A stretch of DNA of 64,000 nucleotides from a virus (taxonomy: Duplodnaviria > Caudoviricetes): positions 3,226 to 67,225 of the IMG/VR virus record IMGVR_UViG_3300031867_000044, one strand, 5' to 3'. Positions 1 through 64,000 of this stretch are shown here, piece after piece. The position numbers and the translations under genes were made by a program. The notes under the pieces were generated by a model. That model saw only the letters and a program-made list of their open reading frames with translations. It ran no database searches and was not told the DNA's origin. Position 1 is the first letter of the stretch. Every line of letters starts with the position of its first letter.

Positions 1-558
1 CATGGCCTCTTGGTTGTCGCGCCACGGCCCTGACGAGAATGACTTGGAGTAGCGTCTGCCGTGTGCCAGGCATTCCTCCTTAGTCATGTAGTAGTATTTC
101 TCGAATCCTCCTGCTAGACGGAAGTAGGCCATATAGCCAATCACCTCGTCGGACTCGCGCTTGGAAGCGTCGAACTCGTATTCATCACGGAAGGGGTCGT
201 ACTTGACGAGCTCTCCCTTGTGAACTACGGCATTGGTGATGCGCTCGTACTGGCCGCTGCGAATGGCGAGCTGTACAAGGCCGCGCGTCATTATCTGGAA
301 CTGCGAAACACGCCCGTATGGTACGATGGCGGCAAAGCCTAGGTTAGGATTTATCGGTAGCGAAAGCGATGCCGCTACCATTGCCGATGAATAGATGGAT
401 GCCGGCTCGGAGTTTTGCAGCAGGCGGTTGTTGTTGACTACCGACAGGACACTTGTGGCAAAGCCTTGTGCATTTTTTCCGAGCATGGCCTGCAGGTTGC
501 GCTTGGCAGTCTCATTATTGAAATAGCCTTGCAGCTTGACGATGTTTGTATTTGCCAT
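1..558 (-). CDS. recT: RecT-family ssDNA annealing recombinase (runs off the left edge)
   Basis: Manual translation from ATG at 558: MANTNIVKLQGYFNNETAKRNLQAMLGKNAQGFATSVLSVVNNN...SLSLPINPNLGFAAIVPYG...QFQIMTRGLVQLAIRSGQY...GPWRDNQEAM. These are typical RecT motifs. Not in the ORF track. Confidence 0.85.
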   Translation of the reverse strand, partial: MANTNIVKLQGYFNNETAKRNLQAMLGKNAQGFATSVLSVVNNNRLLQNSEPASIYSSAMVAASLSLPINPNLGFAAIVPYGRVSQFQIMTRGLVQLAIRSGQYERITNAVVHKGELVKYDPFRDEYEFDASKRESDEVIGYMAYFRLAGGFEKYYYMTKEECLAHGRRYSKSFSSGPWRDNQEAM

Positions 559-573
559 ATTCTTAATTGGTTG

Positions 574-762
574 CTAGATTTTGAAAAACATTTTGTTTAC
601 CTCTTCCCAGCTGGAGAAGGCAGGGTCGAGATAGGGCTCTCCAGAGGGTGCGTCTTCATCGAGAAACTGCGACTCGTAGTCGTTGAGCTCGTCGTAGTAT
701 TCCTTGTAGCGACGCTCGTAGTCTTCGTCGTGGAGAGGATAGTTGTTGGTGTCTTTGTTCAT
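574..762 (-). CDS. small acidic hypothetical protein
   Basis: 62 aa with 17 D/E; 4-nt overlap with the upstream gene in the operon. Confidence 0.7.
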   Translation of the reverse strand: MNKDTNNYPLHDEDYERRYKEYYDELNDYESQFLDEDAPSGEPYLDPAFSSWEEVNKMFFKI

Positions 763-1166
763 AATACCTCGATGAATGATGTCTTTTCAATTCGTTCGCA
801 CTCCATATCATCGAGACCTTGCGCCATATACTCGGATGTGATGCGGTTGGCCTCGGTGACGCTTTTTGCGTAGAGCGCGACCTTGTACTTTGTCTTTGTC
901 TCGCTGCCATCGTCCTTGACGAAGATGTCAGCGATGGTGGCAATGTAGATGGCCTCGTCGGGTAGTCCTGACGGGCTGTTGGCGAACTCACGGATGGGGC
1001 TGCGCTTGATGGCTGTGACATCGCACTCATTGTTGAACTGTTCGAGCATGCGCGCTTCTGCCTCGGCAAAGAGCTCGCACTTGTCGCAGATGTATTTCTC
1101 TGCTACTTCCTTGTCGTTACCGCGCTTGTCGGTGATAACGCGCTTGATGGTTGTTTCGTAATACAT
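759..1166 (-). CDS. DUF4494-like protein
   Basis: N-terminus YYETTIKR...EKYICD...FAEAEAR and C-terminus ...RIEKTSFIEVL resemble Bacteroidetes DUF4494. Confidence 0.65.
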   Translation of the reverse strand: MYYETTIKRVITDKRGNDKEVAEKYICDKCELFAEAEARMLEQFNNECDVTAIKRSPIREFANSPSGLPDEAIYIATIADIFVKDDGSETKTKYKVALYAKSVTEANRITSEYMAQGLDDMECERIEKTSFIEVL

Positions 1167-1190
1167 TTTGTTATGGATTTTGATAATTGT

Positions 1191-1310
1191 TTATCTTTTC
1201 TTTTTACACCAATTAGACAGGCTTGTGAGATAGCCTGCCTCCCATGCTTCTTCTATTGTCGCATCAGGGTGGCCGTCGAGCCATTGCTGACATTGTTCGT
1301 GGTAGCTCAT
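1191..1310 (-). CDS. 39-aa hypothetical protein (MSYHEQCQQWLDGHPDATIEEAWEAGY...)
   Basis: Manual translation; ATGA overlap with the upstream gene; below the ORF-track cutoff. Confidence 0.65.
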   Translation of the reverse strand: MSYHEQCQQWLDGHPDATIEEAWEAGYLTSLSNWCKKKR

Positions 1311-1675
1311 TCTCGGTTGAACTTTAGGGTGTCACCGTCAACGATTACTGAGTCGTAAGCCTGCATGAGACGGTCGAGAGAGTAGGACAGCGAGTCGGCT
1401 GTATGCTGGGCCGTGACAGTAGACGTGCGCCCGTTGACGAACGTGTAGAGCCATCCTGCCGACATGAGAGCGAACACCAGGGCGATGATCACAGCCGCAA
1501 TGGTTTCCCTACGGCAGAAAGCCTCTATCTGCTTGCCGCAGTAGATGAAGACGCTGGCAATTCCGAAGATGACGCATGTGACGATGCGGCAGATGCCCCA
1601 TGCGGCTTTCTGAATACCGCTGACGAGGCATACCTTCCATTGGTGGAAGGATGAGAAAAATGGGTTTTTGAACAT
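1307..1675 (-). CDS. hypothetical membrane protein
   Basis: 122 aa with two hydrophobic segments; in the operon. Confidence 0.7.
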   Translation of the reverse strand: MFKNPFFSSFHQWKVCLVSGIQKAAWGICRIVTCVIFGIASVFIYCGKQIEAFCRRETIAAVIIALVFALMSAGWLYTFVNGRTSTVTAQHTADSLSYSLDRLMQAYDSVIVDGDTLKFNRE

Positions 1676-1817
1676 ATCTTTATTTTTTAAAGGTTTTCAA
1701 TAAAGGAGGAGCGCGGCTTGTCGCAAGTGACGCTCCCGTAACAATGAGATTCTTCTTCTTATGCTCTTTCACACACTAGAACATGAAATCTGGTATTGCA
1801 TAAGCCTTCACTAAGGC

Positions 1818-1926
1818 TGCGCCTGTGGAGGGTAACGCTCCCTCGCTCACGCAAGTTTTACTTGCCCGTTGCTCTGTTTACGGGTCTTTCGCCGGCGGAT
1901 ACCGTGCGGCTTTCACAAGAGGCACG
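1818..1926 (-). ncRNA. structured tRNA-like RNA A
   Basis: Hairpins CCCGT-AAACAGAGCA-ACGGG, CAAG-TAAAA-CTTG and GAGGG-AGCGTTA-CCCTC; closing stem GTGCCT..TGTG/CACAGGCGC. Confidence 0.45.
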
Positions 1927-2039
1927 GGTAAACAAATTCAACTCAAGAAAATTATGAATTTTACTTTACCTAAAGACAGCACGGCCATCGCTGGAGACGC
2001 TGCCGAAACAAAATATAAAAATAACGTTCTATTATCGCG

Positions 2040-2114
2040 TGACGGAGGCAGGAGTCGAACCTGCGCTCATGGGACTATTACCTTCCTGTTGCACCGTTAC
2101 AGGTTTTCTCCGTC
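2040..2114 (-). ncRNA. tRNA-like RNA B (no canonical D or anticodon arm)
   Basis: Perfect 7-bp acceptor stem GACGGAG/CTCCGTC and T arm GCAGG-TTCGACT-CCTGC; non-canonical middle; no encoded CCA. Confidence 0.6.
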
Positions 2115-2295
2115 GGAAAACACACTCGGACCATCGCGGCTGGAGTGTGATGACTTATGGAAATAAAAATTTTAAAAGTGAAAACAAACGAATGCTAAAC
2201 CCTCACGGGCATAAACAATTCAAAATTAAAATCATCCAATAATGCAAAACAATTTAATGATGAATTTTCGAAATACAAAATAAAACATCTAAATC

Positions 2296-2422
2296 TGGGT
2301 GTGGCGGCAGGAGTCGGACCTGCGTCGTCTCGGCGAAATAACCAATATGCACTTTAACTAACTCTAAATTATGGCAAAAGAAGCCATGCCAAGAATGCTC
2401 TGCCGTCTGAGCTACACCACAC
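2296..2422 (-). ncRNA. tRNA-like RNA C with 55-nt anticodon-loop insertion
   Basis: Acceptor TGTGGTG/CGCCACA; U8A9; D arm GCTC-AGACGGCA-GAGC; stem TCTTGG/CCGAGA; T arm GCAGG-TCCGACT-CCTGC; C73 followed by CCA; G at -1. Confidence 0.7.
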
Positions 2423-2551
2423 TTTTTCGCATACGTTTTGATTTTAGTCGCACTGCCGTATGCTTCTATTATGTCGCTTTTCCGTTGTGTCAATAAGTCA
2501 AAGATCTCGTCGAAAGGTTGCACGGTCGCCACCCGTGTTCGTTGGGTATCC

Positions 2552-2857
2552 CTAATGGCGGTTCGGGGCTTTCTTCGTGCTTGTCAGCTTGTACCTTATG
2601 TAATTCTCAACCAATGTGCTTTCCGGGAACACCCAGTGTGCGCTTTTCGTGTTGCTCCTTACACCTCCAAGGCTGCTGGCAATCTCGCATACAGTCTTTC
2701 TTGTCAGTCCCAGCCTGTCTGCAGCTTGCGTTGACGTAAGCATGCGTTCCTGCTTGGGTAGCATCTTTGCCATTCGCTTAATAAAGCGATCGTCGTTGAC
2801 GAGCTTGTTGACGATGGCAGAAGACAGGCGCTGTATGTCATATTCTGAGAGTGGCAT
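2552..2857 (-). CDS. Xis/MerR-like HTH DNA-binding protein
   Basis: MLTSTQAADRLGLTRKTV...HWVF, an HTH_17-like pattern. Confidence 0.6.
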   Translation of the reverse strand: MPLSEYDIQRLSSAIVNKLVNDDRFIKRMAKMLPKQERMLTSTQAADRLGLTRKTVCEIASSLGGVRSNTKSAHWVFPESTLVENYIRYKLTSTKKAPNRH

Positions 2858-2912
2858 GATTTCATCTTAATACTTTCGGCAGATACTTGTCGCGCCATCT
2901 GGCACGAAGGTC

Positions 2913-3140
2913 TTACTTATTCAGGATTTTAACATCGTCAGCGCATAGCGCACGTATGAGCAGGATATTAGTGTCGTAGAACTTTTGCGTCTCGTAGTCC
3001 ACAACACCTTCGGGCATGCCAACTCGCTTTACCCGAGTGACCAAAGAGCATGCTGTATTCATAGCAAGAGCGTCTTTGCAGAGGAATGGTCTTACCGTTC
3101 CTGGTTTGATAGCCTTGATGTCGTCCGTACTTACGTTCAT
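2913..3140 (-). CDS. first early gene, hypothetical (occupies the Cro position)
   Basis: Divergent from the repressor, downstream of a leftward promoter. Confidence 0.6.
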   Translation of the reverse strand: MNVSTDDIKAIKPGTVRPFLCKDALAMNTACSLVTRVKRVGMPEGVVDYETQKFYDTNILLIRALCADDVKILNK

Positions 3141-3181
3141 ACTTTAATTAATTAATATAACTTAAATTTTCACCTTAAAGC

Positions 3182-3212
3182 ATTGCAGGTTGCGAACAAA
3201 TCACTATATTTG
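3182..3212 (+). promoter_or_regulatory. rightward promoter facing the early promoter
   Basis: TATATTTG at 3205-3212 with ATTG 19 nt upstream. Confidence 0.45.
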
Positions 3213-3280
3213 CAGTGTTCAGATGCGAAAGGTGCGATTTAGTTCGCTCCCTGCTATTGCTTTGTTTGTTTAACCGACTA

Positions 3281-3311
3281 CAAAAGTATAGTATTTCTCT
3301 GAAATTACAAA
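3281..3311 (-). promoter_or_regulatory. leftward early (lytic) promoter
   Basis: TACTTTTG (3288-3281) and TTTG (3311-3308), 19-nt spacer. Confidence 0.65.
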
Positions 3312-3343
3312 ACATTTATCCATTAAATGTGTTGTATTTAACA

Positions 3344-3370
3344 TTTGTTAGTATTTGGATACTAATTTTG
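3344..3370 (+). promoter_or_regulatory. repressor promoter (probably near-leaderless)
   Basis: TAATTTTG at 3363-3370 ends 6 nt before ATG 3377; a TTTG lies near 3344 but with a short spacer. Confidence 0.5.
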
Positions 3371-3376
3371 TATTGT

Positions 3377-4009
3377 ATGGAAGAAGATTTTAACAGTTTA
3401 TCAGGGAGGGTCGAATGGCTACAGAAGAAGAGCGGCATGACCAAAAGGGAGTTCGCGCTCGAAATGAATCTCGATCCGGCCAATTTTAGCAGGAAGGTCA
3501 AAGGCGTGCAGGTTTGGACTGAGAAAGATTTTCAGAAGTTTGCAGAGCGTGGAGTGAATGTTGAATGGCTTAAGACGGGCGATGGTGAACCATACGAACC
3601 TATAGAAGAGATAAATGCGGCCAAGAATGTTGAAACGAGGCCAAGGATGACTGTTTATGCGAATGCGGGACAGCTCACTGAAGAAATAGGCGCATATAAG
3701 GAGCGGATGCCAGTCGTGGCCCAATTCCCCAAATATGACTATACGATCGTCGTACATGGTGATTCGATGGAACCCATTTTGTTTAGCGGTGAAGAGGTCG
3801 CGTGCAGAGACGTGACAAAATCATCGTTTTTGCAATGGGGGCAGCCACATGTCCTCAACACTTCGCAAGGAGTGGTGCTTAAGCGAATATATCAGGGCGA
3901 TGGTACGATTATATGCCGGTCAGAGAATAAGTTGTACCCAGAGTTCGAGATACCGATGTGTGATATATATACCATTGGGCTTGTTGTGGGCAAATTACAT
4001 ATTTATTAA
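3377..4009 (+). CDS. CI/LexA-like repressor (XRE HTH plus S24 peptidase)
   Basis: HTH MTKREFALEMNLDPANFSR; S24 motifs VHGDSMEP and VVLKR; start reassigned to ATG 3377. Confidence 0.9.
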   Translation: MEEDFNSLSGRVEWLQKKSGMTKREFALEMNLDPANFSRKVKGVQVWTEKDFQKFAERGVNVEWLKTGDGEPYEPIEEINAAKNVETRPRMTVYANAGQLTEEIGAYKERMPVVAQFPKYDYTIVVHGDSMEPILFSGEEVACRDVTKSSFLQWGQPHVLNTSQGVVLKRIYQGDGTIICRSENKLYPEFEIPMCDIYTIGLVVGKLHIY

Positions 4010-4011
4010 TC

Positions 4012-4404
4012 ATGGAGAAGAATGTGAACAGGCCAGTCGACAGAATTAAGCAGTTGGCGCAATGGTATAAGGCGAAAGGTGTGATTTCAAGCATTAACAT
4101 GTTTGAAGAGGTATGTGGTTTCTCGAAAAACTACATTAAGAACCTGCATGAGACCAAAATTGGCAATCCAAGCGTAGATGTGATAGCCAAGATATATAAG
4201 ACATTTAGCGGTGTAAGCCTTCATTGGCTGGTACTTGGCGAAGGAGACATGTTTACAGTCAGCGAGCTGGAGGTTATTTCTGCAGGGAACCAGGCTGTGA
4301 AGGACTGCGTAAAGTCGAAGAAAGTGCGTAAGTTGCTTAATAATAAGGTGTTGAATGGCATGACGAGAGAGGAGAAGCTGGAACTGATAGAAAAGCTATT
4401 GTGA
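4012..4404 (+). CDS. XRE-family HTH regulator
   Basis: FEEVCGFSKNYI...SLHWLVLGEGDMF, a typical Bacteroidetes XRE. Confidence 0.8.
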   Translation: MEKNVNRPVDRIKQLAQWYKAKGVISSINMFEEVCGFSKNYIKNLHETKIGNPSVDVIAKIYKTFSGVSLHWLVLGEGDMFTVSELEVISAGNQAVKDCVKSKKVRKLLNNKVLNGMTREEKLELIEKLL

Positions 4405-4485
4405 TACTGATGTGTTACCAGCTATATTTATTTTATAGCTAAAGTATTGATATACAAAATATACGTCGATTCCCCTATCGACTAC

Positions 4486-4513
4486 AAAGGGGAGTTTAAT
4501 GCTCCCCTTTTTT
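4486..4513 (+). terminator. intrinsic terminator
   Basis: AAAGGGGAG-TTTAATG-CTCCCCTTT followed by a T run. Confidence 0.75.
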
Positions 4514-4598
4514 ATTGCTTTAAACTCAGTGAGTTACATTGTACGACATTGAAAATAAGGCAGATAGAAGGAATTGAAACCCTCGGAAAGCTCGTTAC

Positions 4599-4628
4599 AA
4601 AGTGGCGGAAAGTGGCAGAAAGTGGCGG
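4599..4628 (+). repeat. three tandem 10-bp repeats AAAGTGGC(G/A)G, arm-type integrase sites
   Basis: AAAGTGGCGG AAAGTGGCAG AAAGTGGCGG. Confidence 0.7.
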
Positions 4629-4644
4629 GTGTTGTAATACCAAA

Positions 4645-4676
4645 TGTGTTACCAAATTTAGGTTTGTGTTACCAAA
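4645..4676 (+). repeat. TGTGTTACCAAA direct repeats straddling the int promoter (TAGGTTTG 4659-4666)
   Basis: Two copies here; a third GTGTTACCA near 4431. Confidence 0.55.
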
Positions 4677-5870
4677 ATGAAAATTCCTACAATCAGGTTT
4701 ACCTTCGCACGGAAGGGGCTGCAGAAGAAAAACGGAAAGGGTACTATTGAAATGGTCATTACGTATGACAGGCAACGGAAATACATCTCAACGGGCATCA
4801 GCGTCTATCCAGGAAACTGGGATGACGCTAAAATGGTGGTTGGCAGCGGTGAGGATATGGAGCTCAACGATATTCTGTTAACCATGCGCAAAAAAGCGCT
4901 TAAAGAGATTTCAGAGATGGTGGAGAACGGAGAAATAGACCTCTCTACCCTATCGGAACGCCTGAAGGCCAAAAAGGTAGATATGACGTTTCTTGAATAT
5001 GTCTACGATAGGATGAGCAAGAAAAACGTAGTTGACTATACGCATAAGTCGTATGTGAGCTTCTACAATAAACTGTCGGAGTACGGGGAAATAGTCACTT
5101 TTTCGGATATTACGGATAAGGCCATCAGAGATTTCGACGAATGGCTACATGCCTACAAGTGGGTCGAAAAAGACAGATATGGCAATGATGTCACTAAAAG
5201 TTACTCACAAGCCACTATCGGCAGCTTCCACAAGAATATGAAAAACTTTATTGCTGACGCTGTGGTTGATGGCTATTTACATGAGAATGTGTATAAGGCA
5301 AAAAACATCAAAATAGACAAAGGAAAAAGCAGAATTGATAAATTCCTCACCCTTGACGAAATTAAGCGCCTAGAGGCCGCGAAAATGCCTACCAGGGGGC
5401 TTCAAGAGGCCAAAGACCTGTTTATGATGCAAGTATATACAGGTTTGGCCTATGTGGACTTGATGGGATTTGATTTTAAGCGTTTCAGTGAAGAAAGCGG
5501 CGAGATTGTCTATACTGGTATCCGCCATAAGACGGGTGTTGAGTTTGTTTTTGTCCTTCTGCCGGAGGCTCGTGCGATTTTGCAAAAATACCGCTGGCAG
5601 TTGCCAAAAATGCCAAATCAGAAATACAACATGCGTCTGAAAATGGTGGCCGACGCTGCAGGCATTGATAAGCCGATTACGAGCCATGACGGAAGGCGAT
5701 CGTGCGGATATATGCTCCTGAACGCTGGTGTGCCTATGGAGATAGTCAGTCGTGTTCTTGGCCATGAGAGCGTGAAAATGACTGAAAGCGCATACGCGAA
5801 AGTATTGAACCAAACTGTCGTGGCGGCTATCGCGAAAATGGGAAAAGCGACAAAAGGCGGCAAAAAGTGA
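4677..5870 (+). CDS. int: tyrosine integrase (arm-binding, SAM-like and catalytic domains)
   Basis: 397 aa; Bacteroidetes Arm domain (RKYISTGISV); RHKT, SHDGRRS, LGH, TESAY. Confidence 0.93.
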   Translation: MKIPTIRFTFARKGLQKKNGKGTIEMVITYDRQRKYISTGISVYPGNWDDAKMVVGSGEDMELNDILLTMRKKALKEISEMVENGEIDLSTLSERLKAKKVDMTFLEYVYDRMSKKNVVDYTHKSYVSFYNKLSEYGEIVTFSDITDKAIRDFDEWLHAYKWVEKDRYGNDVTKSYSQATIGSFHKNMKNFIADAVVDGYLHENVYKAKNIKIDKGKSRIDKFLTLDEIKRLEAAKMPTRGLQEAKDLFMMQVYTGLAYVDLMGFDFKRFSEESGEIVYTGIRHKTGVEFVFVLLPEARAILQKYRWQLPKMPNQKYNMRLKMVADAAGIDKPITSHDGRRSCGYMLLNAGVPMEIVSRVLGHESVKMTESAYAKVLNQTVVAAIAKMGKATKGGKK

Positions 5871-6155
5871 CAAAAAACGGCAAAAACACTTCCATTATAT
5901 CCATAGGCAGTCTTTACCCATACTAAAATGGGAATGACCTCGGCGGCATCTACTTTTTATAACCATCTACCTATAAGAAGGCGTTTTTGCCGCGAAAAAG
6001 CCCGCTTCGGCTCGCGCTTACCCTACGTTACTGTTCACCATTCCGACGGTTTACTTGTTTTGTATGGGTGCCTGTTGTTACTGCCGGAACAGAGCAGGAC
6101 TTACCGCCAAAATGGAATAGCCGAACGGACAAGAGCACTTTTATATACGCGGTGA

Positions 6156-6174
6156 TGGTGGCCGCGAGAGGAGT
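6156..6174 (-). other. candidate attP core (tRNA 3' end fragment)
   Basis: Minus strand ACT-CCTCT-CGCGGCC-A-CCA = end of T loop, T stem, acceptor strand, discriminator and CCA, with no 5' tRNA half; 290 bp downstream of int. Confidence 0.6.
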
Positions 6175-6265
6175 GCACGGATTCAACCTCGATAATATAA
6201 TTCGAGGCAAAAATAAGCATATATTTCCGACAAAAAAAATAAGTTAAAATATGTAAAAACACAAT

Positions 6266-6295
6266 CTGCCACTTTCCACCACTTTCCGCCACTTT
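6266..6295 (-). repeat. three tandem 10-bp arm-type repeats, inverted relative to 4599-4628
   Basis: Plus strand CTGCCACTTT CCACCACTTT CCGCCACTTT. Confidence 0.7.
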
Positions 6296-6346
6296 TTGCG
6301 GAAGGTGGAAGTTGTTTTTTATGATTTTTTAAATACAATAGATAGA

Positions 6347-6751
6347 TTATAATACCTCTTTGTGGTATATAGTAAGGTACTCTCCTATCTCGCGCAGAAT
6401 GGTCGCTGTGTCCATCGGCTCGGGCGGCAAATCGAAAATCGGTGTTATCTTAGCTGTAGAATTGAACCGGCCTTTTGCGAAAATGATAACAACGTTATTT
6501 ACTATGTCGGTTACGACATAGTAACCTGGTCGCTCGTTGCTTTCCTGTAGAATATAGTTGTCTGGGTTTATGGGTGCGGCAGTTCCCAAAATAGTGATTT
6601 GTAAATCCTTGATGGGCGTGTTTTTGACAAAATCTTGGAATTGCTCTGCAGCTTCCAATCTTGCGATCGCCTCTTCCTCGGTATCTCCTACCGATTTGGC
6701 TTCCACACGGTCGCCAGTTGCCAAAGTGATAATAATTTGGTATTTGTTCAT
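6347..6751 (-). CDS. hypothetical protein
   Basis: 134-aa ORF with an AT-rich start context. Confidence 0.75.
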   Translation of the reverse strand: MNKYQIIITLATGDRVEAKSVGDTEEEAIARLEAAEQFQDFVKNTPIKDLQITILGTAAPINPDNYILQESNERPGYYVVTDIVNNVVIIFAKGRFNSTAKITPIFDLPPEPMDTATILREIGEYLTIYHKEVL

Positions 6752-6847
6752 GCGATAATAGAATTTACCATAAAAACGAAAAACGGGCAGTTTTAGTATT
6801 TAAACTGCCCTAAAAATTGCAAAGATTAGTATAAACAAGTTTTGTAA

Positions 6848-7699
6848 CTAAAACGATTTAAAATAGTTCATTGCGCTCTCGGTAAGGCTCTCCATGCCAC
6901 AGCAGATATAACGCTCTGTCATCTTCACGTCGGAATGGCCTGCCAGCTTTGACACGAGAAGAATATCACGGCAGCGCAAATAAAGATTCGTGCAAAATGA
7001 TCTGCGGCTTGTGTGGCTGCTGACGGCATCACATTTTTTGCCAGTCCAGAACGCGCCATTGCGATAAAGCGATATAACATTGTCGATGTCGCTAAAATAG
7101 CATATACGGCGAATAGTATCGTTAAACGTGGTGTCGCTGACCTCGCGTTTATAGGCTCCAGGAAACGTGCGCCCTGTCGCGAAAAGGATTTCACGGGCGA
7201 TTGGTGATAATGGCAGCTCAGCCCTGATATGCGTCTTTTGCGATACGTACACTAGATTGCCTTCCGGGGTGATATTCGACTCGTTAAAACGGCTGTAGTC
7301 GCTATGCCTTGCACCTGTCAGGCATCCAAGAATGAACTGCTGCTGTACGGTGGCTTCGGTAAGCGTTTCCGGCTTATACTCGATTAGCCTTTTAATCTCC
7401 GACTCGGTTAAATAGGTGTGTTGCGACTCGTCGTCCTTCACCGTTAGGAATCTGCGCCAGTCCTTCGGCAAATCGGCCTCGTCGGTATATGGCTCGATGA
7501 CTGCTTTGAGTTTTGCGCAGTATTGCCGCGCTGATGACTTGGCCATATCACTGCACAGCCAGTTCGCAAAACGGCTCATATTAGGCTTTGTAAGGCTGTC
7601 CCACGTAAACGGTGCGCCTGTTGCCATAGTCCATTTCTCTGCGATTTTTCCGTTTTTCGGGTAACGCTCTAAAAGTGCATCTAATAATGTGCTGGTCAT
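6848..7699 (-). CDS. second tyrosine recombinase lacking an arm domain
   Basis: Catalytic set GARHSD, SQKT, SHTSRR, AGHS, TERY; 283 aa. Confidence 0.9.
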   Translation of the reverse strand: MTSTLLDALLERYPKNGKIAEKWTMATGAPFTWDSLTKPNMSRFANWLCSDMAKSSARQYCAKLKAVIEPYTDEADLPKDWRRFLTVKDDESQHTYLTESEIKRLIEYKPETLTEATVQQQFILGCLTGARHSDYSRFNESNITPEGNLVYVSQKTHIRAELPLSPIAREILFATGRTFPGAYKREVSDTTFNDTIRRICYFSDIDNVISLYRNGAFWTGKKCDAVSSHTSRRSFCTNLYLRCRDILLVSKLAGHSDVKMTERYICCGMESLTESAMNYFKSF

Positions 7700-7860
7700 A
7701 GTCCTGCCTCCTTCCTGATAATGTCGTTAATAAATGCTGTGCGCGACTTGCTGCCACGGTTCTGGCAAACCCATTCATATAGGTCTTTTTCGATATGAAA
7801 ATTAATGGGTTTTACCTCCTTCTCCTTCTCGGGTCTTCCTCTTCTTCTTGATTCTGCCAT
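7696..7860 (-). CDS. 54-aa ribbon-helix-helix/CopG-like protein
   Basis: MAESRRRGRPEKEKEVKPINFHIEKDLYEWV...SRTAFINDIIRKEAGL; ATGA-coupled to the recombinase; not in the ORF track. Confidence 0.65.
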   Translation of the reverse strand: MAESRRRGRPEKEKEVKPINFHIEKDLYEWVCQNRGSKSRTAFINDIIRKEAGL

Positions 7861-7884
7861 GATTTTATAAATTTTTGGTTAATA

Positions 7885-9561
7885 TTATGCTGCTTCAATC
7901 AGTTCGCAAACGTCGCTATTCGACGGGCGGAACTTTTGCAAAACGGTTGTTATATTGATGTCAAAGTAACCGCCGTTTATCCATTCGAAAATAACGAAAT
8001 TGTCAGTAACGGACGCGATACGCTGTGATACGCTGCCGTCGGTGATTATGCGGCCTGCCTCCAGCCATGTCGGGAGGGTCATGCGATGGTCTGCCGTCGC
8101 TTTCAGCTCTGACAGGGAACACCATAATTTTATGCCGCCTTTGCCGGATAGATACGCGATCGTGCGTTTTATCTCATCCACATGGCAAATAATCACCTCG
8201 CCTGAAAGCGTCTTATATTCGACATAAGAGCCTTTTTTGACTTGCTTAATACAATCATCCATGATAAAAAGATTCTCAGCTGTACGGGCTTTATTTGCGC
8301 TCTGGACGGCTTGTTTTTGCTCCTTGGTGCTGCCTTTCGCGAAAATGGTCTTCACATCGTTTAATATCTCGGCTTTCGTCTTCACTCCAGACGTGCAAAA
8401 AATATCTGTCTGCCCGTTTGATGCGTCGTTTGCCTGGTGGTTATAGACGGCAATAATGCGTTTTAACGCGGTGGCCCGGTCGTCGTTGATGGCATCGGCC
8501 AAAATCATGATAACAGGGTTTTTAAAGTCGCTGACAGTCTCGGCCGTGAATGCGTCTATCTGCCTGGCGTAGTCGCTTACTCTCTCGCCTGCCTTGTAAC
8601 CGTGCGAGCGTGCCACGTAAGCCAGTTTTACGGCCTCTGTGAGCTCGTTTGTTAGTGCGTAGGCATCCGACAGGGATAGACAGTTTACAAGCTCAGAGAG
8701 CGCGAAAACAACTGATTTTCGTAGGCTTTTATATTCCGTTATCATCCGCGCACAATCGGGGAAGGATGCGAACGCCCGGCCGATTAAGACATTTTCCAGC
8801 GTTTCACGCCCTTGGCCGCTGATCGTGTCGCCGTCAAACATGGCCGCGTAGCTCATCGCGTCAACGATGCCAACGCCGCGCAGCTCATTAATACATTTTG
8901 TCGCTGCCTCGGTACATGCGTAAAAATCGCCCAGTGTTTCGAAAGCGTTAATAATTGCAAGAATACGGCCGAATGTCGCATTATCTATCAATTTGCCGTA
9001 TTTTACGGCCTGTTCCGTCTTGCTCTGGCTCTTCTGCTCTGCCTGGTTGAAGCGTGCGAAGGTGGCCGCGGTGTATGGCATCGCGTCACGGGTGACGAAC
9101 AACAAACGAGGATGCGCGAAGGCTGTCACCTGCTCAGGCGTGAACCCGAACAAAGCACAGCAGCCGCGCAAATGGTTAATGTATGCGCCATCCGTACCGG
9201 CTTGGGCTGCCAGCTCTCCGGCCATCGTGCGCCCGTTGCCGCTCATTACCACGCCATCAGGCGAGACGATGACGGGATTTTGAAGGGCCCGCCCATCATA
9301 GCCCGACGCAATTTCACGGGTGATCCGCTGGGCATCCTGGTCGCGCTGGTAGTCCCTATCGTTGACACTGCCGCCGTTCTCATCCGTCGGGAACCCATCA
9401 GAAGGCGCAAAGCCTTGGAGCGCGTTATGTGATGGCGTGCAGCTTCCGCACTCGGTCAATATATAACGGCCTGCAATCTGTCCACCGTCGGCCAGTATTA
9501 CAACGTTTTCGGCTCCTTCAATCTTCCGGGCGTTTGCCCATCGTGTTTTTATTGTGTTCAT
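7885..9561 (-). CDS. ddrB-like ParB-domain protein (polyvalent-protein type)
   Basis: RY...TPSH...NDRDY...PVIVSPDGVVMSGNGRTMA...FNQAEQKS motif order of the ddrB-ParB family. Confidence 0.7.
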   Translation of the reverse strand: MNTIKTRWANARKIEGAENVVILADGGQIAGRYILTECGSCTPSHNALQGFAPSDGFPTDENGGSVNDRDYQRDQDAQRITREIASGYDGRALQNPVIVSPDGVVMSGNGRTMAGELAAQAGTDGAYINHLRGCCALFGFTPEQVTAFAHPRLLFVTRDAMPYTAATFARFNQAEQKSQSKTEQAVKYGKLIDNATFGRILAIINAFETLGDFYACTEAATKCINELRGVGIVDAMSYAAMFDGDTISGQGRETLENVLIGRAFASFPDCARMITEYKSLRKSVVFALSELVNCLSLSDAYALTNELTEAVKLAYVARSHGYKAGERVSDYARQIDAFTAETVSDFKNPVIMILADAINDDRATALKRIIAVYNHQANDASNGQTDIFCTSGVKTKAEILNDVKTIFAKGSTKEQKQAVQSANKARTAENLFIMDDCIKQVKKGSYVEYKTLSGEVIICHVDEIKRTIAYLSGKGGIKLWCSLSELKATADHRMTLPTWLEAGRIITDGSVSQRIASVTDNFVIFEWINGGYFDINITTVLQKFRPSNSDVCELIEAA

Positions 9562-9562
9562 C

Positions 9563-9685
9563 TTATTTCTCGTTAAATATTATAACCGCTATTAATGCAA
9601 TTGCAAAGGCAGGCAGCACCCACCACGGGAGGAGGGCGAACCCTATTATAACTAACAGGATCGCCCAGAGAATTAACCCTAACAT
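9563..9685 (-). CDS. 40-aa very hydrophobic peptide
   Basis: MLGLILWAILLVIIGFALLPWWVLPAFAIALIAVIIFNEK; fits exactly between its neighbours. Confidence 0.65.
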   Translation of the reverse strand: MLGLILWAILLVIIGFALLPWWVLPAFAIALIAVIIFNEK

Positions 9686-9686
9686 A

Positions 9687-9878
9687 TTATTTTATCATAT
9701 AATAGTCGTTACTATAGCGCAAAAAGTTTTTAATGTCGCTTTCGGTCCAGTACTCCGAGAAGTCGCGGCCCTGTGGGTTACTCCTATATTTGGCCGTGAG
9801 TTTGTTGTTGTCATAACGGCGGATTGTGTATGTTTTCCGGCTTCTGTTTAGTCTGATAGTATATTTAATTTTATTCAT
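9687..9878 (-). CDS. small basic hypothetical protein
   Basis: Start reassigned to MNKIKYTIRL. Confidence 0.6.
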   Translation of the reverse strand: MNKIKYTIRLNRSRKTYTIRRYDNNKLTAKYRSNPQGRDFSEYWTESDIKNFLRYSNDYYMIK

Positions 9879-9882
9879 AGCT

Positions 9883-10068
9883 TTATAATTTATGTGATGT
9901 TGAAAATACTTTTTTCCCTGTTTCGAAGTTGTAAACCTCGGCATCCGTCGGGCGGCCTGCCATCCTGAAGGCCTCGGACATCCCGCAAGCGTAGGCGCGT
10001 GCCTCTTTTGTTGTTGCGGTAATCTCTACCCGGTGGCCACCTGCAAAAATTTCAAATTGTCTTACCAT
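9883..10068 (-). CDS. hypothetical protein
   Basis: 61-aa ORF in the operon. Confidence 0.6.
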   Translation of the reverse strand: MVRQFEIFAGGHRVEITATTKEARAYACGMSEAFRMAGRPTDAEVYNFETGKKVFSTSHKL

Positions 10069-10094
10069 GGTTTTAAAAAATATTTAATGTTGAA

Positions 10095-10409
10095 TTATGA
10101 AACATAGTAATTATATAAAGATTGCGCCATTATTCCGGCTGCATTCGTCGGTAATTCGTTTAAACCTTCAATCGTGTTACCGTTCACGTCTTCACGTTTA
10201 TCGTTAATTTCAAGGTTCATCCGCGTGATATTAATAAAATCTTCACATTCGGAGTAAATATCGTTGATGTCGGTAATTATCATGTCACTATCTTCGCCTT
10301 TGTAAAGGCTTTCAACGGGATCGCACCAACAAAGAAGCACGCGCCCGGGGGCATCGGTATTGATAAAATGCCATTCGTAATAAGTTGGGATAAATGCGTA
10401 ATTTGCCAT
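10095..10409 (-). CDS. acidic hypothetical protein
   Basis: 104-aa ORF in the operon. Confidence 0.7.
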   Translation of the reverse strand: MANYAFIPTYYEWHFINTDAPGRVLLCWCDPVESLYKGEDSDMIITDINDIYSECEDFINITRMNLEINDKREDVNGNTIEGLNELPTNAAGIMAQSLYNYYVS

Positions 10410-10453
10410 AATTATTTATTTTATTTTGTTGTTACTTCGTCTTTCGCTCTCTG

Positions 10454-12280
10454 TCATTTTATGCTGGTCGCGCCGAAGTTTGCGGCGCGGTAGTTTGCGG
10501 CGTCCTGGTCGTTGTCAGCAGGGGCGGCGGTGGTGTCTTTGGCCTCGGTGGTGGGTTCGGGCTGCTCATCCTGAGCAACTCCGAACCACTGGCGCAACTG
10601 CTCCACGGCTTCGGGCGTGGTGGCTTGCCACTGCTGGGCGTCGCGGTTCCATTGCGCGCCGTGCGCCTTGATGGCCTTGCGGTTGCGGTAGGTCGTGCGG
10701 CTGTCACCAACTACGGCCACGCCGTCGGCAATCTCTACCAGCTCCAGACCGTCGGCGGGGGCGTTCTCGTCGATTGTGGCGGCCTCTGTTGTGTTGGCCT
10801 TGCCGTTGGTCGGGTCGGTCGGTGTCGTGGGATCCTGGGGCTTCTGTGCGGAAAAGTCGCAGATGTAAAAGGCGATGCTGGCAACGTTTGAGGCGGTGAG
10901 CGTCTGGCGGTAGTTGGCCAGGCGGTGGGCCAGTTCGTGGGCATCGCAACCCAGACGGGCGGCCACGGCTTGCAGTTCGTCGGCGGTCCACTCGCGCGGC
11001 TCGTTGTCAGCTGCTGCCGGTACGGTCTCGACGATGGCGGCCAGCATTGCGGCGGCGTTTTCGTCGCTCTGCTCGCGGTCAACCTTCACGCCGCCGTAAT
11101 TGCAGGCAAAAAACTTTTCCGAAAATTCGGTAAATTCGTGTCGGTCGAAGTCGGCGCAATCGGTCATACCGTCGAAGGTGTAGGCGATGGCCTCAAACAA
11201 ATTAAGGTCGGTTTCTTCCTCGAAGCGGTCGCGGGTGGGGCCGTCGTAGTATGTCAGATCGTAGGCACTGCCCCAACCATGGTTAACAGTCACCGAGAGA
11301 CGAAGGCCGGGGAAGGCTGCGCGAACCATTGCCGACACATTGCCACGGCGGGCGGCCTGGAGCTTGCGGGCGGCTGCCTTGGCTTCCTTGCTGCGGTAGC
11401 CGTATTTGTCGGCGGCTGCCTTCTCAGCGGCCACGAGGGGGCGTAAATCGGTCATCAGGTGCGCCCACTTGTTGCAGCGCTCAACGTATGCGGCCAGACG
11501 GTCGGCGGCCTGCTGCTCGGCCTCTCTGCGCTCCTGCTCTTCGCGGTCGGCTTTCTTCTGCTCGGCGGCGGCCTTCTCGGTGGCGAACTGCTCGCCCCAG
11601 TTGGTCGGCATGAGGATGTAACGGGCGTAACTGTAGCCCTCGGCGTCGATGAGGAACCAACGGCCGGAGGGGTCAACCACGGCGGCGGCTACGGTGTACC
11701 ATGTTTTGTAATTGTCGAAGAAGTCCGTGAAATTGTCGTCGTCGTTGCGACTGCCTCCGGGGAACTCCTCGCCCTTCTCGGCGGCGGCCTTTACCAGTTC
11801 ATCAGCCAGCGACGGGCGCAGGAAGTCGGCGGCGGTGGCGTTGATCACTCTTTCCACGCATACGAGGCGGCGGCGGACGTCGTAACCCTCCACAGCGTCG
11901 GCAATGACACCGGCCACGCCCTGGCCGTCGTTCTTTAACCCTGTTTCTACGGCCCAGACAAACGAACCGGCCACGGGGGCGGCGTTGCGCTGCTCGTTTT
12001 GGTTAGCTTCTGCCACGTGGGCGGCGTGATGGGTAGCGGCGTATTCCTTCGCCTTGTCAGCCATGCGGCGGCGGGCTTCCACTTCGGCGAGTGTTACGGT
12101 TTGGGCTCCGAAGTCCTCAACGAAGGCGAGACGGTTAACAGGCGACATGATGCCGCACCAACCGCAAACGCCCTGTCGCATTGTGCCGCCTTGCGCGTTG
12201 TATTCTGTTACTCGTGCTTCATTGCTGAAAATGTTTACTAACTCTGCTACAATCTGGTTAAATGTTACATTCGTTTTCAT
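10454..12280 (-). CDS. LPD29-domain large polyvalent-type protein
   Basis: VRAAFPGLRLSVT...YYDGPT...FDGMTD matches the LPD29 pattern; C-terminal LELVEIADGVAVVGD...GAQWN module. Confidence 0.7.
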   Translation of the reverse strand: MKTNVTFNQIVAELVNIFSNEARVTEYNAQGGTMRQGVCGWCGIMSPVNRLAFVEDFGAQTVTLAEVEARRRMADKAKEYAATHHAAHVAEANQNEQRNAAPVAGSFVWAVETGLKNDGQGVAGVIADAVEGYDVRRRLVCVERVINATAADFLRPSLADELVKAAAEKGEEFPGGSRNDDDNFTDFFDNYKTWYTVAAAVVDPSGRWFLIDAEGYSYARYILMPTNWGEQFATEKAAAEQKKADREEQERREAEQQAADRLAAYVERCNKWAHLMTDLRPLVAAEKAAADKYGYRSKEAKAAARKLQAARRGNVSAMVRAAFPGLRLSVTVNHGWGSAYDLTYYDGPTRDRFEEETDLNLFEAIAYTFDGMTDCADFDRHEFTEFSEKFFACNYGGVKVDREQSDENAAAMLAAIVETVPAAADNEPREWTADELQAVAARLGCDAHELAHRLANYRQTLTASNVASIAFYICDFSAQKPQDPTTPTDPTNGKANTTEAATIDENAPADGLELVEIADGVAVVGDSRTTYRNRKAIKAHGAQWNRDAQQWQATTPEAVEQLRQWFGVAQDEQPEPTTEAKDTTAAPADNDQDAANYRAANFGATSIK

Positions 12281-12304
12281 AATCTTATATTTTTAGGTGG
12301 TTAA

Positions 12305-12400
12305 TTACTCGGTTATATCTTTAAAAATCTGCTGCCACTCGTCAGGTGTTAAACCTGTGAAAATAACGATAGCGATTGAAATAAACAGAAATAAAGCCAT
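12305..12400 (-). CDS. 31-aa single-TM peptide
   Basis: MALFLFISIAIVIFTGLTPDEWQQIFKDITE, with an AT-rich leader. Confidence 0.55.
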   Translation of the reverse strand: MALFLFISIAIVIFTGLTPDEWQQIFKDITE

Positions 12401-12468
12401 AATTTAAGAATTTATTTGTACCTTTGCAGCCGTAACGCCGCAAAAGGTGTTATTTATTAGTTTTTTAT

Positions 12469-12505
12469 GTGCCCGCCGTCCGCGATGGATAACGGGCGCT
12501 TTTTT
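12469..12505. terminator. hairpin, possibly a bidirectional terminator
   Basis: GTGCCCG...CGGGCGC with a T-tract after the 3' arm and a T-rich stretch before the 5' arm. Confidence 0.4.
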
Positions 12506-13188
12506 TACTTGAATATACAAAGGGCATCCCACATTTTTACGTTAACATATCCCCACACAAAGCACACGGCGAAAACACACGGTACAGTAATAAAAAGGAG
12601 AGGAAAGACACCGGAACCAACGAGGCCGGAGACCGTGTTACCAGTGAGAGGCACCAGAGCGAAAGCGCCGGCGGATAACAAGACAATGAGAAGCACGCGC
12701 AACATTATAACGTTAAAACGTACCAGTAGCGCCGGAACCTTCTTAAATGCGGCTTTTATAGCATCTACAGCAGCAGGAACGACAGCGGCGGAAGACTCGG
12801 CGGCTGTCTCGTTGGCGCTCTCTTTTCCCTCGCTGACATTTTCGGCAACTTCGCGGGCCTCGATGACAGCAGCGGCGCGGCCTTTATTTAGACAGGTGTC
12901 AACTATAAGGCCAGGCACATAGTTAACGCGGGCGTGGTCGGGATCGTTAAAAAAGTCGCAAGAGGCTTCCCAGGCTTCGCGCGGGGTTAAACCATAACTT
13001 ATAAACTCGGCGTAAATAACCGCTAAATCCCAGTATAAAAACATCGTGCCGCCCCGTGCGTCCTCTACAAAGTAACCACCGGTCGAACCCTCGTACAAGT
13101 TCCCGTTTTCGTCCTTCTTTATTTCCTTGTAAAAAGAAGCGTAAACTTTTACGCCGTTTACAATCTTAAATAAATTACTCTTTTTCAT
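12505..13188 (-). CDS. hypothetical protein with two C-terminal TM helices
   Basis: 227 aa; first gene after the promoter at 13235-13265. Confidence 0.75.
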   Translation of the reverse strand: MKKSNLFKIVNGVKVYASFYKEIKKDENGNLYEGSTGGYFVEDARGGTMFLYWDLAVIYAEFISYGLTPREAWEASCDFFNDPDHARVNYVPGLIVDTCLNKGRAAAVIEAREVAENVSEGKESANETAAESSAAVVPAAVDAIKAAFKKVPALLVRFNVIMLRVLLIVLLSAGAFALVPLTGNTVSGLVGSGVFPLLFITVPCVFAVCFVWGYVNVKMWDALCIFK

Positions 13189-13234
13189 AATCTTCTTTTT
13201 TTAAGTGTTATTTATTAGTTATTATTTTATACTG

Positions 13235-13265
13235 CAAAGATAATACTATTTATTTAATGTACAAA
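13235..13265 (-). promoter_or_regulatory. consensus promoter for the leftward 7-kb block
   Basis: TATCTTTG (13242-13235) and TTTG (13265-13262), 19-nt spacer. Confidence 0.75.
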
Positions 13266-13374
13266 ATATTTAGGCTTAAATTTTCACCGAATATTAAAAA
13301 AATCGTCGTTTTTCTTGCAAGTAAGGAATTTAATGCTAATTTTGTAATCTCAGAATTTACAAAATTATACTTTT

Positions 13375-13905
13375 ATGGAGTATTCAGGACAAACCGAACT
13401 TTACAAAGCAAAATATAACCTGTCATTTAATGATGTGGTATTTGCCTACCTTCTTGCAGCTGGCATGGATCAGGCAGACGCACACCGCGCCGCCTTCCCA
13501 TCCAAGGCACCAACAACCAGGCAACGAGAAGAGGCAACAGCCGCGGAACTCATCCGGGCAAATCCTTCAATTCAATTATTAATACAGGAAATAAAACGGA
13601 AGGCATTTAAAGCCAGACAAGCACCAGCGGCAACACAAGCCCAGGAAATTTCAGAGGAAGAAAGAGAGAAATTTACAACGCGGAAGGGGCTAATTAACGA
13701 GCTGATTAAAAATTCTTTGACGCTGACGGGGAAAGAGCTCGGAAATAGCCTGCAGACGCTTGCAAAAATTCAAGGCTTTGACAAGCCCGACGACGGGGAA
13801 AATGAGGAGGAAAGACGGCGCTTTGTGCTTCGATGGCTGTCGAAGTGCCGAACCTGTAAGTTAATGCGGCTTTATATGGAGATCAGACAGGCCGAAGGGC
13901 TATAA
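13375..13905 (+). CDS. probable terminase small subunit
   Basis: N-terminal FAYLLAAG..A.A.RAAF...A.ELIRANPSIQ.LIQEI pattern seen in TerS; TAATTTTG promoter at about 13337. Confidence 0.5.
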   Translation: MEYSGQTELYKAKYNLSFNDVVFAYLLAAGMDQADAHRAAFPSKAPTTRQREEATAAELIRANPSIQLLIQEIKRKAFKARQAPAATQAQEISEEEREKFTTRKGLINELIKNSLTLTGKELGNSLQTLAKIQGFDKPDDGENEEERRRFVLRWLSKCRTCKLMRLYMEIRQAEGL

Positions 13906-13979
13906 ATGCAAACACGATGGCCCGGAAGGCTTTAAAAAGTGGCTTTGCATGCTATTTTATACCCATAAAATCAAGCGTG

Positions 13980-14200
13980 CCCGGCATCGTGCCCCCCTCG
14001 GGCTATAGGCCCACCCCCCAAAAGTGTATATATAAAAGGAACATTCGTCTCTCCTCGAATTTTTTCCCAAAATTTTTTTCTTTCAGATTTTTCTCCGGAA
14101 TTTTTCCGTTATTTTTACATTTAGTAGAAATTAACGGCGATTTGTTGTAGATTTTTACTAAAAATAAGGAAAAATTCTGGTAAGTTAGGATTTTGGGCAG
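13980..14200. other. candidate packaging-initiation or genome-terminus region
   Basis: C runs (GCCCCCCTCGGGCTATAGGCCCACCCCCC) just after TerS, then T-rich DNA and an abrupt switch to G/T-rich; no credible ORF from 13906 to 14648. Confidence 0.35.
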
Positions 14201-14583
14201 TTTGGTAAGGTGTTGTTGAGGGTGTTATTGCCAGTGGTTTTGTTGCAAAATTCATGTTATTTTAGTCGTAAGTATTTGTCTTGTTGCAAGTTAGCGATTT
14301 TTCATGAATGAATGTAGGGAAAAAGTTAAGCAGGGAAAAGTATTTTTATTTTTACAATAACTATGTTTATAAGAAGAAAAAAAGTGTCACAGGTCTTAGT
14401 TTTTTCTTCACACTTTTCATCATTTCTCGCTAACTTTTATCTATCTCATTGTTTTTCAGAGGGTTGCGTTTTTCTTGTTAACATATTTTAATGAATTTTG
14501 GATGAAAAGTTGTGGTGTTTTATGTGTATATTTATGTGAAAACAGTGAATTTTTGGTATAATAAAGTTTAAATCTTGGTGCTA

Positions 14584-14618
14584 TTTGTGTATTTAGTGCT
14601 TATATTTTCTTATCTTTG
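14584..14618 (+). promoter_or_regulatory. promoter for the replication operon
   Basis: TATCTTTG at 14611-14618, lying inside the inverted repeat GTGCTTA..ATT/AATATTTAAGCAC. Confidence 0.55.
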
Positions 14619-14648
14619 TAGTGAATATTTAAGCACAAGATTTTCATT

Positions 14649-15050
14649 ATGGTTCATGAGTATGTAGTACGAGGTCAGATACCTTCTAAGAGCAACTGTT
14701 ATAGGATTGTGACGATAGGCGGTCATGCTTCGTTGGCAAAGACGAAGGCGATGAAGGACTACGAGAAGAGTTTCTTCTTGCAGTGTGGCTGCAGGGGCAG
14801 GATGATTGATGGTTTCTTTGAGTTGTATGCTGATGTGTATTTTCAGAGCAACCAGCCAGACTTGGATAACTCGTTGAAGGGTTTGCTTGACTGTCTGCAG
14901 GGTTGCAAGGCTATCAAGAACGACCGTTACTGTGTGAAGGTGGTTGCGAACAAGTTTATTGACAAAAACAATCCTCGGATTGAGTTCAGTTTGGTTGAGG
15001 TTGGTGCTGTTGAGCGCAGGGACAGCCGTGAGCCTGAGTTGTTTGGGTGA
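14649..15050 (+). CDS. rusA: RusA-like Holliday junction resolvase
   Basis: GQIPSKSN, PDLDNSLKGLLD and IKNDR motifs. Confidence 0.8.
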   Translation: MVHEYVVRGQIPSKSNCYRIVTIGGHASLAKTKAMKDYEKSFFLQCGCRGRMIDGFFELYADVYFQSNQPDLDNSLKGLLDCLQGCKAIKNDRYCVKVVANKFIDKNNPRIEFSLVEVGAVERRDSREPELFG

Positions 15051-15053
15051 TGA

Positions 15054-15082
15054 GTCGTGACGCAGCCACGACCTACGTAGAA
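15054..15082 (+). repeat. hairpin repeat family, copy 1
   Basis: GTCGTGA-CGCAG-CCACGAC-CTACGTAGAA. Confidence 0.6.
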
Positions 15083-15098
15083 TTAATTTGATAGAGAG

Positions 15099-15404
15099 AT
15101 GATTACGTTTTATATTACTTCAAGTGTGTGGGAAAATCAAGATGTGGAATTTCTTGATTATTCTATCTTGACAGAGGCTGGTATTGCGAAGATGATTCAT
15201 GATAACCCTAACGGGTTTATTATGATTAAGCCATCCCCATTTTATTGTGCTTTCATAGAAAAGTTCATAGAACCATTTCTTGATAAGAATGGTTTTATAT
15301 GTGAAGGAGTATATAAGACCACTTTAAGCGGTGAAGTAGTTTATTTTAGGCTGATAGAGAATATCAATATGAAATTAGCAAGAGAAAAAAGGATGGAGGG
15401 CTGA
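15099..15404 (+). CDS. hypothetical protein (AT-rich)
   Basis: 101-aa ORF. Confidence 0.65.
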   Translation: MITFYITSSVWENQDVEFLDYSILTEAGIAKMIHDNPNGFIMIKPSPFYCAFIEKFIEPFLDKNGFICEGVYKTTLSGEVVYFRLIENINMKLAREKRMEG

Positions 15405-15408
15405 TAGG

Positions 15409-16089
15409 ATGAAGAAAACCATAAAAGCCAGATGCACGCAGAAAGTGTATGCAGAAGACACCTTGTTGTTCTGTAGTGGAGAAGTATATCAGTTTGAGGT
15501 GACTGAATTTCAAAGTTCTATATTTGATTGGCATGAGCAACCGTTGTATAAGGAGATAGATCAACCGTTAGAACCACGGATGTATCATTATCGCAGATAT
15601 GTAAACAAGCGAGGCCATTTCTCCTTCACATTCTACGATCGTTTCTATGCCGAACAATGCGGCGAACCGTGTTTTAAAGAGTGTTTTAATGAAATAAATA
15701 TGGAACTGACTTCAGAAAATGTTGAACGGATATTCAAAGAATGCCTGTCCGACGAAAGAAAGGGCGACAATGTGCGCCTCGTAGAAGCCGTGCGTGCCAA
15801 TGTAAAGATGGCCATGCGTCGTGACAAATTGAAATTCTATCAGGAGGAAATACAGGGTATGCTCATGCAACTACCTAGAAAATTTCGCGAGACGGACGGT
15901 GGCGGTTGGTCGTTTTTGAACCTTTGCACACGTGAGGACGGGGTGCAGTGGACGGGCAGCCACGCTATGATGGAGCAACTGGTGTGCATCGGTATCGGCT
16001 CTGGCAAGATGAAGTATCTGCTGCCGAAATCAATGTGGAACATTCTGCCTGGCGGTATGCCGTATTTGGCTGTGTTAGAAAATGTGTAA
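15409..16089 (+). CDS. hypothetical protein
   Basis: 226 aa; appears to have two domains. Confidence 0.75.
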   Translation: MKKTIKARCTQKVYAEDTLLFCSGEVYQFEVTEFQSSIFDWHEQPLYKEIDQPLEPRMYHYRRYVNKRGHFSFTFYDRFYAEQCGEPCFKECFNEINMELTSENVERIFKECLSDERKGDNVRLVEAVRANVKMAMRRDKLKFYQEEIQGMLMQLPRKFRETDGGGWSFLNLCTREDGVQWTGSHAMMEQLVCIGIGSGKMKYLLPKSMWNILPGGMPYLAVLENV

Positions 16090-16092
16090 GAT

Positions 16093-16314
16093 ATGATGAT
16101 TTACGTAAGACGTTTTTTGGTGGTGTTGTTTTTCATACCGCGAGTGCTGTTGGCTTTATGCGCCATGATAGTGCTGTTTTATTTCGATTTGGCTGCTTTT
16201 CCCGTTTATTACATTATGACTGGACGGTATTATGTTGACGATTTCAGTCCGCTTGGTATAGAAGTGGCAAAGTGGTTGTGCGGATATGGTTTCAAGTGGA
16301 AGGATAGGGTTTAG
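16093..16314 (+). CDS. small membrane protein
   Basis: Hydrophobic 73-aa ORF. Confidence 0.55.
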   Translation: MMIYVRRFLVVLFFIPRVLLALCAMIVLFYFDLAAFPVYYIMTGRYYVDDFSPLGIEVAKWLCGYGFKWKDRV

Positions 16315-16332
16315 GAGCGATACGGTGCTGAG

Positions 16333-16569
16333 ATGGGTGTGAGAAAGGGTGTTGCTGCGACACAGCCGCAGCCTGCGAGAAAGAAGAAGGAGGTGGTGCT
16401 GGTGTGCTGCCGTGACTGCAAGGAGTGTGTGGCTGTGATGGAGTTCCATACGCTGACGGTGCACGGGAGGGAGCCTACGCTGGGCAGATGCCCTTACTGG
16501 ACCGAGAGCAGGAGCTTTCTGCTGAGCCAGAGGATTGCCTGCGGGCATTTTCAGAGTGAGATGGAATGA
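16333..16569 (+). CDS. Cys-rich hypothetical protein containing hairpin repeat copy 2 (16354-16383)
   Basis: CCRDCKEC...C...C; repeat GCTGCGA-CACAG-CCGCAGC-CTGCGAGAAAG. Confidence 0.65.
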   Translation: MGVRKGVAATQPQPARKKKEVVLVCCRDCKECVAVMEFHTLTVHGREPTLGRCPYWTESRSFLLSQRIACGHFQSEME

Positions 16570-16680
16570 TTTGGGAACGGTTTGGGAAAGAATTGGGAAC
16601 GAATTGGGAACAGTTTGGTGAAAATGGGGAACAGTTTGGTGAAAATGGGGAACGGAACGGTGAAAATGGGGAACGGAATT
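16570..16680 (+). repeat. G-rich tandem repeats (21-bp unit GGGAACAGTTTGGTGAAAATG plus shorter units)
   Basis: Directly visible; GGTGAAAAT at 16617, 16638 and 16659. Confidence 0.85.
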
Positions 16681-16995
16681 AAATTTAAGATAAATGGGCC
16701 TATGAGCGGAGAAGAAAGATGTTGCGGCGACTGCTGCTGGTTTAAGCATGAGGACACGGACGGCTATGGTATATGCTATCAGCATGACTGGACTTACCCG
16801 AATTGCGGGAATGTGCCTTGTGAGGATTATTTGCGTGAAAGGCAGATGCGTCACCACATGGCCGTCTTGTTACAGGCTAACAGATATAGGCGCGACCAGC
16901 ATGTGCCGAGCATCTATAAGATGCCTAACCCGAAGGAGCTGGGCAAGGCCATCGACTTTGCTGTGGAGTATATGAGAGTGTTTGACAAAATATAG
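16582..16995 (+). CDS. Cys-rich hypothetical protein
   Basis: CCGDCCWF...C...C; the N-terminus is encoded by the tandem repeat, so the true start may be downstream. Confidence 0.65.
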   Translation: MGKNWERIGNSLVKMGNSLVKMGNGTVKMGNGIKFKINGPMSGEERCCGDCCWFKHEDTDGYGICYQHDWTYPNCGNVPCEDYLRERQMRHHMAVLLQANRYRRDQHVPSIYKMPNPKELGKAIDFAVEYMRVFDKI

Positions 16996-17037
16996 ATATA
17001 AAAACGGATAATATTTAAGATAAGAACCTTTAGCGAC

Positions 17038-17784
17038 ATGAAGATAGAAGCATTTCCAGGAGTATTGACCGCGCAGATGGTTGAGCGTCCGTTTACGACG
17101 AAGACGGGGCGCAGCGGCTGTCAGCGAGTGCGTGTGTACGTGCTGACCGACGATCAGAAGGAATGGCTTTGCCGTTGGTTCCCTGAGGTAGAGAACAGCC
17201 GTCTGGCAGAGCTGAGCGGCATGAGCCTTGCTACGCTGCATCGTTTTGCCCGAGAGTTCGGGCTGACCAAGAGCGTTAAGGGTATGCGTGGTATCAAGAA
17301 ACGTCAGGCGGCGCACATCAAGAAAGTGTGTGAGGAGAACGGCTGGTATGACAGCCTGCGTGGCCGTGCGCCGTCGGAGGCTACAAGGCAGGGCACTGCC
17401 CGTATGTGGCAGGACATCCGCGATGGTCGGCGCGAGCATCCGGCTCGTATCATGAAGCGCAAGAATCCCCGTAAATACCGCAAGTGGATGGAGCGCAAGA
17501 GCGAAGCACGCAAGGCAGCCGTGCGACGAGAGCGTGCTCGTGCCATCTATGGTTTGGAGCGCAAGACTAATCTTCGTATCGTGCTGCAGAAATATACCCG
17601 CAGGCAGACCGCTCATCGCTATAACGCTCTTCGTCGCGGTTATTTTGTGATGAAAGACTGCTCTGAGGGCAGCGGTGAGCGATATAATATCTACTACGAC
17701 GGTGACACCAAGCGCTCTGTAGCCTTTGAGCGCAACCTTGTCGCTGACGGTTTTCGTGTTATCGACTGGGCCAGTGTTGGCTGA
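17038..17784 (+). CDS. basic HTH-containing hypothetical protein
   Basis: LAELSGMSLATLHRFAREFGL; very basic. Confidence 0.75.
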   Translation: MKIEAFPGVLTAQMVERPFTTKTGRSGCQRVRVYVLTDDQKEWLCRWFPEVENSRLAELSGMSLATLHRFAREFGLTKSVKGMRGIKKRQAAHIKKVCEENGWYDSLRGRAPSEATRQGTARMWQDIRDGRREHPARIMKRKNPRKYRKWMERKSEARKAAVRRERARAIYGLERKTNLRIVLQKYTRRQTAHRYNALRRGYFVMKDCSEGSGERYNIYYDGDTKRSVAFERNLVADGFRVIDWASVG

Positions 17785-17806
17785 GAACCTATAAAAACGT
17801 AATGAA

Positions 17807-18283
17807 ATGAGGAAATTAAGTTTAGAGGAATTGTCTATCGGCGCATGGCTGAGGTATTATATGGATATGCCTAACCGTTATAGCGAGCCGATGTATGTGT
17901 TTAGCCTGTATCAGAGCGGGAGCGTTTATCTTGCCACTCGGTCAGACGGCTATGATGCTGTGAGCGCTGAACTTGCCAATGTTGCTCCTATCTCCATTAA
18001 CGAGGCTGTGCTTCGTGGTTTCGGTTTTGAGAAGGCGAAAGGTAATGACGTGTTTCTGAAGGTTATCGGTGACATGCGTATGACGGTGAGCCTGCGTTGG
18101 AAGCACGGCGAGCAACAATGCAAGCGTGTGGCTCTTACCGGCAAGACGACATGTTGGAATGAGGAGATACGCTATGTGCATGAGCTTCAGCGTTGGTGGA
18201 CAGACCGTGTGTTGCTGCCATTCGGCATCCCCCTGGTATTGGAGTGGCGCGGTAAGAGAAAGGAAGACGAGCATGATGGATGA
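17807..18283 (+). CDS. hypothetical protein
   Basis: 158-aa ORF in the operon. Confidence 0.7.
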   Translation: MRKLSLEELSIGAWLRYYMDMPNRYSEPMYVFSLYQSGSVYLATRSDGYDAVSAELANVAPISINEAVLRGFGFEKAKGNDVFLKVIGDMRMTVSLRWKHGEQQCKRVALTGKTTCWNEEIRYVHELQRWWTDRVLLPFGIPLVLEWRGKRKEDEHDG

Positions 18284-20258
18284 GAGCATTAAGAGGCTTA
18301 CGCGAGAGTTGTGGGACTTGATAGTGAGTGACGGTGGCGAGTGTGTCAGGTCTTTGCTTGCCATCAAGAGCCGTGAGGGCCGCAGGGGCAAGACGAAGCG
18401 TCTTATCTGCAAGGCCATTGACGGCAGCAGCCTTGGTGTGTTTGGCGGTAGGATGTATTATTTCGGCGGCAGGGTTTACGTGCCTATTGACCGTTCGACG
18501 TTTCACCGTGTGCTGTATGACATTCTTGCCAACCGCATCAATGTGCCTGACGGTGACTTGGTGAAGTTGTCGGACTTGTATATGGACAGCTGTAACGTGG
18601 TTTACTCGAAGCCATTGCAGGTGAGTAATAACGTGATGGTGTTTCATAACGGTGTGCTGGACGTTGAGCAGGGTGTTTTCTCGAAGACTTTTGACAAGCG
18701 TTTTGTCCAGATGTGGAGCGTGGACTATGACTATACTCCCATGGCGAAGACATTCTTGTGGCATCAGTTCATTAACCAGGTGTTGCCCGACAAGTATTGG
18801 CAGGACGCACTTCAGATGTTTCTCGGAGCTACGTTCATAGACCGCAAGAAGGTGAAGATAGAGCACATCATGATCTTGCTCGGCAAAGGCAGTAACGGCA
18901 AGAGCGTGATACAACAGGCCGTGTGCGGTGTGCTGGGCGAGGAATATGTGTCGCAGCATGAGATTGGCCGTCTGTGCAGCCGTGGCAACGACGGTGACAT
19001 GGCCGTTGCCGAGATAAACGGCAAGCGCCTGAACTATTGCACCGAGATGGAGGAAACGGACTTTTACAAGAAGTCAGCCCGGCTGAAAGCCATCGTAAGC
19101 GGTGAGAACGTGACCGCAAGGCAGTTGTACGGCAATCCTTTCAAGGCTACGAACATCCCCTTGCTGATGGCAAACGCCAACCGGCTGCCCATCTTCAACC
19201 AGAAGGACGACGCGCTGTTGCGCCGTATTTATGTGATACCTTTTAATGTGGTGATAGCCGAGGAGAAGCAGAACCGCACGCTAGGCGACGAGCTGGTGAG
19301 TGAGTACCCTGCCATCCTGAACTGGATATTAGAGGGCCGTGACAAGTTCATCAAGAACGGCTACCGTCTGCCGAACGACATCAAGGTAAGCACGATGATT
19401 AAGAACGAGCGCGTATCGTACAATAGTGCGCTGACGTTCATGAAGAAGCAGAACTACAAGCCTCGTCTGGAGGGAGTGACGCTTGCAGATGACGTTCAGA
19501 TGACGCTCTCCGACCTTTATGCCCGTTATTCTCGCTGGTGCCTTGCAAACGAGATCAGCGTTATGGGTAAGACCGTGTTTTCCACGACGCTTGAGAACAA
19601 CGGTTTCAGACGTGAGCGCAAGAGCTTCGGTGTGATATTCCATGTGTTCTGCGACACCGTAGCAAAGCTGGAACGGCAGCGTAAGAAACAGGAGAAGGAG
19701 AAAGAGGTAGGACTGGTGTGGTATAACGGCAAGGCGTATGCCCAGACCATCAAGCAGCTGATGGCCGTAATAGGCGTGAGCAGGCATGTCATTATCAAGA
19801 TGAAGGGCCAGGGCAAGATGGATAATCTGATTAAAGGCTATAAGAATCACCTATTCTATGACGTGCAGGGATGCTATGATTTCTTTAAGAGCTTGCATGT
19901 CATCGCCAGCGACGATGAGCGCAAGTATCATAAGCGCCTTGACAATGAGCATAAGAAAGCCCGCGACCGTTTTAATGCCCGTATGGCTGGCCGCGGTTGG
20001 CCGTACAGGAAATACGCCACGGGCTTTCAGCAGATAGAGGAAGGGCTGGTTGTTGTCCCCGACGACACCACAGAGCGCGAGGTGATAGAAATGGCACAGC
20101 TGGCAGGTTATGATGTGTCGCATCTATACAGCAGCCTTGTCATTAAGCGAGAAGAAGAGAATATTAACCAATTAAAAGAGATATATGGAACAGAAAAATC
20201 AGACGAAGTGCCCAGTGTGCGGAAAGTTCACGACGGAGGCGAAGAAGAGAGCGTATGA
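18273..20258 (+). CDS. D5/P4-family SF3 helicase (phage primase-helicase)
   Basis: Walker A GKGSNGKS, Walker B LNYCTE, ANRLP and RRIYVIPF; start reassigned to ATG 18273. Confidence 0.88.
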   Translation: MMDESIKRLTRELWDLIVSDGGECVRSLLAIKSREGRRGKTKRLICKAIDGSSLGVFGGRMYYFGGRVYVPIDRSTFHRVLYDILANRINVPDGDLVKLSDLYMDSCNVVYSKPLQVSNNVMVFHNGVLDVEQGVFSKTFDKRFVQMWSVDYDYTPMAKTFLWHQFINQVLPDKYWQDALQMFLGATFIDRKKVKIEHIMILLGKGSNGKSVIQQAVCGVLGEEYVSQHEIGRLCSRGNDGDMAVAEINGKRLNYCTEMEETDFYKKSARLKAIVSGENVTARQLYGNPFKATNIPLLMANANRLPIFNQKDDALLRRIYVIPFNVVIAEEKQNRTLGDELVSEYPAILNWILEGRDKFIKNGYRLPNDIKVSTMIKNERVSYNSALTFMKKQNYKPRLEGVTLADDVQMTLSDLYARYSRWCLANEISVMGKTVFSTTLENNGFRRERKSFGVIFHVFCDTVAKLERQRKKQEKEKEVGLVWYNGKAYAQTIKQLMAVIGVSRHVIIKMKGQGKMDNLIKGYKNHLFYDVQGCYDFFKSLHVIASDDERKYHKRLDNEHKKARDRFNARMAGRGWPYRKYATGFQQIEEGLVVVPDDTTEREVIEMAQLAGYDVSHLYSSLVIKREEENINQLKEIYGTEKSDEVPSVRKVHDGGEEESV

Positions 20259-20514
20259 CGAGATGGTACGCAAGGTAGAGAACTTAACGAAGAGCCTGGA
20301 GTATCGCGACATGGAGAAACATGCCGACGAGGAACTTCTGGAGAAGAAGCGCAAGATCATCAAGGAGCAGGCGAAGCAGATAGAGCTGCTGCGCAAGAGC
20401 TATGAGGAACAGCGCAAGACTTGTGAGGCCCTTGCCGACGAGAATGTGGAGCTGAGGGTGGAGAACGCCCGTCTGCAGAACAGGGGCCTATGGGAGCGGA
20501 TTGTGAACAAGTGA
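20185..20514 (+). CDS. coiled-coil protein with CPVC motif
   Basis: 109 aa. Confidence 0.7.
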   Translation: MEQKNQTKCPVCGKFTTEAKKRAYDEMVRKVENLTKSLEYRDMEKHADEELLEKKRKIIKEQAKQIELLRKSYEEQRKTCEALADENVELRVENARLQNRGLWERIVNK

Positions 20515-20522
20515 GCTTTTTA

Positions 20523-20553
20523 GCCACGGCTGAGCCGTGGCCTGCGGAGAAAG
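20523..20553 (+). repeat. hairpin repeat family, copy 3
   Basis: GCCACGG-CTGAG-CCGTGGC-CTGCGGAGAAAG. Confidence 0.8.
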
Positions 20554-20635
20554 TGAATTGTTTTCATTTTATTGGCGAAAAGGTTAATTTATTGAAGGAA
20601 AGTTGGACTTATTGAAGGAAAGGAGAGTTTTTGAA

Positions 20636-21229
20636 ATGGATAATAGAAACGACGGAAAGACGGTGAGGGGCGGTTTGCCCTTAAAGGTTGTTGTCGGTAA
20701 TTATGTGCTGAGTGCCACGGAAGAGGACGGTGTGAGGAACATTATTGCCAGTAGTGCTGATGGCGGCTGGCAGGTGCGTTGGTACGAGACTAATGCGATG
20801 TATGCGACCATGTGCGTTCTGATGGAAGGCACGACAGGGAACGAGGGCGCAAAGGACTACTTGCACGCGCTGTTGGCTATGATGCACTACAGCACTTGCC
20901 ACCCACACGACTTGGTGGCAATGGCGACGAAACAGGAGATGCCTGTGATTAGCGGCTTCTTTGAGCTTATCAAGGCGCAGAGTGACTATGAGCTGTCGCA
21001 GCTGACGGAGGCAAGCAAGGACGAAGACGAGGAGGCTATGAGGGAAGTCGGCGAGGCGCAGGCCATAGCTGAAGAGCTGGAGAGGCTGGATGAAGACGAG
21101 GCTGGTGTAGAGGTTGCTGTGATACAGCAACAAACGGGACAGCAACAAACAGGACTGCAGGAAGAGGAACAAGCGGAGCAACTGACGGAGCGGCAGGCAG
21201 AGCGACAGGAGTGCGGGACGGTAGAATGA
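20636..21229 (+). CDS. hypothetical protein with a low-complexity Q/E tail
   Basis: ATG at 20636; the tail is encoded by GACAGCAACAAACRG repeats. Confidence 0.7.
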   Translation: MDNRNDGKTVRGGLPLKVVVGNYVLSATEEDGVRNIIASSADGGWQVRWYETNAMYATMCVLMEGTTGNEGAKDYLHALLAMMHYSTCHPHDLVAMATKQEMPVISGFFELIKAQSDYELSQLTEASKDEDEEAMREVGEAQAIAEELERLDEDEAGVEVAVIQQQTGQQQTGLQEEEQAEQLTERQAERQECGTVE

Positions 21230-22014
21230 ATGGCGGTATGGATGAACGATATTATACTGACGAGGAGCTGGAGGAGGCGAAGGCTTACTTGCGTGACCGG
21301 CTTCGGAATGAGCGGAGCATGAGCGCAGATGTGGAGCGTCTGCTTGTGCTTTGGGCAGGCTATCTGCTGCGTGCACTTTGGAACGGTGCCAGCGACGATG
21401 CGATTGAAGAACTGATAGCAGACCTAGTGGCGCAGCTGCTGGGTGACTGCGAGCTGCTGGCCGTGGATGAGCACGACAGGGATATGGACGTGCTGTTGTA
21501 TATGAACGGTGAGCGGAACGGAGATACGCTGGAGGGGCGTGTCAGGAAACGCGCAGGCACTTTTTTTGACGAGGTGTATGCCGTGTTTATTGCCGGACAG
21601 TTGCTTGGCAAGGGACGAGAGGAGCTGCTAAAGAGCATCCGAGAGAATCTGAAAGCGCCCTGGGAGAACGATGTGCTGAAAGAGGCCCGATCGCTTCAGC
21701 AGAGCGGTGAGATAGACGCAGACTTCTCGTTTGAAAGTCCGCATTTCGGTAAAGGAGTTGAGATTTCGTCGCTTGGTGCCTTGCAGACCATTACCAGTTA
21801 TGCCGTTGCTGATGCCTGGACTTGGTGGCAGCGCGAGGATGCCTTGGCGCGAGGAGCGAAGGGGTACTTTGTGGTGAGAGGTAGCAGCTATCCGTGCGAA
21901 GAGTGCGACATGGCGGCCAGCGTGTTCCACCTGATGAGCGACACGGAGCATCTGGTCCCGCTGCATTTGCACTGTGTGTGCATGATTGTTTATAGCTATG
22001 TGGAGAGGGTTTAG
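21211..22014 (+). CDS. Mu gpF/SPP1 gp7-like minor head protein
   Basis: C-terminal YPCEECD...PLHLHCVC motif. Confidence 0.7.
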   Translation: MRDGRMNGGMDERYYTDEELEEAKAYLRDRLRNERSMSADVERLLVLWAGYLLRALWNGASDDAIEELIADLVAQLLGDCELLAVDEHDRDMDVLLYMNGERNGDTLEGRVRKRAGTFFDEVYAVFIAGQLLGKGREELLKSIRENLKAPWENDVLKEARSLQQSGEIDADFSFESPHFGKGVEISSLGALQTITSYAVADAWTWWQREDALARGAKGYFVVRGSSYPCEECDMAASVFHLMSDTEHLVPLHLHCVCMIVYSYVERV

Positions 22015-22021
22015 GTGTTTC

Positions 22022-22052
22022 GCCACGGCACAGCCGTGGCCTGCGGAGAAAG
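22022..22052 (+). repeat. hairpin repeat family, copy 4
   Basis: GCCACGG-CACAG-CCGTGGC-CTGCGGAGAAAG. Confidence 0.8.
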
Positions 22053-22062
22053 GGTGATTAGA

Positions 22063-22584
22063 ATGACGAAAAAGATGGAGGATGGCAGAATGGCGAAAAA
22101 GATAAAAGGTGAAAGAATGACGGAGAAAGAGATAAGTGTGGTGTTAAGAGAGATGGCAAGAGGCCAGCGTAAGCCGTTGTGTGACGCATGGTACGGCGAG
22201 TGGAAAGATGACAGCAGCGTGGATGAGTTGTTGGACAAGTTTGTGAGGGGCATGGACTTCTGCGTGGAGAATGACTACCCTCCCCTGCCGTTTATCCGCA
22301 AATTCTTTGATAAGGACGACTTGCACCGTCACCGTATCTATCTTGACGAGGAGGTGGCACTGGACGGGAATAACGGTTCTTACGTGTTCCTTGGCGAGTG
22401 CAGCGGCGAGATTGTATGTGACGGGTATATGACCGTGAACATTGTGGTTCGCCATCGCAGCAAGATAAAGGTGGTTGCCATGGGCGGCTCACGCGTGTAT
22501 GTTGACGTTTATGAGGAAGGTGATTGCGCCGCGAACATTGAGAGCGGTAGCACATGCAAGGTATATGGCAGCAAAGGGAAATAG
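22063..22584 (+). CDS. hypothetical protein (beta-repeat C-terminus)
   Basis: Start reassigned to a position after the repeat. Confidence 0.7.
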   Translation: MTKKMEDGRMAKKIKGERMTEKEISVVLREMARGQRKPLCDAWYGEWKDDSSVDELLDKFVRGMDFCVENDYPPLPFIRKFFDKDDLHRHRIYLDEEVALDGNNGSYVFLGECSGEIVCDGYMTVNIVVRHRSKIKVVAMGGSRVYVDVYEEGDCAANIESGSTCKVYGSKGK

Positions 22585-22586
22585 AA

Positions 22587-22642
22587 AACCCTGCTGATGT
22601 ACAGCAGGGCTCTTGGCTGTTGATGCCTGTTGTGGCACAACA
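22587..22642. terminator. paired hairpins between convergent genes
   Basis: CCCTGCTG-ATGTA-CAGCAGGG and CCTGTTG-TGGCA-CAACAGG. Confidence 0.5.
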
Positions 22643-22663
22643 GGGTACTTAACCTTATGACTG

Positions 22664-24175
22664 TTATTGAGCTGTTGGCTGCTTGATGCCATTGCGAAGC
22701 TGGTATAGGCGGTCGGCAGCCTGTTGCTGTTTCTGCTCTTTGAAGATTTTGTCCGGCTCTGCGTTGGTTGTGTATGGGTTATGCTCCGCTCCTGTCTCCG
22801 TAGACATCAATCCGGCGTTTTTGAGCGCTACGAGATTTGTGACGAGCTCTTGCGTGTTCTCATGCACGAAAGGAACGATGTAGGACAGTATTCGGTCGTT
22901 GAGGCGCATGTACTCCGTGATTTTCCCCAGCTCCATGCCGTAAGCCTCGCAGAAGAGCTCGCGCACACCGTTGATAAACTGTTGTTCCTCTTTAGCCTGC
23001 AGAATAGCGAGGTCGAGGTTAGGCGAGTAAATGAGCTTGATGGCCGCAGCCGGTGTGTCGCCCGACTTCAGTTGTGGCGGTTCGACTGTAAATGACCCAC
23101 GGAAGAACTCTTTGAAGAGCCTTTCGACGTAAGCCTGGTAATACTCACCACTGGCTTTCTTTTCGAGGAGTGATATTTTATCATCCTTTCCAGCCGTGAA
23201 TGCCCTGACACGTCCGTATGGGTCGCCTTTGATTTCGATGTCGTCTCCCTGGAGGACGTAAGCATCGTTGGCCGTTGATGCACAAGACTTAGCCCAATAG
23301 GACAGTGCGACCTCAATTTCGTCGGCAAGGTATTGCACATCATTCCATCCTGGGCCGTTGAGCGGGCTTCGCATATACTCTACCGGGCAGCGTGAGAATC
23401 CGTGCGGCTGTCTGAACACCAGTTCGTAGCCGTCCATGCCGAAGTAGTTTTTTATTCTATTGACAGCGCCGGCGAGTCCCAGTTTGTTTTGCTTGTATCT
23501 GGAAAGGTAGTGGTCGTCCCACACCTCAACCCATGTGACAGTCTCGCGGTTGTTCTCGTCGTAGGATGAGAACTTACGCGCCAGTGACGAGAGCTTTCCC
23601 GTGATCATGTCATAGTGAGGAAAGAGCGTATCGCCTTCAAGGAAAGAGAGCACTTTGGTGTATGCTTTCCCCTTATACATATAAAATACAATGGCCTTAT
23701 CGCCCGTAATCTCCATTGATTTTCCGGCCTCGTATAGTGCGATGTCGATGTTCTTTGACAGCCATCCTGTCTGGAAGTTGAAGAACTGCTCGTTCGTCGC
23801 GTCGTCCACTTTAGCGTCGGACAGCTCGTGGTGCAAGTCATTGCCATAGAGGTGTACGAGATGCTGCACCGCCACGACGCGCTGTAACGGCACGGTGACA
23901 CGGAACGTCTCTTCACGGTACATCGTTTCCATTTTCTCTCCCGTCTCTGTGATGACCTCTCCGTAGTTGTATGACTCTGGGAAGAACAGCTCGTTGGTGA
24001 TTTTATGTCCTGAGGGGTAGTATTCCTCCAGGAAGTCAGTTTGCGTGAGCTGCATGCCCATGATTCGCTTTTCCTTGTGCCGCATTGTGTCTACAGGTGC
24101 TTGTGAACGCAATGACAGTCCGCTGTTTTGCACCCTATAGAACGGCTTTTTCGTTAATAGTTCGTTGATGCTCAT
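22664..24175 (-). CDS. portal protein (SPP1 gp6-like)
   Basis: 503 aa adjacent to TerL; HGFSRCPVEY and GAAIKL-like motif (AAAIKLIYSP). Confidence 0.8.
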   Translation of the reverse strand: MSINELLTKKPFYRVQNSGLSLRSQAPVDTMRHKEKRIMGMQLTQTDFLEEYYPSGHKITNELFFPESYNYGEVITETGEKMETMYREETFRVTVPLQRVVAVQHLVHLYGNDLHHELSDAKVDDATNEQFFNFQTGWLSKNIDIALYEAGKSMEITGDKAIVFYMYKGKAYTKVLSFLEGDTLFPHYDMITGKLSSLARKFSSYDENNRETVTWVEVWDDHYLSRYKQNKLGLAGAVNRIKNYFGMDGYELVFRQPHGFSRCPVEYMRSPLNGPGWNDVQYLADEIEVALSYWAKSCASTANDAYVLQGDDIEIKGDPYGRVRAFTAGKDDKISLLEKKASGEYYQAYVERLFKEFFRGSFTVEPPQLKSGDTPAAAIKLIYSPNLDLAILQAKEEQQFINGVRELFCEAYGMELGKITEYMRLNDRILSYIVPFVHENTQELVTNLVALKNAGLMSTETGAEHNPYTTNAEPDKIFKEQKQQQAADRLYQLRNGIKQPTAQ

Positions 24176-24183
24176 ATTACTTT

Positions 24184-24217
24184 GGGGTTATGATGGGGTT
24201 AATGGGGTTAATGGGTT
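24184..24217 (+). repeat. GGGGTTA(AT) tandem repeat
   Basis: GGGGTTATGATGGGGTTAATGGGGTTAATGGG. Confidence 0.8.
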
Positions 24218-24224
24218 TTTCCCA

Positions 24225-25928
24225 TCAGCGCCATCTTCCTCCGTAGTTAAACATATTATTACCTAATCTCTGCTGCATCATCTTGGATGAACCCGTAAGA
24301 AGCCCGAGGTTTTTGGGCTTGTGATGCATCTGCTTGATATTGAATATCTCTCTGATAGTCGCTCCCTCAATGAAGTCGGGAGAGCGGTGTATGATGCGCT
24401 TCATGACACGTACTTTGTCGACAACCCTTGTCGGGTCATCCTCGCGGAACCGAATGCATCTGCGTTCCTCGTTCAGGATGTCGCGAAGCCGTTTGTTGCG
24501 GTAGCCCTTTCCCGTGAACCTTCTTTCCAGCAGTTCGGGCTCTATAGAGTAAGTGCCATCCTTGATATGGTCAGCGAAATAAGCGAACGCCTGTGCCTTT
24601 GTGTTGAAGAACATTCCGCTGAATTTCTTGTCCACTGCATCTCTTGGGTCGAACGGTATTGCTTTCGGGAAGAACCCTTTGAATACCTGTCCGACACCCG
24701 GCAGGTCGTATGCAAAATTCTCTTCTCTGACGCGCCACCTTGCCAGTAGCGCCTCGGTGAACTCGATAGTCTTTTTTGCATCCTTCTGACAAACTGCGAT
24801 GTCGGCGATATGGTTTCCTTCCCACAGCCAGAATACGCATTGGTCTCCTCCGTCGAAAGCCGCGTCGCAACTTACCCGACGGATGCCGTCGCCTTTTTGC
24901 GGCGGATTGTCGTAGAACCGCTCCATGTGTTCCGTCTTGATGATGTCAGAGCCAGCAGCCTTGTACTTCCAGTTTCCTTCGAGGAATCTTGCCTTCGTCT
25001 CTTCGTCCTGATTGAAGAGGTTGGCCAGGTAAGCCGGGTCGGAGTTGAGCAGCGCCTTGTTGTCGGTGAGTTTGGCCGGTACGAACGCCACTGACTTGAT
25101 GAAAAGCTCCTGTGGTGAACCAAACTCGTTGTACTCTTCTTTCCATGATGCCATGATGGCAGCCTCGCACTTCTGGAACACCTCTTCGCGTGTGTCGCCC
25201 CAAACGACATCGGACACATCGTCGCCCATCATGGTGCAGTATCGCACCTTCCCTGCCCTTTCAGGTATTGGCAGTCCCGTTTCCTGGTCAATCCACCATT
25301 CAATGTATTTTGCCACCCACGAGTCGGGATCGGGGTTGCATGAGCCTACGATACGGTTGCGGATGCCATAAGCATTACGATTAGACATGGTAAGCACTTT
25401 GAACTTCTGGTAGGACATCTGCGTTACCTCGTCGATTCCGATGTATGGGTACTGTTTACCCTGGTATCGGTCGTGGAATGCCATTGGCTCCATGTTGTGG
25501 TATGTAAACGTGAGCCATCCTCCGTTATTGAAGTTCCACGTCATATCGTTCTTGGCCTTGTTGTATGTGCCGTATGTGTCGTATAGTTCGTGTGACGTGT
25601 CGATGATGTCTGACAAGTCGTCGAGGTCTTTACGGAATATGATGGCCCTGAAGTTCGGGTTTGTGATGTCGTATAGAGCCTGCATGAGCAAGATGTATGA
25701 CTTTCCTCCTCCACGCGAGCCTCCCACAATGGAAATATCGGCAACGGAAGAAATCATGTCGTCCTGTCCTCCCGGTTGGAAGAAGACGGTGTTTTTTGGC
25801 TTTGTCGCACGTTCGGCCTCCCACTCCTCATCGGTGATGATGCGGAGCGAGTGCACCAAATCCGTCATTCTCTCCCTAAGTATGGGTTCGATGCTTTGTG
25901 GTATGTACTTAACCTGTTCGTACTGCAT
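24225..25928 (-). CDS. terL: terminase large subunit
   Basis: GGSRGGGKS, IGIDEVTQ, SCNPD, and an RNase H-like SCDAAFDGGD. Confidence 0.92.
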   Translation of the reverse strand: MQYEQVKYIPQSIEPILRERMTDLVHSLRIITDEEWEAERATKPKNTVFFQPGGQDDMISSVADISIVGGSRGGGKSYILLMQALYDITNPNFRAIIFRKDLDDLSDIIDTSHELYDTYGTYNKAKNDMTWNFNNGGWLTFTYHNMEPMAFHDRYQGKQYPYIGIDEVTQMSYQKFKVLTMSNRNAYGIRNRIVGSCNPDPDSWVAKYIEWWIDQETGLPIPERAGKVRYCTMMGDDVSDVVWGDTREEVFQKCEAAIMASWKEEYNEFGSPQELFIKSVAFVPAKLTDNKALLNSDPAYLANLFNQDEETKARFLEGNWKYKAAGSDIIKTEHMERFYDNPPQKGDGIRRVSCDAAFDGGDQCVFWLWEGNHIADIAVCQKDAKKTIEFTEALLARWRVREENFAYDLPGVGQVFKGFFPKAIPFDPRDAVDKKFSGMFFNTKAQAFAYFADHIKDGTYSIEPELLERRFTGKGYRNKRLRDILNEERRCIRFREDDPTRVVDKVRVMKRIIHRSPDFIEGATIREIFNIKQMHHKPKNLGLLTGSSKMMQQRLGNNMFNYGGRWR

Positions 25929-25959
25929 GTATTATGCTGAAACACAATCTATTTGCGGC

Positions 25960-26048
25960 CAAAGATATTGAAAAAAGGTATATTTTTAAATTTTTAGATG
26001 AAAATTTAAGCATAAAGTTTGCAAATATTCAATATTTATATATTTTTG
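25960..26048. promoter_or_regulatory. divergent promoters (terL-portal leftward; head genes rightward)
   Basis: TATCTTTG (25967-25960); TTTG at 26018-21 plus TATTTTTG at 26041-48 with a 19-nt spacer. Confidence 0.7.
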
Positions 26049-26186
26049 GCGATGCAAATGAGTTATTAAGGTTTATACGGTGATAAAGATTTTCTTTCTG
26101 GTGAATAACTAAACTATGGCACTGTTTGCGAAAATGGTGCCATTTATCAAAAAGGGATGACATACAAACTCAAATATATTTAGGAT

Positions 26187-26867
26187 ATGGAAATCGAAAA
26201 AATCGTTTCTAGCGTGCAGAGCAAAGTAGGAAACACCGACTTTAGCGCACAAACCATCCAGAAGGCCGTGGAATTGTACCCCGTGGCAGACGGGCAAGAG
26301 CCTGACGAGGCTTATTTCTCGAAAGTTGCAAACTTCTTACAGGGTATGCAGGGTCAATACAACCACGACTTCTCAACCAAGTTTTCGGAGGCGAAGAAAA
26401 ACTTGCTGACGGAAAAAACCTTCAAGGACATGAGTGCTGAACAAGTGGCACAAGTGAAATCATGGCTGGGCATTGCCCCTTCTGGAGCGCCTACACCTCC
26501 ATCTGGTGACAGCGAGACCGTGAAGCAGTTAAAGGCAGAGCTGGCGACGCTGAAAAACAGGCTGGACGACGGCGACAAGGCCAAGCGACAGGCAGAGCTT
26601 CTGCAGAAGGTGAAGGCAGCAATGAAAGAGCAGAAAGCCAGTGACGACTATGTTCTTGAAAACACTCTGAAAGGAGCAGTCATGGACGAGAATAAGAGCG
26701 TCGAAGACTTGACTAAGGAGTATCTGGTGAAGTATGATGCCGAGTATCTGAAATGCAGAGGCGGCGGGACACCCCCACGCCAAAGCTCGCAGAATAGTGG
26801 CAAAGGCGAAAGTGCCGCCGACCGTTTCTTTGCAAAGAAGGCGAAGAAAGAGGGTTGGAAAAAATAG
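26187..26867 (+). CDS. probable capsid scaffolding protein
   Basis: Helical, charged protein upstream of the capsid genes. Confidence 0.6.
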   Translation: MEIEKIVSSVQSKVGNTDFSAQTIQKAVELYPVADGQEPDEAYFSKVANFLQGMQGQYNHDFSTKFSEAKKNLLTEKTFKDMSAEQVAQVKSWLGIAPSGAPTPPSGDSETVKQLKAELATLKNRLDDGDKAKRQAELLQKVKAAMKEQKASDDYVLENTLKGAVMDENKSVEDLTKEYLVKYDAEYLKCRGGGTPPRQSSQNSGKGESAADRFFAKKAKKEGWKK

Positions 26868-26880
26868 GTCTTTGGAGGTG

Positions 26881-26912
26881 GCTGTGGTACAGCCACATAC
26901 GGGACTGAAAAG
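26881..26912 (+). repeat. hairpin repeat family, copy 5
   Basis: GCTGTGG-TACAG-CCACATA-CGGGACTGAAAAG. Confidence 0.6.
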
Positions 26913-26956
26913 ATTGTGAGTAAGGATAACATTTTTAACAAAAAAAAGATTGACAC

Positions 26957-27388
26957 ATGGGAAGAATGGGTAATACATTCGGAAGCCAGACGGTAAGCGC
27001 AGGTCACGCCCGTAAGGTGTGGCGCGAGGTGAAAGACCAGTTCCCCGCAGGTGGAGTGGTCGCAAATCTTAGCGACTGGCTGACAGGTGGCGTAGGCAAG
27101 ATTCCCGCAGGTACTTTCTGTAAGTGGGAAGACCTTGGCGCGAACGGTGGCAAGAAGGTGACTTGCTACAAAGCCTCGCAGATTACTGGCACAGCCGACG
27201 CTGCCGCCTTGGCCGCTCTCGGCATCAATGGTGCTACTCTCTATGACATTGACATTGAGGCTGGCGAGACCGTCGGCACTGCAACTGTCATTTACGCAGG
27301 TGAATACTACTCTTATATGGTTGACGCTAACGTTCTGGCCAAGGTGAAGGACATTGCGGCTCTCAGTGAGATTAAGTTTGTGTCTTGA
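26957..27388 (+). CDS. head decoration/cement protein
   Basis: 143 aa immediately before the major capsid gene (lambda D position). Confidence 0.6.
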   Translation: MGRMGNTFGSQTVSAGHARKVWREVKDQFPAGGVVANLSDWLTGGVGKIPAGTFCKWEDLGANGGKKVTCYKASQITGTADAAALAALGINGATLYDIDIEAGETVGTATVIYAGEYYSYMVDANVLAKVKDIAALSEIKFVS

Positions 27389-27395
27389 TTTGTGA

Positions 27396-27426
27396 GCGGC
27401 GGCACAACCGCCGCCTGCGAGGAAAG
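27396..27426 (+). repeat. hairpin repeat family, copy 6
   Basis: GCGGCGG-CACAA-CCGCCGC-CTGCGAGGAAAG. Confidence 0.8.
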
Positions 27427-27460
27427 ACGAGTAATTAACAATTAAAGACAGGATAACATT

Positions 27461-28648
27461 ATGAATACGAATCCTATTGGACTATTTTCGGTGTTTGACA
27501 ATGGTCTTGGCGGTCTCGACTGGCAGTCGTGGGTGGACAGATACGAGGAGAAATATGATGCCGTTCAGATTGACGGTTTCGAGAAGGCTCCCACCACTCT
27601 GAACTACACCTTCGCACAGCTGATTGCGAGCACAGGAGCCAAGGCATTGCCCACATGGGTAGACCCTGAGTCTCCAGGCTACGAGGCTGCCCTGAACCAG
27701 TTGAGCGGTCAGACTGGTAACATTCCTACGGGTAAGCGTTACTATCGTTTCAACCGCACTATCATCAACGAGCAGCTGCAGCTCATCCAGCGTTACGGCA
27801 ACGTGGCTCTCACTCCCGACATGGAGGAGATTTTCATGGGCTTGAACGACGAGGGTACTGACGGTCTGATTCAGATGTACTACAACGCCCTGACGCACAT
27901 CCGTAACCAAGTGGTGTCGAAGGGTAAGTTCTCTTTGACCAGCGTGAACAACCCCCGTGGCTTGCAGGGTATTGACATTGAGTTCGGTATCGCACAGAAC
28001 CACTTTGACGTGCTGACCGGCACTGCCCGTTGGTGGACGAATGACGGCCATACCACTGAGGGTAGCGCATCAGACCCGATTGAGTATTTGAAGCAGCGTG
28101 TGAAGACCATCCGCAAGGTGTTCCACTATGTAGGCGGCTTGAAGATGGAAATCTCGCAAGACTTGTGGGATGACATGCTGGGCCACTCTAAGGTGCTGAG
28201 CCGTATGGGTATCTACTTCTATCCGACCACCACTGACGCGCAGACCCGTCTGAGCGCCATCCAGGACAAGGACGAGGATGCCTTCAAGGAGGCTATCCGC
28301 AGAATTATCAAGGTGGACGAGATTGTGGTGCGTGACACCTATGCCTTCGTAGATGCTCCGGGCAACAACGCCGACGGCGATCCCGACATCATCACTACTC
28401 GTATTGAGAACTTCGACTCGAAGAACGTGGCCTTCATTCCTACTGGCCGTATCGGTGACATTCAGGGCGTACAGCCTCTGAGCATCGGCTACGATGCAGA
28501 CAAGGTGGCCTACTACGATGGTGGTCGTCTGCTGCTGACCCAGCGTGCGAACCCGAAGACCAAGAGCGTGTATATCGAGTCTGAGTTTGCTCAGATTTGT
28601 GTTCCTAGCGTTCCACAGTGGATGTTTATCTCGACTGTGACGGCGTAA
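27461..28648 (+). CDS. major capsid protein (gpE-like)
   Basis: 395 aa; IDIEFGI, SASDPIEYL; position; biased codon use. Confidence 0.8.
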   Translation: MNTNPIGLFSVFDNGLGGLDWQSWVDRYEEKYDAVQIDGFEKAPTTLNYTFAQLIASTGAKALPTWVDPESPGYEAALNQLSGQTGNIPTGKRYYRFNRTIINEQLQLIQRYGNVALTPDMEEIFMGLNDEGTDGLIQMYYNALTHIRNQVVSKGKFSLTSVNNPRGLQGIDIEFGIAQNHFDVLTGTARWWTNDGHTTEGSASDPIEYLKQRVKTIRKVFHYVGGLKMEISQDLWDDMLGHSKVLSRMGIYFYPTTTDAQTRLSAIQDKDEDAFKEAIRRIIKVDEIVVRDTYAFVDAPGNNADGDPDIITTRIENFDSKNVAFIPTGRIGDIQGVQPLSIGYDADKVAYYDGGRLLLTQRANPKTKSVYIESEFAQICVPSVPQWMFISTVTA

Positions 28649-28669
28649 ACCTCTAAGACGTGGAATCAG

Positions 28670-29023
28670 ATGGCAAGCAGCTACACGATACGTACATTCC
28701 TGATGGGCATTTCTCCGCTAGTTACGGAGGAAGCCCTAAGGTATGTATGTGCCCGTCGCGACATTGACGAAGACGCAAGCGTAAGCAGTGTAAGCGAGCG
28801 TGACATGGACTTGGCCGAGGGCACGATGTACTATTGGCTCTCGAACCTTCCTGTCGGCGGCTCTACGGAAAAGGTTGCCGACGGCGGATGGAGCCACAGC
28901 GAAGGCGGCTGGACGGTATCGAAGGCAAATATTGAAGAATGGATGCGTAAGTACCGCCAGTTGTTTGCGAAGTGGGACGAGGCCCTGCTTGACCGCAGCC
29001 GAATCAGGATTATCAACCTCTGA
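28670..29023 (+). CDS. head-tail adaptor
   Basis: Position; EKVADGGWSHSEGG motif. Confidence 0.6.
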   Translation: MASSYTIRTFLMGISPLVTEEALRYVCARRDIDEDASVSSVSERDMDLAEGTMYYWLSNLPVGGSTEKVADGGWSHSEGGWTVSKANIEEWMRKYRQLFAKWDEALLDRSRIRIINL

Positions 29024-29436
29024 TGAGCATGGGCAGACTAGGCAAGACATTTATCCGTTTTCCGCACCAATGCGAGATCTACTACTACGAAGGCTATACC
29101 GGCTACGAGGGAGACGATGAGCTGGCAACGCTGAAGCGAGTGGTATGGCGTGGGAAATGCCGTAAGGAGAGCAACACCAGCGTCCGAACGTTCAAGGGCT
29201 CAGACTCGGTGCTGAAAAGCGACTACCGCGTTCAGCTTGGAACGGATTCTTGTTGCTGTGATGCGGCTCCAGACGGAGGGATGAACGGAGAGTGCGGCGC
29301 TATAGTTGGTGGTATCATGGCAGGAATGCTCATAGACATCACCGACGGCAACGGCACTTTCACCGGTCTTACCATCAGCGATGCCTACTGCGGGCAGCTT
29401 GGTACGACAGTTTATTGCGACGATCCGAAGAACTAA
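29023..29436 (+). CDS. head closure/stopper protein
   Basis: Position; RFPHQCEIY...QLGTTVY. Confidence 0.5.
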   Translation: MSMGRLGKTFIRFPHQCEIYYYEGYTGYEGDDELATLKRVVWRGKCRKESNTSVRTFKGSDSVLKSDYRVQLGTDSCCCDAAPDGGMNGECGAIVGGIMAGMLIDITDGNGTFTGLTISDAYCGQLGTTVYCDDPKN

Positions 29437-29443
29437 TGACGAT

Positions 29444-29839
29444 ATGAGTAACAGATATAAGCGCAAAGAGGTGATGATGGCACTGGAAGGCAAGGCTTCC
29501 GCAGCCAGCGGCCACGTATTCCGCAACAACCGGCCTACCGCGAAGGCAACAGAGCGGATGAAGGACTTTGTTGTGGTGCGCCTGCCGCAAGGCATAGACC
29601 CCTATGCCGACACTCACAACATTGCCTACGTGCAATTTGTCTGCTTTACGAAAGACCGCCAGGAGGGCATCGAGGACATTGAGAAAACGGAGTCGATGAT
29701 AGAGGCCATCACCGCTCAGATACCTTTTGACGACGCACTGATGAGCTGCAACCAGAAACCATCCGTGCTGAATACGACCAGCGACGGCATGGGATTTCAC
29801 TCGACGATAATACAAACAAAGATTGTAATTAAGGTATAA
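29444..29839 (+). CDS. tail terminator-like protein
   Basis: Position before the major tail gene; ATG at 29444 in the frame of ORF 29381..29839. Confidence 0.5.
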   Translation: MSNRYKRKEVMMALEGKASAASGHVFRNNRPTAKATERMKDFVVVRLPQGIDPYADTHNIAYVQFVCFTKDRQEGIEDIEKTESMIEAITAQIPFDDALMSCNQKPSVLNTTSDGMGFHSTIIQTKIVIKV

Positions 29840-29855
29840 AGAAAGGATAACGATT

Positions 29856-30416
29856 ATGGCAATAACAATCACAAATAAAGAGACGCTGAAGCAGATTTTC
29901 GACAAGGTGAACCGCGTCTACTATTTTTCAGAGGCTAATGTGGCCCTTTCTGCTCAGACTACGGCCATGGAGCTCCCCGTGCTTGAGGACGGCGTGACCT
30001 TTGACACTGGTGAGGCAGAGATTTCGGAAGTGAAGCTGACCGACGGAACCACATGGACATCTAAGACCACTCAGGGAGAGAGTGACATTGCATTCCAGGT
30101 GAGTTCGGTACACGCGACCGTTAACGACCTGCTGATGGAGAAGAAGACCTCTTCGGCGATGAGCGCCAGCTTTGACGGCATGAGCTATACTGGCCATGGC
30201 TACTCTCTTGCTCCGAAGAAGGTGACCGGCGCATTGCTGATGACCAGCGAGGACAAGACCACCGCCATCTATCTGCCTAACGTGGAGATGCACGCCTCGT
30301 TCAACGGCGAGGGCGGCGATGACTCTACCGGCTACTACAATGTGGCAGTGACTCCGCTTACGGACACCAGCGGCGCAGCTTTCTACCCGTTGGTAGGCAC
30401 AGCCACGAACGGTTAA
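29856..30416 (+). CDS. major tail tube protein
   Basis: 186-aa beta-rich, acidic protein in the canonical position. Confidence 0.7.
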   Translation: MAITITNKETLKQIFDKVNRVYYFSEANVALSAQTTAMELPVLEDGVTFDTGEAEISEVKLTDGTTWTSKTTQGESDIAFQVSSVHATVNDLLMEKKTSSAMSASFDGMSYTGHGYSLAPKKVTGALLMTSEDKTTAIYLPNVEMHASFNGEGGDDSTGYYNVAVTPLTDTSGAAFYPLVGTATNG

Positions 30417-30497
30417 GGCTTTTAGGGTAAAAAGTGTTAGGATAACGGCAGAGGGGCGGGCGGATATTCCGCTACGTCCCTCTATTATTAAGATGCT

Positions 30498-30986
30498 ATG
30501 GCAAAAAAAGAGAAAGTGATTAAAGAAGCTACCTCCGAAGACCGCAAGGCGCTCTTGTCGGTGACTGAGAACCAGAGTGACGAGGTGACAGTGCGTGGCA
30601 AGACATTTCGTGTGAGATGGATGCACCCATCGACTACAGACTGGATTTCGGCCTTGATGGAGAAAGACGGCAACGACAGCAAGGTGCTTGCTCAGTGCGC
30701 AGCTCTGATAGTGCTGAACGGTTTTTGGCGTTCTCATCTATTCTACTGGCTGTTGTGGCGTTGGTTCTACTATGTGAAGCAATATAATGCCGAGGAGCTG
30801 ACCCCGCTGTTTGACATGGCTCAAAAAAAAACGGCGCAGGCGGCGGCTCCGGCATACTTGAACGCTATGATATTACTAACCGCGTTGAACACTCTGAAAA
30901 AGCAAACGACAAAAGCGGAAGCCGAGCGTACCCTTCGCGAACTTCGTATGGGCAACGATGGGAAATCGCCCAAAAGCACGGCATAG
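30498..30986 (+). CDS. tail assembly chaperone (G-like)
   Basis: Follows the tail tube gene; A9 run at 30823-30831. Confidence 0.65.
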   Translation: MAKKEKVIKEATSEDRKALLSVTENQSDEVTVRGKTFRVRWMHPSTTDWISALMEKDGNDSKVLAQCAALIVLNGFWRSHLFYWLLWRWFYYVKQYNAEELTPLFDMAQKKTAQAAAPAYLNAMILLTALNTLKKQTTKAEAERTLRELRMGNDGKSPKSTA

Positions 30987-31300
30987 ACACCGGCCCCCTG
31001 AAGCTGTTCGGTATTCCGATTAGCGGGATGATGTACTATGTGAACTGGGTGCTGACGACGGCTCAACTGGAGTTGCTTGCTGCCGACGTGAGCGTGGTGG
31101 ACTATGATCACGGCAATCATAAAGACAAGAAACACAAGAAAGGTGAGTTTGACGATAGCGATGCTGACGCTGGCGCGGTGAAGCGTGCCAATGAGAAATG
31201 GCTTGATAAGTACGGAAGCGGCGACGGTGCCGGTTGGAGCAGCGTTAGTGACATTCTAGGCAAAGACATACACACAGACGTTGGATTGAACTTAAAATGA
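30830..31300 (+). CDS. T-like chaperone extension (-1 frame)
   Basis: The -1 frame has no stop from 30830 to 31300; its first ATG is at 31028. Confidence 0.5.
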   Translation, partial: NGAGGGSGILERYDITNRVEHSEKANDKSGSRAYPSRTSYGQRWEIAQKHGIDTGPLKLFGIPISGMMYYVNWVLTTAQLELLAADVSVVDYDHGNHKDKKHKKGEFDDSDADAGAVKRANEKWLDKYGSGDGAGWSSVSDILGKDIHTDVGLNLK

Positions 31301-31316
31301 CAAAAAGAGAAGCTAT

Positions 31317-31835
31317 ATGGAAGATAGATATACGTTGCTGATGCAGAAAGAAGGCGGCAGTGTGGTGAACAGCTACACCGAATGGGGTATTGTGTGCTGC
31401 AAGGTGCCGTTCAAGGCAGGCGGCAAGACGAAAGAGCTGGCAAAGAGGGACTGGAAGGACGAGCATGGCGAAGATGTGTACATTCCGAACCAGCTTCGGA
31501 TGGAAGGTTATGATGCCGAGTTCGAGCTGGCATATAAGGGTGAGGAGTTGTCGAGCAATGCGTTTAACCTCTCGAAAGCGGCCCGCCAGATAGATGATTT
31601 CAAGAAATGGCTCTCGGGCAACGACACGGAGAATGGCAGTGGTGCTTCGCTAGTAGTGTATTCCCCCTACTCCACCATTGGGCGGAAATGCTATCTGCTG
31701 GAGATCAGCGATGAAGACCCTTGTCTGATGGTCAAGGGAGAAGGCGGCAATATGTATAATGAGAACGTCGTTACCTTTAAGGTGACATTCCGTGTGTATG
31801 ACCCTATGACAAACATTGCGCTGTATGAGGGGTGA
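31317..31835 (+). CDS. distal tail-like protein
   Basis: PFKAGGKTKELAKRDWKDEHGEDVY...FKVTFRVYDP pattern of Bacteroidetes phage tail proteins. Confidence 0.6.
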   Translation: MEDRYTLLMQKEGGSVVNSYTEWGIVCCKVPFKAGGKTKELAKRDWKDEHGEDVYIPNQLRMEGYDAEFELAYKGEELSSNAFNLSKAARQIDDFKKWLSGNDTENGSGASLVVYSPYSTIGRKCYLLEISDEDPCLMVKGEGGNMYNENVVTFKVTFRVYDPMTNIALYEG

Positions 31836-32352
31836 TAATGCCAAGACGCTGGAGAACGGTTTTGCGAAAGGTTTGCGGATGATAGAGGATGTGCTCTTCA
31901 ACTCGCTTGCCGACTCTGCCGACGCATTGCTGAGACGAGTAGCCACGAACCGACAGTTTATCGGTTTTACGGGTAACACGCAGACGAGCTACGCCTGCGG
32001 TGTGTACGTGAATGGCAAACTGGTGCATGTGGCCGTGCAAACGAACTGGACCGAACCTACAGTGCGTATGAAGGTGCAGAAGGGGAAGGTGGTGTTTCTG
32101 AACAATCCCTATGAGGGTGTACCGAGAGCCGTGAAAGGCCGTGTTGACATTGAGGAAAACCACGGTCTTGCATTATCTCTGAAACAGCTGGAGGAATACC
32201 GTGCTCCGCGGAAAGGTCTTGCGCTGATGATGACGACAGGAACGGAGTATTCGGTATATATAGAGCAGTCGATGAGCCTTGACGTGCTGACAAATACCTG
32301 GAAGGAAGCCGCAAAGGTGATAGAAAGGAACTGGAAGAAGATAGACGCATAG
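31825..32352 (+). CDS. neck/tail completion protein (HK97 gp10-like)
   Basis: FTGNTQTSYACGVY...YSVYIE motif. Confidence 0.55.
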   Translation: MRGDNAKTLENGFAKGLRMIEDVLFNSLADSADALLRRVATNRQFIGFTGNTQTSYACGVYVNGKLVHVAVQTNWTEPTVRMKVQKGKVVFLNNPYEGVPRAVKGRVDIEENHGLALSLKQLEEYRAPRKGLALMMTTGTEYSVYIEQSMSLDVLTNTWKEAAKVIERNWKKIDA

Positions 32353-32405
32353 TATAAAATAATCTAAAAATACGGTGCCGGATAAGGTCTTTTCTGATGT
32401 ATTTT

Positions 32406-32413
32406 GTACATTT
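32406..32413 (+). promoter_or_regulatory. moron promoter -7 element
   Basis: TACATTTG about 23 nt before ATG 32437. Confidence 0.55.
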
Positions 32414-32436
32414 GCAGCAAACAAACAAATACAGCT

Positions 32437-32703
32437 ATGAAGAAATTACCTTATTTATCACTGCGTGTATTCGCACTCATTTTGTTTTTTGGCGGTATTA
32501 TTCTAGCCATTTATTGTTCATATTCAGCTTGGGATTTCAAGATACATCACTACCATAGAGACTCCGTAGGCGAGTTTTTATGGAATGCCGGAACGGTGGC
32601 ATCGATAGCCGTCTCGCTGAGTTCCATTGTTGTGTGCGGTCTGTCTTATGTGGTGGAGGCTGCATGTAAATACATAGAGCGTGTGGACGAGGAGGAAGAA
32701 TAG
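32437..32703 (+). CDS. two-TM moron protein
   Basis: AT-rich; own promoter and terminator; acidic tail. Confidence 0.7.
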   Translation: MKKLPYLSLRVFALILFFGGIILAIYCSYSAWDFKIHHYHRDSVGEFLWNAGTVASIAVSLSSIVVCGLSYVVEAACKYIERVDEEEE

Positions 32704-32730
32704 TTAATTGCCTTATAGATAATATTTTGC

Positions 32731-32760
32731 AAAGATACGCTTGGCGGCGTATCTTTTTTT
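32731..32760 (+). terminator. intrinsic terminator
   Basis: AAAGATACGC-TTGGCG-GCGTATCTTT followed by a T run. Confidence 0.75.
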
Positions 32761-32860
32761 TGTCCCATTTTGCAAATAATCAGCCATAAATTTACTAATA
32801 TGCTCTTTTTTACTATTTTTGGCGCAAAAATAGTATATATTATAAATTCGGGATAACAAT

Positions 32861-35800
32861 ATGGCAAACTTGGGTACATTGTGGTTTGGTGCGGATATTG
32901 ATTTGGCCAGACTCCAGCAGAAGATAAACCAAGGCAATCAGAGCCTGCTGAATGCCTTGAAGATGAACTACGACCCTCAGAGCTACCAAGAAATGGTGAA
33001 CCGGCTTCGCAGCAATCTGGCAAGAGAGACGTTTGAGATAAAGATACAGGCAGACACACGTCGTGTTGTGCAGAACATTCAGAATGCCACCAAGGTTCCA
33101 CAGGTAGGCCAGTTGCCCAGCATGGACGCGCTGAACGAGAAGATAGCCAGGCAGAAGGCTCTTGTCAATGCGCTGACGGAGACCGTGGAAAGGCACCGCA
33201 TAGCGTGGCAGCGTCTTGGCGGCAATGACCGCAAGAACACCTTTTTGGACTCGAAGAAAGAGCTTGCGATGGAGAAGCGTGCTTTGGCTGACTTGGTGTC
33301 TCGCCGCGAAGCGATGCGCCACACAGCGCAAGACTCCATACTGAGTCTTCGGAAGGAAGCCGCAGAACATCGTAACGCAGCCCGGGCGGCGGCAGAAGCG
33401 GCCAAGCAGAAGCGCGAGGCCATCAGGCAGACAAATGCAGATCACATCAGACTGAACCAGACGCTTGCTGGCGGCATACATATCTCGACACAGCTTGGCA
33501 GCGCTTTGAGTTCTCTCTTTGCCGTTCACGCAGCGAGACAGTTCCTCGGGAACGTGATAGAGATAGGCGGTCAGTTGGAACGCCAGCGTATTAGCATCGG
33601 CGCTATTCTTGGCGATACGGTGAAGGCATCGCACCTGTTTGAGCAGATTAAGGGTCTTGCATTGAAGTCGCCTTTTGGTGTGGTAGAGCTTGACCAATAT
33701 ACCAAGCAGCTGTCGGCCTACGGGTTCAGATATAACGAGCTGTTTGACATGACAAAGCGCCTAGCGGACATCTCGGCAGGAGCCGGAACGGACATTGGGC
33801 GACTGACCCTGGCTTTGGGACATGTGCGTAGTGCCACCTATCTGACTGGTATCACCTTGCGTCAGTTCTCGATGAACAATATCCCCATGCTGAAGATGCT
33901 AGCCGACTACTACTCAGAGGTTGAGAAGAAGGCAGTGAGCACGGCTGAGGTTCAGAAGCGTATCTCGAAGCGTCAGGTGAGTTACGAGGACGTGATAGAG
34001 CAGATACGCAGGCTGACTGACGAGGGCGGCATGTTCTACAACATGCAGGAAAAGATTTCGGAGTCGCTATCAGCCAAGTTCAAGAACCTGAAAGATGCCA
34101 TGGACATCATGTATGGCGAAATGGCAGAAGGCGGTATTGGTGACATTCTGAAAGATACTGCCGCAGGATTGCTACAACTGACAAGACACTGGAAAGAGAT
34201 AGCTGCTGTGATGAGTGTCGCAGCCACGGCATTCTTGCTGAATAAATCCTATATTGGATTGAATGCTATTGCCATGCAAGGCAATACTGCCGCGACGCTT
34301 AAGCAGATTATGGCCGACAAGAAACTTGCCGCCAACCAGTTGCAAGCAGCATCAAGGTATCGCGCTCTAACGGCAGAAGAACGAATCCGCGTGATGTCGG
34401 CAAACACGCTGACAGCCGCAAATTTACGGCAGGCGCTTGTATCGGGTAAGCTCACAAAGGATGATTTACTCAGACTGGTGGCCTTGAAGAAAATCAATAT
34501 TGCACAGGCTATGCACATCGTCGGTGTGAATGGCATCACTGCGGCCGAGATACGTGCCGCAGCCGCAGCCAAACGCTGGAAGGTAGCTTTGGATAGCGTG
34601 CGCATGTCGCTGAAGAATGCCTTTATGGGCATGGGCGTAGGTACATGGGCTACTCTTGGCGCGATGGTAGGTATGGAAATCTATACGGCCTACAGCTCTT
34701 GGGTAGAGCGCATTGAGGGCAAGGCTAATGAGATGAAAGACCTGATTAAGTCGCGCATTGTGGACTTAGAGAAGTTGCAGAAATCTCTTAATGCAGAAGG
34801 GAAGCCCAAGGATGACGTAGGACTAAAGAACCGTGTTGCCGACATGAAGCAGGTGCTTGCCAACTCGGAGGTATACACCAAGACGCTTGATGACCAGCTG
34901 AGGAAAGCTGGCAGCATGTCGGCCCAATATGACATCCTTTCCAAGACTATCGGTGATATTGCCGAGAAGAACCGTAAGGCTCTAGACTATCAGGACAGGG
35001 CAGCAGAGATGATAAAAGCCAGCTCGTTCCTTCACCCCGGAGACAAATGGGACAATATGGTCTGGGGATGGGCAGACTCCATTGTGAATGATGACATCGG
35101 CGAGAACCTGTCGCAAGCAATGGACGCATACAAGAACCTGAGAGCGACGATAGACGGCTTGTGGGAGTATCGCGAAGCATTGAAGAGCGTTATAGAGGAG
35201 ATGGTGGCCAGCGGCGAGGTGAGTGAGGACTTTAAGCGCCAGCTGGACGGAGCCTCTCTGGAGGAGCAGATACGCATATTGGCAGACAGCGACTACTGGG
35301 AAAAGATAGTGGCCAAGGTGACAGGCCTGAAACCCACGTTTGCCGACTTCGCAGACGACCTGAAAGAATCGTCGGACAGCGTTACGAGACGCTGGGAAGA
35401 GATAGCCGATGACGACATCCCAAGGATGATGGAAAAGGCCGCCAAAGACATGAACATGAGCGAGAAGGACTTGCGAGAGTGGGCAAACACGAACGTTGAC
35501 GACTTCAAGATGATGCTGGAGGGCATCTTAGACCAGCTTGACGCTAAAGAACCGTGGATAAGGAAGCAGTTGAAGCGGATAGCCTACGACTATGTTACGT
35601 TTGGCAAGATAGACCGTGCCATCATCGAAGGTGAGCAGGTAGGGCGCAGTATTTTTGGTGACGACGACGTGCTGAAGAAGCTGCTGGACGAAGACGAGAA
35701 GGCCGACATCAAAGACGATGCTCCTGGCGCAGACAAGGGCAAAGACAAGAACAAGAAAGACACAGCGCTGGAAGCTGCCAAGACCAAGCTGGCAGAGTAT

Positions 35801-38296
35801 AAGGCATTCCTGTCGGAGTACAAGAAATACCGCGAACGCTATGACAAGGAGAGTGCCATCAATCTGCTGGAGAAACTGTTCCCGAGCCTGAAAGGGCAAG
35901 GCGCACGCCTTGTTGACGACTATACCAACATGCTTGACGAGTTGCGCAACTCGCTGCCAGCCACAACCGAGGCACGCAAGAAATTCATCAATGAAGTAGA
36001 CAAGACGAAGACGGACACTCTGTTTGACAGGGAAACGGAGGCACTGAAACGCAACGTCTCAGTGATGGAAGACTACATCAAGAAGATGGAAGACCAGTGG
36101 AAGTTGTACCGTAAGCTGTTGGAGAAGTCGGGCGGCAACAGGGACTTCGCTTCGATGGCATTCAGGACTGGCGAGATATGGGACGAGAGCGCCAAAGCCT
36201 TGCTGCAGCGTTTCAACGAGCGTGGAAATGAGTTAGGCGTGATGCCTATGAAGTTCAGCTGGGACATGAGCGAGGAAGAGATGAAAGACGCTCTGCGCGA
36301 TGCCAAGGGCGTAACGCAAGAGGAGCTAGTGAAGCTGGCGCAAGAGATACAGAAAATCATCAGAGGCAACTATACGCAGTTCTTGGAAGACAGCGCCGAG
36401 GCATACAACAAGGCACTGACAGCCGTAGACAAGCTGATGGAGCTGGAACGCCAGCGAGACGATCTGGCCAAGCGCCGCAGACAAGACAACAGCGGTGACC
36501 CCAATATTGCCAAAGGCTATGAGGCCCAGATGGCTGCTTTGGATAAGCAGATAGCCAACCAGCGCTGGGAGGCATTTAAGGAAAGCGAGGAATGGGGCCG
36601 CATCTTCTCAAACCTCGATGACCTGAGCACTTCTACGCTGCGTAACATGCTAGACCGGCTGAGAGAGTTTGCGCCGACCATCAAAGACAGTGTGGAAGCG
36701 ACAAAGGCCCTCTACGAGGCCATGGACAAGATAGAGGACATGGTGAGCAGCCGCAACCCGTTTGCGGCCATGGGTAATGCCTTGATGAGAAGCAGCCAGA
36801 TTAGAAAGCTCATGAATAACGGTCTGAGCGACTACGGCTACAGGAACGCCAACGGCAAGTACACGATAGGTGCGCAAAATGCAAGGAAGCTCGGGCTGAA
36901 CGTGCGGAAGAACGGAGAGTATAGCGATAACGACCTGCAAGACGGGCTGAGGAGAGCTGAGAGCGATTTTGTGACTGGCCTTAACGGAATGGCCGAAAAG
37001 TTCAAGGCCGTGCAGGATGTGCTTCAGCCCGTTATCGACCTGTTTGACGAGCTTGGCAATGAAGGACTGAGCACCCTGTTCTCGATGGGCAGCAACGCAT
37101 TCGGCTCGGCTGTGCAGGTGGCCGGCGGACTGAACACGCTCGGGCTTGGTAGCCTTGGCCCCTATGGTGCAGCCGCAGCCGCAGCCCTCAGCGTGACCAC
37201 CTCGCTGTTCGCCCTTCACGACAAGTCGATAGAAGCCGAGATAGAAGCGTCGGAGCGCAGACAGAAAGAAATGGAAACGCTCTCTAAGAACCTTGAAACG
37301 GCGTTGAAGCGCAGCCTTGGCGGTGCTTATGGTTTCAAGATGAACGGTGACCAGATGTCGAAACTTAATGGCGCTACCAAAGCCTCTGACGCTCTGGACT
37401 ATTTGTTTGGCGCAGGGTACATGAGCAAGGGCACGAAACAGGCCATTAACGACGCGAAAGCCTCGCGGAGCTATTATGATGCCACGTATGCAAGTCTGAT
37501 GGCCCAGCGTGACGAGGCCCAGCACCAGCTAGACTTGGAAAGCAAGAAGAAGAAGCAGAATGCGGACAAGATGGCTGACTATGAGCAGGAGATAGCCGAA
37601 CTTGACGACCAAATCAAGAACTTTGCCGCAGACATGGCCAACGCCCTTTATGGCATAGACTTCAAGGCATGGTCGGAGGATTTGGCCGGTGCGCTTGTCG
37701 ATGCCTGGGCAGCAGGCGAGAGCGGCGCGGAGGCATACCGGCAAAAGGTCAGCGAGATATTGCGTGACCTAGGCACGAAGATGATAGCAGAGCGTTTCAT
37801 TGCGAACGCCATTGAGCCTATCATGGACGAGTTCTTGAAGCAATACGAACAAGACGACGGTGTGTTGACTGAAAAAGGACTGGGTATCATCGCCAAGATG
37901 TATGATGCCGGTGACGAGATGGAGCGTCGCACTAACGCTTTCATGGACGGTCTTAACGAGATAGCCAGACAACGCGGTGCAGAGCTGAGAGACGAAGAAA
38001 GCGGAAGCGGTTCGACATCGAGCGGCATTAAGAGTATTACGGAGAGCACGGCTGACCTGTTAGCAAGCTACATCAATGCCATCCGCGCCGACGTGAGCGT
38101 GAACAGAATGGTGATGAGCACTACCCTACCCTCGATTGCTACTGCTGTTGAGCGTGTGAATGTGTTGGCGGAACAACAGGTGAGCTACCAGCAGCAGATT
38201 GCGCAGAATACCCTCAGAAATGCGGAAGCCGCAGAAATGATCTACAACATTCTGCACAGAGTGGAAAATGGCGTGACGAGATTAAATGTGAAATAA
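32861..38296 (+). CDS. tape measure protein
   Basis: 1811-aa helical protein with an N-terminal tape-measure domain (ALKSPFGVVEL...GTDIGRL...ITLRQF). Confidence 0.92.
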   Translation: MANLGTLWFGADIDLARLQQKINQGNQSLLNALKMNYDPQSYQEMVNRLRSNLARETFEIKIQADTRRVVQNIQNATKVPQVGQLPSMDALNEKIARQKALVNALTETVERHRIAWQRLGGNDRKNTFLDSKKELAMEKRALADLVSRREAMRHTAQDSILSLRKEAAEHRNAARAAAEAAKQKREAIRQTNADHIRLNQTLAGGIHISTQLGSALSSLFAVHAARQFLGNVIEIGGQLERQRISIGAILGDTVKASHLFEQIKGLALKSPFGVVELDQYTKQLSAYGFRYNELFDMTKRLADISAGAGTDIGRLTLALGHVRSATYLTGITLRQFSMNNIPMLKMLADYYSEVEKKAVSTAEVQKRISKRQVSYEDVIEQIRRLTDEGGMFYNMQEKISESLSAKFKNLKDAMDIMYGEMAEGGIGDILKDTAAGLLQLTRHWKEIAAVMSVAATAFLLNKSYIGLNAIAMQGNTAATLKQIMADKKLAANQLQAASRYRALTAEERIRVMSANTLTAANLRQALVSGKLTKDDLLRLVALKKINIAQAMHIVGVNGITAAEIRAAAAAKRWKVALDSVRMSLKNAFMGMGVGTWATLGAMVGMEIYTAYSSWVERIEGKANEMKDLIKSRIVDLEKLQKSLNAEGKPKDDVGLKNRVADMKQVLANSEVYTKTLDDQLRKAGSMSAQYDILSKTIGDIAEKNRKALDYQDRAAEMIKASSFLHPGDKWDNMVWGWADSIVNDDIGENLSQAMDAYKNLRATIDGLWEYREALKSVIEEMVASGEVSEDFKRQLDGASLEEQIRILADSDYWEKIVAKVTGLKPTFADFADDLKESSDSVTRRWEEIADDDIPRMMEKAAKDMNMSEKDLREWANTNVDDFKMMLEGILDQLDAKEPWIRKQLKRIAYDYVTFGKIDRAIIEGEQVGRSIFGDDDVLKKLLDEDEKADIKDDAPGADKGKDKNKKDTALEAAKTKLAEYKAFLSEYKKYRERYDKESAINLLEKLFPSLKGQGARLVDDYTNMLDELRNSLPATTEARKKFINEVDKTKTDTLFDRETEALKRNVSVMEDYIKKMEDQWKLYRKLLEKSGGNRDFASMAFRTGEIWDESAKALLQRFNERGNELGVMPMKFSWDMSEEEMKDALRDAKGVTQEELVKLAQEIQKIIRGNYTQFLEDSAEAYNKALTAVDKLMELERQRDDLAKRRRQDNSGDPNIAKGYEAQMAALDKQIANQRWEAFKESEEWGRIFSNLDDLSTSTLRNMLDRLREFAPTIKDSVEATKALYEAMDKIEDMVSSRNPFAAMGNALMRSSQIRKLMNNGLSDYGYRNANGKYTIGAQNARKLGLNVRKNGEYSDNDLQDGLRRAESDFVTGLNGMAEKFKAVQDVLQPVIDLFDELGNEGLSTLFSMGSNAFGSAVQVAGGLNTLGLGSLGPYGAAAAAALSVTTSLFALHDKSIEAEIEASERRQKEMETLSKNLETALKRSLGGAYGFKMNGDQMSKLNGATKASDALDYLFGAGYMSKGTKQAINDAKASRSYYDATYASLMAQRDEAQHQLDLESKKKKQNADKMADYEQEIAELDDQIKNFAADMANALYGIDFKAWSEDLAGALVDAWAAGESGAEAYRQKVSEILRDLGTKMIAERFIANAIEPIMDEFLKQYEQDDGVLTEKGLGIIAKMYDAGDEMERRTNAFMDGLNEIARQRGAELRDEESGSGSTSSGIKSITESTADLLASYINAIRADVSVNRMVMSTTLPSIATAVERVNVLAEQQVSYQQQIAQNTLRNAEAAEMIYNILHRVENGVTRLNVK

Positions 38297-38304
38297 TGGT
38301 TTAT

Positions 38305-38350
38305 ATTTTCATCTAAAATTTTGCAAATATTGAAAATAAAAATATATTTG
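38305..38350 (+). promoter_or_regulatory. promoter for the tail hub with upstream box
   Basis: TTTG at 38320-23, 19 nt, then TATATTTG at 38343-50; ATTTTCATCTAAAA at 38305-18. Confidence 0.7.
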
Positions 38351-38368
38351 CAAGCAAGATATTGAGAT

Positions 38369-41300
38369 ATGAGCAGATGGACGATATATAGTAAGTGGAA
38401 GGACCAGGCTGGACGGGCAGTGGCGAAGGAAGTGGTTGTTGATGGGAACACCGACGACGCAGGACGGTACGCGCTGCCCGAGCTGGAATATAACGGCACA
38501 TGGATGGGCGAGACGTTCGTGACGCTGAACATCCGATGCTCCGAGCCTATCAACTTCGAGATTGGTGACTATATCGTCTATCGTGGTGAGAAGTTTGTGA
38601 TGAACTACGACCCGAGCGTGGTGAAGAAGGCCCGCAGAGGTACGTATGGCGAGGGCTTCACGTATGACAACGTGAAGTTCAATGCGCTGAACTACGAGCT
38701 GACGGACGTGAGGATGCTTGACTACGTGATTGGTGACAACGGTGTTCACTATTCGGGTCTGCCCACGTTCCAGTTCTTCTGCTCGACGGTGGATGACCTC
38801 TGCGACCGCCTGCAGGTGAACGCTGACAGGTATTGCGAGGAGAACGGTATCAGCGAGGACGAATGGTGGGTGTTTGTGACACCTAGCGAGACGCGGACGC
38901 AGCAGCGGTGCAAGACTAACGCTATTAAGAGCCGTGCTGCGGCTCTATACAGTACGTACTTTGGTGACAATATGGGCGACACCGCGAGCGAGAAGGTGAA
39001 CCAGAACGTGAGCATCGACAACATGAGCGTGTGGGATGCTTGTAAGTTCATCAAGGAAACGTTCGGGCTTAACTTCATCAGCAGGGAAAGAAGCATCGTG
39101 GTGGGAGCCATCGGTGTGCCGACGGAAAGAGAGTTCAGATACGGGCTGGGCAACGGCTTGTATGAGATAGAGCGTGTGGCCGACGAAGAGCAAGCCGTGA
39201 TTACGAAGCTGTATGCCTACGGCAGCGACAAGAACCTGCCGACACGGTACTATGCCAATATCGGCGTGGAGTGCTACGGATATGTGGCGAAGTGGATGCA
39301 GGGAGAGGTGAAATACCTGCTGCTGGACATTGAGTACAGCGGTAACTACTTCACGCAGAATACCACGGTGAACGGGCAGGACTGCTATGCGGTGAGATTC
39401 ACGCATGGTGGTGTGACGTATGATGCCTACGTGGGAAGCACGGACGTGATAGAGGGCGTGACGCTATCGGGCTTTAGCGTGCTGTTTACTGACGGCGAGT
39501 CCCTTCCATTTGACGGGCAGGAGCAGCTGACCTTCATCGGCGGCGTGAACAAGGACGCATGGCCTACGGACAATACCACGCAGATACACAAGGTGATACC
39601 ACAGAACCTGCCAGACAACATGGCGGTGAGCCACCTGATGCTGCCTGGATTCCCCAGTGAGAGCCTTTACAGCTGGGTGAAATCGCACGGCGCGACCAAC
39701 AGTAACGACTCGACGGGACTGGCCACATGGCGCGGTCACACTGCATACTTCTCGCAGGACAAGGAGCGTCCGTACATCCTGTCGCAGTATCACACGGAGC
39801 TGGGCATCAGAGAGGCCACGAAGATGTTTGACGGCAGCGACGGCACGAACGAGGTATACCCGACGATAGAGAACACGGAGGCAGGCGTGATATACGCAGC
39901 CGAGACCATCAAGGACAACGGTGTGGGCACGGAGATGAAGAACTTCACCATCACCCTGCCCGACTTCGGCAGTGACTTCGACCTGAAAGAGCTGTTGCAG
40001 AGCGACACGGCCATTGAGATGACGGACGGCTACTGCGGCGGCAGGAGCTTCAACGTGAAGAGCGTGAAGAAGGAGGACGGACGGTGGGTGTGCACCTGTG
40101 AGAGGGAGCACGACACTGCGCTGGACTTGTGGTTCCCGTATTCGTACAGCAAGAGCATCGGCGGGCAGGAGCGTGCCGACGAGCCGTATCAGGTGCGCAC
40201 GGGCGACCGCTATGTGCTGACGGGCATTGAGATGACGAGCACGTATGTGGAGGCTGCCGCTACGGTACTGCTGGAGGAGGCTCTGAAATTCCTGGAGGCA
40301 AACGAGTACGTGAGATACACCTACGTGCCGAGGGTGGATGAGATATTCATGGCACGGCAGCACGACGGGGTGAGTAGCGGTGATACCGCTACATACGGGA
40401 CACGGAGCTACCACGACACGCTGAAAGAGGGCGACACGCTGCTCTTTGCCGACGACGACCTGCACATCACGGGCTCGGTGTTTATTGACACGCTGCGCAT
40501 CAAGGAGTATGGCAACGGGCAGATACCGACCTACGAGCTGACGCTGCGCAACGACAAGCAGGTGGGCACGATAGAGCGTCTGCAGGAGCAGGTGAGCAAC
40601 ATCAGCTCGACCATTAACAACGGTGGCGGCGGCGGTGGCGGCGTGAACATTCCGCTGGTGCGCCAGCTGATACAAAGCTACGGCGGCGGCATGTTCCTCT
40701 CGAAGACGAACGATGACACGGCCAATGGCGTGATTACGTTCGTGCGGAGGGTACTGGCACGTATGGGCGTGCAGTTCGGCCGCTATACGGGAACGGCCCT
40801 TGTGGGCACGGGCGGTGTGATAGACGAGAACGGCAACGCCGTGCTGAACAAGGTAGAGATAAGAGAGTCGCTGACAGTGCCTACGCTGGTGTTCAACAGG
40901 GCCGAGGTGATAGCCGGCACCCAGACGCAGACACCGTTCGGCGGCGAGATAGCCGAGGTGGTGAAGCAGGAGAACGGCTACGGCTGGGCACGGCTGCGGC
41001 TGGAGGACGGTGACGTGGGGCGCATCAGAGTGGGTGCGCTGTGCATGGGTTTCTTCCATAACTACGGCAGCGATGCGAGCAGCACGAATGCGACGGCAGA
41101 CAGCGACGACCGCCGAGGCGTGATGACATGGAAGGGATTCTCGACCGTCTATTTCGAGGTGATAGAGATTCCTGCCACGTATAACGACGAGAGCAATGCT
41201 GACAATGCGTGGTTCAGATACCAGCTGCGTGACACTGAGAGCGGCGGCAACGGTGTGCATCCGTTTGTGCACATGTCGTTTGCTGGCCGCGGCTATGTGC

Positions 41301-44300
41301 GGCAGACGGGCGAGGCTTACGACAGCATCAAGCAGTATCAGGCATTCACCATCAGGACACCGTTCTACACGGCACGGCTGGTGGATGTTGGCGGCTGGGA
41401 GTGGGACATCGCTAACTATACCTATGTGAACGGTCTGCTTGACGGCTTCGGCGAGCTGGTGAACGACCAGACGCTGACTGGCTTCGGCACGATTGACATG
41501 TCGATATGGCTGAAAGGCCACATCATACAGGTGGATGACGTGCCCGACTACATCAGCATCCAGCAGAGCGCACTTGGCTTGCTTGGCGAGAACGAGACGG
41601 AGACGGTATGGGTGAGGGTGTATGACGGCTACCGGCAGAACCACACTGATGCTTATACCTTCACGTTGAAGAAGAACGGCACGGCGATACAAAAGACGAT
41701 AACGGTGGCGAACGGCGAGGCATGGTTTACGCTCTCATCGAGCGAGCTTGGTACGGAGGTGACGACGTTCACCGTGACGGCGACGCTAAAGAGCGACGTG
41801 ACAAAGACGCTGGAAGAGGACTTCACTGCGAAGAAGATATTCGACCCGACGGTGACCGTTCCCGACCGCCACGAGATAGAGCTGAGCGACACGGTGTTCC
41901 ATGTAGACAAGGACGGCACTGTGACCCCGAGTGACATTCACGTCAGAGTGAGGAATATACATGGTGACGGAACGACGAGCTATATGACTGATGATGACGT
42001 TGATGCTCAGATACTCTATGTATGGCCTGACAGCACGATGCAAAGTGGCTATGCCTTTGCATTGGCCAACGGTATTCCAAGTGGGCAAGGCTATGCGTCG
42101 TTGGTTGATGATGTGATGGAACCCGAGGGGTATGTTGTAAAAGACATCAAGGCTATTAAGGCTTATCTTTGCAGCGGCGCGATTGAGGAGTGGGATGATA
42201 CAGCAGACTGGCAGGACCTTAAGGGGTTCATGGACATCAACGAAGTGCCGCTTGACATCTGGGACATCAAGACTATTCCCGTGGTGACTGACGGTGAGGA
42301 CGGCAAGACGACGCTGATTGCCGACTTTGATGACGAGATGGTGAGCGTGCCTACGGATTCTACGGGTAAGGCGCAGGTAGACACTAGCTGGAATTGGCAA
42401 ACAACGGCGCACCTTTACTATGGTACAGAACAGCTAACGCTCAGTAGCACACGATGTCGGATTGTTGAAGCAACAAACAATTTGTGGTATAACGAATATC
42501 TTACTATCTCATCAGACGGGAAGACGGCCACTTTGCAGGTCAACGGATTCGACGACATGCAGCAGGGTTCAACGGTACAACCGAATACGAACAACTGTAA
42601 GATTACCATTGAGCTTGTTTCTGCGGACGGGAAGAGCAGCGGCACAGCCACTGCCTACGTAAACAAAATACCTGCTGGCGAGGGCGGTGACGGTAAGAAC
42701 GCGGTTATATACTCGCTATGGACGAGCACAAGCACTATTAAAAAAGACGGTAGTACATTCACGCCTGCTGGGGTGCAAGTAAAGATAGCCAAGACCGACG
42801 GTGACGAGACTACCTATCATGCGTACAACACATGGGGCTATGCAAGCAGCAGCCCACGTCTCTATATCAGATACAAATATAACGCTATGGTGGCAAACGT
42901 TAACGACGGCAACACCATGAGCAGTGATACCATTTCGCCAGCTAATGATACGGAATACATTCACATTGCCCTTTGCACGCCCGATGGGAATAACGGCGCA
43001 GGCTATATCGTGGATGCAGAGACCATTCCCATTGTCCGAGACGGTGCGAAAGGTGACAAAGGTGACAAAGGCGAACAAGGAGAACCTGGTGACAAGGGAG
43101 ATAAAGGTGATAAAGGCGACAAGGGTGATAAGGGTGACAAAGGCGATAAAGGCGACAAAGGCGACGACGGTAAGGACGGCAAGGATGCGGCCTCGTATGA
43201 GTATGTGCGTTTCTCGGACAATGCTACGCTGGTGGATGGTGTTTGGACGGGAACGTTCACGGCGGCAGACGCTACGCAGATGACGAACAAAGAAACGGCG
43301 CAAGGGGACACGAAGAACTTGATACCGTATTCGGAGTTTGAGATGTTGAACTCTGAGAGCAACGTGCCTGTTGGGTGGGTGCGAAACAACGACTCATCTC
43401 TTGTTATCAGCAAGATAGTTGACGAGGACGGTGTGGCATGGGCGCACTATGAGATTGCCAACGGGACTAGCGGCGTTGTCGGCCTGTCACAAAATCCGTA
43501 TGACACAGAAAACAAGGCGGCAGAAGGATACTTTGTGCCTATCTCCCGTAATCAGACATACACCTTCACCGTGCGCTATAAAGGCTCAGGGTATGTTTAT
43601 CTTGGAGCGCAGTATTACAAATACAATAGCGGTAGCAGCCCGTCGTGGACGTTCCTAGAAGAAGATGGCCAAAACAATAATCAAAAATGGTCGTCATTCC
43701 TTGCGGAATACGCCGACGGCAAAGAGCATCAACTGACAACGACCTTTCAATGCGCCCTTTCTGGCGTTACGCATGCAAGACTCTTTTTGGCACGTTTCAG
43801 CGGCAACACTGTTGGAGGTGAATACAACTTTGCTCAGCCGATGGTGCTTAAAGGAGACCAAAGCAGTGCATTGCCATCATATCTGCCAGCACCGTCGGAG
43901 GACTTGCTGGGAACGACAAATGGACTATGGAAGGGTGTTATGCGATGGAGCCATCCGTATGCAAGCAGTGACTTTTCGCAGTATGAGTGGAATAAGGTAA
44001 GGGATGCAGAGCCGAGAATGAATACGTGGAACTCGGAGAGCTACGTAGTTCCTTTAGGCGCGCCAACTGACTTGCAGTATTTCTATTGTGGTGCTTACGG
44101 AGAGCCGTATTACGATATTGTGTATGATGGCGCACACTACTGGATATGCAAGCAAACCTACCAGCGTAATATCGAGTTTGAAGACGAAACGACGCAAGAG
44201 GTACGATATGTAGTGCCTGAAAATACGGATTTATGGTCGATATACTGGGAAATGGCAAGCCAGTTTAACTTCCTTATGGCAAAGACATTATATGCCATCA

Positions 44301-45010
44301 ATGCCTTCGTCGAGAGGTTGGTAGTGCGAAAATTACAAACAACAGCCGAGTCGGGTTCCTGTGTCGAAATCCAGAACGGGATCATCAACCTTTGGGCAGA
44401 TAAGAGCGACGGGACTACCAATCAGTCGCGTTTCGAGTTTGGAACCACAACCGAAGGAAAGGCTGTGCTACGCTATTACGACGAAGACGGCACCCAACTC
44501 TACGACCTAGGGCCTAACGGCATCACACAGGAACTTTCGTCACGTAACAACGTGTGGACTACCAAGCGCCTTTCGCTCATCCGCACCGATTATAATGACG
44601 GTCGGCCTTATCCTACTGGCTATATCGTCCAAATTCGCACTAATTCGTATACCGTCAGTGATTACCACGAGTTGACATCCGAGGGTTATGCCATGCTCTC
44701 TAATAACGTCAAGAGTTACTATTTCAGTGGTGGGACAGCTCCCTCCGACTATGAGGGGCGCACATTCCTTAGAGAGTTCACCAAGACCGAGGCCAACCCT
44801 GGTTATATTCCCGACGGCTGGTACCGTGCAGAGAATACGTCGGGCGAGACCTTTGGCAACGAGCAGATACTTGACGACGGCCATGGCACGACAATGACGG
44901 CCACCGTCTACACTTTCCAAGCATGGTACTATACCAACGGAAAAGTCACACACCAAAAACTCGTGCAACTCGAACTACTGTCCGATGGCACAGGCATGGT
45001 GACCAACTGA
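38369..45010 (+). CDS. tail hub/central fibre megaprotein
   Basis: 2213 aa; Tal-like N-terminus (YGLGNGLYEIER, VITKLYAYGS), collagen-like segment, CBM-like domain and variable C-terminus. Confidence 0.85.
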   Translation: MSRWTIYSKWKDQAGRAVAKEVVVDGNTDDAGRYALPELEYNGTWMGETFVTLNIRCSEPINFEIGDYIVYRGEKFVMNYDPSVVKKARRGTYGEGFTYDNVKFNALNYELTDVRMLDYVIGDNGVHYSGLPTFQFFCSTVDDLCDRLQVNADRYCEENGISEDEWWVFVTPSETRTQQRCKTNAIKSRAAALYSTYFGDNMGDTASEKVNQNVSIDNMSVWDACKFIKETFGLNFISRERSIVVGAIGVPTEREFRYGLGNGLYEIERVADEEQAVITKLYAYGSDKNLPTRYYANIGVECYGYVAKWMQGEVKYLLLDIEYSGNYFTQNTTVNGQDCYAVRFTHGGVTYDAYVGSTDVIEGVTLSGFSVLFTDGESLPFDGQEQLTFIGGVNKDAWPTDNTTQIHKVIPQNLPDNMAVSHLMLPGFPSESLYSWVKSHGATNSNDSTGLATWRGHTAYFSQDKERPYILSQYHTELGIREATKMFDGSDGTNEVYPTIENTEAGVIYAAETIKDNGVGTEMKNFTITLPDFGSDFDLKELLQSDTAIEMTDGYCGGRSFNVKSVKKEDGRWVCTCEREHDTALDLWFPYSYSKSIGGQERADEPYQVRTGDRYVLTGIEMTSTYVEAAATVLLEEALKFLEANEYVRYTYVPRVDEIFMARQHDGVSSGDTATYGTRSYHDTLKEGDTLLFADDDLHITGSVFIDTLRIKEYGNGQIPTYELTLRNDKQVGTIERLQEQVSNISSTINNGGGGGGGVNIPLVRQLIQSYGGGMFLSKTNDDTANGVITFVRRVLARMGVQFGRYTGTALVGTGGVIDENGNAVLNKVEIRESLTVPTLVFNRAEVIAGTQTQTPFGGEIAEVVKQENGYGWARLRLEDGDVGRIRVGALCMGFFHNYGSDASSTNATADSDDRRGVMTWKGFSTVYFEVIEIPATYNDESNADNAWFRYQLRDTESGGNGVHPFVHMSFAGRGYVRQTGEAYDSIKQYQAFTIRTPFYTARLVDVGGWEWDIANYTYVNGLLDGFGELVNDQTLTGFGTIDMSIWLKGHIIQVDDVPDYISIQQSALGLLGENETETVWVRVYDGYRQNHTDAYTFTLKKNGTAIQKTITVANGEAWFTLSSSELGTEVTTFTVTATLKSDVTKTLEEDFTAKKIFDPTVTVPDRHEIELSDTVFHVDKDGTVTPSDIHVRVRNIHGDGTTSYMTDDDVDAQILYVWPDSTMQSGYAFALANGIPSGQGYASLVDDVMEPEGYVVKDIKAIKAYLCSGAIEEWDDTADWQDLKGFMDINEVPLDIWDIKTIPVVTDGEDGKTTLIADFDDEMVSVPTDSTGKAQVDTSWNWQTTAHLYYGTEQLTLSSTRCRIVEATNNLWYNEYLTISSDGKTATLQVNGFDDMQQGSTVQPNTNNCKITIELVSADGKSSGTATAYVNKIPAGEGGDGKNAVIYSLWTSTSTIKKDGSTFTPAGVQVKIAKTDGDETTYHAYNTWGYASSSPRLYIRYKYNAMVANVNDGNTMSSDTISPANDTEYIHIALCTPDGNNGAGYIVDAETIPIVRDGAKGDKGDKGEQGEPGDKGDKGDKGDKGDKGDKGDKGDKGDDGKDGKDAASYEYVRFSDNATLVDGVWTGTFTAADATQMTNKETAQGDTKNLIPYSEFEMLNSESNVPVGWVRNNDSSLVISKIVDEDGVAWAHYEIANGTSGVVGLSQNPYDTENKAAEGYFVPISRNQTYTFTVRYKGSGYVYLGAQYYKYNSGSSPSWTFLEEDGQNNNQKWSSFLAEYADGKEHQLTTTFQCALSGVTHARLFLARFSGNTVGGEYNFAQPMVLKGDQSSALPSYLPAPSEDLLGTTNGLWKGVMRWSHPYASSDFSQYEWNKVRDAEPRMNTWNSESYVVPLGAPTDLQYFYCGAYGEPYYDIVYDGAHYWICKQTYQRNIEFEDETTQEVRYVVPENTDLWSIYWEMASQFNFLMAKTLYAINAFVERLVVRKLQTTAESGSCVEIQNGIINLWADKSDGTTNQSRFEFGTTTEGKAVLRYYDEDGTQLYDLGPNGITQELSSRNNVWTTKRLSLIRTDYNDGRPYPTGYIVQIRTNSYTVSDYHELTSEGYAMLSNNVKSYYFSGGTAPSDYEGRTFLREFTKTEANPGYIPDGWYRAENTSGETFGNEQILDDGHGTTMTATVYTFQAWYYTNGKVTHQKLVQLELLSDGTGMVTN
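42636..42663 (+). repeat. hairpin repeat family, copy 7 (inside the CDS)
   Basis: GCAGCGG-CACAG-CCACTGC-CTACGTAAA. Confidence 0.55.
43043..43186 (+). repeat. collagen-like Gly-X-Y repeat (16 triplets, mostly GDK)
   Basis: Counted from the sequence. Confidence 0.9.
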
Positions 45011-45032
45011 TAAATAAAAATTAAAGCAATAT

Positions 45033-45314
45033 ATGACAGAGCAAGAAAAACGAGAAATAGTACAAGCGGTGTTGGACGCTATTAGCTCTAAGGCACAGGA
45101 CTTAGAGAACGTGACAACACTCACGACGCTGGACGGTGTTACGTCGTTGCCCGTGCTGACCAACGGCCGCGTTGTTGCCGTCGTAGCCTTGTCTGCGCTG
45201 ACAAGAAACGTAGATGCTGCCGTTGCGTCGCTCGACACAGCCATAGACGGAACGAGAGGGCAACGGCACAGCCGATGCCTGCTGAGAAAAAGGGACGAGA
45301 TAAGGACGAGATAA
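45033..45314 (+). CDS. tail-fibre N-terminal module, apparently truncated
   Basis: MTEQEKREIVQAVLDAI...LDGVTSLP; the last codons derive from hairpin repeat copy 8 (45260-45291). Confidence 0.5.
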   Translation: MTEQEKREIVQAVLDAISSKAQDLENVTTLTTLDGVTSLPVLTNGRVVAVVALSALTRNVDAAVASLDTAIDGTRGQRHSRCLLRKRDEIRTR

Positions 45315-45349
45315 AAAGATAAAGAATTAAAAGGTAAAAAGATAAAGGC

Positions 45350-45697
45350 ATGGGATGTAACTGCAATAAGAGCCAGACGACACTGGCATTGAACGAGAAA
45401 CCGTGGCAGGGAACGACGCTAAAGTTCTACCTTAACCCCACGGCAACAGGCTTTGACGCTCAGACTGACGACTGGGAAGTAGAGATACGCTACGGCTCGT
45501 CGCAGAGGACGTATAAGACATTCAAGAAAACGGACTTGAAAGAGAGTACGGACGGCTGGGTTCTGCCTATTGACACCACTAACATGAACGGACTGGTGAG
45601 GGCTATCGTGCTGGCCCGTCTGAACGACGATGACTGCGACGACGGCATCCGTAAGGAAGTGTGTGTGGTAGACTTGTGCGAACTTAACATATACTAG
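45350..45697 (+). CDS. Ig-like/baseplate-type (BppU-like) small protein
   Basis: Beta-rich 115 aa; DDDCDDGIRKEV motif. Confidence 0.6.
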   Translation: MGCNCNKSQTTLALNEKPWQGTTLKFYLNPTATGFDAQTDDWEVEIRYGSSQRTYKTFKKTDLKESTDGWVLPIDTTNMNGLVRAIVLARLNDDDCDDGIRKEVCVVDLCELNIY

Positions 45698-45701
45698 AGC
45701 G

Positions 45702-45935
45702 ATGGGATGCCTGTCACTGACATACAAGGTAGATGCTGGCGACCTGAGAGTCAACGGACGGCTTGACTGCGGCGATTTGCAGCTCAACGGGCGTGTGGAT
45801 GCTGGCAACCTGACAGTTACCGCCACGCTGGTATGTGAGGTATCTATCGGCGAGAACGGTGAAGAGATGTGGTGGTGCGGCAACTGGCGCGTGACATGGA
45901 ACAATGGTTTACCGACATTATGGAGGAGGAGTTAA
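45702..45935 (+). CDS. hypothetical protein with internal repeats
   Basis: (V/L)DAGDLxxNGR repeated three times. Confidence 0.65.
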   Translation: MGCLSLTYKVDAGDLRVNGRLDCGDLQLNGRVDAGNLTVTATLVCEVSIGENGEEMWWCGNWRVTWNNGLPTLWRRS

Positions 45936-45938
45936 GAT

Positions 45939-46142
45939 ATGGCGAAAGGAACAGCAATAGGTGACGTTGAGAATATCCTGCAAAGCGAGGATATTACCGG
46001 GCAGGAGAAGATACCTGCCATGAGCAAAGGCGACGAGGAACCACAAGTGGTGACCACGGAGGAGCTGAAAGAGTATGTGCTTGGCGACATGGAGATACAG
46101 GTGATGAGTAACCTGGATATAGACAGAATTTGTACAATTTAA
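45939..46142 (+). CDS. short fibre-associated protein
   Basis: C-terminal SNLDIDRICTI. Confidence 0.6.
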   Translation: MAKGTAIGDVENILQSEDITGQEKIPAMSKGDEEPQVVTTEELKEYVLGDMEIQVMSNLDIDRICTI

Positions 46143-46157
46143 AAAACATAGAGAGAC

Positions 46158-46877
46158 ATGGCAACGGAAAAGAAGTTAATGGATGAGAATGGACTGGCGC
46201 ACTTGTGGCCTAGGATAAAAACATTGTTTGCGTCGATGTTCAAGTGGGATAATCTTGCTGACAAGCCCACTATCGGCGATGGCACGCTGTCGGTATCGCT
46301 GAATGGCGGTGCTGCAAAGACATTTACAGCCAACCAGACTGGGAACACAACGATTGAGCTGCAAGAGAGCGACCCTGTATTCGCGCAATCCCCTGCGCAC
46401 GGTATTACATCGAGCGACATCACCGCTTGGGATAACAAATACAATAAGCCATCGACGGGAATACCTAAGAGCGACCTCGCCAGCGGCGTACAGACGATTC
46501 TCGACAACACATCGGCCATCACGGGCGTAGACTCATCTATCGCATCGGGTTCTGCATCGACGAATGTGCCCACAAGTGCCGCGGTGGAGGCAAGAATATC
46601 GGAGGTGGTAAGCGCATCGCAGATTGGTGCTGCCATGTTTAAAGGGACAATAAGCTCTGACGCGGAGTTGTCGGGTCTTACGGGATATAAAGCAGGATGG
46701 TACTGGCTGGTAGATACGGAAGGTACTTATGCCGGTCAGCAATGCGAGGCTGGTGACTTCATCTATGCCATCGAGGACTATGCCTCGTCGTATAAGGCAA
46801 GCGACTTCAAGGTGGTGCAGGCTAACATCAGGCCGCTGACCAATGCCGAGATAGACGCTATTTGTACAATCGAATAA
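46158..46877 (+). CDS. fibre segment protein
   Basis: DENGLAHLWPRIK...VPTSAAV...TNAEIDAICTIE. Confidence 0.7.
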   Translation: MATEKKLMDENGLAHLWPRIKTLFASMFKWDNLADKPTIGDGTLSVSLNGGAAKTFTANQTGNTTIELQESDPVFAQSPAHGITSSDITAWDNKYNKPSTGIPKSDLASGVQTILDNTSAITGVDSSIASGSASTNVPTSAAVEARISEVVSASQIGAAMFKGTISSDAELSGLTGYKAGWYWLVDTEGTYAGQQCEAGDFIYAIEDYASSYKASDFKVVQANIRPLTNAEIDAICTIE

Positions 46878-46890
46878 AAAGACGTGAGCT

Positions 46891-47352
46891 ATGGGGTATG
46901 TTGACGAGACCAGGCTAAGCAGGGTCTGGGAAAAGATAAGGACGTGGTTCGCTACGAAGGCTGATGCCGCCTCCGTCTATACCAAGGCGGAGGTGGATGG
47001 CATCTTGGAGGACATGGTGTACCTCAGTGATGATGACGGGCAGGCCACAACTGCTGACTTCGACCCACAGAATGACACGGTGTGGAACACACCGCAGGTG
47101 CTTGGTGCTTCCCAGCAGGCGCAGGCTAGGAGCAACATCGGGGCACAGGAGGCTCTTGTCAGTGGCACAAACATCAAGACTATCAACGGGGAGAGCATTC
47201 TTGGCGGGGGTAATATCACTATCAGTGGTGGCAGTGGTGGAGGTGGCAATGTCAGCTCTACTACCATCAATACGCTTGTCAGTATCTCTGAGGCAGATTA
47301 TGAGGCATTAGCCACAAAGGACAGTTCAACGCTTTACATTGTAACAGAATGA
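46891..47352 (+). CDS. fibre segment protein
   Basis: QQAQARSNIGA, NIKTINGESILG, YEALATKDSSTLYIV motifs. Confidence 0.7.
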   Translation: MGYVDETRLSRVWEKIRTWFATKADAASVYTKAEVDGILEDMVYLSDDDGQATTADFDPQNDTVWNTPQVLGASQQAQARSNIGAQEALVSGTNIKTINGESILGGGNITISGGSGGGGNVSSTTINTLVSISEADYEALATKDSSTLYIVTE

Positions 47353-48047
47353 TTACACTGGACAATGAAATGACAAAAGCCTTTCTTGGCTCAACCGAGG
47401 TGAAGAAGATTTGCCTTGGTAGTGAGCAGGTGTGGCCAGTATCTACACCCTCAAGACTACCTGTTGGCTATAATGAGATTGAATATATAAGTTCCAATGG
47501 TGCACAATTCATTGATTTAGGCTTTACTCAAAAATCCAGGAATTTTATTTTTGAGATGAAGTTTAGATGGACAGGGACTAATGACGGGCTTTTTGAGACC
47601 TTTATTGGCTATATGGCAGAGTCAGGAACAATACCTCGATTTGGTTTTCATAAGTATCAAGGTAAGTGGATGTATGGAACTAATGCAACTAACATATCCA
47701 GTATTGCTGTCGACCATGACATACATACAGTAAGAATAGAGGGTAAGGCGTCTAGCAACAAAGAGTCTTTTTATTTGGATGATGTCTTAATATCTACCAC
47801 TTCAACATCATCTACAGGGCTTAGCGGTAACACTATTCCAATGTATCTATTTGCCAGAAACAGAGTCAGCAGCAAAGATAATCCATCGTCTGTCGATGTA
47901 TATAGTGCTAAATATACTGTTTATGATAGCTCAACATACACCAATATTTTACATGACTATGATTTTGTACCTTGTACGGATTCAAATGGGAATTATGGTG
48001 TTTATGATATTATCAACAACGTTTTTTGTGGAGTTCAAACAATATAA
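47349..48047 (+). CDS. lectin-like/ConA-type adhesin
   Basis: LPVGYNEIEYISSNGAQFIDLG...DFVPC...GVYDII; AT-rich. Confidence 0.65.
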   Translation: MITLDNEMTKAFLGSTEVKKICLGSEQVWPVSTPSRLPVGYNEIEYISSNGAQFIDLGFTQKSRNFIFEMKFRWTGTNDGLFETFIGYMAESGTIPRFGFHKYQGKWMYGTNATNISSIAVDHDIHTVRIEGKASSNKESFYLDDVLISTTSTSSTGLSGNTIPMYLFARNRVSSKDNPSSVDVYSAKYTVYDSSTYTNILHDYDFVPCTDSNGNYGVYDIINNVFCGVQTI

Positions 48048-48058
48048 CAATAAAGATT

Positions 48059-49975
48059 ATGACACAGATAAAGAAAGTAAAGACATCAGAGGGTGTGCAG
48101 TTCTATCCTCAGACTCACACGAAGGCTGTGATAGATGACAATGGCTATACTGCTGAGAGTAGGCTGCAAGCCATGCAGGATGAGATAAACCAAAAGCAGT
48201 TGGAAGTAGGGGCTGTACCAAGTGATTTGACACCAACAAAGGATAGCAGTAATTGGGTGACAAGTAATGGGGTATATTTGCATGAACCATTAATGAAGAC
48301 TATAGTGCAGATTGATAGTTCCAAAATGGAGTCTTTCTCATTTTTCGTAAATAGTGGCGGTAAATGGGAATCTGGTGGTGGTAGTATTGTAATCCCTTGT
48401 ACGGAAGGTGATGAATTTAGGTTAACTTTGACATCTTCAAGTAATGGTAATTGGCAAACTTGGCTTAATAGTTCTTACACATCTCCTTCATCTGGCGCTA
48501 ATGTACCTTTTGTCTCTGGATATAGTAGAATATGGACATCCCCATCAGAAGTTGTACTGACTGCGCCTAAAGGTGCATGCTACCTATTACTGGGTACATT
48601 GACAGGAGACAGAAAGACGGGAAAATGGGTTGGAGACGCTACTGTAGTAACAAAAATATCTGATGTGGTTAACACCAAAACTACTTCAGAATATGTTCAA
48701 AATGTAAAAACAGAAATTGAAAAAGATATTGAAAAGTCAAAATATCACATGACTGAATTTTCTGATGTATGGAGTACAACAAATGCCTCTATAATATCTT
48801 ATGAAAAGGATGGGGAAGATGCCGTTATAACTGTAACATCTAAAACGGCACTACAACGGTGTGGATTTAGTATTGCTGATGTAAAAGTAGGTGAAAAGAT
48901 ATATGTCGATTTTTCATCTAATATTGGCATCCCATTTGGTGTTGGGGAGACACTTAGTAGTACTTGGGTATGGTTAAATGACCAAAGTTATAAAAGTTCA
49001 TTCTATTTCACTAAAACTTCTTCTACACAAAAGTATATTTACATAGCGGCGAATAGTTTTGATGTTGGAACTGTTATCAGATTAGTAGGCTTTAAAGTCT
49101 ATAAATCTATAGGATTCCAAGAATTGGACACAAGAATGACAAAACTTGAAAGCTATGATTTTTATCCGAGTTCATATATTCCTATTAAAGAAAACTATGA
49201 AAGATATATGAGCATTTCTGGCACCCAAGGTTCTACTATATATGGCAACTACTTTGTGCAAGGTTTCTCAGAAAATGCAAAAATCAGCATTTATAATTTG
49301 GAAACAAAGACAAAGGTGCAAGATGTAACATTGCCTACTTTCGGTAATACAAGATTCCACGCTAACACTATTTCTTTTAGTGGTACGAAGTATGACAGTG
49401 GTGACGATTTCCCACTGCTTTACATTTGCGCTGGATATGTAAACACAAACAATCCCACCATAAGTGAAGTTTATGTGGTGAGAATCGTGGGTACAAGTGG
49501 TGAATATACTTCTGAATTAGTTCAAACCATCAATCTTGCATTTAGTACATGGACTGAATTTGTATGCGACCCTGTAAGAAACAGAGCATGGATTAATGGT
49601 AGTGGTATTGCAAGATATATATGTGTGACTATTCCAGACATCACTGAATCAGAGGTCACAATAGATACAAATACAGCTATTATAGATAAGTTTGACACTA
49701 AATCTTTTGTTCTTGGAACTACAACAAAATCAAGTGGTCAGGGAAGATTTTTCTATCATAATAGAGTGTATTATGTTAGCGGGGTTCCAAGTTATGCAGG
49801 AGAAGGTGTGGAAGCCTTGTATGTAGTGGTTGACAATGTTCTTACACACTGCACCGAAGCTGTTGTCCCTCTAATGAACTTTGGCTTAACAGGAGAGCCA
49901 GAAGGATGCTTTATCTGGAAAGATGAGTTCTATGTGGCTTATAGAGGTTCTATAGTTAAATTAATACAGAATTAA
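48059..49975 (+). CDS. large receptor-binding or depolymerase-like protein with a beta-propeller-like C-terminus
   Basis: FYPQTHTKAV N-terminus; QGSTIYG...HANTISF...GEPEG; AT-rich; start reassigned to 48059. Confidence 0.65.
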   Translation: MTQIKKVKTSEGVQFYPQTHTKAVIDDNGYTAESRLQAMQDEINQKQLEVGAVPSDLTPTKDSSNWVTSNGVYLHEPLMKTIVQIDSSKMESFSFFVNSGGKWESGGGSIVIPCTEGDEFRLTLTSSSNGNWQTWLNSSYTSPSSGANVPFVSGYSRIWTSPSEVVLTAPKGACYLLLGTLTGDRKTGKWVGDATVVTKISDVVNTKTTSEYVQNVKTEIEKDIEKSKYHMTEFSDVWSTTNASIISYEKDGEDAVITVTSKTALQRCGFSIADVKVGEKIYVDFSSNIGIPFGVGETLSSTWVWLNDQSYKSSFYFTKTSSTQKYIYIAANSFDVGTVIRLVGFKVYKSIGFQELDTRMTKLESYDFYPSSYIPIKENYERYMSISGTQGSTIYGNYFVQGFSENAKISIYNLETKTKVQDVTLPTFGNTRFHANTISFSGTKYDSGDDFPLLYICAGYVNTNNPTISEVYVVRIVGTSGEYTSELVQTINLAFSTWTEFVCDPVRNRAWINGSGIARYICVTIPDITESEVTIDTNTAIIDKFDTKSFVLGTTTKSSGQGRFFYHNRVYYVSGVPSYAGEGVEALYVVVDNVLTHCTEAVVPLMNFGLTGEPEGCFIWKDEFYVAYRGSIVKLIQN

Positions 49976-50057
49976 CAACTAAAATATATACTACAATGAA
50001 TTTATATCAAAAAATAAAAAGTTTGTTGGCAAAACCAAATATTTAATAATACAGCTT

Positions 50058-50330
50058 ATGAAACAGTTTCTAGAAAATTTTTTGAAAGGCCATCTAGTGT
50101 GGCTGTTTGGCAGCATATTTGCTGCATTTGTTCTTTGCTTCATCAGCAAGGACATGCCTAATGAGACCGCCGCAGGGTGGTTTGTGTGTGGCTTGGGTTC
50201 GCTGGCAGCTTACTGTCTGCAGGCATGGTATCACAACGAATACAAAACGGATCGGTTCGACTGGTTCAACTTCGGGCTGGCGTTCGTGGTGTTCGTGTTC
50301 GCAGGTGTAATCAGGGCATTCGCCGAGTAG
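50058..50330 (+). CDS. multi-TM membrane protein
   Basis: 90 aa with three hydrophobic segments. Confidence 0.65.
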   Translation: MKQFLENFLKGHLVWLFGSIFAAFVLCFISKDMPNETAAGWFVCGLGSLAAYCLQAWYHNEYKTDRFDWFNFGLAFVVFVFAGVIRAFAE

Positions 50331-50339
50331 TAGTAAAAG

Positions 50340-50990
50340 ATGGACGGTATCACAACAACGACGGCAGGGAAAGGCGCAGTGGTGTGGGCAGTGATTGTGA
50401 ACGAGATAACAGCCGTGCTGTTCGACTTACGGTGGATGATCGTAGCCTGCGCTTTCCTCATCTACATGGACTACCATTTTGGTTGTGCGGAAAGCAGGAA
50501 GCGGCACAAAGAGGCTCTGGAGAATGGGAATCTCATATTAGCCAAGCTGTATGAGTTCCGATGGTCAAGGGCTGTCAGACGGTCGCTCAACAAGAGTGTC
50601 GATTATTTAACCTTGTTGCTGGCTGGCACGCTACTGGGATTGTCTGTCTGCGAGCCGTGGGGCATCTGTTCGCACGTGATAACGGCTGCGGCTGCGGTGC
50701 TTTTGGCGTGTGCGGTAGAGATAGTTTCGGCGGTCGGCCATTTCTTCTATCTTCGGGGTATTAAAGTCCCGAAGGTGAAAGTGACATGGAAGAGCTTTTT
50801 CGTGTTTCTAGGACGGTTTGCAGCTGGGTTCGCACGGACAAAAGACGAGGACTTGGGCAATGCGCTGGACGAGACGATAGAGCAGACACTGAGAGACGAT
50901 GGAAAGGATAAGGAGCGGCACAACCGCTCCATGCAAGAAAATGACAGGACGCAAGACAAGGACAGCAACGACAAGGAGGAGCAAGGATGA
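50340..50990 (+). CDS. holin (family 4-like)
   Basis: DLRWMI...D..FG...SRAVRRSLNKSVDY; the C-terminal extension contains hairpin repeat copy 9 (50912-50941). Confidence 0.75.
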   Translation: MDGITTTTAGKGAVVWAVIVNEITAVLFDLRWMIVACAFLIYMDYHFGCAESRKRHKEALENGNLILAKLYEFRWSRAVRRSLNKSVDYLTLLLAGTLLGLSVCEPWGICSHVITAAAAVLLACAVEIVSAVGHFFYLRGIKVPKVKVTWKSFFVFLGRFAAGFARTKDEDLGNALDETIEQTLRDDGKDKERHNRSMQENDRTQDKDSNDKEEQG

Positions 50991-51517
50991 AGATAACGAA
51001 AGTGCAACTGCTGAGAGCAGTGCCGACGCTTAACAAGTTTCGGCTGGAGGAGTTTGTGGAGACGTTTAATCAATACGCTGACACGTTCGGGATAAATACT
51101 CCATTGAGAGCTGTGCACTACTTGGCACAGGTGTTTCATGAGAGCGGAAGCCTGCGATACGTGGAGGAGATTGCCAGTGGGCGACAGTATGAGGGACGCA
51201 AAGACCTTGGCAACACAAGGAAAGGTGACGGAGTGCGATTTAAGGGACGTGGCTATCTTCAAATTACCGGCCGTGCCAACTATCAGGCTTATGCCAACAG
51301 CGGCTATTGCGTAGGTGACCTGATGCGCCATCCCGAGTGGCTTTGCAAGGCTCCTGGGAACCAGAAAGCCTCGATGTGGTTCTGGAAGACCAACGGACTG
51401 AATGAGCTGGCCGACAAGGACGACATCAACGCTGTGACGCGCAGGGTGAATGGAGGTCTGAACGGGATTGTTTCACGAAAATATTACTATCAACGGTTTA
51501 AAGACGTACTGCTATGA
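50987..51517 (+). CDS. GH19 (chitinase-class) endolysin
   Basis: LAQVFHESG, FKGRGYLQITGRANY, VTRRVNGGLNG. Confidence 0.92.
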   Translation: MKITKVQLLRAVPTLNKFRLEEFVETFNQYADTFGINTPLRAVHYLAQVFHESGSLRYVEEIASGRQYEGRKDLGNTRKGDGVRFKGRGYLQITGRANYQAYANSGYCVGDLMRHPEWLCKAPGNQKASMWFWKTNGLNELADKDDINAVTRRVNGGLNGIVSRKYYYQRFKDVLL

Positions 51518-51801
51518 AGAGAGAAAAATGGGATAAGATAGTGGAATGGCTGGTTGCCTTCGGTGTTGACAAGTGGATGCACATTGTCATCATTATGGTG
51601 CTGGCATGGGTGGCATCGCTGGTATTGCTGCCATTCGGACTGCATCGGGCCGTGAGGGGGCTTTTCGGGGTGATGGCAGGTATAGTGTTCAGCATTCTGA
51701 AAGAGGTGTATGACGAGAAAACGACAGGGATATTCGACAACAGGGACTTGGCTGCTGATGCTATCGGCTTGGCCTTGTTCTACGCAATGTACACGCTATG
51801 A
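51514..51801 (+). CDS. membrane protein (DKxxH...KE..D type)
   Basis: GVDKWMH...LKEVYD...DLAAD. Confidence 0.7.
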   Translation: MKREKWDKIVEWLVAFGVDKWMHIVIIMVLAWVASLVLLPFGLHRAVRGLFGVMAGIVFSILKEVYDEKTTGIFDNRDLAADAIGLALFYAMYTL

Positions 51802-52433
51802 GGAAATGGATTGAGACGTGGTGGCCGTTGGTGCTCTGCATCGCGTTTTGGGCGGTGGTGGCCTTTCTGCTCTACTCTTTTCGGACTGGCTTGCAGAAGG
51901 AGAATGAGCAACTGAGACAGGAGCTTGCTCTAGCACAACAGTACGTGCCGCTGAAACGTGACACCATACATGATACTGTAGAGGTGGTGACGCAGAAGGT
52001 GGTAGAGGTGGAGAAGATTAAGGAGGTGCTGACACCTGATGACCGACTGCTGCTGAAAGAGCTTGGCATGAAGGTGAAGGAACTGGAGAGCCTGCAGAAG
52101 ACATCCGTTGTGACTAGGGACACCGTGGTTCTTGCAGCGGCACAACCGCTGCCTGCTGAGAAAGACGGACAGGCGGACAAAAACGGCGGACAGACGGACA
52201 ACAAAGACAGCGTGCTGACGTATAAGGATGCTTGGACGGACTTTACATATTATGTGGAGACGGGGAAGCTGGCATACGCGGTGAAAGACTCGCTGGCCAT
52301 CGCTGTGAAGCAGGAATATAAGCACAGGTTTCTGTGGTGGAAGTGGGGGACGAAAGGCTACGAGGTGAAGGTGGCGAACTTCAACCCTCATGCAAGCGTG
52401 AGGTATAACACCTTCGTGAAGCGACGACGATGA
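51798..52433 (+). CDS. spanin-like protein (DUF6549-like)
   Basis: N-terminal TM, coiled coil and beta-rich C-terminus; contains hairpin repeat copy 10 (52134-52164). Confidence 0.65.
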   Translation: MRKWIETWWPLVLCIAFWAVVAFLLYSFRTGLQKENEQLRQELALAQQYVPLKRDTIHDTVEVVTQKVVEVEKIKEVLTPDDRLLLKELGMKVKELESLQKTSVVTRDTVVLAAAQPLPAEKDGQADKNGGQTDNKDSVLTYKDAWTDFTYYVETGKLAYAVKDSLAIAVKQEYKHRFLWWKWGTKGYEVKVANFNPHASVRYNTFVKRRR

Positions 52434-52443
52434 ATGGATGTTG

Positions 52444-52471
52444 GTTGTGGTACAACCACATACAGGACTGA
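52444..52471 (+). repeat. hairpin repeat family, copy 11
   Basis: GTTGTGG-TACAA-CCACATA-CAGGACTGA, similar to copy 5. Confidence 0.6.
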
Positions 52472-52622
52472 CGAAGATTGACGCTAACAGGCTGTTGGGA
52501 AACAGCGGCATACGATAATGGATTTTTTGTTTTCATGTTTTTAGTTTTAGGATGTGTTAGTTAGTATTAGTGTGTTTTTTCATAGTTTGATTATTAAGGT
52601 TTGATTGTAAGCGTACAAGATA

Positions 52623-52652
52623 AAACAGCCCATCTGCGAAGACAGGCTGTTT
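52623..52652. terminator. hairpin terminator
   Basis: AAACAGCC...GGCTGTTT. Confidence 0.5.
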
Positions 52653-52673
52653 CAATATCTTAGGGGTGAATAT

Positions 52674-52787
52674 TCAAAAAGAATCCCCCGACAAAATAAT
52701 AAAAAGTACCACCAATTTATTATAGACTTGCCTACATACAAGCAGCCGCCGGGGGAGTATTTTCCCAGGCTGCCAGTATGTAGGCAT
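52674..52787 (-). CDS. 37-aa peptide within a long nested hairpin (type I toxin-like)
   Basis: MPTYWQPGKILPRRLLVCRQVYNKLVVLFIILSGDSF; promoter TACCTTTG at 52820-52813. Confidence 0.45.
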   Translation of the reverse strand: MPTYWQPGKILPRRLLVCRQVYNKLVVLFIILSGDSF

Positions 52788-52854
52788 TGTCGTTTTGTTG
52801 GTGGTACAGGGGCAAAGGTAAGAATTATTGTTGGAACGACAAAATTTTTTGCAA

Positions 52855-53082
52855 ATGAAAATAGTTGAAGCGTTAAAAATGGGAGCTGAATTGTTAAAGT
52901 TCATGTCACGTAATGACATTTACCTTGACGACTGGAAATATATTGATGCTTACGAGCAATTCTGCAGGATGAGGGAGCTGGGCGTGAAATATGACAATGC
53001 CATTGACGAGCTTGCCAAGAACGGGAAGGTAGGCAGAAGGACGCTGCAACGGGCATTCAAGAGGCTTGGAAGGAATTGTTAA
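52855..53082 (+). CDS. small HTH protein
   Basis: MKIVEALK...AIDELAKNGKVGRRTLQRAFKRL. Confidence 0.7.
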   Translation: MKIVEALKMGAELLKFMSRNDIYLDDWKYIDAYEQFCRMRELGVKYDNAIDELAKNGKVGRRTLQRAFKRLGRNC

Positions 53083-53145
53083 AAGGTGCCATCGCGTGAC
53101 ACTTGAAATGTGGTGACGACGGGACGGGGAAGGATGATTTCTGCT

Positions 53146-53277
53146 TAACTTTGTTGCTGTCGATGCGCAGAGACGATGGTGGCCGTGCTACGGCCGCAGA
53201 CAGAACAACTTTATTAACTTTATGAAATTACGATTATGGCAGAAATTTATTCTGCTAAAACTAATATTTTCAAATAA
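53146..53277 (+). pseudogene. promoter, leader and decapitated gene (MAEIY...)
   Basis: TAACTTTG at 53146-53; leader hairpin; ATG 53236 reaches a stop after 13 codons in AT-rich DNA. Confidence 0.4.
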
Positions 53278-53330
53278 AATTCTTTGTTTTTTTTATTTTT
53301 ATTTTGTATCTTTGTTTCAAAATAAGTGAT

Positions 53331-54242
53331 ATGTATAATACAGAGAAATTTATCCAAAAAGCAAGGCTTATTCATGGTGAGAAGTACGACTATTCAAAGG
53401 TAGTATATGCAGGATCAACAACAGACGTGTGTATAATATGTCCTACTCATGGTGAGTTTTGGCAAAGACCAGTTGAGCATATAAGAGGAAAAGGCTGCGT
53501 TAAATGTGGTCAAGTATTATGTGGCGCGAAACAGAAACAAAAAGCAAAAGAGAACTTTGTAGAAAGATGTAAGAAGATACATGGAGACAAATACACTTAC
53601 GAAAAAGCTAAATACAAAGATTCGCACTCAAATGTTATAGTCACTTGTAAACAACATGGTGACTTTGAAATTAAACCATACAACATATTAAACGGAAGAG
53701 GCTGTCCTAAATGTAAAATAGATAATTTGCATAAGGCATTTTCAAAAAGTACGTCGAAGTTTGTAGAAGAAGCAAGACGTATTCATGGCGATTTGTATGA
53801 TTACAGTATGTGTGAATATTATAATACCCATACAGAAGTTACAGTAATATGCCGTGAACATGGTGCTTTTAAAGTTAAAGCCGGTGCACATCTTCAAGGC
53901 TGTGGTTGTCCTCTGTGTAACGAACCGCTTGGCGAAAAAAGAATCAGGTTGTATCTAGAAAAGCATGGTGTTTCATTTATCGGACAATATTCCGTAAATC
54001 ACAATGCCCATAATTATAGAGTTGATTTTTTTGTCCCATCAAAAAATATTATTATAGAATATAATGGAGAACAGCATTACAGACCAATAAAGCAATTTGG
54101 TGGTGCAAAAAAGTTTCACGAACAAAAACAAAGAGATAATAACATTAGGGATTATTGCAAAGATAATCATATAAAATTATTTGAAATTTCGTATTTGCAA
54201 TACCAAATAATAGAGCAATTACTTGATGCCGTTTTTCTCTAA
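53331..54242 (+). CDS. free-standing endonuclease with Zn-ribbon repeats (DUF723-like) and a C-terminal PD-(D/E)xK/Vsr-like domain
   Basis: Three KYDYSKVVY...CPTHG.F...GC.KC repeats; YRVDFF...IIIEYNGEQHY; own promoter (TTTG 53283, TATCTTTG 53307). Confidence 0.8.
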   Translation: MYNTEKFIQKARLIHGEKYDYSKVVYAGSTTDVCIICPTHGEFWQRPVEHIRGKGCVKCGQVLCGAKQKQKAKENFVERCKKIHGDKYTYEKAKYKDSHSNVIVTCKQHGDFEIKPYNILNGRGCPKCKIDNLHKAFSKSTSKFVEEARRIHGDLYDYSMCEYYNTHTEVTVICREHGAFKVKAGAHLQGCGCPLCNEPLGEKRIRLYLEKHGVSFIGQYSVNHNAHNYRVDFFVPSKNIIIEYNGEQHYRPIKQFGGAKKFHEQKQRDNNIRDYCKDNHIKLFEISYLQYQIIEQLLDAVFL

Positions 54243-54244
54243 AA

Positions 54245-54511
54245 TACGATGTGGCATTCTCACAGCCTAACACCGGTTACACCTATACGGACTACGACGG
54301 TCATTACACGCTGATGTTCATCAGCAAGGCAACGTCGTATGCACAGATGTACGACACGCTGACGCATGAGCAGAAGCATGTCGTGGAGCACATCAGCAAC
54401 TACTATGGTGTTGACCCGAAGAGCGAGGAGGCGGCTTATCTTGCCGGTGAGATAGGCAGGCTGATATTTCCTGCCGCCGCCTTGGTGCTTTGCCGGAACA
54501 ATGACGAATGA
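54245..54511 (+). pseudogene. C-terminal fragment of an HExxH protein
   Basis: THEQKHVVEH...EEAAYLAG; no ATG start; GC content rises abruptly at the junction. Confidence 0.5.
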
Positions 54512-54521
54512 ATGACGGCCT

Positions 54522-54734
54522 ATGACCATGAAGATGACTCCTATAGACGGTTGCGTGAATCTCCTGGAGATAGGGGATGTGGGCTTTAGTGACCTTGAAT
54601 CTGTCAGCGCGTGGATGTTCGCTTGCGACATGAACACATGCGAGCGTCGTGACGGCTGCAAGGAGCTCATGAGCATAGGTCGTTATTCATTCAGCAACAT
54701 AGAGCACAGGGTGACGGTGCGGATGACACGGTGA
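54522..54734 (+). CDS. hypothetical protein
   Basis: Last rightward ORF before the convergence point. Confidence 0.5.
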   Translation: MTMKMTPIDGCVNLLEIGDVGFSDLESVSAWMFACDMNTCERRDGCKELMSIGRYSFSNIEHRVTVRMTR

Positions 54735-54738
54735 GATG

Positions 54739-54951
54739 TCACTCACCGGCGACGAGTTCGAAGCGTCCTCGCTGTGACGACTTGAAGAAGGGGCAGACGC
54801 TATCTTCCTTTGTTGAGATGCGCCTACGCATGCACCACCCTGTGCGTTTCTTATAGTCGTGTGTGGTGAGGAAGTTGGAGCGTGAGAAGCTGCGGCAGTT
54901 CTCGCATGCCTCCAGATCGGGGTTACGTGGTTTGCGTGGCATTGTTGTCAT
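54739..54951 (-). CDS. Cys-rich hypothetical protein
   Basis: CENC...C...CPFF. Confidence 0.55.
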   Translation of the reverse strand: MTTMPRKPRNPDLEACENCRSFSRSNFLTTHDYKKRTGWCMRRRISTKEDSVCPFFKSSQRGRFELVAGE

Positions 54952-55633
54952 GGATGTCTTTTCGGGTTAATACTGTGCTTTTTTCGATGGCGTTTAGCTG
55001 TGCCTCGTCGAAGATGCCACGGCTCTCTACGATGTCGAGCACCTCATCAAACGCATTCTCTATATGTTTGTCGGAAAGCGACGTGGTGACGTAACGAGGA
55101 AAGAGCCGTCGGATGATATTATCTGTCTGCTGGGCGACGGATGCCATGCTTGCATAGCCAAAGTACGCTGAGAAGTCGGCGTGACGCGCCTTGTAGAAGT
55201 CGATAACTTGTAAGTAGAGATGTGATGCCGTAACGAACATCATGCGTGCGGTGACTAGCCTTGCAAGGAGCGTGTGGTCAACAGTTGCCGTCTTTCCATT
55301 GGAGAAATACTTGCGTAGCGCGTCGCAGAGGGCATCGGTCTTTGGCTCCAGCATCTTATACACCTCATTGCAATAATCGACGTAGAAAGCGTGATAAGTC
55401 ATTCGTGCATTCTTAGACAGGAATTGATAATACTCGTTCCAGAGCCTGTTGTACTGTTCGATGTCGCGCTTGATGAATCGTCCTCGGTTCAGCTCTTCAA
55501 TCATATCGAGTGCTTTGAGCATTTCCTCGTTTCCAGCGTAGTTGATGGTGTGCACGGGTTGAATACGGGCGCAGGCATCGCTGAACAACTGCGCTTGCTC
55601 TGGCGTTAAATCTGCTATCTTTACTTTTGGCAT
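54923..55633 (-). CDS. hypothetical protein
   Basis: Start reassigned to MPKVKIADL. Confidence 0.7.
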   Translation of the reverse strand: MPKVKIADLTPEQAQLFSDACARIQPVHTINYAGNEEMLKALDMIEELNRGRFIKRDIEQYNRLWNEYYQFLSKNARMTYHAFYVDYCNEVYKMLEPKTDALCDALRKYFSNGKTATVDHTLLARLVTARMMFVTASHLYLQVIDFYKARHADFSAYFGYASMASVAQQTDNIIRRLFPRYVTTSLSDKHIENAFDEVLDIVESRGIFDEAQLNAIEKSTVLTRKDIHDNNATQTT

Positions 55634-55774
55634 GATTGTTATTTTTGTGTGTTCCCGTCGAGCAGGAGATTGCTTGAATACTGGTACATGGCTTTCACCA
55701 CTTCTGTGTTTGCCATGCCACACTTACGGGCTATGTCAGGAATAGCCCTCTGAATATAGCCAAGGAGTTCTTTA

Positions 55775-56098
55775 TTATCCATTATCTTTTTCTTTATATT
55801 CAGCAGATAATATTATTTCATAAAGAGAGCCAGCAAACGTAGAGACAAATATTTCGTCTTCACTCAGTTCACTTCTTCCCATATTATCAAGGATGGTGTG
55901 TACCATCTCATGCAAGAAAGTATTGTTTTTGCTGGAGTCTGATTGCAATTCGCCTCTAAATGTATCGGCTATCTTTATGTATCCTGATGCCAAGCAACAT
56001 TCTCCAAGTTTGCCCTCTAGATTAGGGACATTACTAATAGTAACTTCTTGCCCTCCAACCCTATACTTAATAGGTATTTCGAATTGTCTTGCTTCCAT
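55775..56098 (-). CDS. HExxH zincin-like metallopeptidase
   Basis: NTFLHEMVHTILD...E..V. Confidence 0.65.
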   Translation of the reverse strand: MEARQFEIPIKYRVGGQEVTISNVPNLEGKLGECCLASGYIKIADTFRGELQSDSSKNNTFLHEMVHTILDNMGRSELSEDEIFVSTFAGSLYEIILSAEYKEKDNG

Positions 56099-56099
56099 C

Positions 56100-56333
56100 T
56101 TAGTCCATTGTGTTTAGAATGCTGTCTTGTACTTCCCACATCATCTGCCTCATACGCTGCTGGCAGAAGCGGCAGTTGCCTTTGTGGACTATTACGCACC
56201 CATAAAAGTTTTCGTTGCGTATATATTCGCAGCTATCAATAATGACTATATCATAGCCATCTACACTACTTATAGATTTATCGCACCCCACCATTATCAT
56301 GGCTGAGAGTGCCAGTAATACTAGTTTTTTCAT
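56100..56333 (-). CDS. small lipoprotein
   Basis: Lipobox MKKLVLLALSAMIMVGC; DSCEY...HKGNC. Confidence 0.65.
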   Translation of the reverse strand: MKKLVLLALSAMIMVGCDKSISSVDGYDIVIIDSCEYIRNENFYGCVIVHKGNCRFCQQRMRQMMWEVQDSILNTMD

Positions 56334-56335
56334 TA

Positions 56336-56892
56336 CTATTCTTCTTTAATCAATTTAAGTTGTTCTTTCGCATTGTGGGCAGTATTCTCTACCCATTTCT
56401 TACAGTTGTTCTTTGGTCTCAGATATTCCTTAGAACGCTTGCCAGCTACGCAGATTACTATATCGGGCATTGCATCTACATAGAACAGACAGGTTTCACA
56501 AGTATGTTCCATTTCAGTAGTCCTTTATGTTCAGGAAATACTCACAGCCCTCAGTAACAGGTTTCTCTGGATAGTAGAAACTTGCTGTTGTCCAGCCGCT
56601 ATTCTTAATCTCTTTTCCTAACCAATACCGATAACATTGGTCTTTCTTCTTGCAATGATGTTGTGAACAGTGCATGTAATCTCTACAATATGTTGGCATA
56701 ATATTATTTCCTTTCCTTAATTAAAGCACTACAATCTACTGGATAAGCCGCATTTCCTATTGCCCTTATATTCATGGGAGAATAGTCCTCTCCTGCAAAT
56801 AGCTTAATGAGTGCAATAGCCTCTTCTATTGTATCTGCAACAACTAGCTTGTTGTCTATTTCCCATACTTTTGTTATTGTCCATCCGTCCAT
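56336..56892 (-). CDS. three small ORFs (56336-56512, 56514-56699, 56704-56892), two of them Cys-rich
   Basis: Tightly packed AT-rich ORFs. Confidence 0.55.
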
Positions 56893-56895
56893 AAT

Positions 56896-57282
56896 CTATT
56901 CCTCATTTGGTAAACCTAAATCAAGCCAAAACTTCACATCTGGTATGTTCCAACCACCTTTGTCATAGGTTTTCGGTGTATAGTGTTCAACCTTACCAGT
57001 TGTAACACTCTTGCCATCCCAACCATTAGGGTTAGGGCGATGAGCTATAGCCACTCTCATCATATCAGCAGTTTCGGGAAAGTCCTGTATGAATACTACG
57101 ACTTCACGTTCATACTCTGGGAGATAGTCACCATCGGCAGGATGCCATAGGTTACTTTGTCTCCATTCAGCACCTGCTTCAAATGCCAACATTAACTCAT
57201 ACTCATCATTATATAAAGGATAATCGTCTACTGACAATCTTTCTCTTGCATAACTTACCGCTTCCTTTTCTTCTTTTGTCAT
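56896..57282 (-). CDS. DUF551-like hypothetical protein
   Basis: AFEAGAEW, LWHPAD..LP. Confidence 0.55.
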   Translation of the reverse strand: MTKEEKEAVSYARERLSVDDYPLYNDEYELMLAFEAGAEWRQSNLWHPADGDYLPEYEREVVVFIQDFPETADMMRVAIAHRPNPNGWDGKSVTTGKVEHYTPKTYDKGGWNIPDVKFWLDLGLPNEE

Positions 57283-57285
57283 AGT

Positions 57286-57564
57286 TTATTTCCCCACTGC
57301 TTTCTTAAAACGTTCTACAAACTCTTTAGTACCCAACCCTATACTCTCATCATAGCGATGGAGATTGGCTGAGAGCCATTCAGTAGCCTTGATAAGCCAC
57401 TTATCATCATTTACCTCTTTCACTTCAAGAGTGTCGAGGAAAGAAAGAAAGTCTTTTAACTCAAACTTTACAGCAGTCTCTCTTTCATTTAGTGTTGAAT
57501 GAAGTGCTTTTATCCTTCTCTTCATCTCCGCCACTACAGCGGATTTGTCTATGTATTGTGCCAT
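57286..57564 (-). CDS. hypothetical protein, paralog of 58511..58942
   Basis: QYIDKSAVVAE...LDTLEVKEV. Confidence 0.7.
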   Translation of the reverse strand: MAQYIDKSAVVAEMKRRIKALHSTLNERETAVKFELKDFLSFLDTLEVKEVNDDKWLIKATEWLSANLHRYDESIGLGTKEFVERFKKAVGK

Positions 57565-57565
57565 A

Positions 57566-57979
57566 TTAAATCAAATTTTCAAGACAAAACTTTAATGCTG
57601 CTTCAACTGCATCTTCATAATCAGTGTGATGAGCAATCTCATTTGGCACTATTATTGTTGACGCATGACTATATATGTAAATTTCAAAAGTATCTATATA
57701 CCCCTCCCAATGGTCTGCATGATAAGCATCAATAACAATGAGTATTTTATGTACTTCTCTCAACCAAGCCATTGCCATTTGAATAGTTGGTGCGGAGCAT
57801 AAAAATCCCTCATCCACAAAATCATTGTTATAGGGTTGGGCAGTCCACTCTTCAAGCATAACAATAGGGTTGTTGTTATCATCAAATTCATAATGATAGC
57901 CACCTCTGCATTTCTCATTAAACCCTTTTTCTTTAAGCAGCTTTGCTACTTCATAAGAACAATAATCTTCCGTAATCAT
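57566..57979 (-). CDS. hypothetical protein, paralog of 59133..59525
   Basis: YCSYEVAKLLKEKGF...APT.QMAMAWLRE...VEAALK. Confidence 0.75.
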   Translation of the reverse strand: MITEDYCSYEVAKLLKEKGFNEKCRGGYHYEFDDNNNPIVMLEEWTAQPYNNDFVDEGFLCSAPTIQMAMAWLREVHKILIVIDAYHADHWEGYIDTFEIYIYSHASTIIVPNEIAHHTDYEDAVEAALKFCLENLI

Positions 57980-57991
57980 AACTTATGATTT

Positions 57992-58351
57992 TTATTTATA
58001 CATTCCTTTTGGTGCTTCAATTGCAATATCTCTTTCAATTAAACCTCGATAGTCAAAATGATATTTATTAAGCCAATCTATAGATTTATATGTGTACTCA
58101 CTATATCCTGTTTCTTCATTATATTGCAGTGTATTTTGATAAAATAATAGCCTTTCTTCCTCAGTCATACTTGACATTGGACGGAGATAGGGTTTGCCTT
58201 CTGCACTATCAAACATTATATCATGTAGACTACCTATCCCCATTTCTCTTGTTATAGAGGTATTCTTATCATATTCTAGATGTACAATTACTCCATATGG
58301 AAGTCTTGCACATAAATCCCTAATTAACAGTTCCTTATCATTCTGTCTCAT
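57992..58351 (-). CDS. hypothetical protein
   Basis: RLPYGV...KPYLRPMSSMTEEE...HFDYRGLI. Confidence 0.75.
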   Translation of the reverse strand: MRQNDKELLIRDLCARLPYGVIVHLEYDKNTSITREMGIGSLHDIMFDSAEGKPYLRPMSSMTEEERLLFYQNTLQYNEETGYSEYTYKSIDWLNKYHFDYRGLIERDIAIEAPKGMYK

Positions 58352-58510
58352 AATTTATTCTACTTTATTCAAACTTCTGTCCTGTCAGTAATTCCCAACA
58401 GGTTTTAAAACCTTCTTGGTAAGCATCCATAATAATATGTGTCATATCAGTTACTTTCGGAGTAATTTTATTGTACCCCTCTTGCATTTTCTCTCTTACT
58501 TCTTCTTGTG

Positions 58511-58942
58511 TCATATCTTATTTATCCATCTATTTAATAGTTCCTCTAGTTCCTCTTTAGAAAAAGATTTATTAATTTGTTCAGCTTCCACACCAGCTAG
58601 AAAAGCTTGCCCTTCCATCTCTTTAATTGTTTCAAGAGAGTGGAGTGCTTGCCAATGAGCACCTGCTTTAAATGCATCTCTTACAGCATCAACTGCTGCC
58701 TTAGAAGCAATACTGTTTGAAAAATCTGGTGCATATTCTTCTGCTGCTTCTTCCAAATCCTCGTTAACAGGCTCTTCTTCCACCTCTTTCACTTCAAGGG
58801 TGTTGAGGAAAGGAACGAGTGCTTCCAACTCTTTTATCTGAAGGTAATTAAAATCCCTATCATTGTTTAGAGCTTTTAATCGTTTCTCTATCTCCGCCAC
58901 TACAGTGGCTTTGTCTATGTATTGTTTCATACTTTCATCCAT
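58511..58942 (-). CDS. hypothetical protein
   Basis: QYIDKATVVAE...LNTLEVKEV...AFKAGAHW. Confidence 0.7.
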   Translation of the reverse strand: MDESMKQYIDKATVVAEIEKRLKALNNDRDFNYLQIKELEALVPFLNTLEVKEVEEEPVNEDLEEAAEEYAPDFSNSIASKAAVDAVRDAFKAGAHWQALHSLETIKEMEGQAFLAGVEAEQINKSFSKEELEELLNRWINKI

Positions 58943-59130
58943 TTAATTATATCTTCTTGTGGTATCCATTCCTCAAAATATACCTTATAGTTCCTTACAA
59001 TAGATATGAGGAATTTGTTATCAGAGTAGATAGCCTCAAATATATACCCCATATCCGTCATAACTATGAGTCTATATGGGGAATCTGGTTTAATGGTCGT
59101 TGAGTACCATTTCTTTCGCTTTAGTTTCAT
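58927..59130 (-). CDS. hypothetical protein
   Basis: 67-aa ORF in the operon. Confidence 0.55.
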   Translation of the reverse strand: MKLKRKKWYSTTIKPDSPYRLIVMTDMGYIFEAIYSDNKFLISIVRNYKVYFEEWIPQEDIIKWMKV

Positions 59131-59132
59131 AA

Positions 59133-59525
59133 TTAAATAAATTTTTCAAGTGTATATTTTAATGCTGCTTCAACAGCTTCTTCGTAAGAATCAACATATA
59201 TATTACTTATATAATAGTTTCCATTATTATCAGGTGTATGATTATATATTTCGTATCTAAAAACTTCTCCTGTACAAGCTTCAATTATTCGTATAAAAAT
59301 TCTTTTTTCTTCTCTCAACCAAGCCATAGCCATTTGGTGAGTAGGCGCTGGATAAGCGTCTTTATGCGGTTTTGCTCCATATAAGGTATTTATAGTTTTA
59401 CCATTCGGCGAATATTCTTTATGTATTTCAGTATTACTGCCAAAAGAACCATCACCATATACATCAAAACCCTTTTCTTTGAGAAGCTTACTAACTTCAA
59501 AAGAACAATATGCTTCTTTAATCAT
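59133..59525 (-). CDS. hypothetical protein
   Basis: YCSFEVSKLLKEKGF... Confidence 0.75.
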   Translation of the reverse strand: MIKEAYCSFEVSKLLKEKGFDVYGDGSFGSNTEIHKEYSPNGKTINTLYGAKPHKDAYPAPTHQMAMAWLREEKRIFIRIIEACTGEVFRYEIYNHTPDNNGNYYISNIYVDSYEEAVEAALKYTLEKFI

Positions 59526-59528
59526 AAT

Positions 59529-59822
59529 TCATTCTCCTTTCATATAAGTTTTGAAATCTTCTGCTAATTTTACGAAGTTAATATCGTCTTCTCCAAATTC
59601 GAAAGTTAGATACCAATCACTACCACCTTTACGAAGCCAATCGCAAGCCTTCTCAATAAAGGCATCATAACGAGTATACTCAACATCTGTCTCCCAAAAC
59701 TTATGTTCATTGAATACAACAAGTTCGCTATATTCGCATAGCTCTTTATAGTCTTCCTTTTCAAATCTCTCTTCGGACATTTCATCGAAACTGAGGTAGA
59801 TTTTATCGGGTAGATTCTTCAT
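59529..59822 (-). CDS. hypothetical protein
   Basis: PDKIYL...FIEKACDWL. Confidence 0.65.
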   Translation of the reverse strand: MKNLPDKIYLSFDEMSEERFEKEDYKELCEYSELVVFNEHKFWETDVEYTRYDAFIEKACDWLRKGGSDWYLTFEFGEDDINFVKLAEDFKTYMKGE

Positions 59823-59826
59823 AACT

Positions 59827-60672
59827 TTATCCTCCTATTCTTTGTTTGAGAGATTTGAGCCAATCAATACAATCTCTTACCTCGGTAATATCTGCATAAT
59901 ATTTTTTGGCTTCATTCAAATACTCGCATATTTTTTGTACCTTAAACATATCCTCTTCACTCCAAACACAAGCAGGTTTATCATACATTGCTTCCTTTGC
60001 TTCTGCTGAAATCATACGCTTTGGCTTTTTCTCTGAAAACACAACGGGCTTAGTAGGATATGGAGAACCATTTTCTTTTATAGCATAACCACTAATTATT
60101 TCACAACTATTTGCCTTAACGTAGTCAATATGATTTGGTTCATCTTCTATTCCATACCATATTATCCCCATGTTTTCTTTTATCTCAAGAACATTATACT
60201 CTCTGCCTGCATATTTAATCTTAAACTTTGGTTCAACCTTATCAGCAGGCTTCTGTTCGCTGTCTTCTATTGGCTCAAAACATTCATAACAGAGGTTCAT
60301 CAGGTTACAAAGAAAGTTATCTACAGGTTTGTATATGTTCCCTCTCCTAAACGTAGAGTATCTTGGTGAAGCAATACACTTATATTTTTTGCCAAGCTGA
60401 ATTTTATCAATAGGTTTATGATTACCTTGCTTTTCAAGCCAAACAAGTACATCCCGATTAGTTACACCATTTCTAAGTTCTGTATCTTCTGGCATATCGC
60501 CAAGATAGAAGATTAATTCCTTCTTTATTCTCTCATCCTCTGACTCTGCGAGTTCGGGGAAAAGGTCATATACAACACAGCAAAAGCGTTCATCCTCACA
60601 TTCAGGGTCAGATGCTGCTTTTTTCAGTACTTCCATTACGTTCTTGTATTTTTCTTTGTATTCCATAATCAC
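59827..60672 (-). CDS. mosaic hypothetical protein
   Basis: Modules FPELAESEDERIKKELI, EQKPADKVEPKF and WSEED. Confidence 0.75.
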   Translation of the reverse strand: MIMEYKEKYKNVMEVLKKAASDPECEDERFCCVVYDLFPELAESEDERIKKELIFYLGDMPEDTELRNGVTNRDVLVWLEKQGNHKPIDKIQLGKKYKCIASPRYSTFRRGNIYKPVDNFLCNLMNLCYECFEPIEDSEQKPADKVEPKFKIKYAGREYNVLEIKENMGIIWYGIEDEPNHIDYVKANSCEIISGYAIKENGSPYPTKPVVFSEKKPKRMISAEAKEAMYDKPACVWSEEDMFKVQKICEYLNEAKKYYADITEVRDCIDWLKSLKQRIGG

Positions 60673-60719
60673 AACATTTTAAGTCCGTGTAGTCTATAAT
60701 TATTTTATTTTAAGATAAA

Positions 60720-61004
60720 TTACTCGCACCCGTACTTGTCGCACCAGGCTTGTTTGTCGTCGCAATATCGACGGTTATCGGCAACCCACTTTTGGTCGGT
60801 GATTTTCACTACGTCGTACCACGGCGCATTTGGTTCGACTTCAATCTCCACGTCGCCGTACTTGGTGATGAGTTGTTGTTTGACTTCTTCTAGCATCTTC
60901 TCATTGCGGATAACTTTCTGCGCGTCTGATGCGTCGTAGTGCATGCAGAAGTGGTCTGCGCCTTGCTTCAATGCCATGCTGAATGTTAGTTCTGATAGTT
61001 TCAT
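60720..61004 (-). CDS. hypothetical protein, duplicate of 63192..63476
   Basis: MKLSELTFSMALKQGAD...WCDKYGCE. Confidence 0.75.
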   Translation of the reverse strand: MKLSELTFSMALKQGADHFCMHYDASDAQKVIRNEKMLEEVKQQLITKYGDVEIEVEPNAPWYDVVKITDQKWVADNRRYCDDKQAWCDKYGCE

Positions 61005-61115
61005 GATTTACGCGTAATTAAGTTTTTTAATTCTTCCAGTTCACTCTCGGTCAGCCATACATCTGCATCCTTGATGTAGAGGTGGTACAGCCCAGCGTCA
61101 CGAATGAGGCGAATA

Positions 61116-61547
61116 TCAGGTTTTATCATTGCGCCTCCTTTCGTTTTCGTAGTTCATCAGTATGGCAATAACACTTGCGGCACGCTCGTATGTGCTTGCG
61201 CCTTCTATCTCATTCCAATGTTGTGACAGGTGGTCGGCGAGTTTCTTCATACCGCCTAACTTGGCGATGGAAACGTTCTCTATATCGCCAGCCTTATAGA
61301 GCTTGAAGATATATTGTAGGTATTCTGCGGAAGTCCACGAGTTGGGTTGCAGTGCGCTGTGGTTCTTTGTTACCACGAACACACCTTCCTGCCACGAATG
61401 AGCTTCAAAAATCATTTGCACAGGCTCATATCGCTTTCCAACCCTGCGATAGAGTGCGTTGTCGTACTTCGGACGCTCAGGCTCTTTCCATTCCTGGTAT
61501 CTGCCATTTGGCAGACGCTCATAAAGTTTTGGTCTGTCTTGTTTCAT
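61116..61547 (-). CDS. hypothetical protein
   Basis: 143-aa ORF in the operon. Confidence 0.65.
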   Translation of the reverse strand: MKQDRPKLYERLPNGRYQEWKEPERPKYDNALYRRVGKRYEPVQMIFEAHSWQEGVFVVTKNHSALQPNSWTSAEYLQYIFKLYKAGDIENVSIAKLGGMKKLADHLSQHWNEIEGASTYERAASVIAILMNYENERRRNDKT

Positions 61548-61552
61548 CTTAT

Positions 61553-61849
61553 TTAAAAATTTATTGTTAAAGACTTATCTCTTTCCTTTTTCCGTTGTTG
61601 CGGATAGTGTTCTTTCTTATAAGGACAGTCGGCTTTCTGCGTTGCATCGTAAGTTCGTAGGCTTACCGGTTCATTCCCGTAACCCATCCATTGTGTCCCA
61701 ATCTCATCGAATATTCGGCAGCGAGAACGTGTATATTCCGATGAGTTGTCTGATTTGGGGCGCGATGATTTAATGCACTTGTCACAGTTTCGCTCCATCC
61801 ACCATGCGGCTTCAGAACCGCAGGAGAAGCAGGGGCGTGTCGTTTTCAT
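61553..61849 (-). CDS. Cys-rich hypothetical protein
   Basis: WMERNCDKC...C...C. Confidence 0.65.
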   Translation of the reverse strand: MKTTRPCFSCGSEAAWWMERNCDKCIKSSRPKSDNSSEYTRSRCRIFDEIGTQWMGYGNEPVSLRTYDATQKADCPYKKEHYPQQRKKERDKSLTINF

Positions 61850-62100
61850 TTCGTCTCCTTCCTTTCTAGCATTTTGTCTATGAAGTCACGGATGTGCAGG
61901 ATTGGGAACTTGTAGCCGTTGATGGCGCATAGGTCAATCTCGTGCTCTATCATGCGGAAGGCTTCGGTCATGCCCTCCTTGTATGCTTTACCCTCGGAGA
62001 TAACCTTGTCAAAGATGTCATAAGTGTGGCCGTACTTAGCTATTCTCTCCTCATACCTTTTCCGCCTAAAGGCTTTCATCTTTTGATTTATCGTTTTCAT
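61846..62100 (-). CDS. hypothetical protein
   Basis: Start reassigned to MKTINQK. Confidence 0.55.
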   Translation of the reverse strand: MKTINQKMKAFRRKRYEERIAKYGHTYDIFDKVISEGKAYKEGMTEAFRMIEHEIDLCAINGYKFPILHIRDFIDKMLERKETK

Positions 62101-62293
62101 ACTGTCCGAATGGTTTATCGTAGTGTAATAGTTCGTATGTTTCTTCTTTGGGTATGCCGCGCTCCCGATAGTCGAGGTCGGCAATCATGCGGATGCGTGC
62201 ACGGGCGTTGAGCCTATGCCGCATCTTGCATTCAAACCAGAGCTGGCGCATAAGGTCAGCCCTGCGACGTGTGTAATGGTCGATGTTGGTCAT
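62066..62293 (-). CDS. basic hypothetical protein
   Basis: 75-aa ORF. Confidence 0.55.
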   Translation of the reverse strand: MTNIDHYTRRRADLMRQLWFECKMRHRLNARARIRMIADLDYRERGIPKEETYELLHYDKPFGQYENDKSKDESL

Positions 62294-62406
62294 TGTTGTT
62301 TCTTTGTTTTTAATGAATAATTTTCAGTGCGATGGTATCGCACCATACAGGACGGTTAGAGGTCGTGCTCCACTTGCTCGATGGCCTCCTGCTTCTTGTA
62401 GGGTTG

Positions 62407-63075
62407 TTATAGGTCGAACAATGATGTCTGCTTGATGACGTGACCGTCTTTGGTGACGATTTCGCCCTTGCACTCACGATTGAAACGCTCGCAACCTTTG
62501 TCGAAGTATTCCTTGTCGAGTTCGCAGCCCACGTAGTCGAAGCCCATCTTGTAGGCTGCGATACGGCTTGACTGACTGCCCATCATGGGGTCAAAGATGC
62601 GGTCGCCCGGCTTGGCGTAGTTCTTCAGCAGCCATGCGTACAGGGCGACAGGCTTTTGAGTGGGATGGATGCGGATTTCTTCAGCGTTCTGTTTCATTGG
62701 CGAATAGCGGAATATCTTGGCGGTCTTATCGTCGAAGTTCGACAATGCCAATTCGCACATCGCAAACGATAGGGCTTCAGGTTGATTCTTGTCCCATACT
62801 ACCCACGCTTTCGAGCAGACGGGGATGCGGTCGATGTAATGGTTTGCACCCCATAGGATGAAGTGGTCGCATACACGTTGTAACTCGTCGAACCATTCCT
62901 TATCGGGTGCCGACGTGTCCCATTCTTTGTATTCGCGTCCCTTTTCCTTCACAAGTCTGCCCGATGAATTGATGTCTATCCCATACGGCGGGTCGGCAAT
63001 CGCCAACTGAAACGCCTTGTCGGGCAATGTCCTCATGTATTCGAGGCAGTCAGTGTTGAATACTTCGCTTGTCAT
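62407..63075 (-). CDS. orphan N6A/N4C DNA methyltransferase (beta class)
   Basis: ADPPY, HPTQKP, and motif I variant DPMMGSQS. Confidence 0.9.
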   Translation of the reverse strand: MTSEVFNTDCLEYMRTLPDKAFQLAIADPPYGIDINSSGRLVKEKGREYKEWDTSAPDKEWFDELQRVCDHFILWGANHYIDRIPVCSKAWVVWDKNQPEALSFAMCELALSNFDDKTAKIFRYSPMKQNAEEIRIHPTQKPVALYAWLLKNYAKPGDRIFDPMMGSQSSRIAAYKMGFDYVGCELDKEYFDKGCERFNRECKGEIVTKDGHVIKQTSLFDL

Positions 63076-63100
63076 ATAATTCGTTTAATTCGTTTTACAG

Positions 63101-63129
63101 GCCGCGGCATAACCACGGCATACGGGGAA
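63101..63129 (+). repeat. hairpin repeat family, copy 12
   Basis: GCCGCGG-CATAA-CCACGGC-ATACGGGGAA, antisense to local transcription. Confidence 0.65.
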
Positions 63130-63191
63130 TTTATTTGCGTAATGACGGGCCGCTGAAACATACCGTCGTGGTGATGGTAGTTGCTTAATGG

Positions 63192-63476
63192 TTAATCGCA
63201 TCCGTACTTATCGCACCATGCCTGTTTTTTGTCGCAGTAGGCTTTGTGGTCGGCCTGCCAGCGTTCGTCGTTGATGGTGACAACATGGAACCAGGGAGCG
63301 TCTGGGTTGACGATGATGTCTACGTCGCCGTACTTATCCATGAGCTGTCGCTTCACTGCGTCGAGCTGTGCTTGGTTGTTGACTTGACGCTGACTGTCGC
63401 TAGCGTCGTAGTGCATGCAGAAGTTGTCTGCGCCTTGCTTTAAGGCCATGCTGAATGTTAGTTCTGATAGTTTCAT
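63192..63476 (-). CDS. hypothetical protein, duplicate of 60720..61004
   Basis: MKLSELTFSMALKQGAD...WCDKYGCD. Confidence 0.75.
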   Translation of the reverse strand: MKLSELTFSMALKQGADNFCMHYDASDSQRQVNNQAQLDAVKRQLMDKYGDVDIIVNPDAPWFHVVTINDERWQADHKAYCDKKQAWCDKYGCD

Positions 63477-63481
63477 AGTTG

Positions 63482-64000
63482 TTATAAATCAAATAAAGTT
63501 TTTTCTGTGTATGATTGCTCTTTGCCGATGATGAAGTCGCAGATGAAGTTGCGGGCATAGTCGGGCGAAATCATGCTGCGTTCTTCGGAACATACACCCG
63601 CCACGCTGCTGCCCTTGCTCGTCATGTGCGTTTTCTTCTCTTTCAGTTTGTCGAACTGAATGGAGCGTCCGTGTGTCGGCTCGCAGTTGACGAACCAATA
63701 GGCGGTAGGCTTTACCCGATAGTCACCACGCAACATGCGGTTGTTGTCGATGAGCGCAGGCGGTATGATGAAGTTCGCCTTCAGGTAGGTGTTCTCGCTC
63801 CACGGGTTCTCCATGACAAGCCGCAAGCCTCGCTCCTGAGCAATGGCGAACATCTTGATGGCGAGTCCGTAGAAGTAGGCACGTTTCTTGTCGCGCTCCA
63901 GGATTGCGTCGGTCTTCTGCTTGACGGTCATACATCGGTAGTTGATACAGCCCCAAGTGAAGTTCATTTGCGATGGTGCGCAAAAGTAGATGCACGGAAA
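63482..64000 (-). CDS. C5-cytosine methyltransferase-like protein (N-terminus outside the window)
   Basis: The frame extends to the edge as FPCIYF (catalytic PC), MENP, KPTAYW and RSMISP. Confidence 0.6.
   Translation of the reverse strand, partial: FPCIYFCAPSQMNFTWGCINYRCMTVKQKTDAILERDKKRAYFYGLAIKMFAIAQERGLRLVMENPWSENTYLKANFIIPPALIDNNRMLRGDYRVKPTAYWFVNCEPTHGRSIQFDKLKEKKTHMTSKGSSVAGVCSEERSMISPDYARNFICDFIIGKEQSYTEKTLFDL

What the first reader, a model, noticed from the sequence alone, without database searches (positions are those of the whole stretch)
15054..63129. Strand-specific family of about 12 dispersed hairpin repeats, inside and between genes
The consensus is a 7-bp stem ending GG, a 5-nt loop (mostly YACAR), a stem starting CC, and a tail CTGC(G/T)GAGAAAG or (C/A)TACG. 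Copies are at 15054, 16354, 20523, 22022, 26881, 27396, 42636, 45260, 50912, 52134, 52444 and 63101, with a degenerate one at about 62330. Stem sequences vary with compensatory changes. All copies are on the plus strand, even in the minus-transcribed region, and none was seen left of 15 kb. Copies inside genes are read in all three frames (AATQPQPAR, SSGTATAY, GQRHSRCLL, ERHNRSMQ, AAQPLPAEK). Conservation is therefore at the level of DNA structure, not RNA termination or protein. It resembles a REP/MITE-like element or an ssDNA signal (priming, packaging, recombination) with no cognate RAYT/TnpA in the window.
Basis: partly seen in the sequence, partly recalled or inferred. Interest (0 to 1): 0.8.

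Follow-up and report, generated by a model that had tools for sequence, protein, structure and literature searches.

The report
One-strand REP-like hairpin repeats in phage
The repeated hairpins are real copies of a roughly 31-base palindromic repeat shared by rumen Prevotella-type bacteria and many unrelated phages of theirs; every copy lies on one DNA strand of a phage, and the likely spreading enzyme is a host single-strand-DNA transposase whose own gene carries the same hairpins.

Summary
Observation confirmed and extended. The window holds 14 copies, and a 15th lies in the same 67-kb phage genome outside the window. All are on the + strand. Consensus: (G)GCNGCGG-CRGAR-CCGCNGC-NTRCGGAGAAR, with a second tail type ATAC(A/G)GGAC.

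The repeats are not private to this phage. Related phages have empty sites. Copies sit just after stop codons, or in frame inside genes as extra loop residues.

The family also occurs in unrelated rumen phages, at 11-24 copies each. In five whole records, 85 of 85 copies lie on one strand per genome, always the G-rich strand, even inside genes that run the other way. A few copies occur in Prevotellaceae chromosomes.

No gene is common to the phages that carry the repeat. Three host genomes encode a Y1-HUH (RAYT-like) plus DprA-like fusion protein. Its own gene carries an inverted pair of exactly these hairpins in its variable insert, as described for TnpA_REP subclass 2.4.

Best reading (about 0.6): a REP-type non-autonomous element spread by a host single-strand-DNA enzyme, with orientation set per replicon rather than per gene.

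This scan reached the same conclusion before on other rumen Prevotella phages. I found no paper that describes it.

The parts
15054..15084 (+). Hairpin copy with tail CTACGTAGAA; intergenic, 3 nt after the stop of the RusA-like gene 14649-15050
   Evidence: (37.3 bits)
16354..16384 (+). Hairpin copy with tail CTGCGAGAAAG, followed by a purine-rich stretch; probably intergenic, 40 nt after the stop at 16314
   Evidence: (38.9 bits)
20523..20553 (+). Hairpin copy with tail CTGCGGAGAAAG; intergenic, 8 nt after the stop codon of an upstream + strand ORF (20185-20514; primase-helicase gene 18126-20258 lies further upstream)
   Evidence: 40.8 bits
22022..22052 (+). Hairpin copy with tail CTGCGGAGAAAG; 7 nt after the stop of 21211-22014
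   Evidence: 43.6 bits
26881..26911 (+). Type II copy (TGTGG-TACAG-CCACA plus ATACGGGAC); intergenic; relatives L004 and L006 are empty at this site
27396..27426 (+). Hairpin copy 7 nt after a stop codon and upstream of the major capsid gene; about 36 nt that five relatives lack
   Evidence: (45.6 bits)
40374..40404 (+). Copy inside the 2213-aa tail-fibre gene (tail ATACGGGAC); the local loop is 5 aa longer than in the G001 homologue
   Evidence: (31.7 bits)
42636..42666 (+). Copy inside the tail-fibre gene, read as SSGTATAY
   Evidence: (40.0 bits)
45260..45290 (+). Copy downstream of the fibre gene, in a doubtful 93-aa ORF; purine-rich tandem tail
   Evidence: (40.3 bits)
50912..50942 (+). 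Copy at the 3' end of gene 50340-50990; homologues end where the hairpin starts, so the copy and its tail form a C-terminal extension
   Evidence: (39.6 bits)
52134..52164 (+). Copy in frame in gene 51798-52433; hairpin plus purine-rich tail add 17-20 aa (AAQPLPAEKDGQADKNGGQ) that 10 homologues lack
   Evidence: (44.1 bits)
52444..52474 (+). Type II copy (tail ATACAGGAC), 10 nt after the stop of 51798-52433
62330..62360 (+). Degenerate type II copy between minus-strand genes, antisense to them
63101..63131 (+). Copy between minus-strand genes (next to the DNA methylase gene 62407-63075), antisense to them; duplicated with its flanks at G000:403-435
   Evidence: (38.7 bits)

Best explanation
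The hairpins are copies of a REP-type, non-autonomous palindromic element about 31 nt long: a 7-bp stem, a 5-nt loop C-R-N-A-R, and a conserved single-stranded foot. On the opposite strand the element reads 5'-TTCTCC-G(T/C)A(G/T/A)-hairpin, which is the layout of GTAG-tagged REPs. The element belongs to a narrow lineage of rumen Prevotellaceae and to whatever phages replicate in them. Inferred mechanism: a host-encoded Y1-HUH (RAYT-like) plus DprA-like fusion protein recognises the folded hairpin and its foot on single-stranded DNA and copies or moves it. The gene for this protein itself carries an inverted pair of these hairpins. A phage genome exposes one particular strand as single-stranded DNA while it replicates, so all copies in a replicon end up in one orientation, on the G-rich strand, whichever way the local genes run. 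Copies survive where they do least harm: right after stop codons, or in frame in flexible protein loops. Their 3' foot tends to expand into purine-rich micro-repeats. Shown here: the family, its strand polarity, the empty sites, the in-frame insertions, its presence in unrelated phages and in hosts, the embedding in the host HUH gene, and the HUH and DprA folds. Inferred: that this enzyme moves the element, that single-stranded DNA is the substrate, and that replication sets the polarity.
For: Family and polarity: 15 of 15 copies are on + in this genome. In five other rumen phage records 85 of 85 copies are on one strand per genome.

Per replicon, not per gene: G309 has verified minus-strand genes (TerL, methylase, exonuclease, O-like initiator). 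They still hold 8 of its 24 + strand copies, two of them inside TerL and the initiator gene. GC skew is genome-wide on the element's strand while AT skew follows the genes. 56 of 56 viral copies and 14 of 14 window copies sit on the locally G-rich strand. The element-free relative G001 has a skew of 0.01.

Mobility:
- Empty sites in relatives, upstream of the capsid gene and at 26881.
- A copy in L237 with no counterpart in the window.
- 17-20 extra residues in gp51798 compared with 10 homologues.
- A C-terminal extension of gp50340.
- 1.29 Mb of loci from related phages have copies only in the two or three closest relatives.
- A 74-nt composite element occurs at non-orthologous loci of G308 and G309 at 90% identity.
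- Orthologous hairpins differ far more than their flanks yet stay paired.

Shared with the host and with unrelated phages: at least 15 and at least 12 copies in two Prevotellaceae MAGs. Four of these lie in an unrelated PolA-type prophage. 34 IMG/VR loci carry copies. No protein family is shared by more than 3 of 7 carrier phages.

Enzyme: P0001 (L096:3868-5049, minus strand) has the motifs MPDHLH and WENYLRDNP, invariant among 10 homologues. Its model matches IS608 and ISDra2 TnpA and TnpA_REP 4ER8 in the N-terminal half, and DprA in the C-terminal half. Its roughly 65-aa disordered insert is bracketed by an inverted pair of the hairpins (37.6 and 37.5 bits). Orthologues in G007 (79% identity) and G231 (60%) carry the same pair. 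This matches TnpA_REP subclass 2.4, described as having REPs inserted in the tnpA_REP gene (PMC6006769). No homologue occurs in any carrier phage.

Folding strand: non-Watson-Crick stem pairs are A.C 31 times and G.T 7 times on the tail strand, so they are G.T wobbles on the GTAG-tag strand.
Against: No transposition event or enzyme activity is shown; the link to the enzyme rests on association alone. Host chromosomes hold only about 10-30 copies, far fewer than classical REPs, while phages hold about one per 2.5-4.5 kb. A host-driven selfish element does not obviously predict that. P0001 falls well below the curated RAYT cut-off (20 bits against 80). A bona fide RAYT in G006 is flanked by a different REP family. 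No target-site duplication or exact insertion boundary could be defined. The tag is G(T/C)A(G/T/A), and canonical GTAG is only a minority. The excess of A.C over G.T could reflect mutation bias or repair rather than which strand folds. Which strand is the lagging-strand template in these phages is unknown. In this window 12 of 15 copies are co-oriented with genes, so selection by transcription is not excluded as a contributor.
Confidence: 0.6

Rival explanations
1. Sense-strand RNA element. The hairpin and its GGAGAA tail would act in the mRNA as a 3' stabiliser, a processing site, a U-tract-less terminator or a ribosome-binding aid between cistrons, recruited repeatedly because a host factor reads it.
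For: At least six of the 14 window copies start 3-13 nt after a stop codon. 12 of 15 copies are co-oriented with genes. The tail contains GGAG and sometimes merges into Shine-Dalgarno-like runs just before a start codon. REPs are reported to lie mostly downstream of ORFs (PMC3733652).
Against: In G309, 8 of 24 copies are antisense to verified genes, including two inside coding sequence. In G310 half the genes run the other way, yet no copy is flipped. Copies 62330, 63101 and G000:403 are antisense to their neighbours. In-frame copies sit in mid-gene. There is no U tract. The distance from the tail to the next start is irregular. Stem mismatches are A.C rather than G.U on the sense strand. Close relatives lack the element at the same junctions. 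Rfam has nothing.
Confidence: 0.12
2. Single-strand DNA signal used by the phage, for example a hairpin that recruits the host primase or primosome on one template strand, or a polar signal for packaging or recombination. The phage would have acquired it because it helps replication in this host.
For: Absolute strand polarity per replicon, tied to a genome-wide GC skew. Density of one copy per 2-4 kb. Conserved loop and foot, as expected for a protein recognition site. Enrichment in phages over host chromosomes.
Against: Spacing is random and clustered (CV 0.8-1.0, with tandem copies), not regular. Carrier phages have unrelated replication modules and no shared gene. Close relatives do without the element. 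Copies are tolerated inside genes at a cost. The same hairpins are embedded in a host transposase-like gene, which a priming signal does not explain.
Confidence: 0.12
3. No dedicated enzyme. The hairpins would spread and be homogenised by replication slippage, template switching and gene conversion between copies in strongly skewed, repeat-prone phage genomes. The conserved foot would be only the shared microhomology.
For: Orthologous hairpins are replaced wholesale while their flanks stay 95-100% identical. Partial copies (loop, right arm and tail) occur in tandem. The foot expands into micro-repeats, and C-poor microsatellites occupy the same intergenic spots.
Against: This does not explain the same 31-nt consensus, with its conserved loop, in unrelated phages and in host chromosomes. 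It does not explain insertion at new sites without flanking homology. It does not explain the specific embedding in orthologous HUH genes of three hosts.
Confidence: 0.1
4. Anti-defence decoy. The copies would be solitary CRISPR-repeat mimics or another bait for a host nuclease, transcribed from the phage.
For: The architecture (short 5' part, hairpin, 8-12-nt tail) resembles class 1 CRISPR repeats. Distribution follows host lineage rather than phage lineage.
Against: No array with this repeat was found in two whole host MAGs or in the pattern scan of 301 family genomes. The stems vary between copies. Antisense copies exist.
Confidence: 0.03

Closest known systems
GTAG-tagged REPs and their RAYT (TnpA_REP) enzymes, in particular subclass 2.4 (Di Nocera 2013, PMC3733652; Quentin 2018, PMC6006769; Messing 2012, PMC3479197)
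   Same: A 20-40-nt GC-rich imperfect palindrome with an unpaired tetranucleotide foot. Mostly just downstream of ORFs, some copies inside genes in frame. G.T pairs on the tagged strand. An associated Y1-HUH protein whose variable insert between the HUH and Y motifs carries the REPs, which is the hallmark of subclass 2.4. That subclass is reported in Bacteroidetes.
   Different: All copies in a replicon are on one strand. There are no BIME or REPIN inverted dimers outside the enzyme gene. The element is dense in phage genomes but sparse (about 10-30 copies) in host chromosomes. The conserved foot is about 10 nt, not 4, and canonical GTAG is a minority. The enzyme carries a DprA-like C-terminal domain and scores below the curated RAYT threshold. 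Papers on GTAG REPs did not report them in Bacteroidetes or in phages.
IS200/IS605 elements (IS608, ISDra2) and their miniature derivatives
   Same: Hairpin plus flanking bases are read on single-stranded DNA by a Y1-HUH enzyme. [quoted passage not shown] The N-terminal half of the P0001 model superposes on IS608 and ISDra2 TnpA.
   Different: One hairpin instead of distinct left and right ends. No tnpA or tnpB inside the element. Only 31 nt long.
Rickettsia palindromic elements (RPEs) and other in-frame coding repeats
   Same: Palindromic repeats inserted in frame into working genes, where they add hydrophilic loops.
   Different: RPEs are 100-150 bp, chromosomal, and not strand-locked.
PeSL cassettes (promoter-early stem-loops) of T4-type phages
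   Same: Repeated stem-loops at gene junctions of phage genomes.
   Different: PeSLs include a promoter, follow transcription, and are private to one phage lineage. This comparison rests on my recollection and was not tested here.

Membership tests
REP (GTAG-tagged superfamily) | 20-40-nt imperfect palindrome that folds as a stem-loop, with covarying stems | tested here: met
   7-bp stem and 5-nt loop; 280 of 294 stem cells are Watson-Crick in 42 copies; logo of 96 copies
REP (GTAG-tagged superfamily) | Unpaired GT[AG]G tetranucleotide at the foot of the hairpin | tested here: inconclusive
   The foot on the opposite strand is G(97%)-T/C(64/33%)-A(95%)-G/A/T(42/29/24%). Canonical GTAG is a minority, and about 6 further conserved bases (TTCTCC) follow.
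REP (GTAG-tagged superfamily) | High copy number in the host chromosome (usually more than 100) | tested here: not met
   At least 15 and at least 12 model hits, and 9 and 6 strict-pattern hits, in two MAGs. Only a few of 301 family genomes have true copies.
REP (GTAG-tagged superfamily) | Physical association with a RAYT gene (REPtron, or REPs inside tnpA_REP for subclass 2.4) | tested here: met
   An inverted pair lies inside the HUH-DprA gene in G006, G007 and G231. The classical RAYT of G006 has other REPs.
REP (GTAG-tagged superfamily) | Arrangement as inverted dimers (BIME/REPIN) | tested here: not met
   All phage copies are in one orientation. Inverted pairs were seen only inside the enzyme gene.
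RAYT / TnpA_REP (for the host protein P0001) | HUH motif and catalytic tyrosine motif (W..Y...NP) | tested here: met
   MPDHLH and WENYLRDNP, invariant in the alignment of 10 homologues
RAYT / TnpA_REP (for the host protein P0001) | Y1-HUH fold | tested here: met
   Model pLDDT 78. Foldseek hits to ISDra2 and IS608 TnpA (TM on target 0.55-0.66) and to 4ER8 (E 1.4e-3). The C-terminal half matches DprA 4LJK.
RAYT / TnpA_REP (for the host protein P0001) | Score above the curated family threshold | tested here: not met
   NF047646 gives 20 bits for P0001 and 27 bits for the G231 orthologue, against a cut-off of 80. Pfam gives nothing for P0001. The paralogue L216 passes Pfam Y1_Tnp at 24.2 against 23.
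RAYT / TnpA_REP (for the host protein P0001) | Binds and cleaves its cognate REP as single-stranded DNA | not testable with these tools
   Needs biochemistry
IS200/IS605-derived miniature elements | Distinct left-end and right-end hairpins bounding the element | tested here: not met
   A single hairpin; flanks are not conserved beyond -1 to +29
Intrinsic terminator | GC-rich hairpin followed by a U tract, oriented with transcription | tested here: not met
   The tail is purine-rich with no T run on either strand. Antisense copies exist.
Solitary CRISPR repeat (RNA anti-CRISPR) | A host CRISPR array with the same repeat | tested here: not met
   No array-like clusters in G006 or G007, or in the pattern scan of 301 genomes

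The most novel reading that the evidence does not exclude
The polarity and the roughly 50-fold excess in phages are not a passive by-product. On this reading, the host HUH-DprA enzyme loads REP copies onto the single-stranded replication intermediates of invading phages, as a form of attack or marking. Alternatively, phages keep the copies because a host factor reads them as a polar signal on one strand. Either way, this would be a REP/RAYT system whose main arena is phage DNA. It would also give a natural read-out of which strand RAYTs act on during replication.
Probability: 0.15. Interest if true: 0.85.

Novelty: new variant of a known kind. Interest (0 to 1): 0.62.

Why it matters
How REPs spread, and what RAYTs do in the cell, are long-standing open questions. 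Here one REP-like family shows four things together: a strict one-strand rule per replicon, fresh gain and loss between near-identical phages, in-frame insertion into working genes, and a candidate enzyme with a DprA-like single-strand-DNA-binding domain. That makes the idea of replication-coupled, single-strand REP mobility directly testable in small genomes. It also gives a host-lineage marker for uncultured rumen phages. Annotators should take note too, because these hairpins are easily mistaken for terminators, promoters or phage-specific regulatory sites.

Tried and rejected
- Phage RNA-polymerase hairpin promoters (N4-like): no such polymerase. The two giant ORFs are a tape measure and a collagen-like fibre, and copies are absent from relatives.
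- lambda-N boxB or put-type antitermination sites: too many copies, and some are antisense.
- Rfam: no family.
- Megablast against GenBank phages: no match.
- An exact class-1 pattern in IMG/VR: none. A host-derived consensus was needed.
- The classical RAYT of G006 as cognate enzyme: rejected, because it is flanked by a different REP family.
- A shared phage-encoded enzyme: none found by all-against-all BLASTP of 7 carrier genomes, and no homologue of the host enzyme in them.
- The HNH endonuclease 53304-54242 as mobiliser: it was not among the few window proteins that matched other carrier contigs.
- Regular spacing, as expected for priming sites: rejected.
- A simple longest-ORF gene call gave the wrong strand in these purine-skewed genomes. 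It was replaced by a codon-usage score and checked with PHROGs.
- Target-site duplications: none recognisable. Only a C-poor, G-rich 10 nt lies 5' of the hairpin.

Full report
**What the window is.** The window is bases 3226-67225 of a single 67,225-bp viral record. CheckV estimates it as 98% complete. It is a temperate siphovirus-like phage. Its recognisable genes are:
- integrase, 4677-5870
- a second tyrosine recombinase, 6848-7699
- an S24 repressor-like gene, 3215-4009
- RusA, 14649-15050
- primase-helicase, 18126-20258
- portal and TerL on the minus strand, 22664-25928
- major capsid protein, 27461-28648
- an 1811-aa tape measure and a 2213-aa collagen-like fibre
- an HNH endonuclease, 53304-54242
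- a DNA methylase, 62407-63075

GenBank phages hold nothing close. The relatives are rumen and gut IMG/VR contigs.

All listed hairpins exist, and one more lies at 40374.
- A covariance model of 11 copies scores them at 31.7-45.6 bits.
- It finds nothing comparable on the minus strand or elsewhere in the window.
- A plain hairpin scan gives 14 per strand against 3.3 in shuffles.
- The whole genome adds a 15th + strand copy at G000:403-435, outside the window. It is part of a duplication with the 63101 copy.
- There are two tail types: CT(G/A)C(G/T)GAGAA(A/G), and ATAC(A/G)GGAC on shorter stems (26881, 52444, 62330; 40374 carries the same tail on a full 7-bp stem). Both recur in other phages.

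**The copies are insertions, not conserved signals.**
- *Capsid gene site.* Upstream of the capsid gene, the window and two close relatives (L001/L237 and L238) carry a copy right after the preceding stop codon. Five other relatives have about 11 unrelated bases there, and one has a different hairpin.
- *Other polymorphic sites.* At 26881, two relatives are empty. L237 has a copy with no counterpart in the window.
- *Gene 51798-52433.* The hairpin and its purine-rich tail add 17-20 residues that ten homologues lack.
- *Gene 50340-50990.* Homologues end where the hairpin begins.
- *Fibre gene.* The loop at 40374 is 5 residues longer than in G001.
- *Relatives.* Whole related genomes G001-G003 and 1.29 Mb of related loci have no copies except the closest relatives.

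**The family is shared with hosts and with unrelated phages.** A degenerate pattern scan of species genomes gave mostly chance single hits in GC-rich taxa. It also hit two rumen Prevotellaceae MAGs, RUG003 and RUG280.
- *Host copies.* The model finds at least 15 and at least 12 copies there. A strict pattern finds 9 and 6, against 0 for its reversed control.
- *Host consensus.* These copies sharpen the consensus to (G)GC-N5, a loop Y-R-N-A-R, N5-GC, then (C/A)T(A/G)CGGAGAA.
- *An unrelated prophage.* Four of the G006 copies lie in a prophage with PolA, a phrog_256 primase-helicase, a Gp2.5-like SSB and an exonuclease. It shares no protein with this window. One of the four is in frame inside the primase-helicase gene.
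- *IMG/VR.* A host-derived pattern finds 34 loci in about 25 rumen viral contigs.
- *Other family genomes.* In 301 genomes of the host's family, true copies occur in only a handful.

**Polarity is per replicon.** Whole-record scans of five other carriers give 17, 24, 11, 12 and 21 copies, each set entirely on one strand.
- I called genes with a codon-usage score and confirmed by PHROGs that G309 has real minus-strand genes: TerL, a methylase, an exonuclease and an O-like initiator. Eight of its 24 + strand copies lie in or between those genes, antisense to them.
- In G310 about half the genes run each way, yet all 11 copies are on one strand.
- In these genomes GC skew has one sign along almost the whole length, whatever the gene direction, while AT skew follows the genes.
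- Every one of 56 strictly defined viral copies and all 14 window copies lie on the locally G-rich strand.
- Carriers have whole-genome skews of 0.10-0.20 in absolute value. The element-free relative G001 has 0.01.
- Spacing is random (CV 0.8-1.0).

**Dynamics.** G308 and G309 are 82-95% identical. Comparing them shows three things:
- Orthologous hairpins differ at up to 10 of 23 positions while the flanks are nearly identical, and both versions still pair.
- At some sites one genome has a hairpin and the other a C-poor microsatellite.
- A 74-nt composite (a type I copy plus a type II copy) occurs at non-orthologous loci at 90% identity.

The logo of 96 unique copies shows that conservation ends at -1 and +29, with a C-depleted 10 nt upstream and no target duplication.

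**Which strand folds.** On the strand that carries the tail, non-Watson-Crick stem pairs are A.C 11 times and G.T once in 42 copies. In an independent sample picked without regard to stem content they are 20 against 6. On the opposite strand these are G.T wobbles. That opposite strand reads 5'-TTCTCC-G(T/C)A(G/T/A)-hairpin, the layout of GTAG-tagged REPs (PMC3733652). This is suggestive only, because mutation bias or repair could also produce it.

**The candidate enzyme.** No protein family is shared by more than 3 of 7 carrier phages. In both host MAGs, an inverted pair of the hairpins (about 37.5 bits each) brackets a low-complexity stretch inside a 393-aa ORF.
- *Motifs.* It has MPDHLH (the HUH motif) and WENYLRDNP (the tyrosine motif), both invariant among ten homologues.
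- *Paralogue.* It is 35% identical (E 1e-62) to a 326-aa paralogue that passes Pfam Y1_Tnp and lacks the roughly 65-aa insert.
- *Model.* The predicted structure (pLDDT 78, with the insert disordered) matches IS608 and ISDra2 TnpA and TnpA_REP (4ER8) in the N-terminal half, and DprA in the C-terminal half.
- *Orthologues.* Those in G007 (79% identity) and G231 (60%) carry the same hairpin pair at the same place. More distant paralogues carry progressively weaker matches there. G231 is one of the few other genomes with dispersed copies.
- *Literature.* Quentin et al. describe exactly this for TnpA_REP subclass 2.4, found in Cyanobacteria and Bacteroidetes: a variable insert between the HUH and Y motifs, caused by REPs inserted in the gene (PMC6006769).
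- *Other points.* The classical RAYT of G006 is flanked by a different REP family. No carrier phage encodes a homologue of the fusion protein. The window's copies share the CACAR loop of the pair embedded in G006 and G007, which hints at that host lineage.

**Reading.** The element works like, and is best filed beside, REPs with a subclass-2.4-type RAYT. It fails two classical REP criteria: high chromosomal copy number and inverted dimers. It adds strict replicon-wide polarity and a preference for phage DNA. The enzyme link, the single-strand substrate and the replication origin of the polarity are inferences. RNA-level roles may exist for individual copies but cannot explain the family.

**Prior work in this scan.** Earlier follow-ups on other rumen Prevotella phages reached the same general conclusion. 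I reached mine from this window's own data, and I treat those notes as leads only. I found no publication describing the family.

Noticed in passing
G000:340-500 and window 63070-63200: A duplication of more than 100 nt covers the hairpin copy and the 3' ends of two paralogous minus-strand genes. It lies on either side of the arbitrary ends of the record.
   Followed up: partly
L217:850-1210 and 1770-2030 (G006:C68): A bona fide RAYT (NF047646, 98 bits) is flanked by clusters of a different, AT-loop REP family (GCCGAATTTGCAATTCGGC type). The same host genome therefore holds at least two REP systems.
   Followed up: partly
G308/G309 (L322-L327), e.g. G308:24530-24565 and G309:24560-24600: C-poor microsatellites (GATAACG-type, GGGAATTAT-type) occupy the same intergenic hot spots as the hairpins and alternate with them between near-identical phages. 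Similar GGGCATTGT-type repeats adjoin host copies.
   Followed up: no
window 14000-56000 versus 56000-62000: GC skew is +0.1 to +0.29 over the structural and replication part. It flips to about -0.2 in an AT-rich (34-38% GC) block of small minus-strand genes that has no hairpin copies. This looks like a separately acquired early region.
   Followed up: no
L005:330-370: A related phage has an unrelated hairpin (CCCTGCGC-TTAT-GCACAGGG) at exactly the capsid-upstream spot where this phage has its copy. That junction is a general hot spot for hairpin insertion.
   Followed up: no
L131:4675-4960 (G007:C64): In one host, the insert of the HUH-DprA gene has expanded into about nine tandem 33-nt units derived from the hairpin's right arm and tail. 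They are read in frame as a Q/A/G-rich linker.
   Followed up: partly
window 6848-7699: A second, short (283-aa) tyrosine recombinase lies on the minus strand, 1 kb from the integrase.
   Followed up: no
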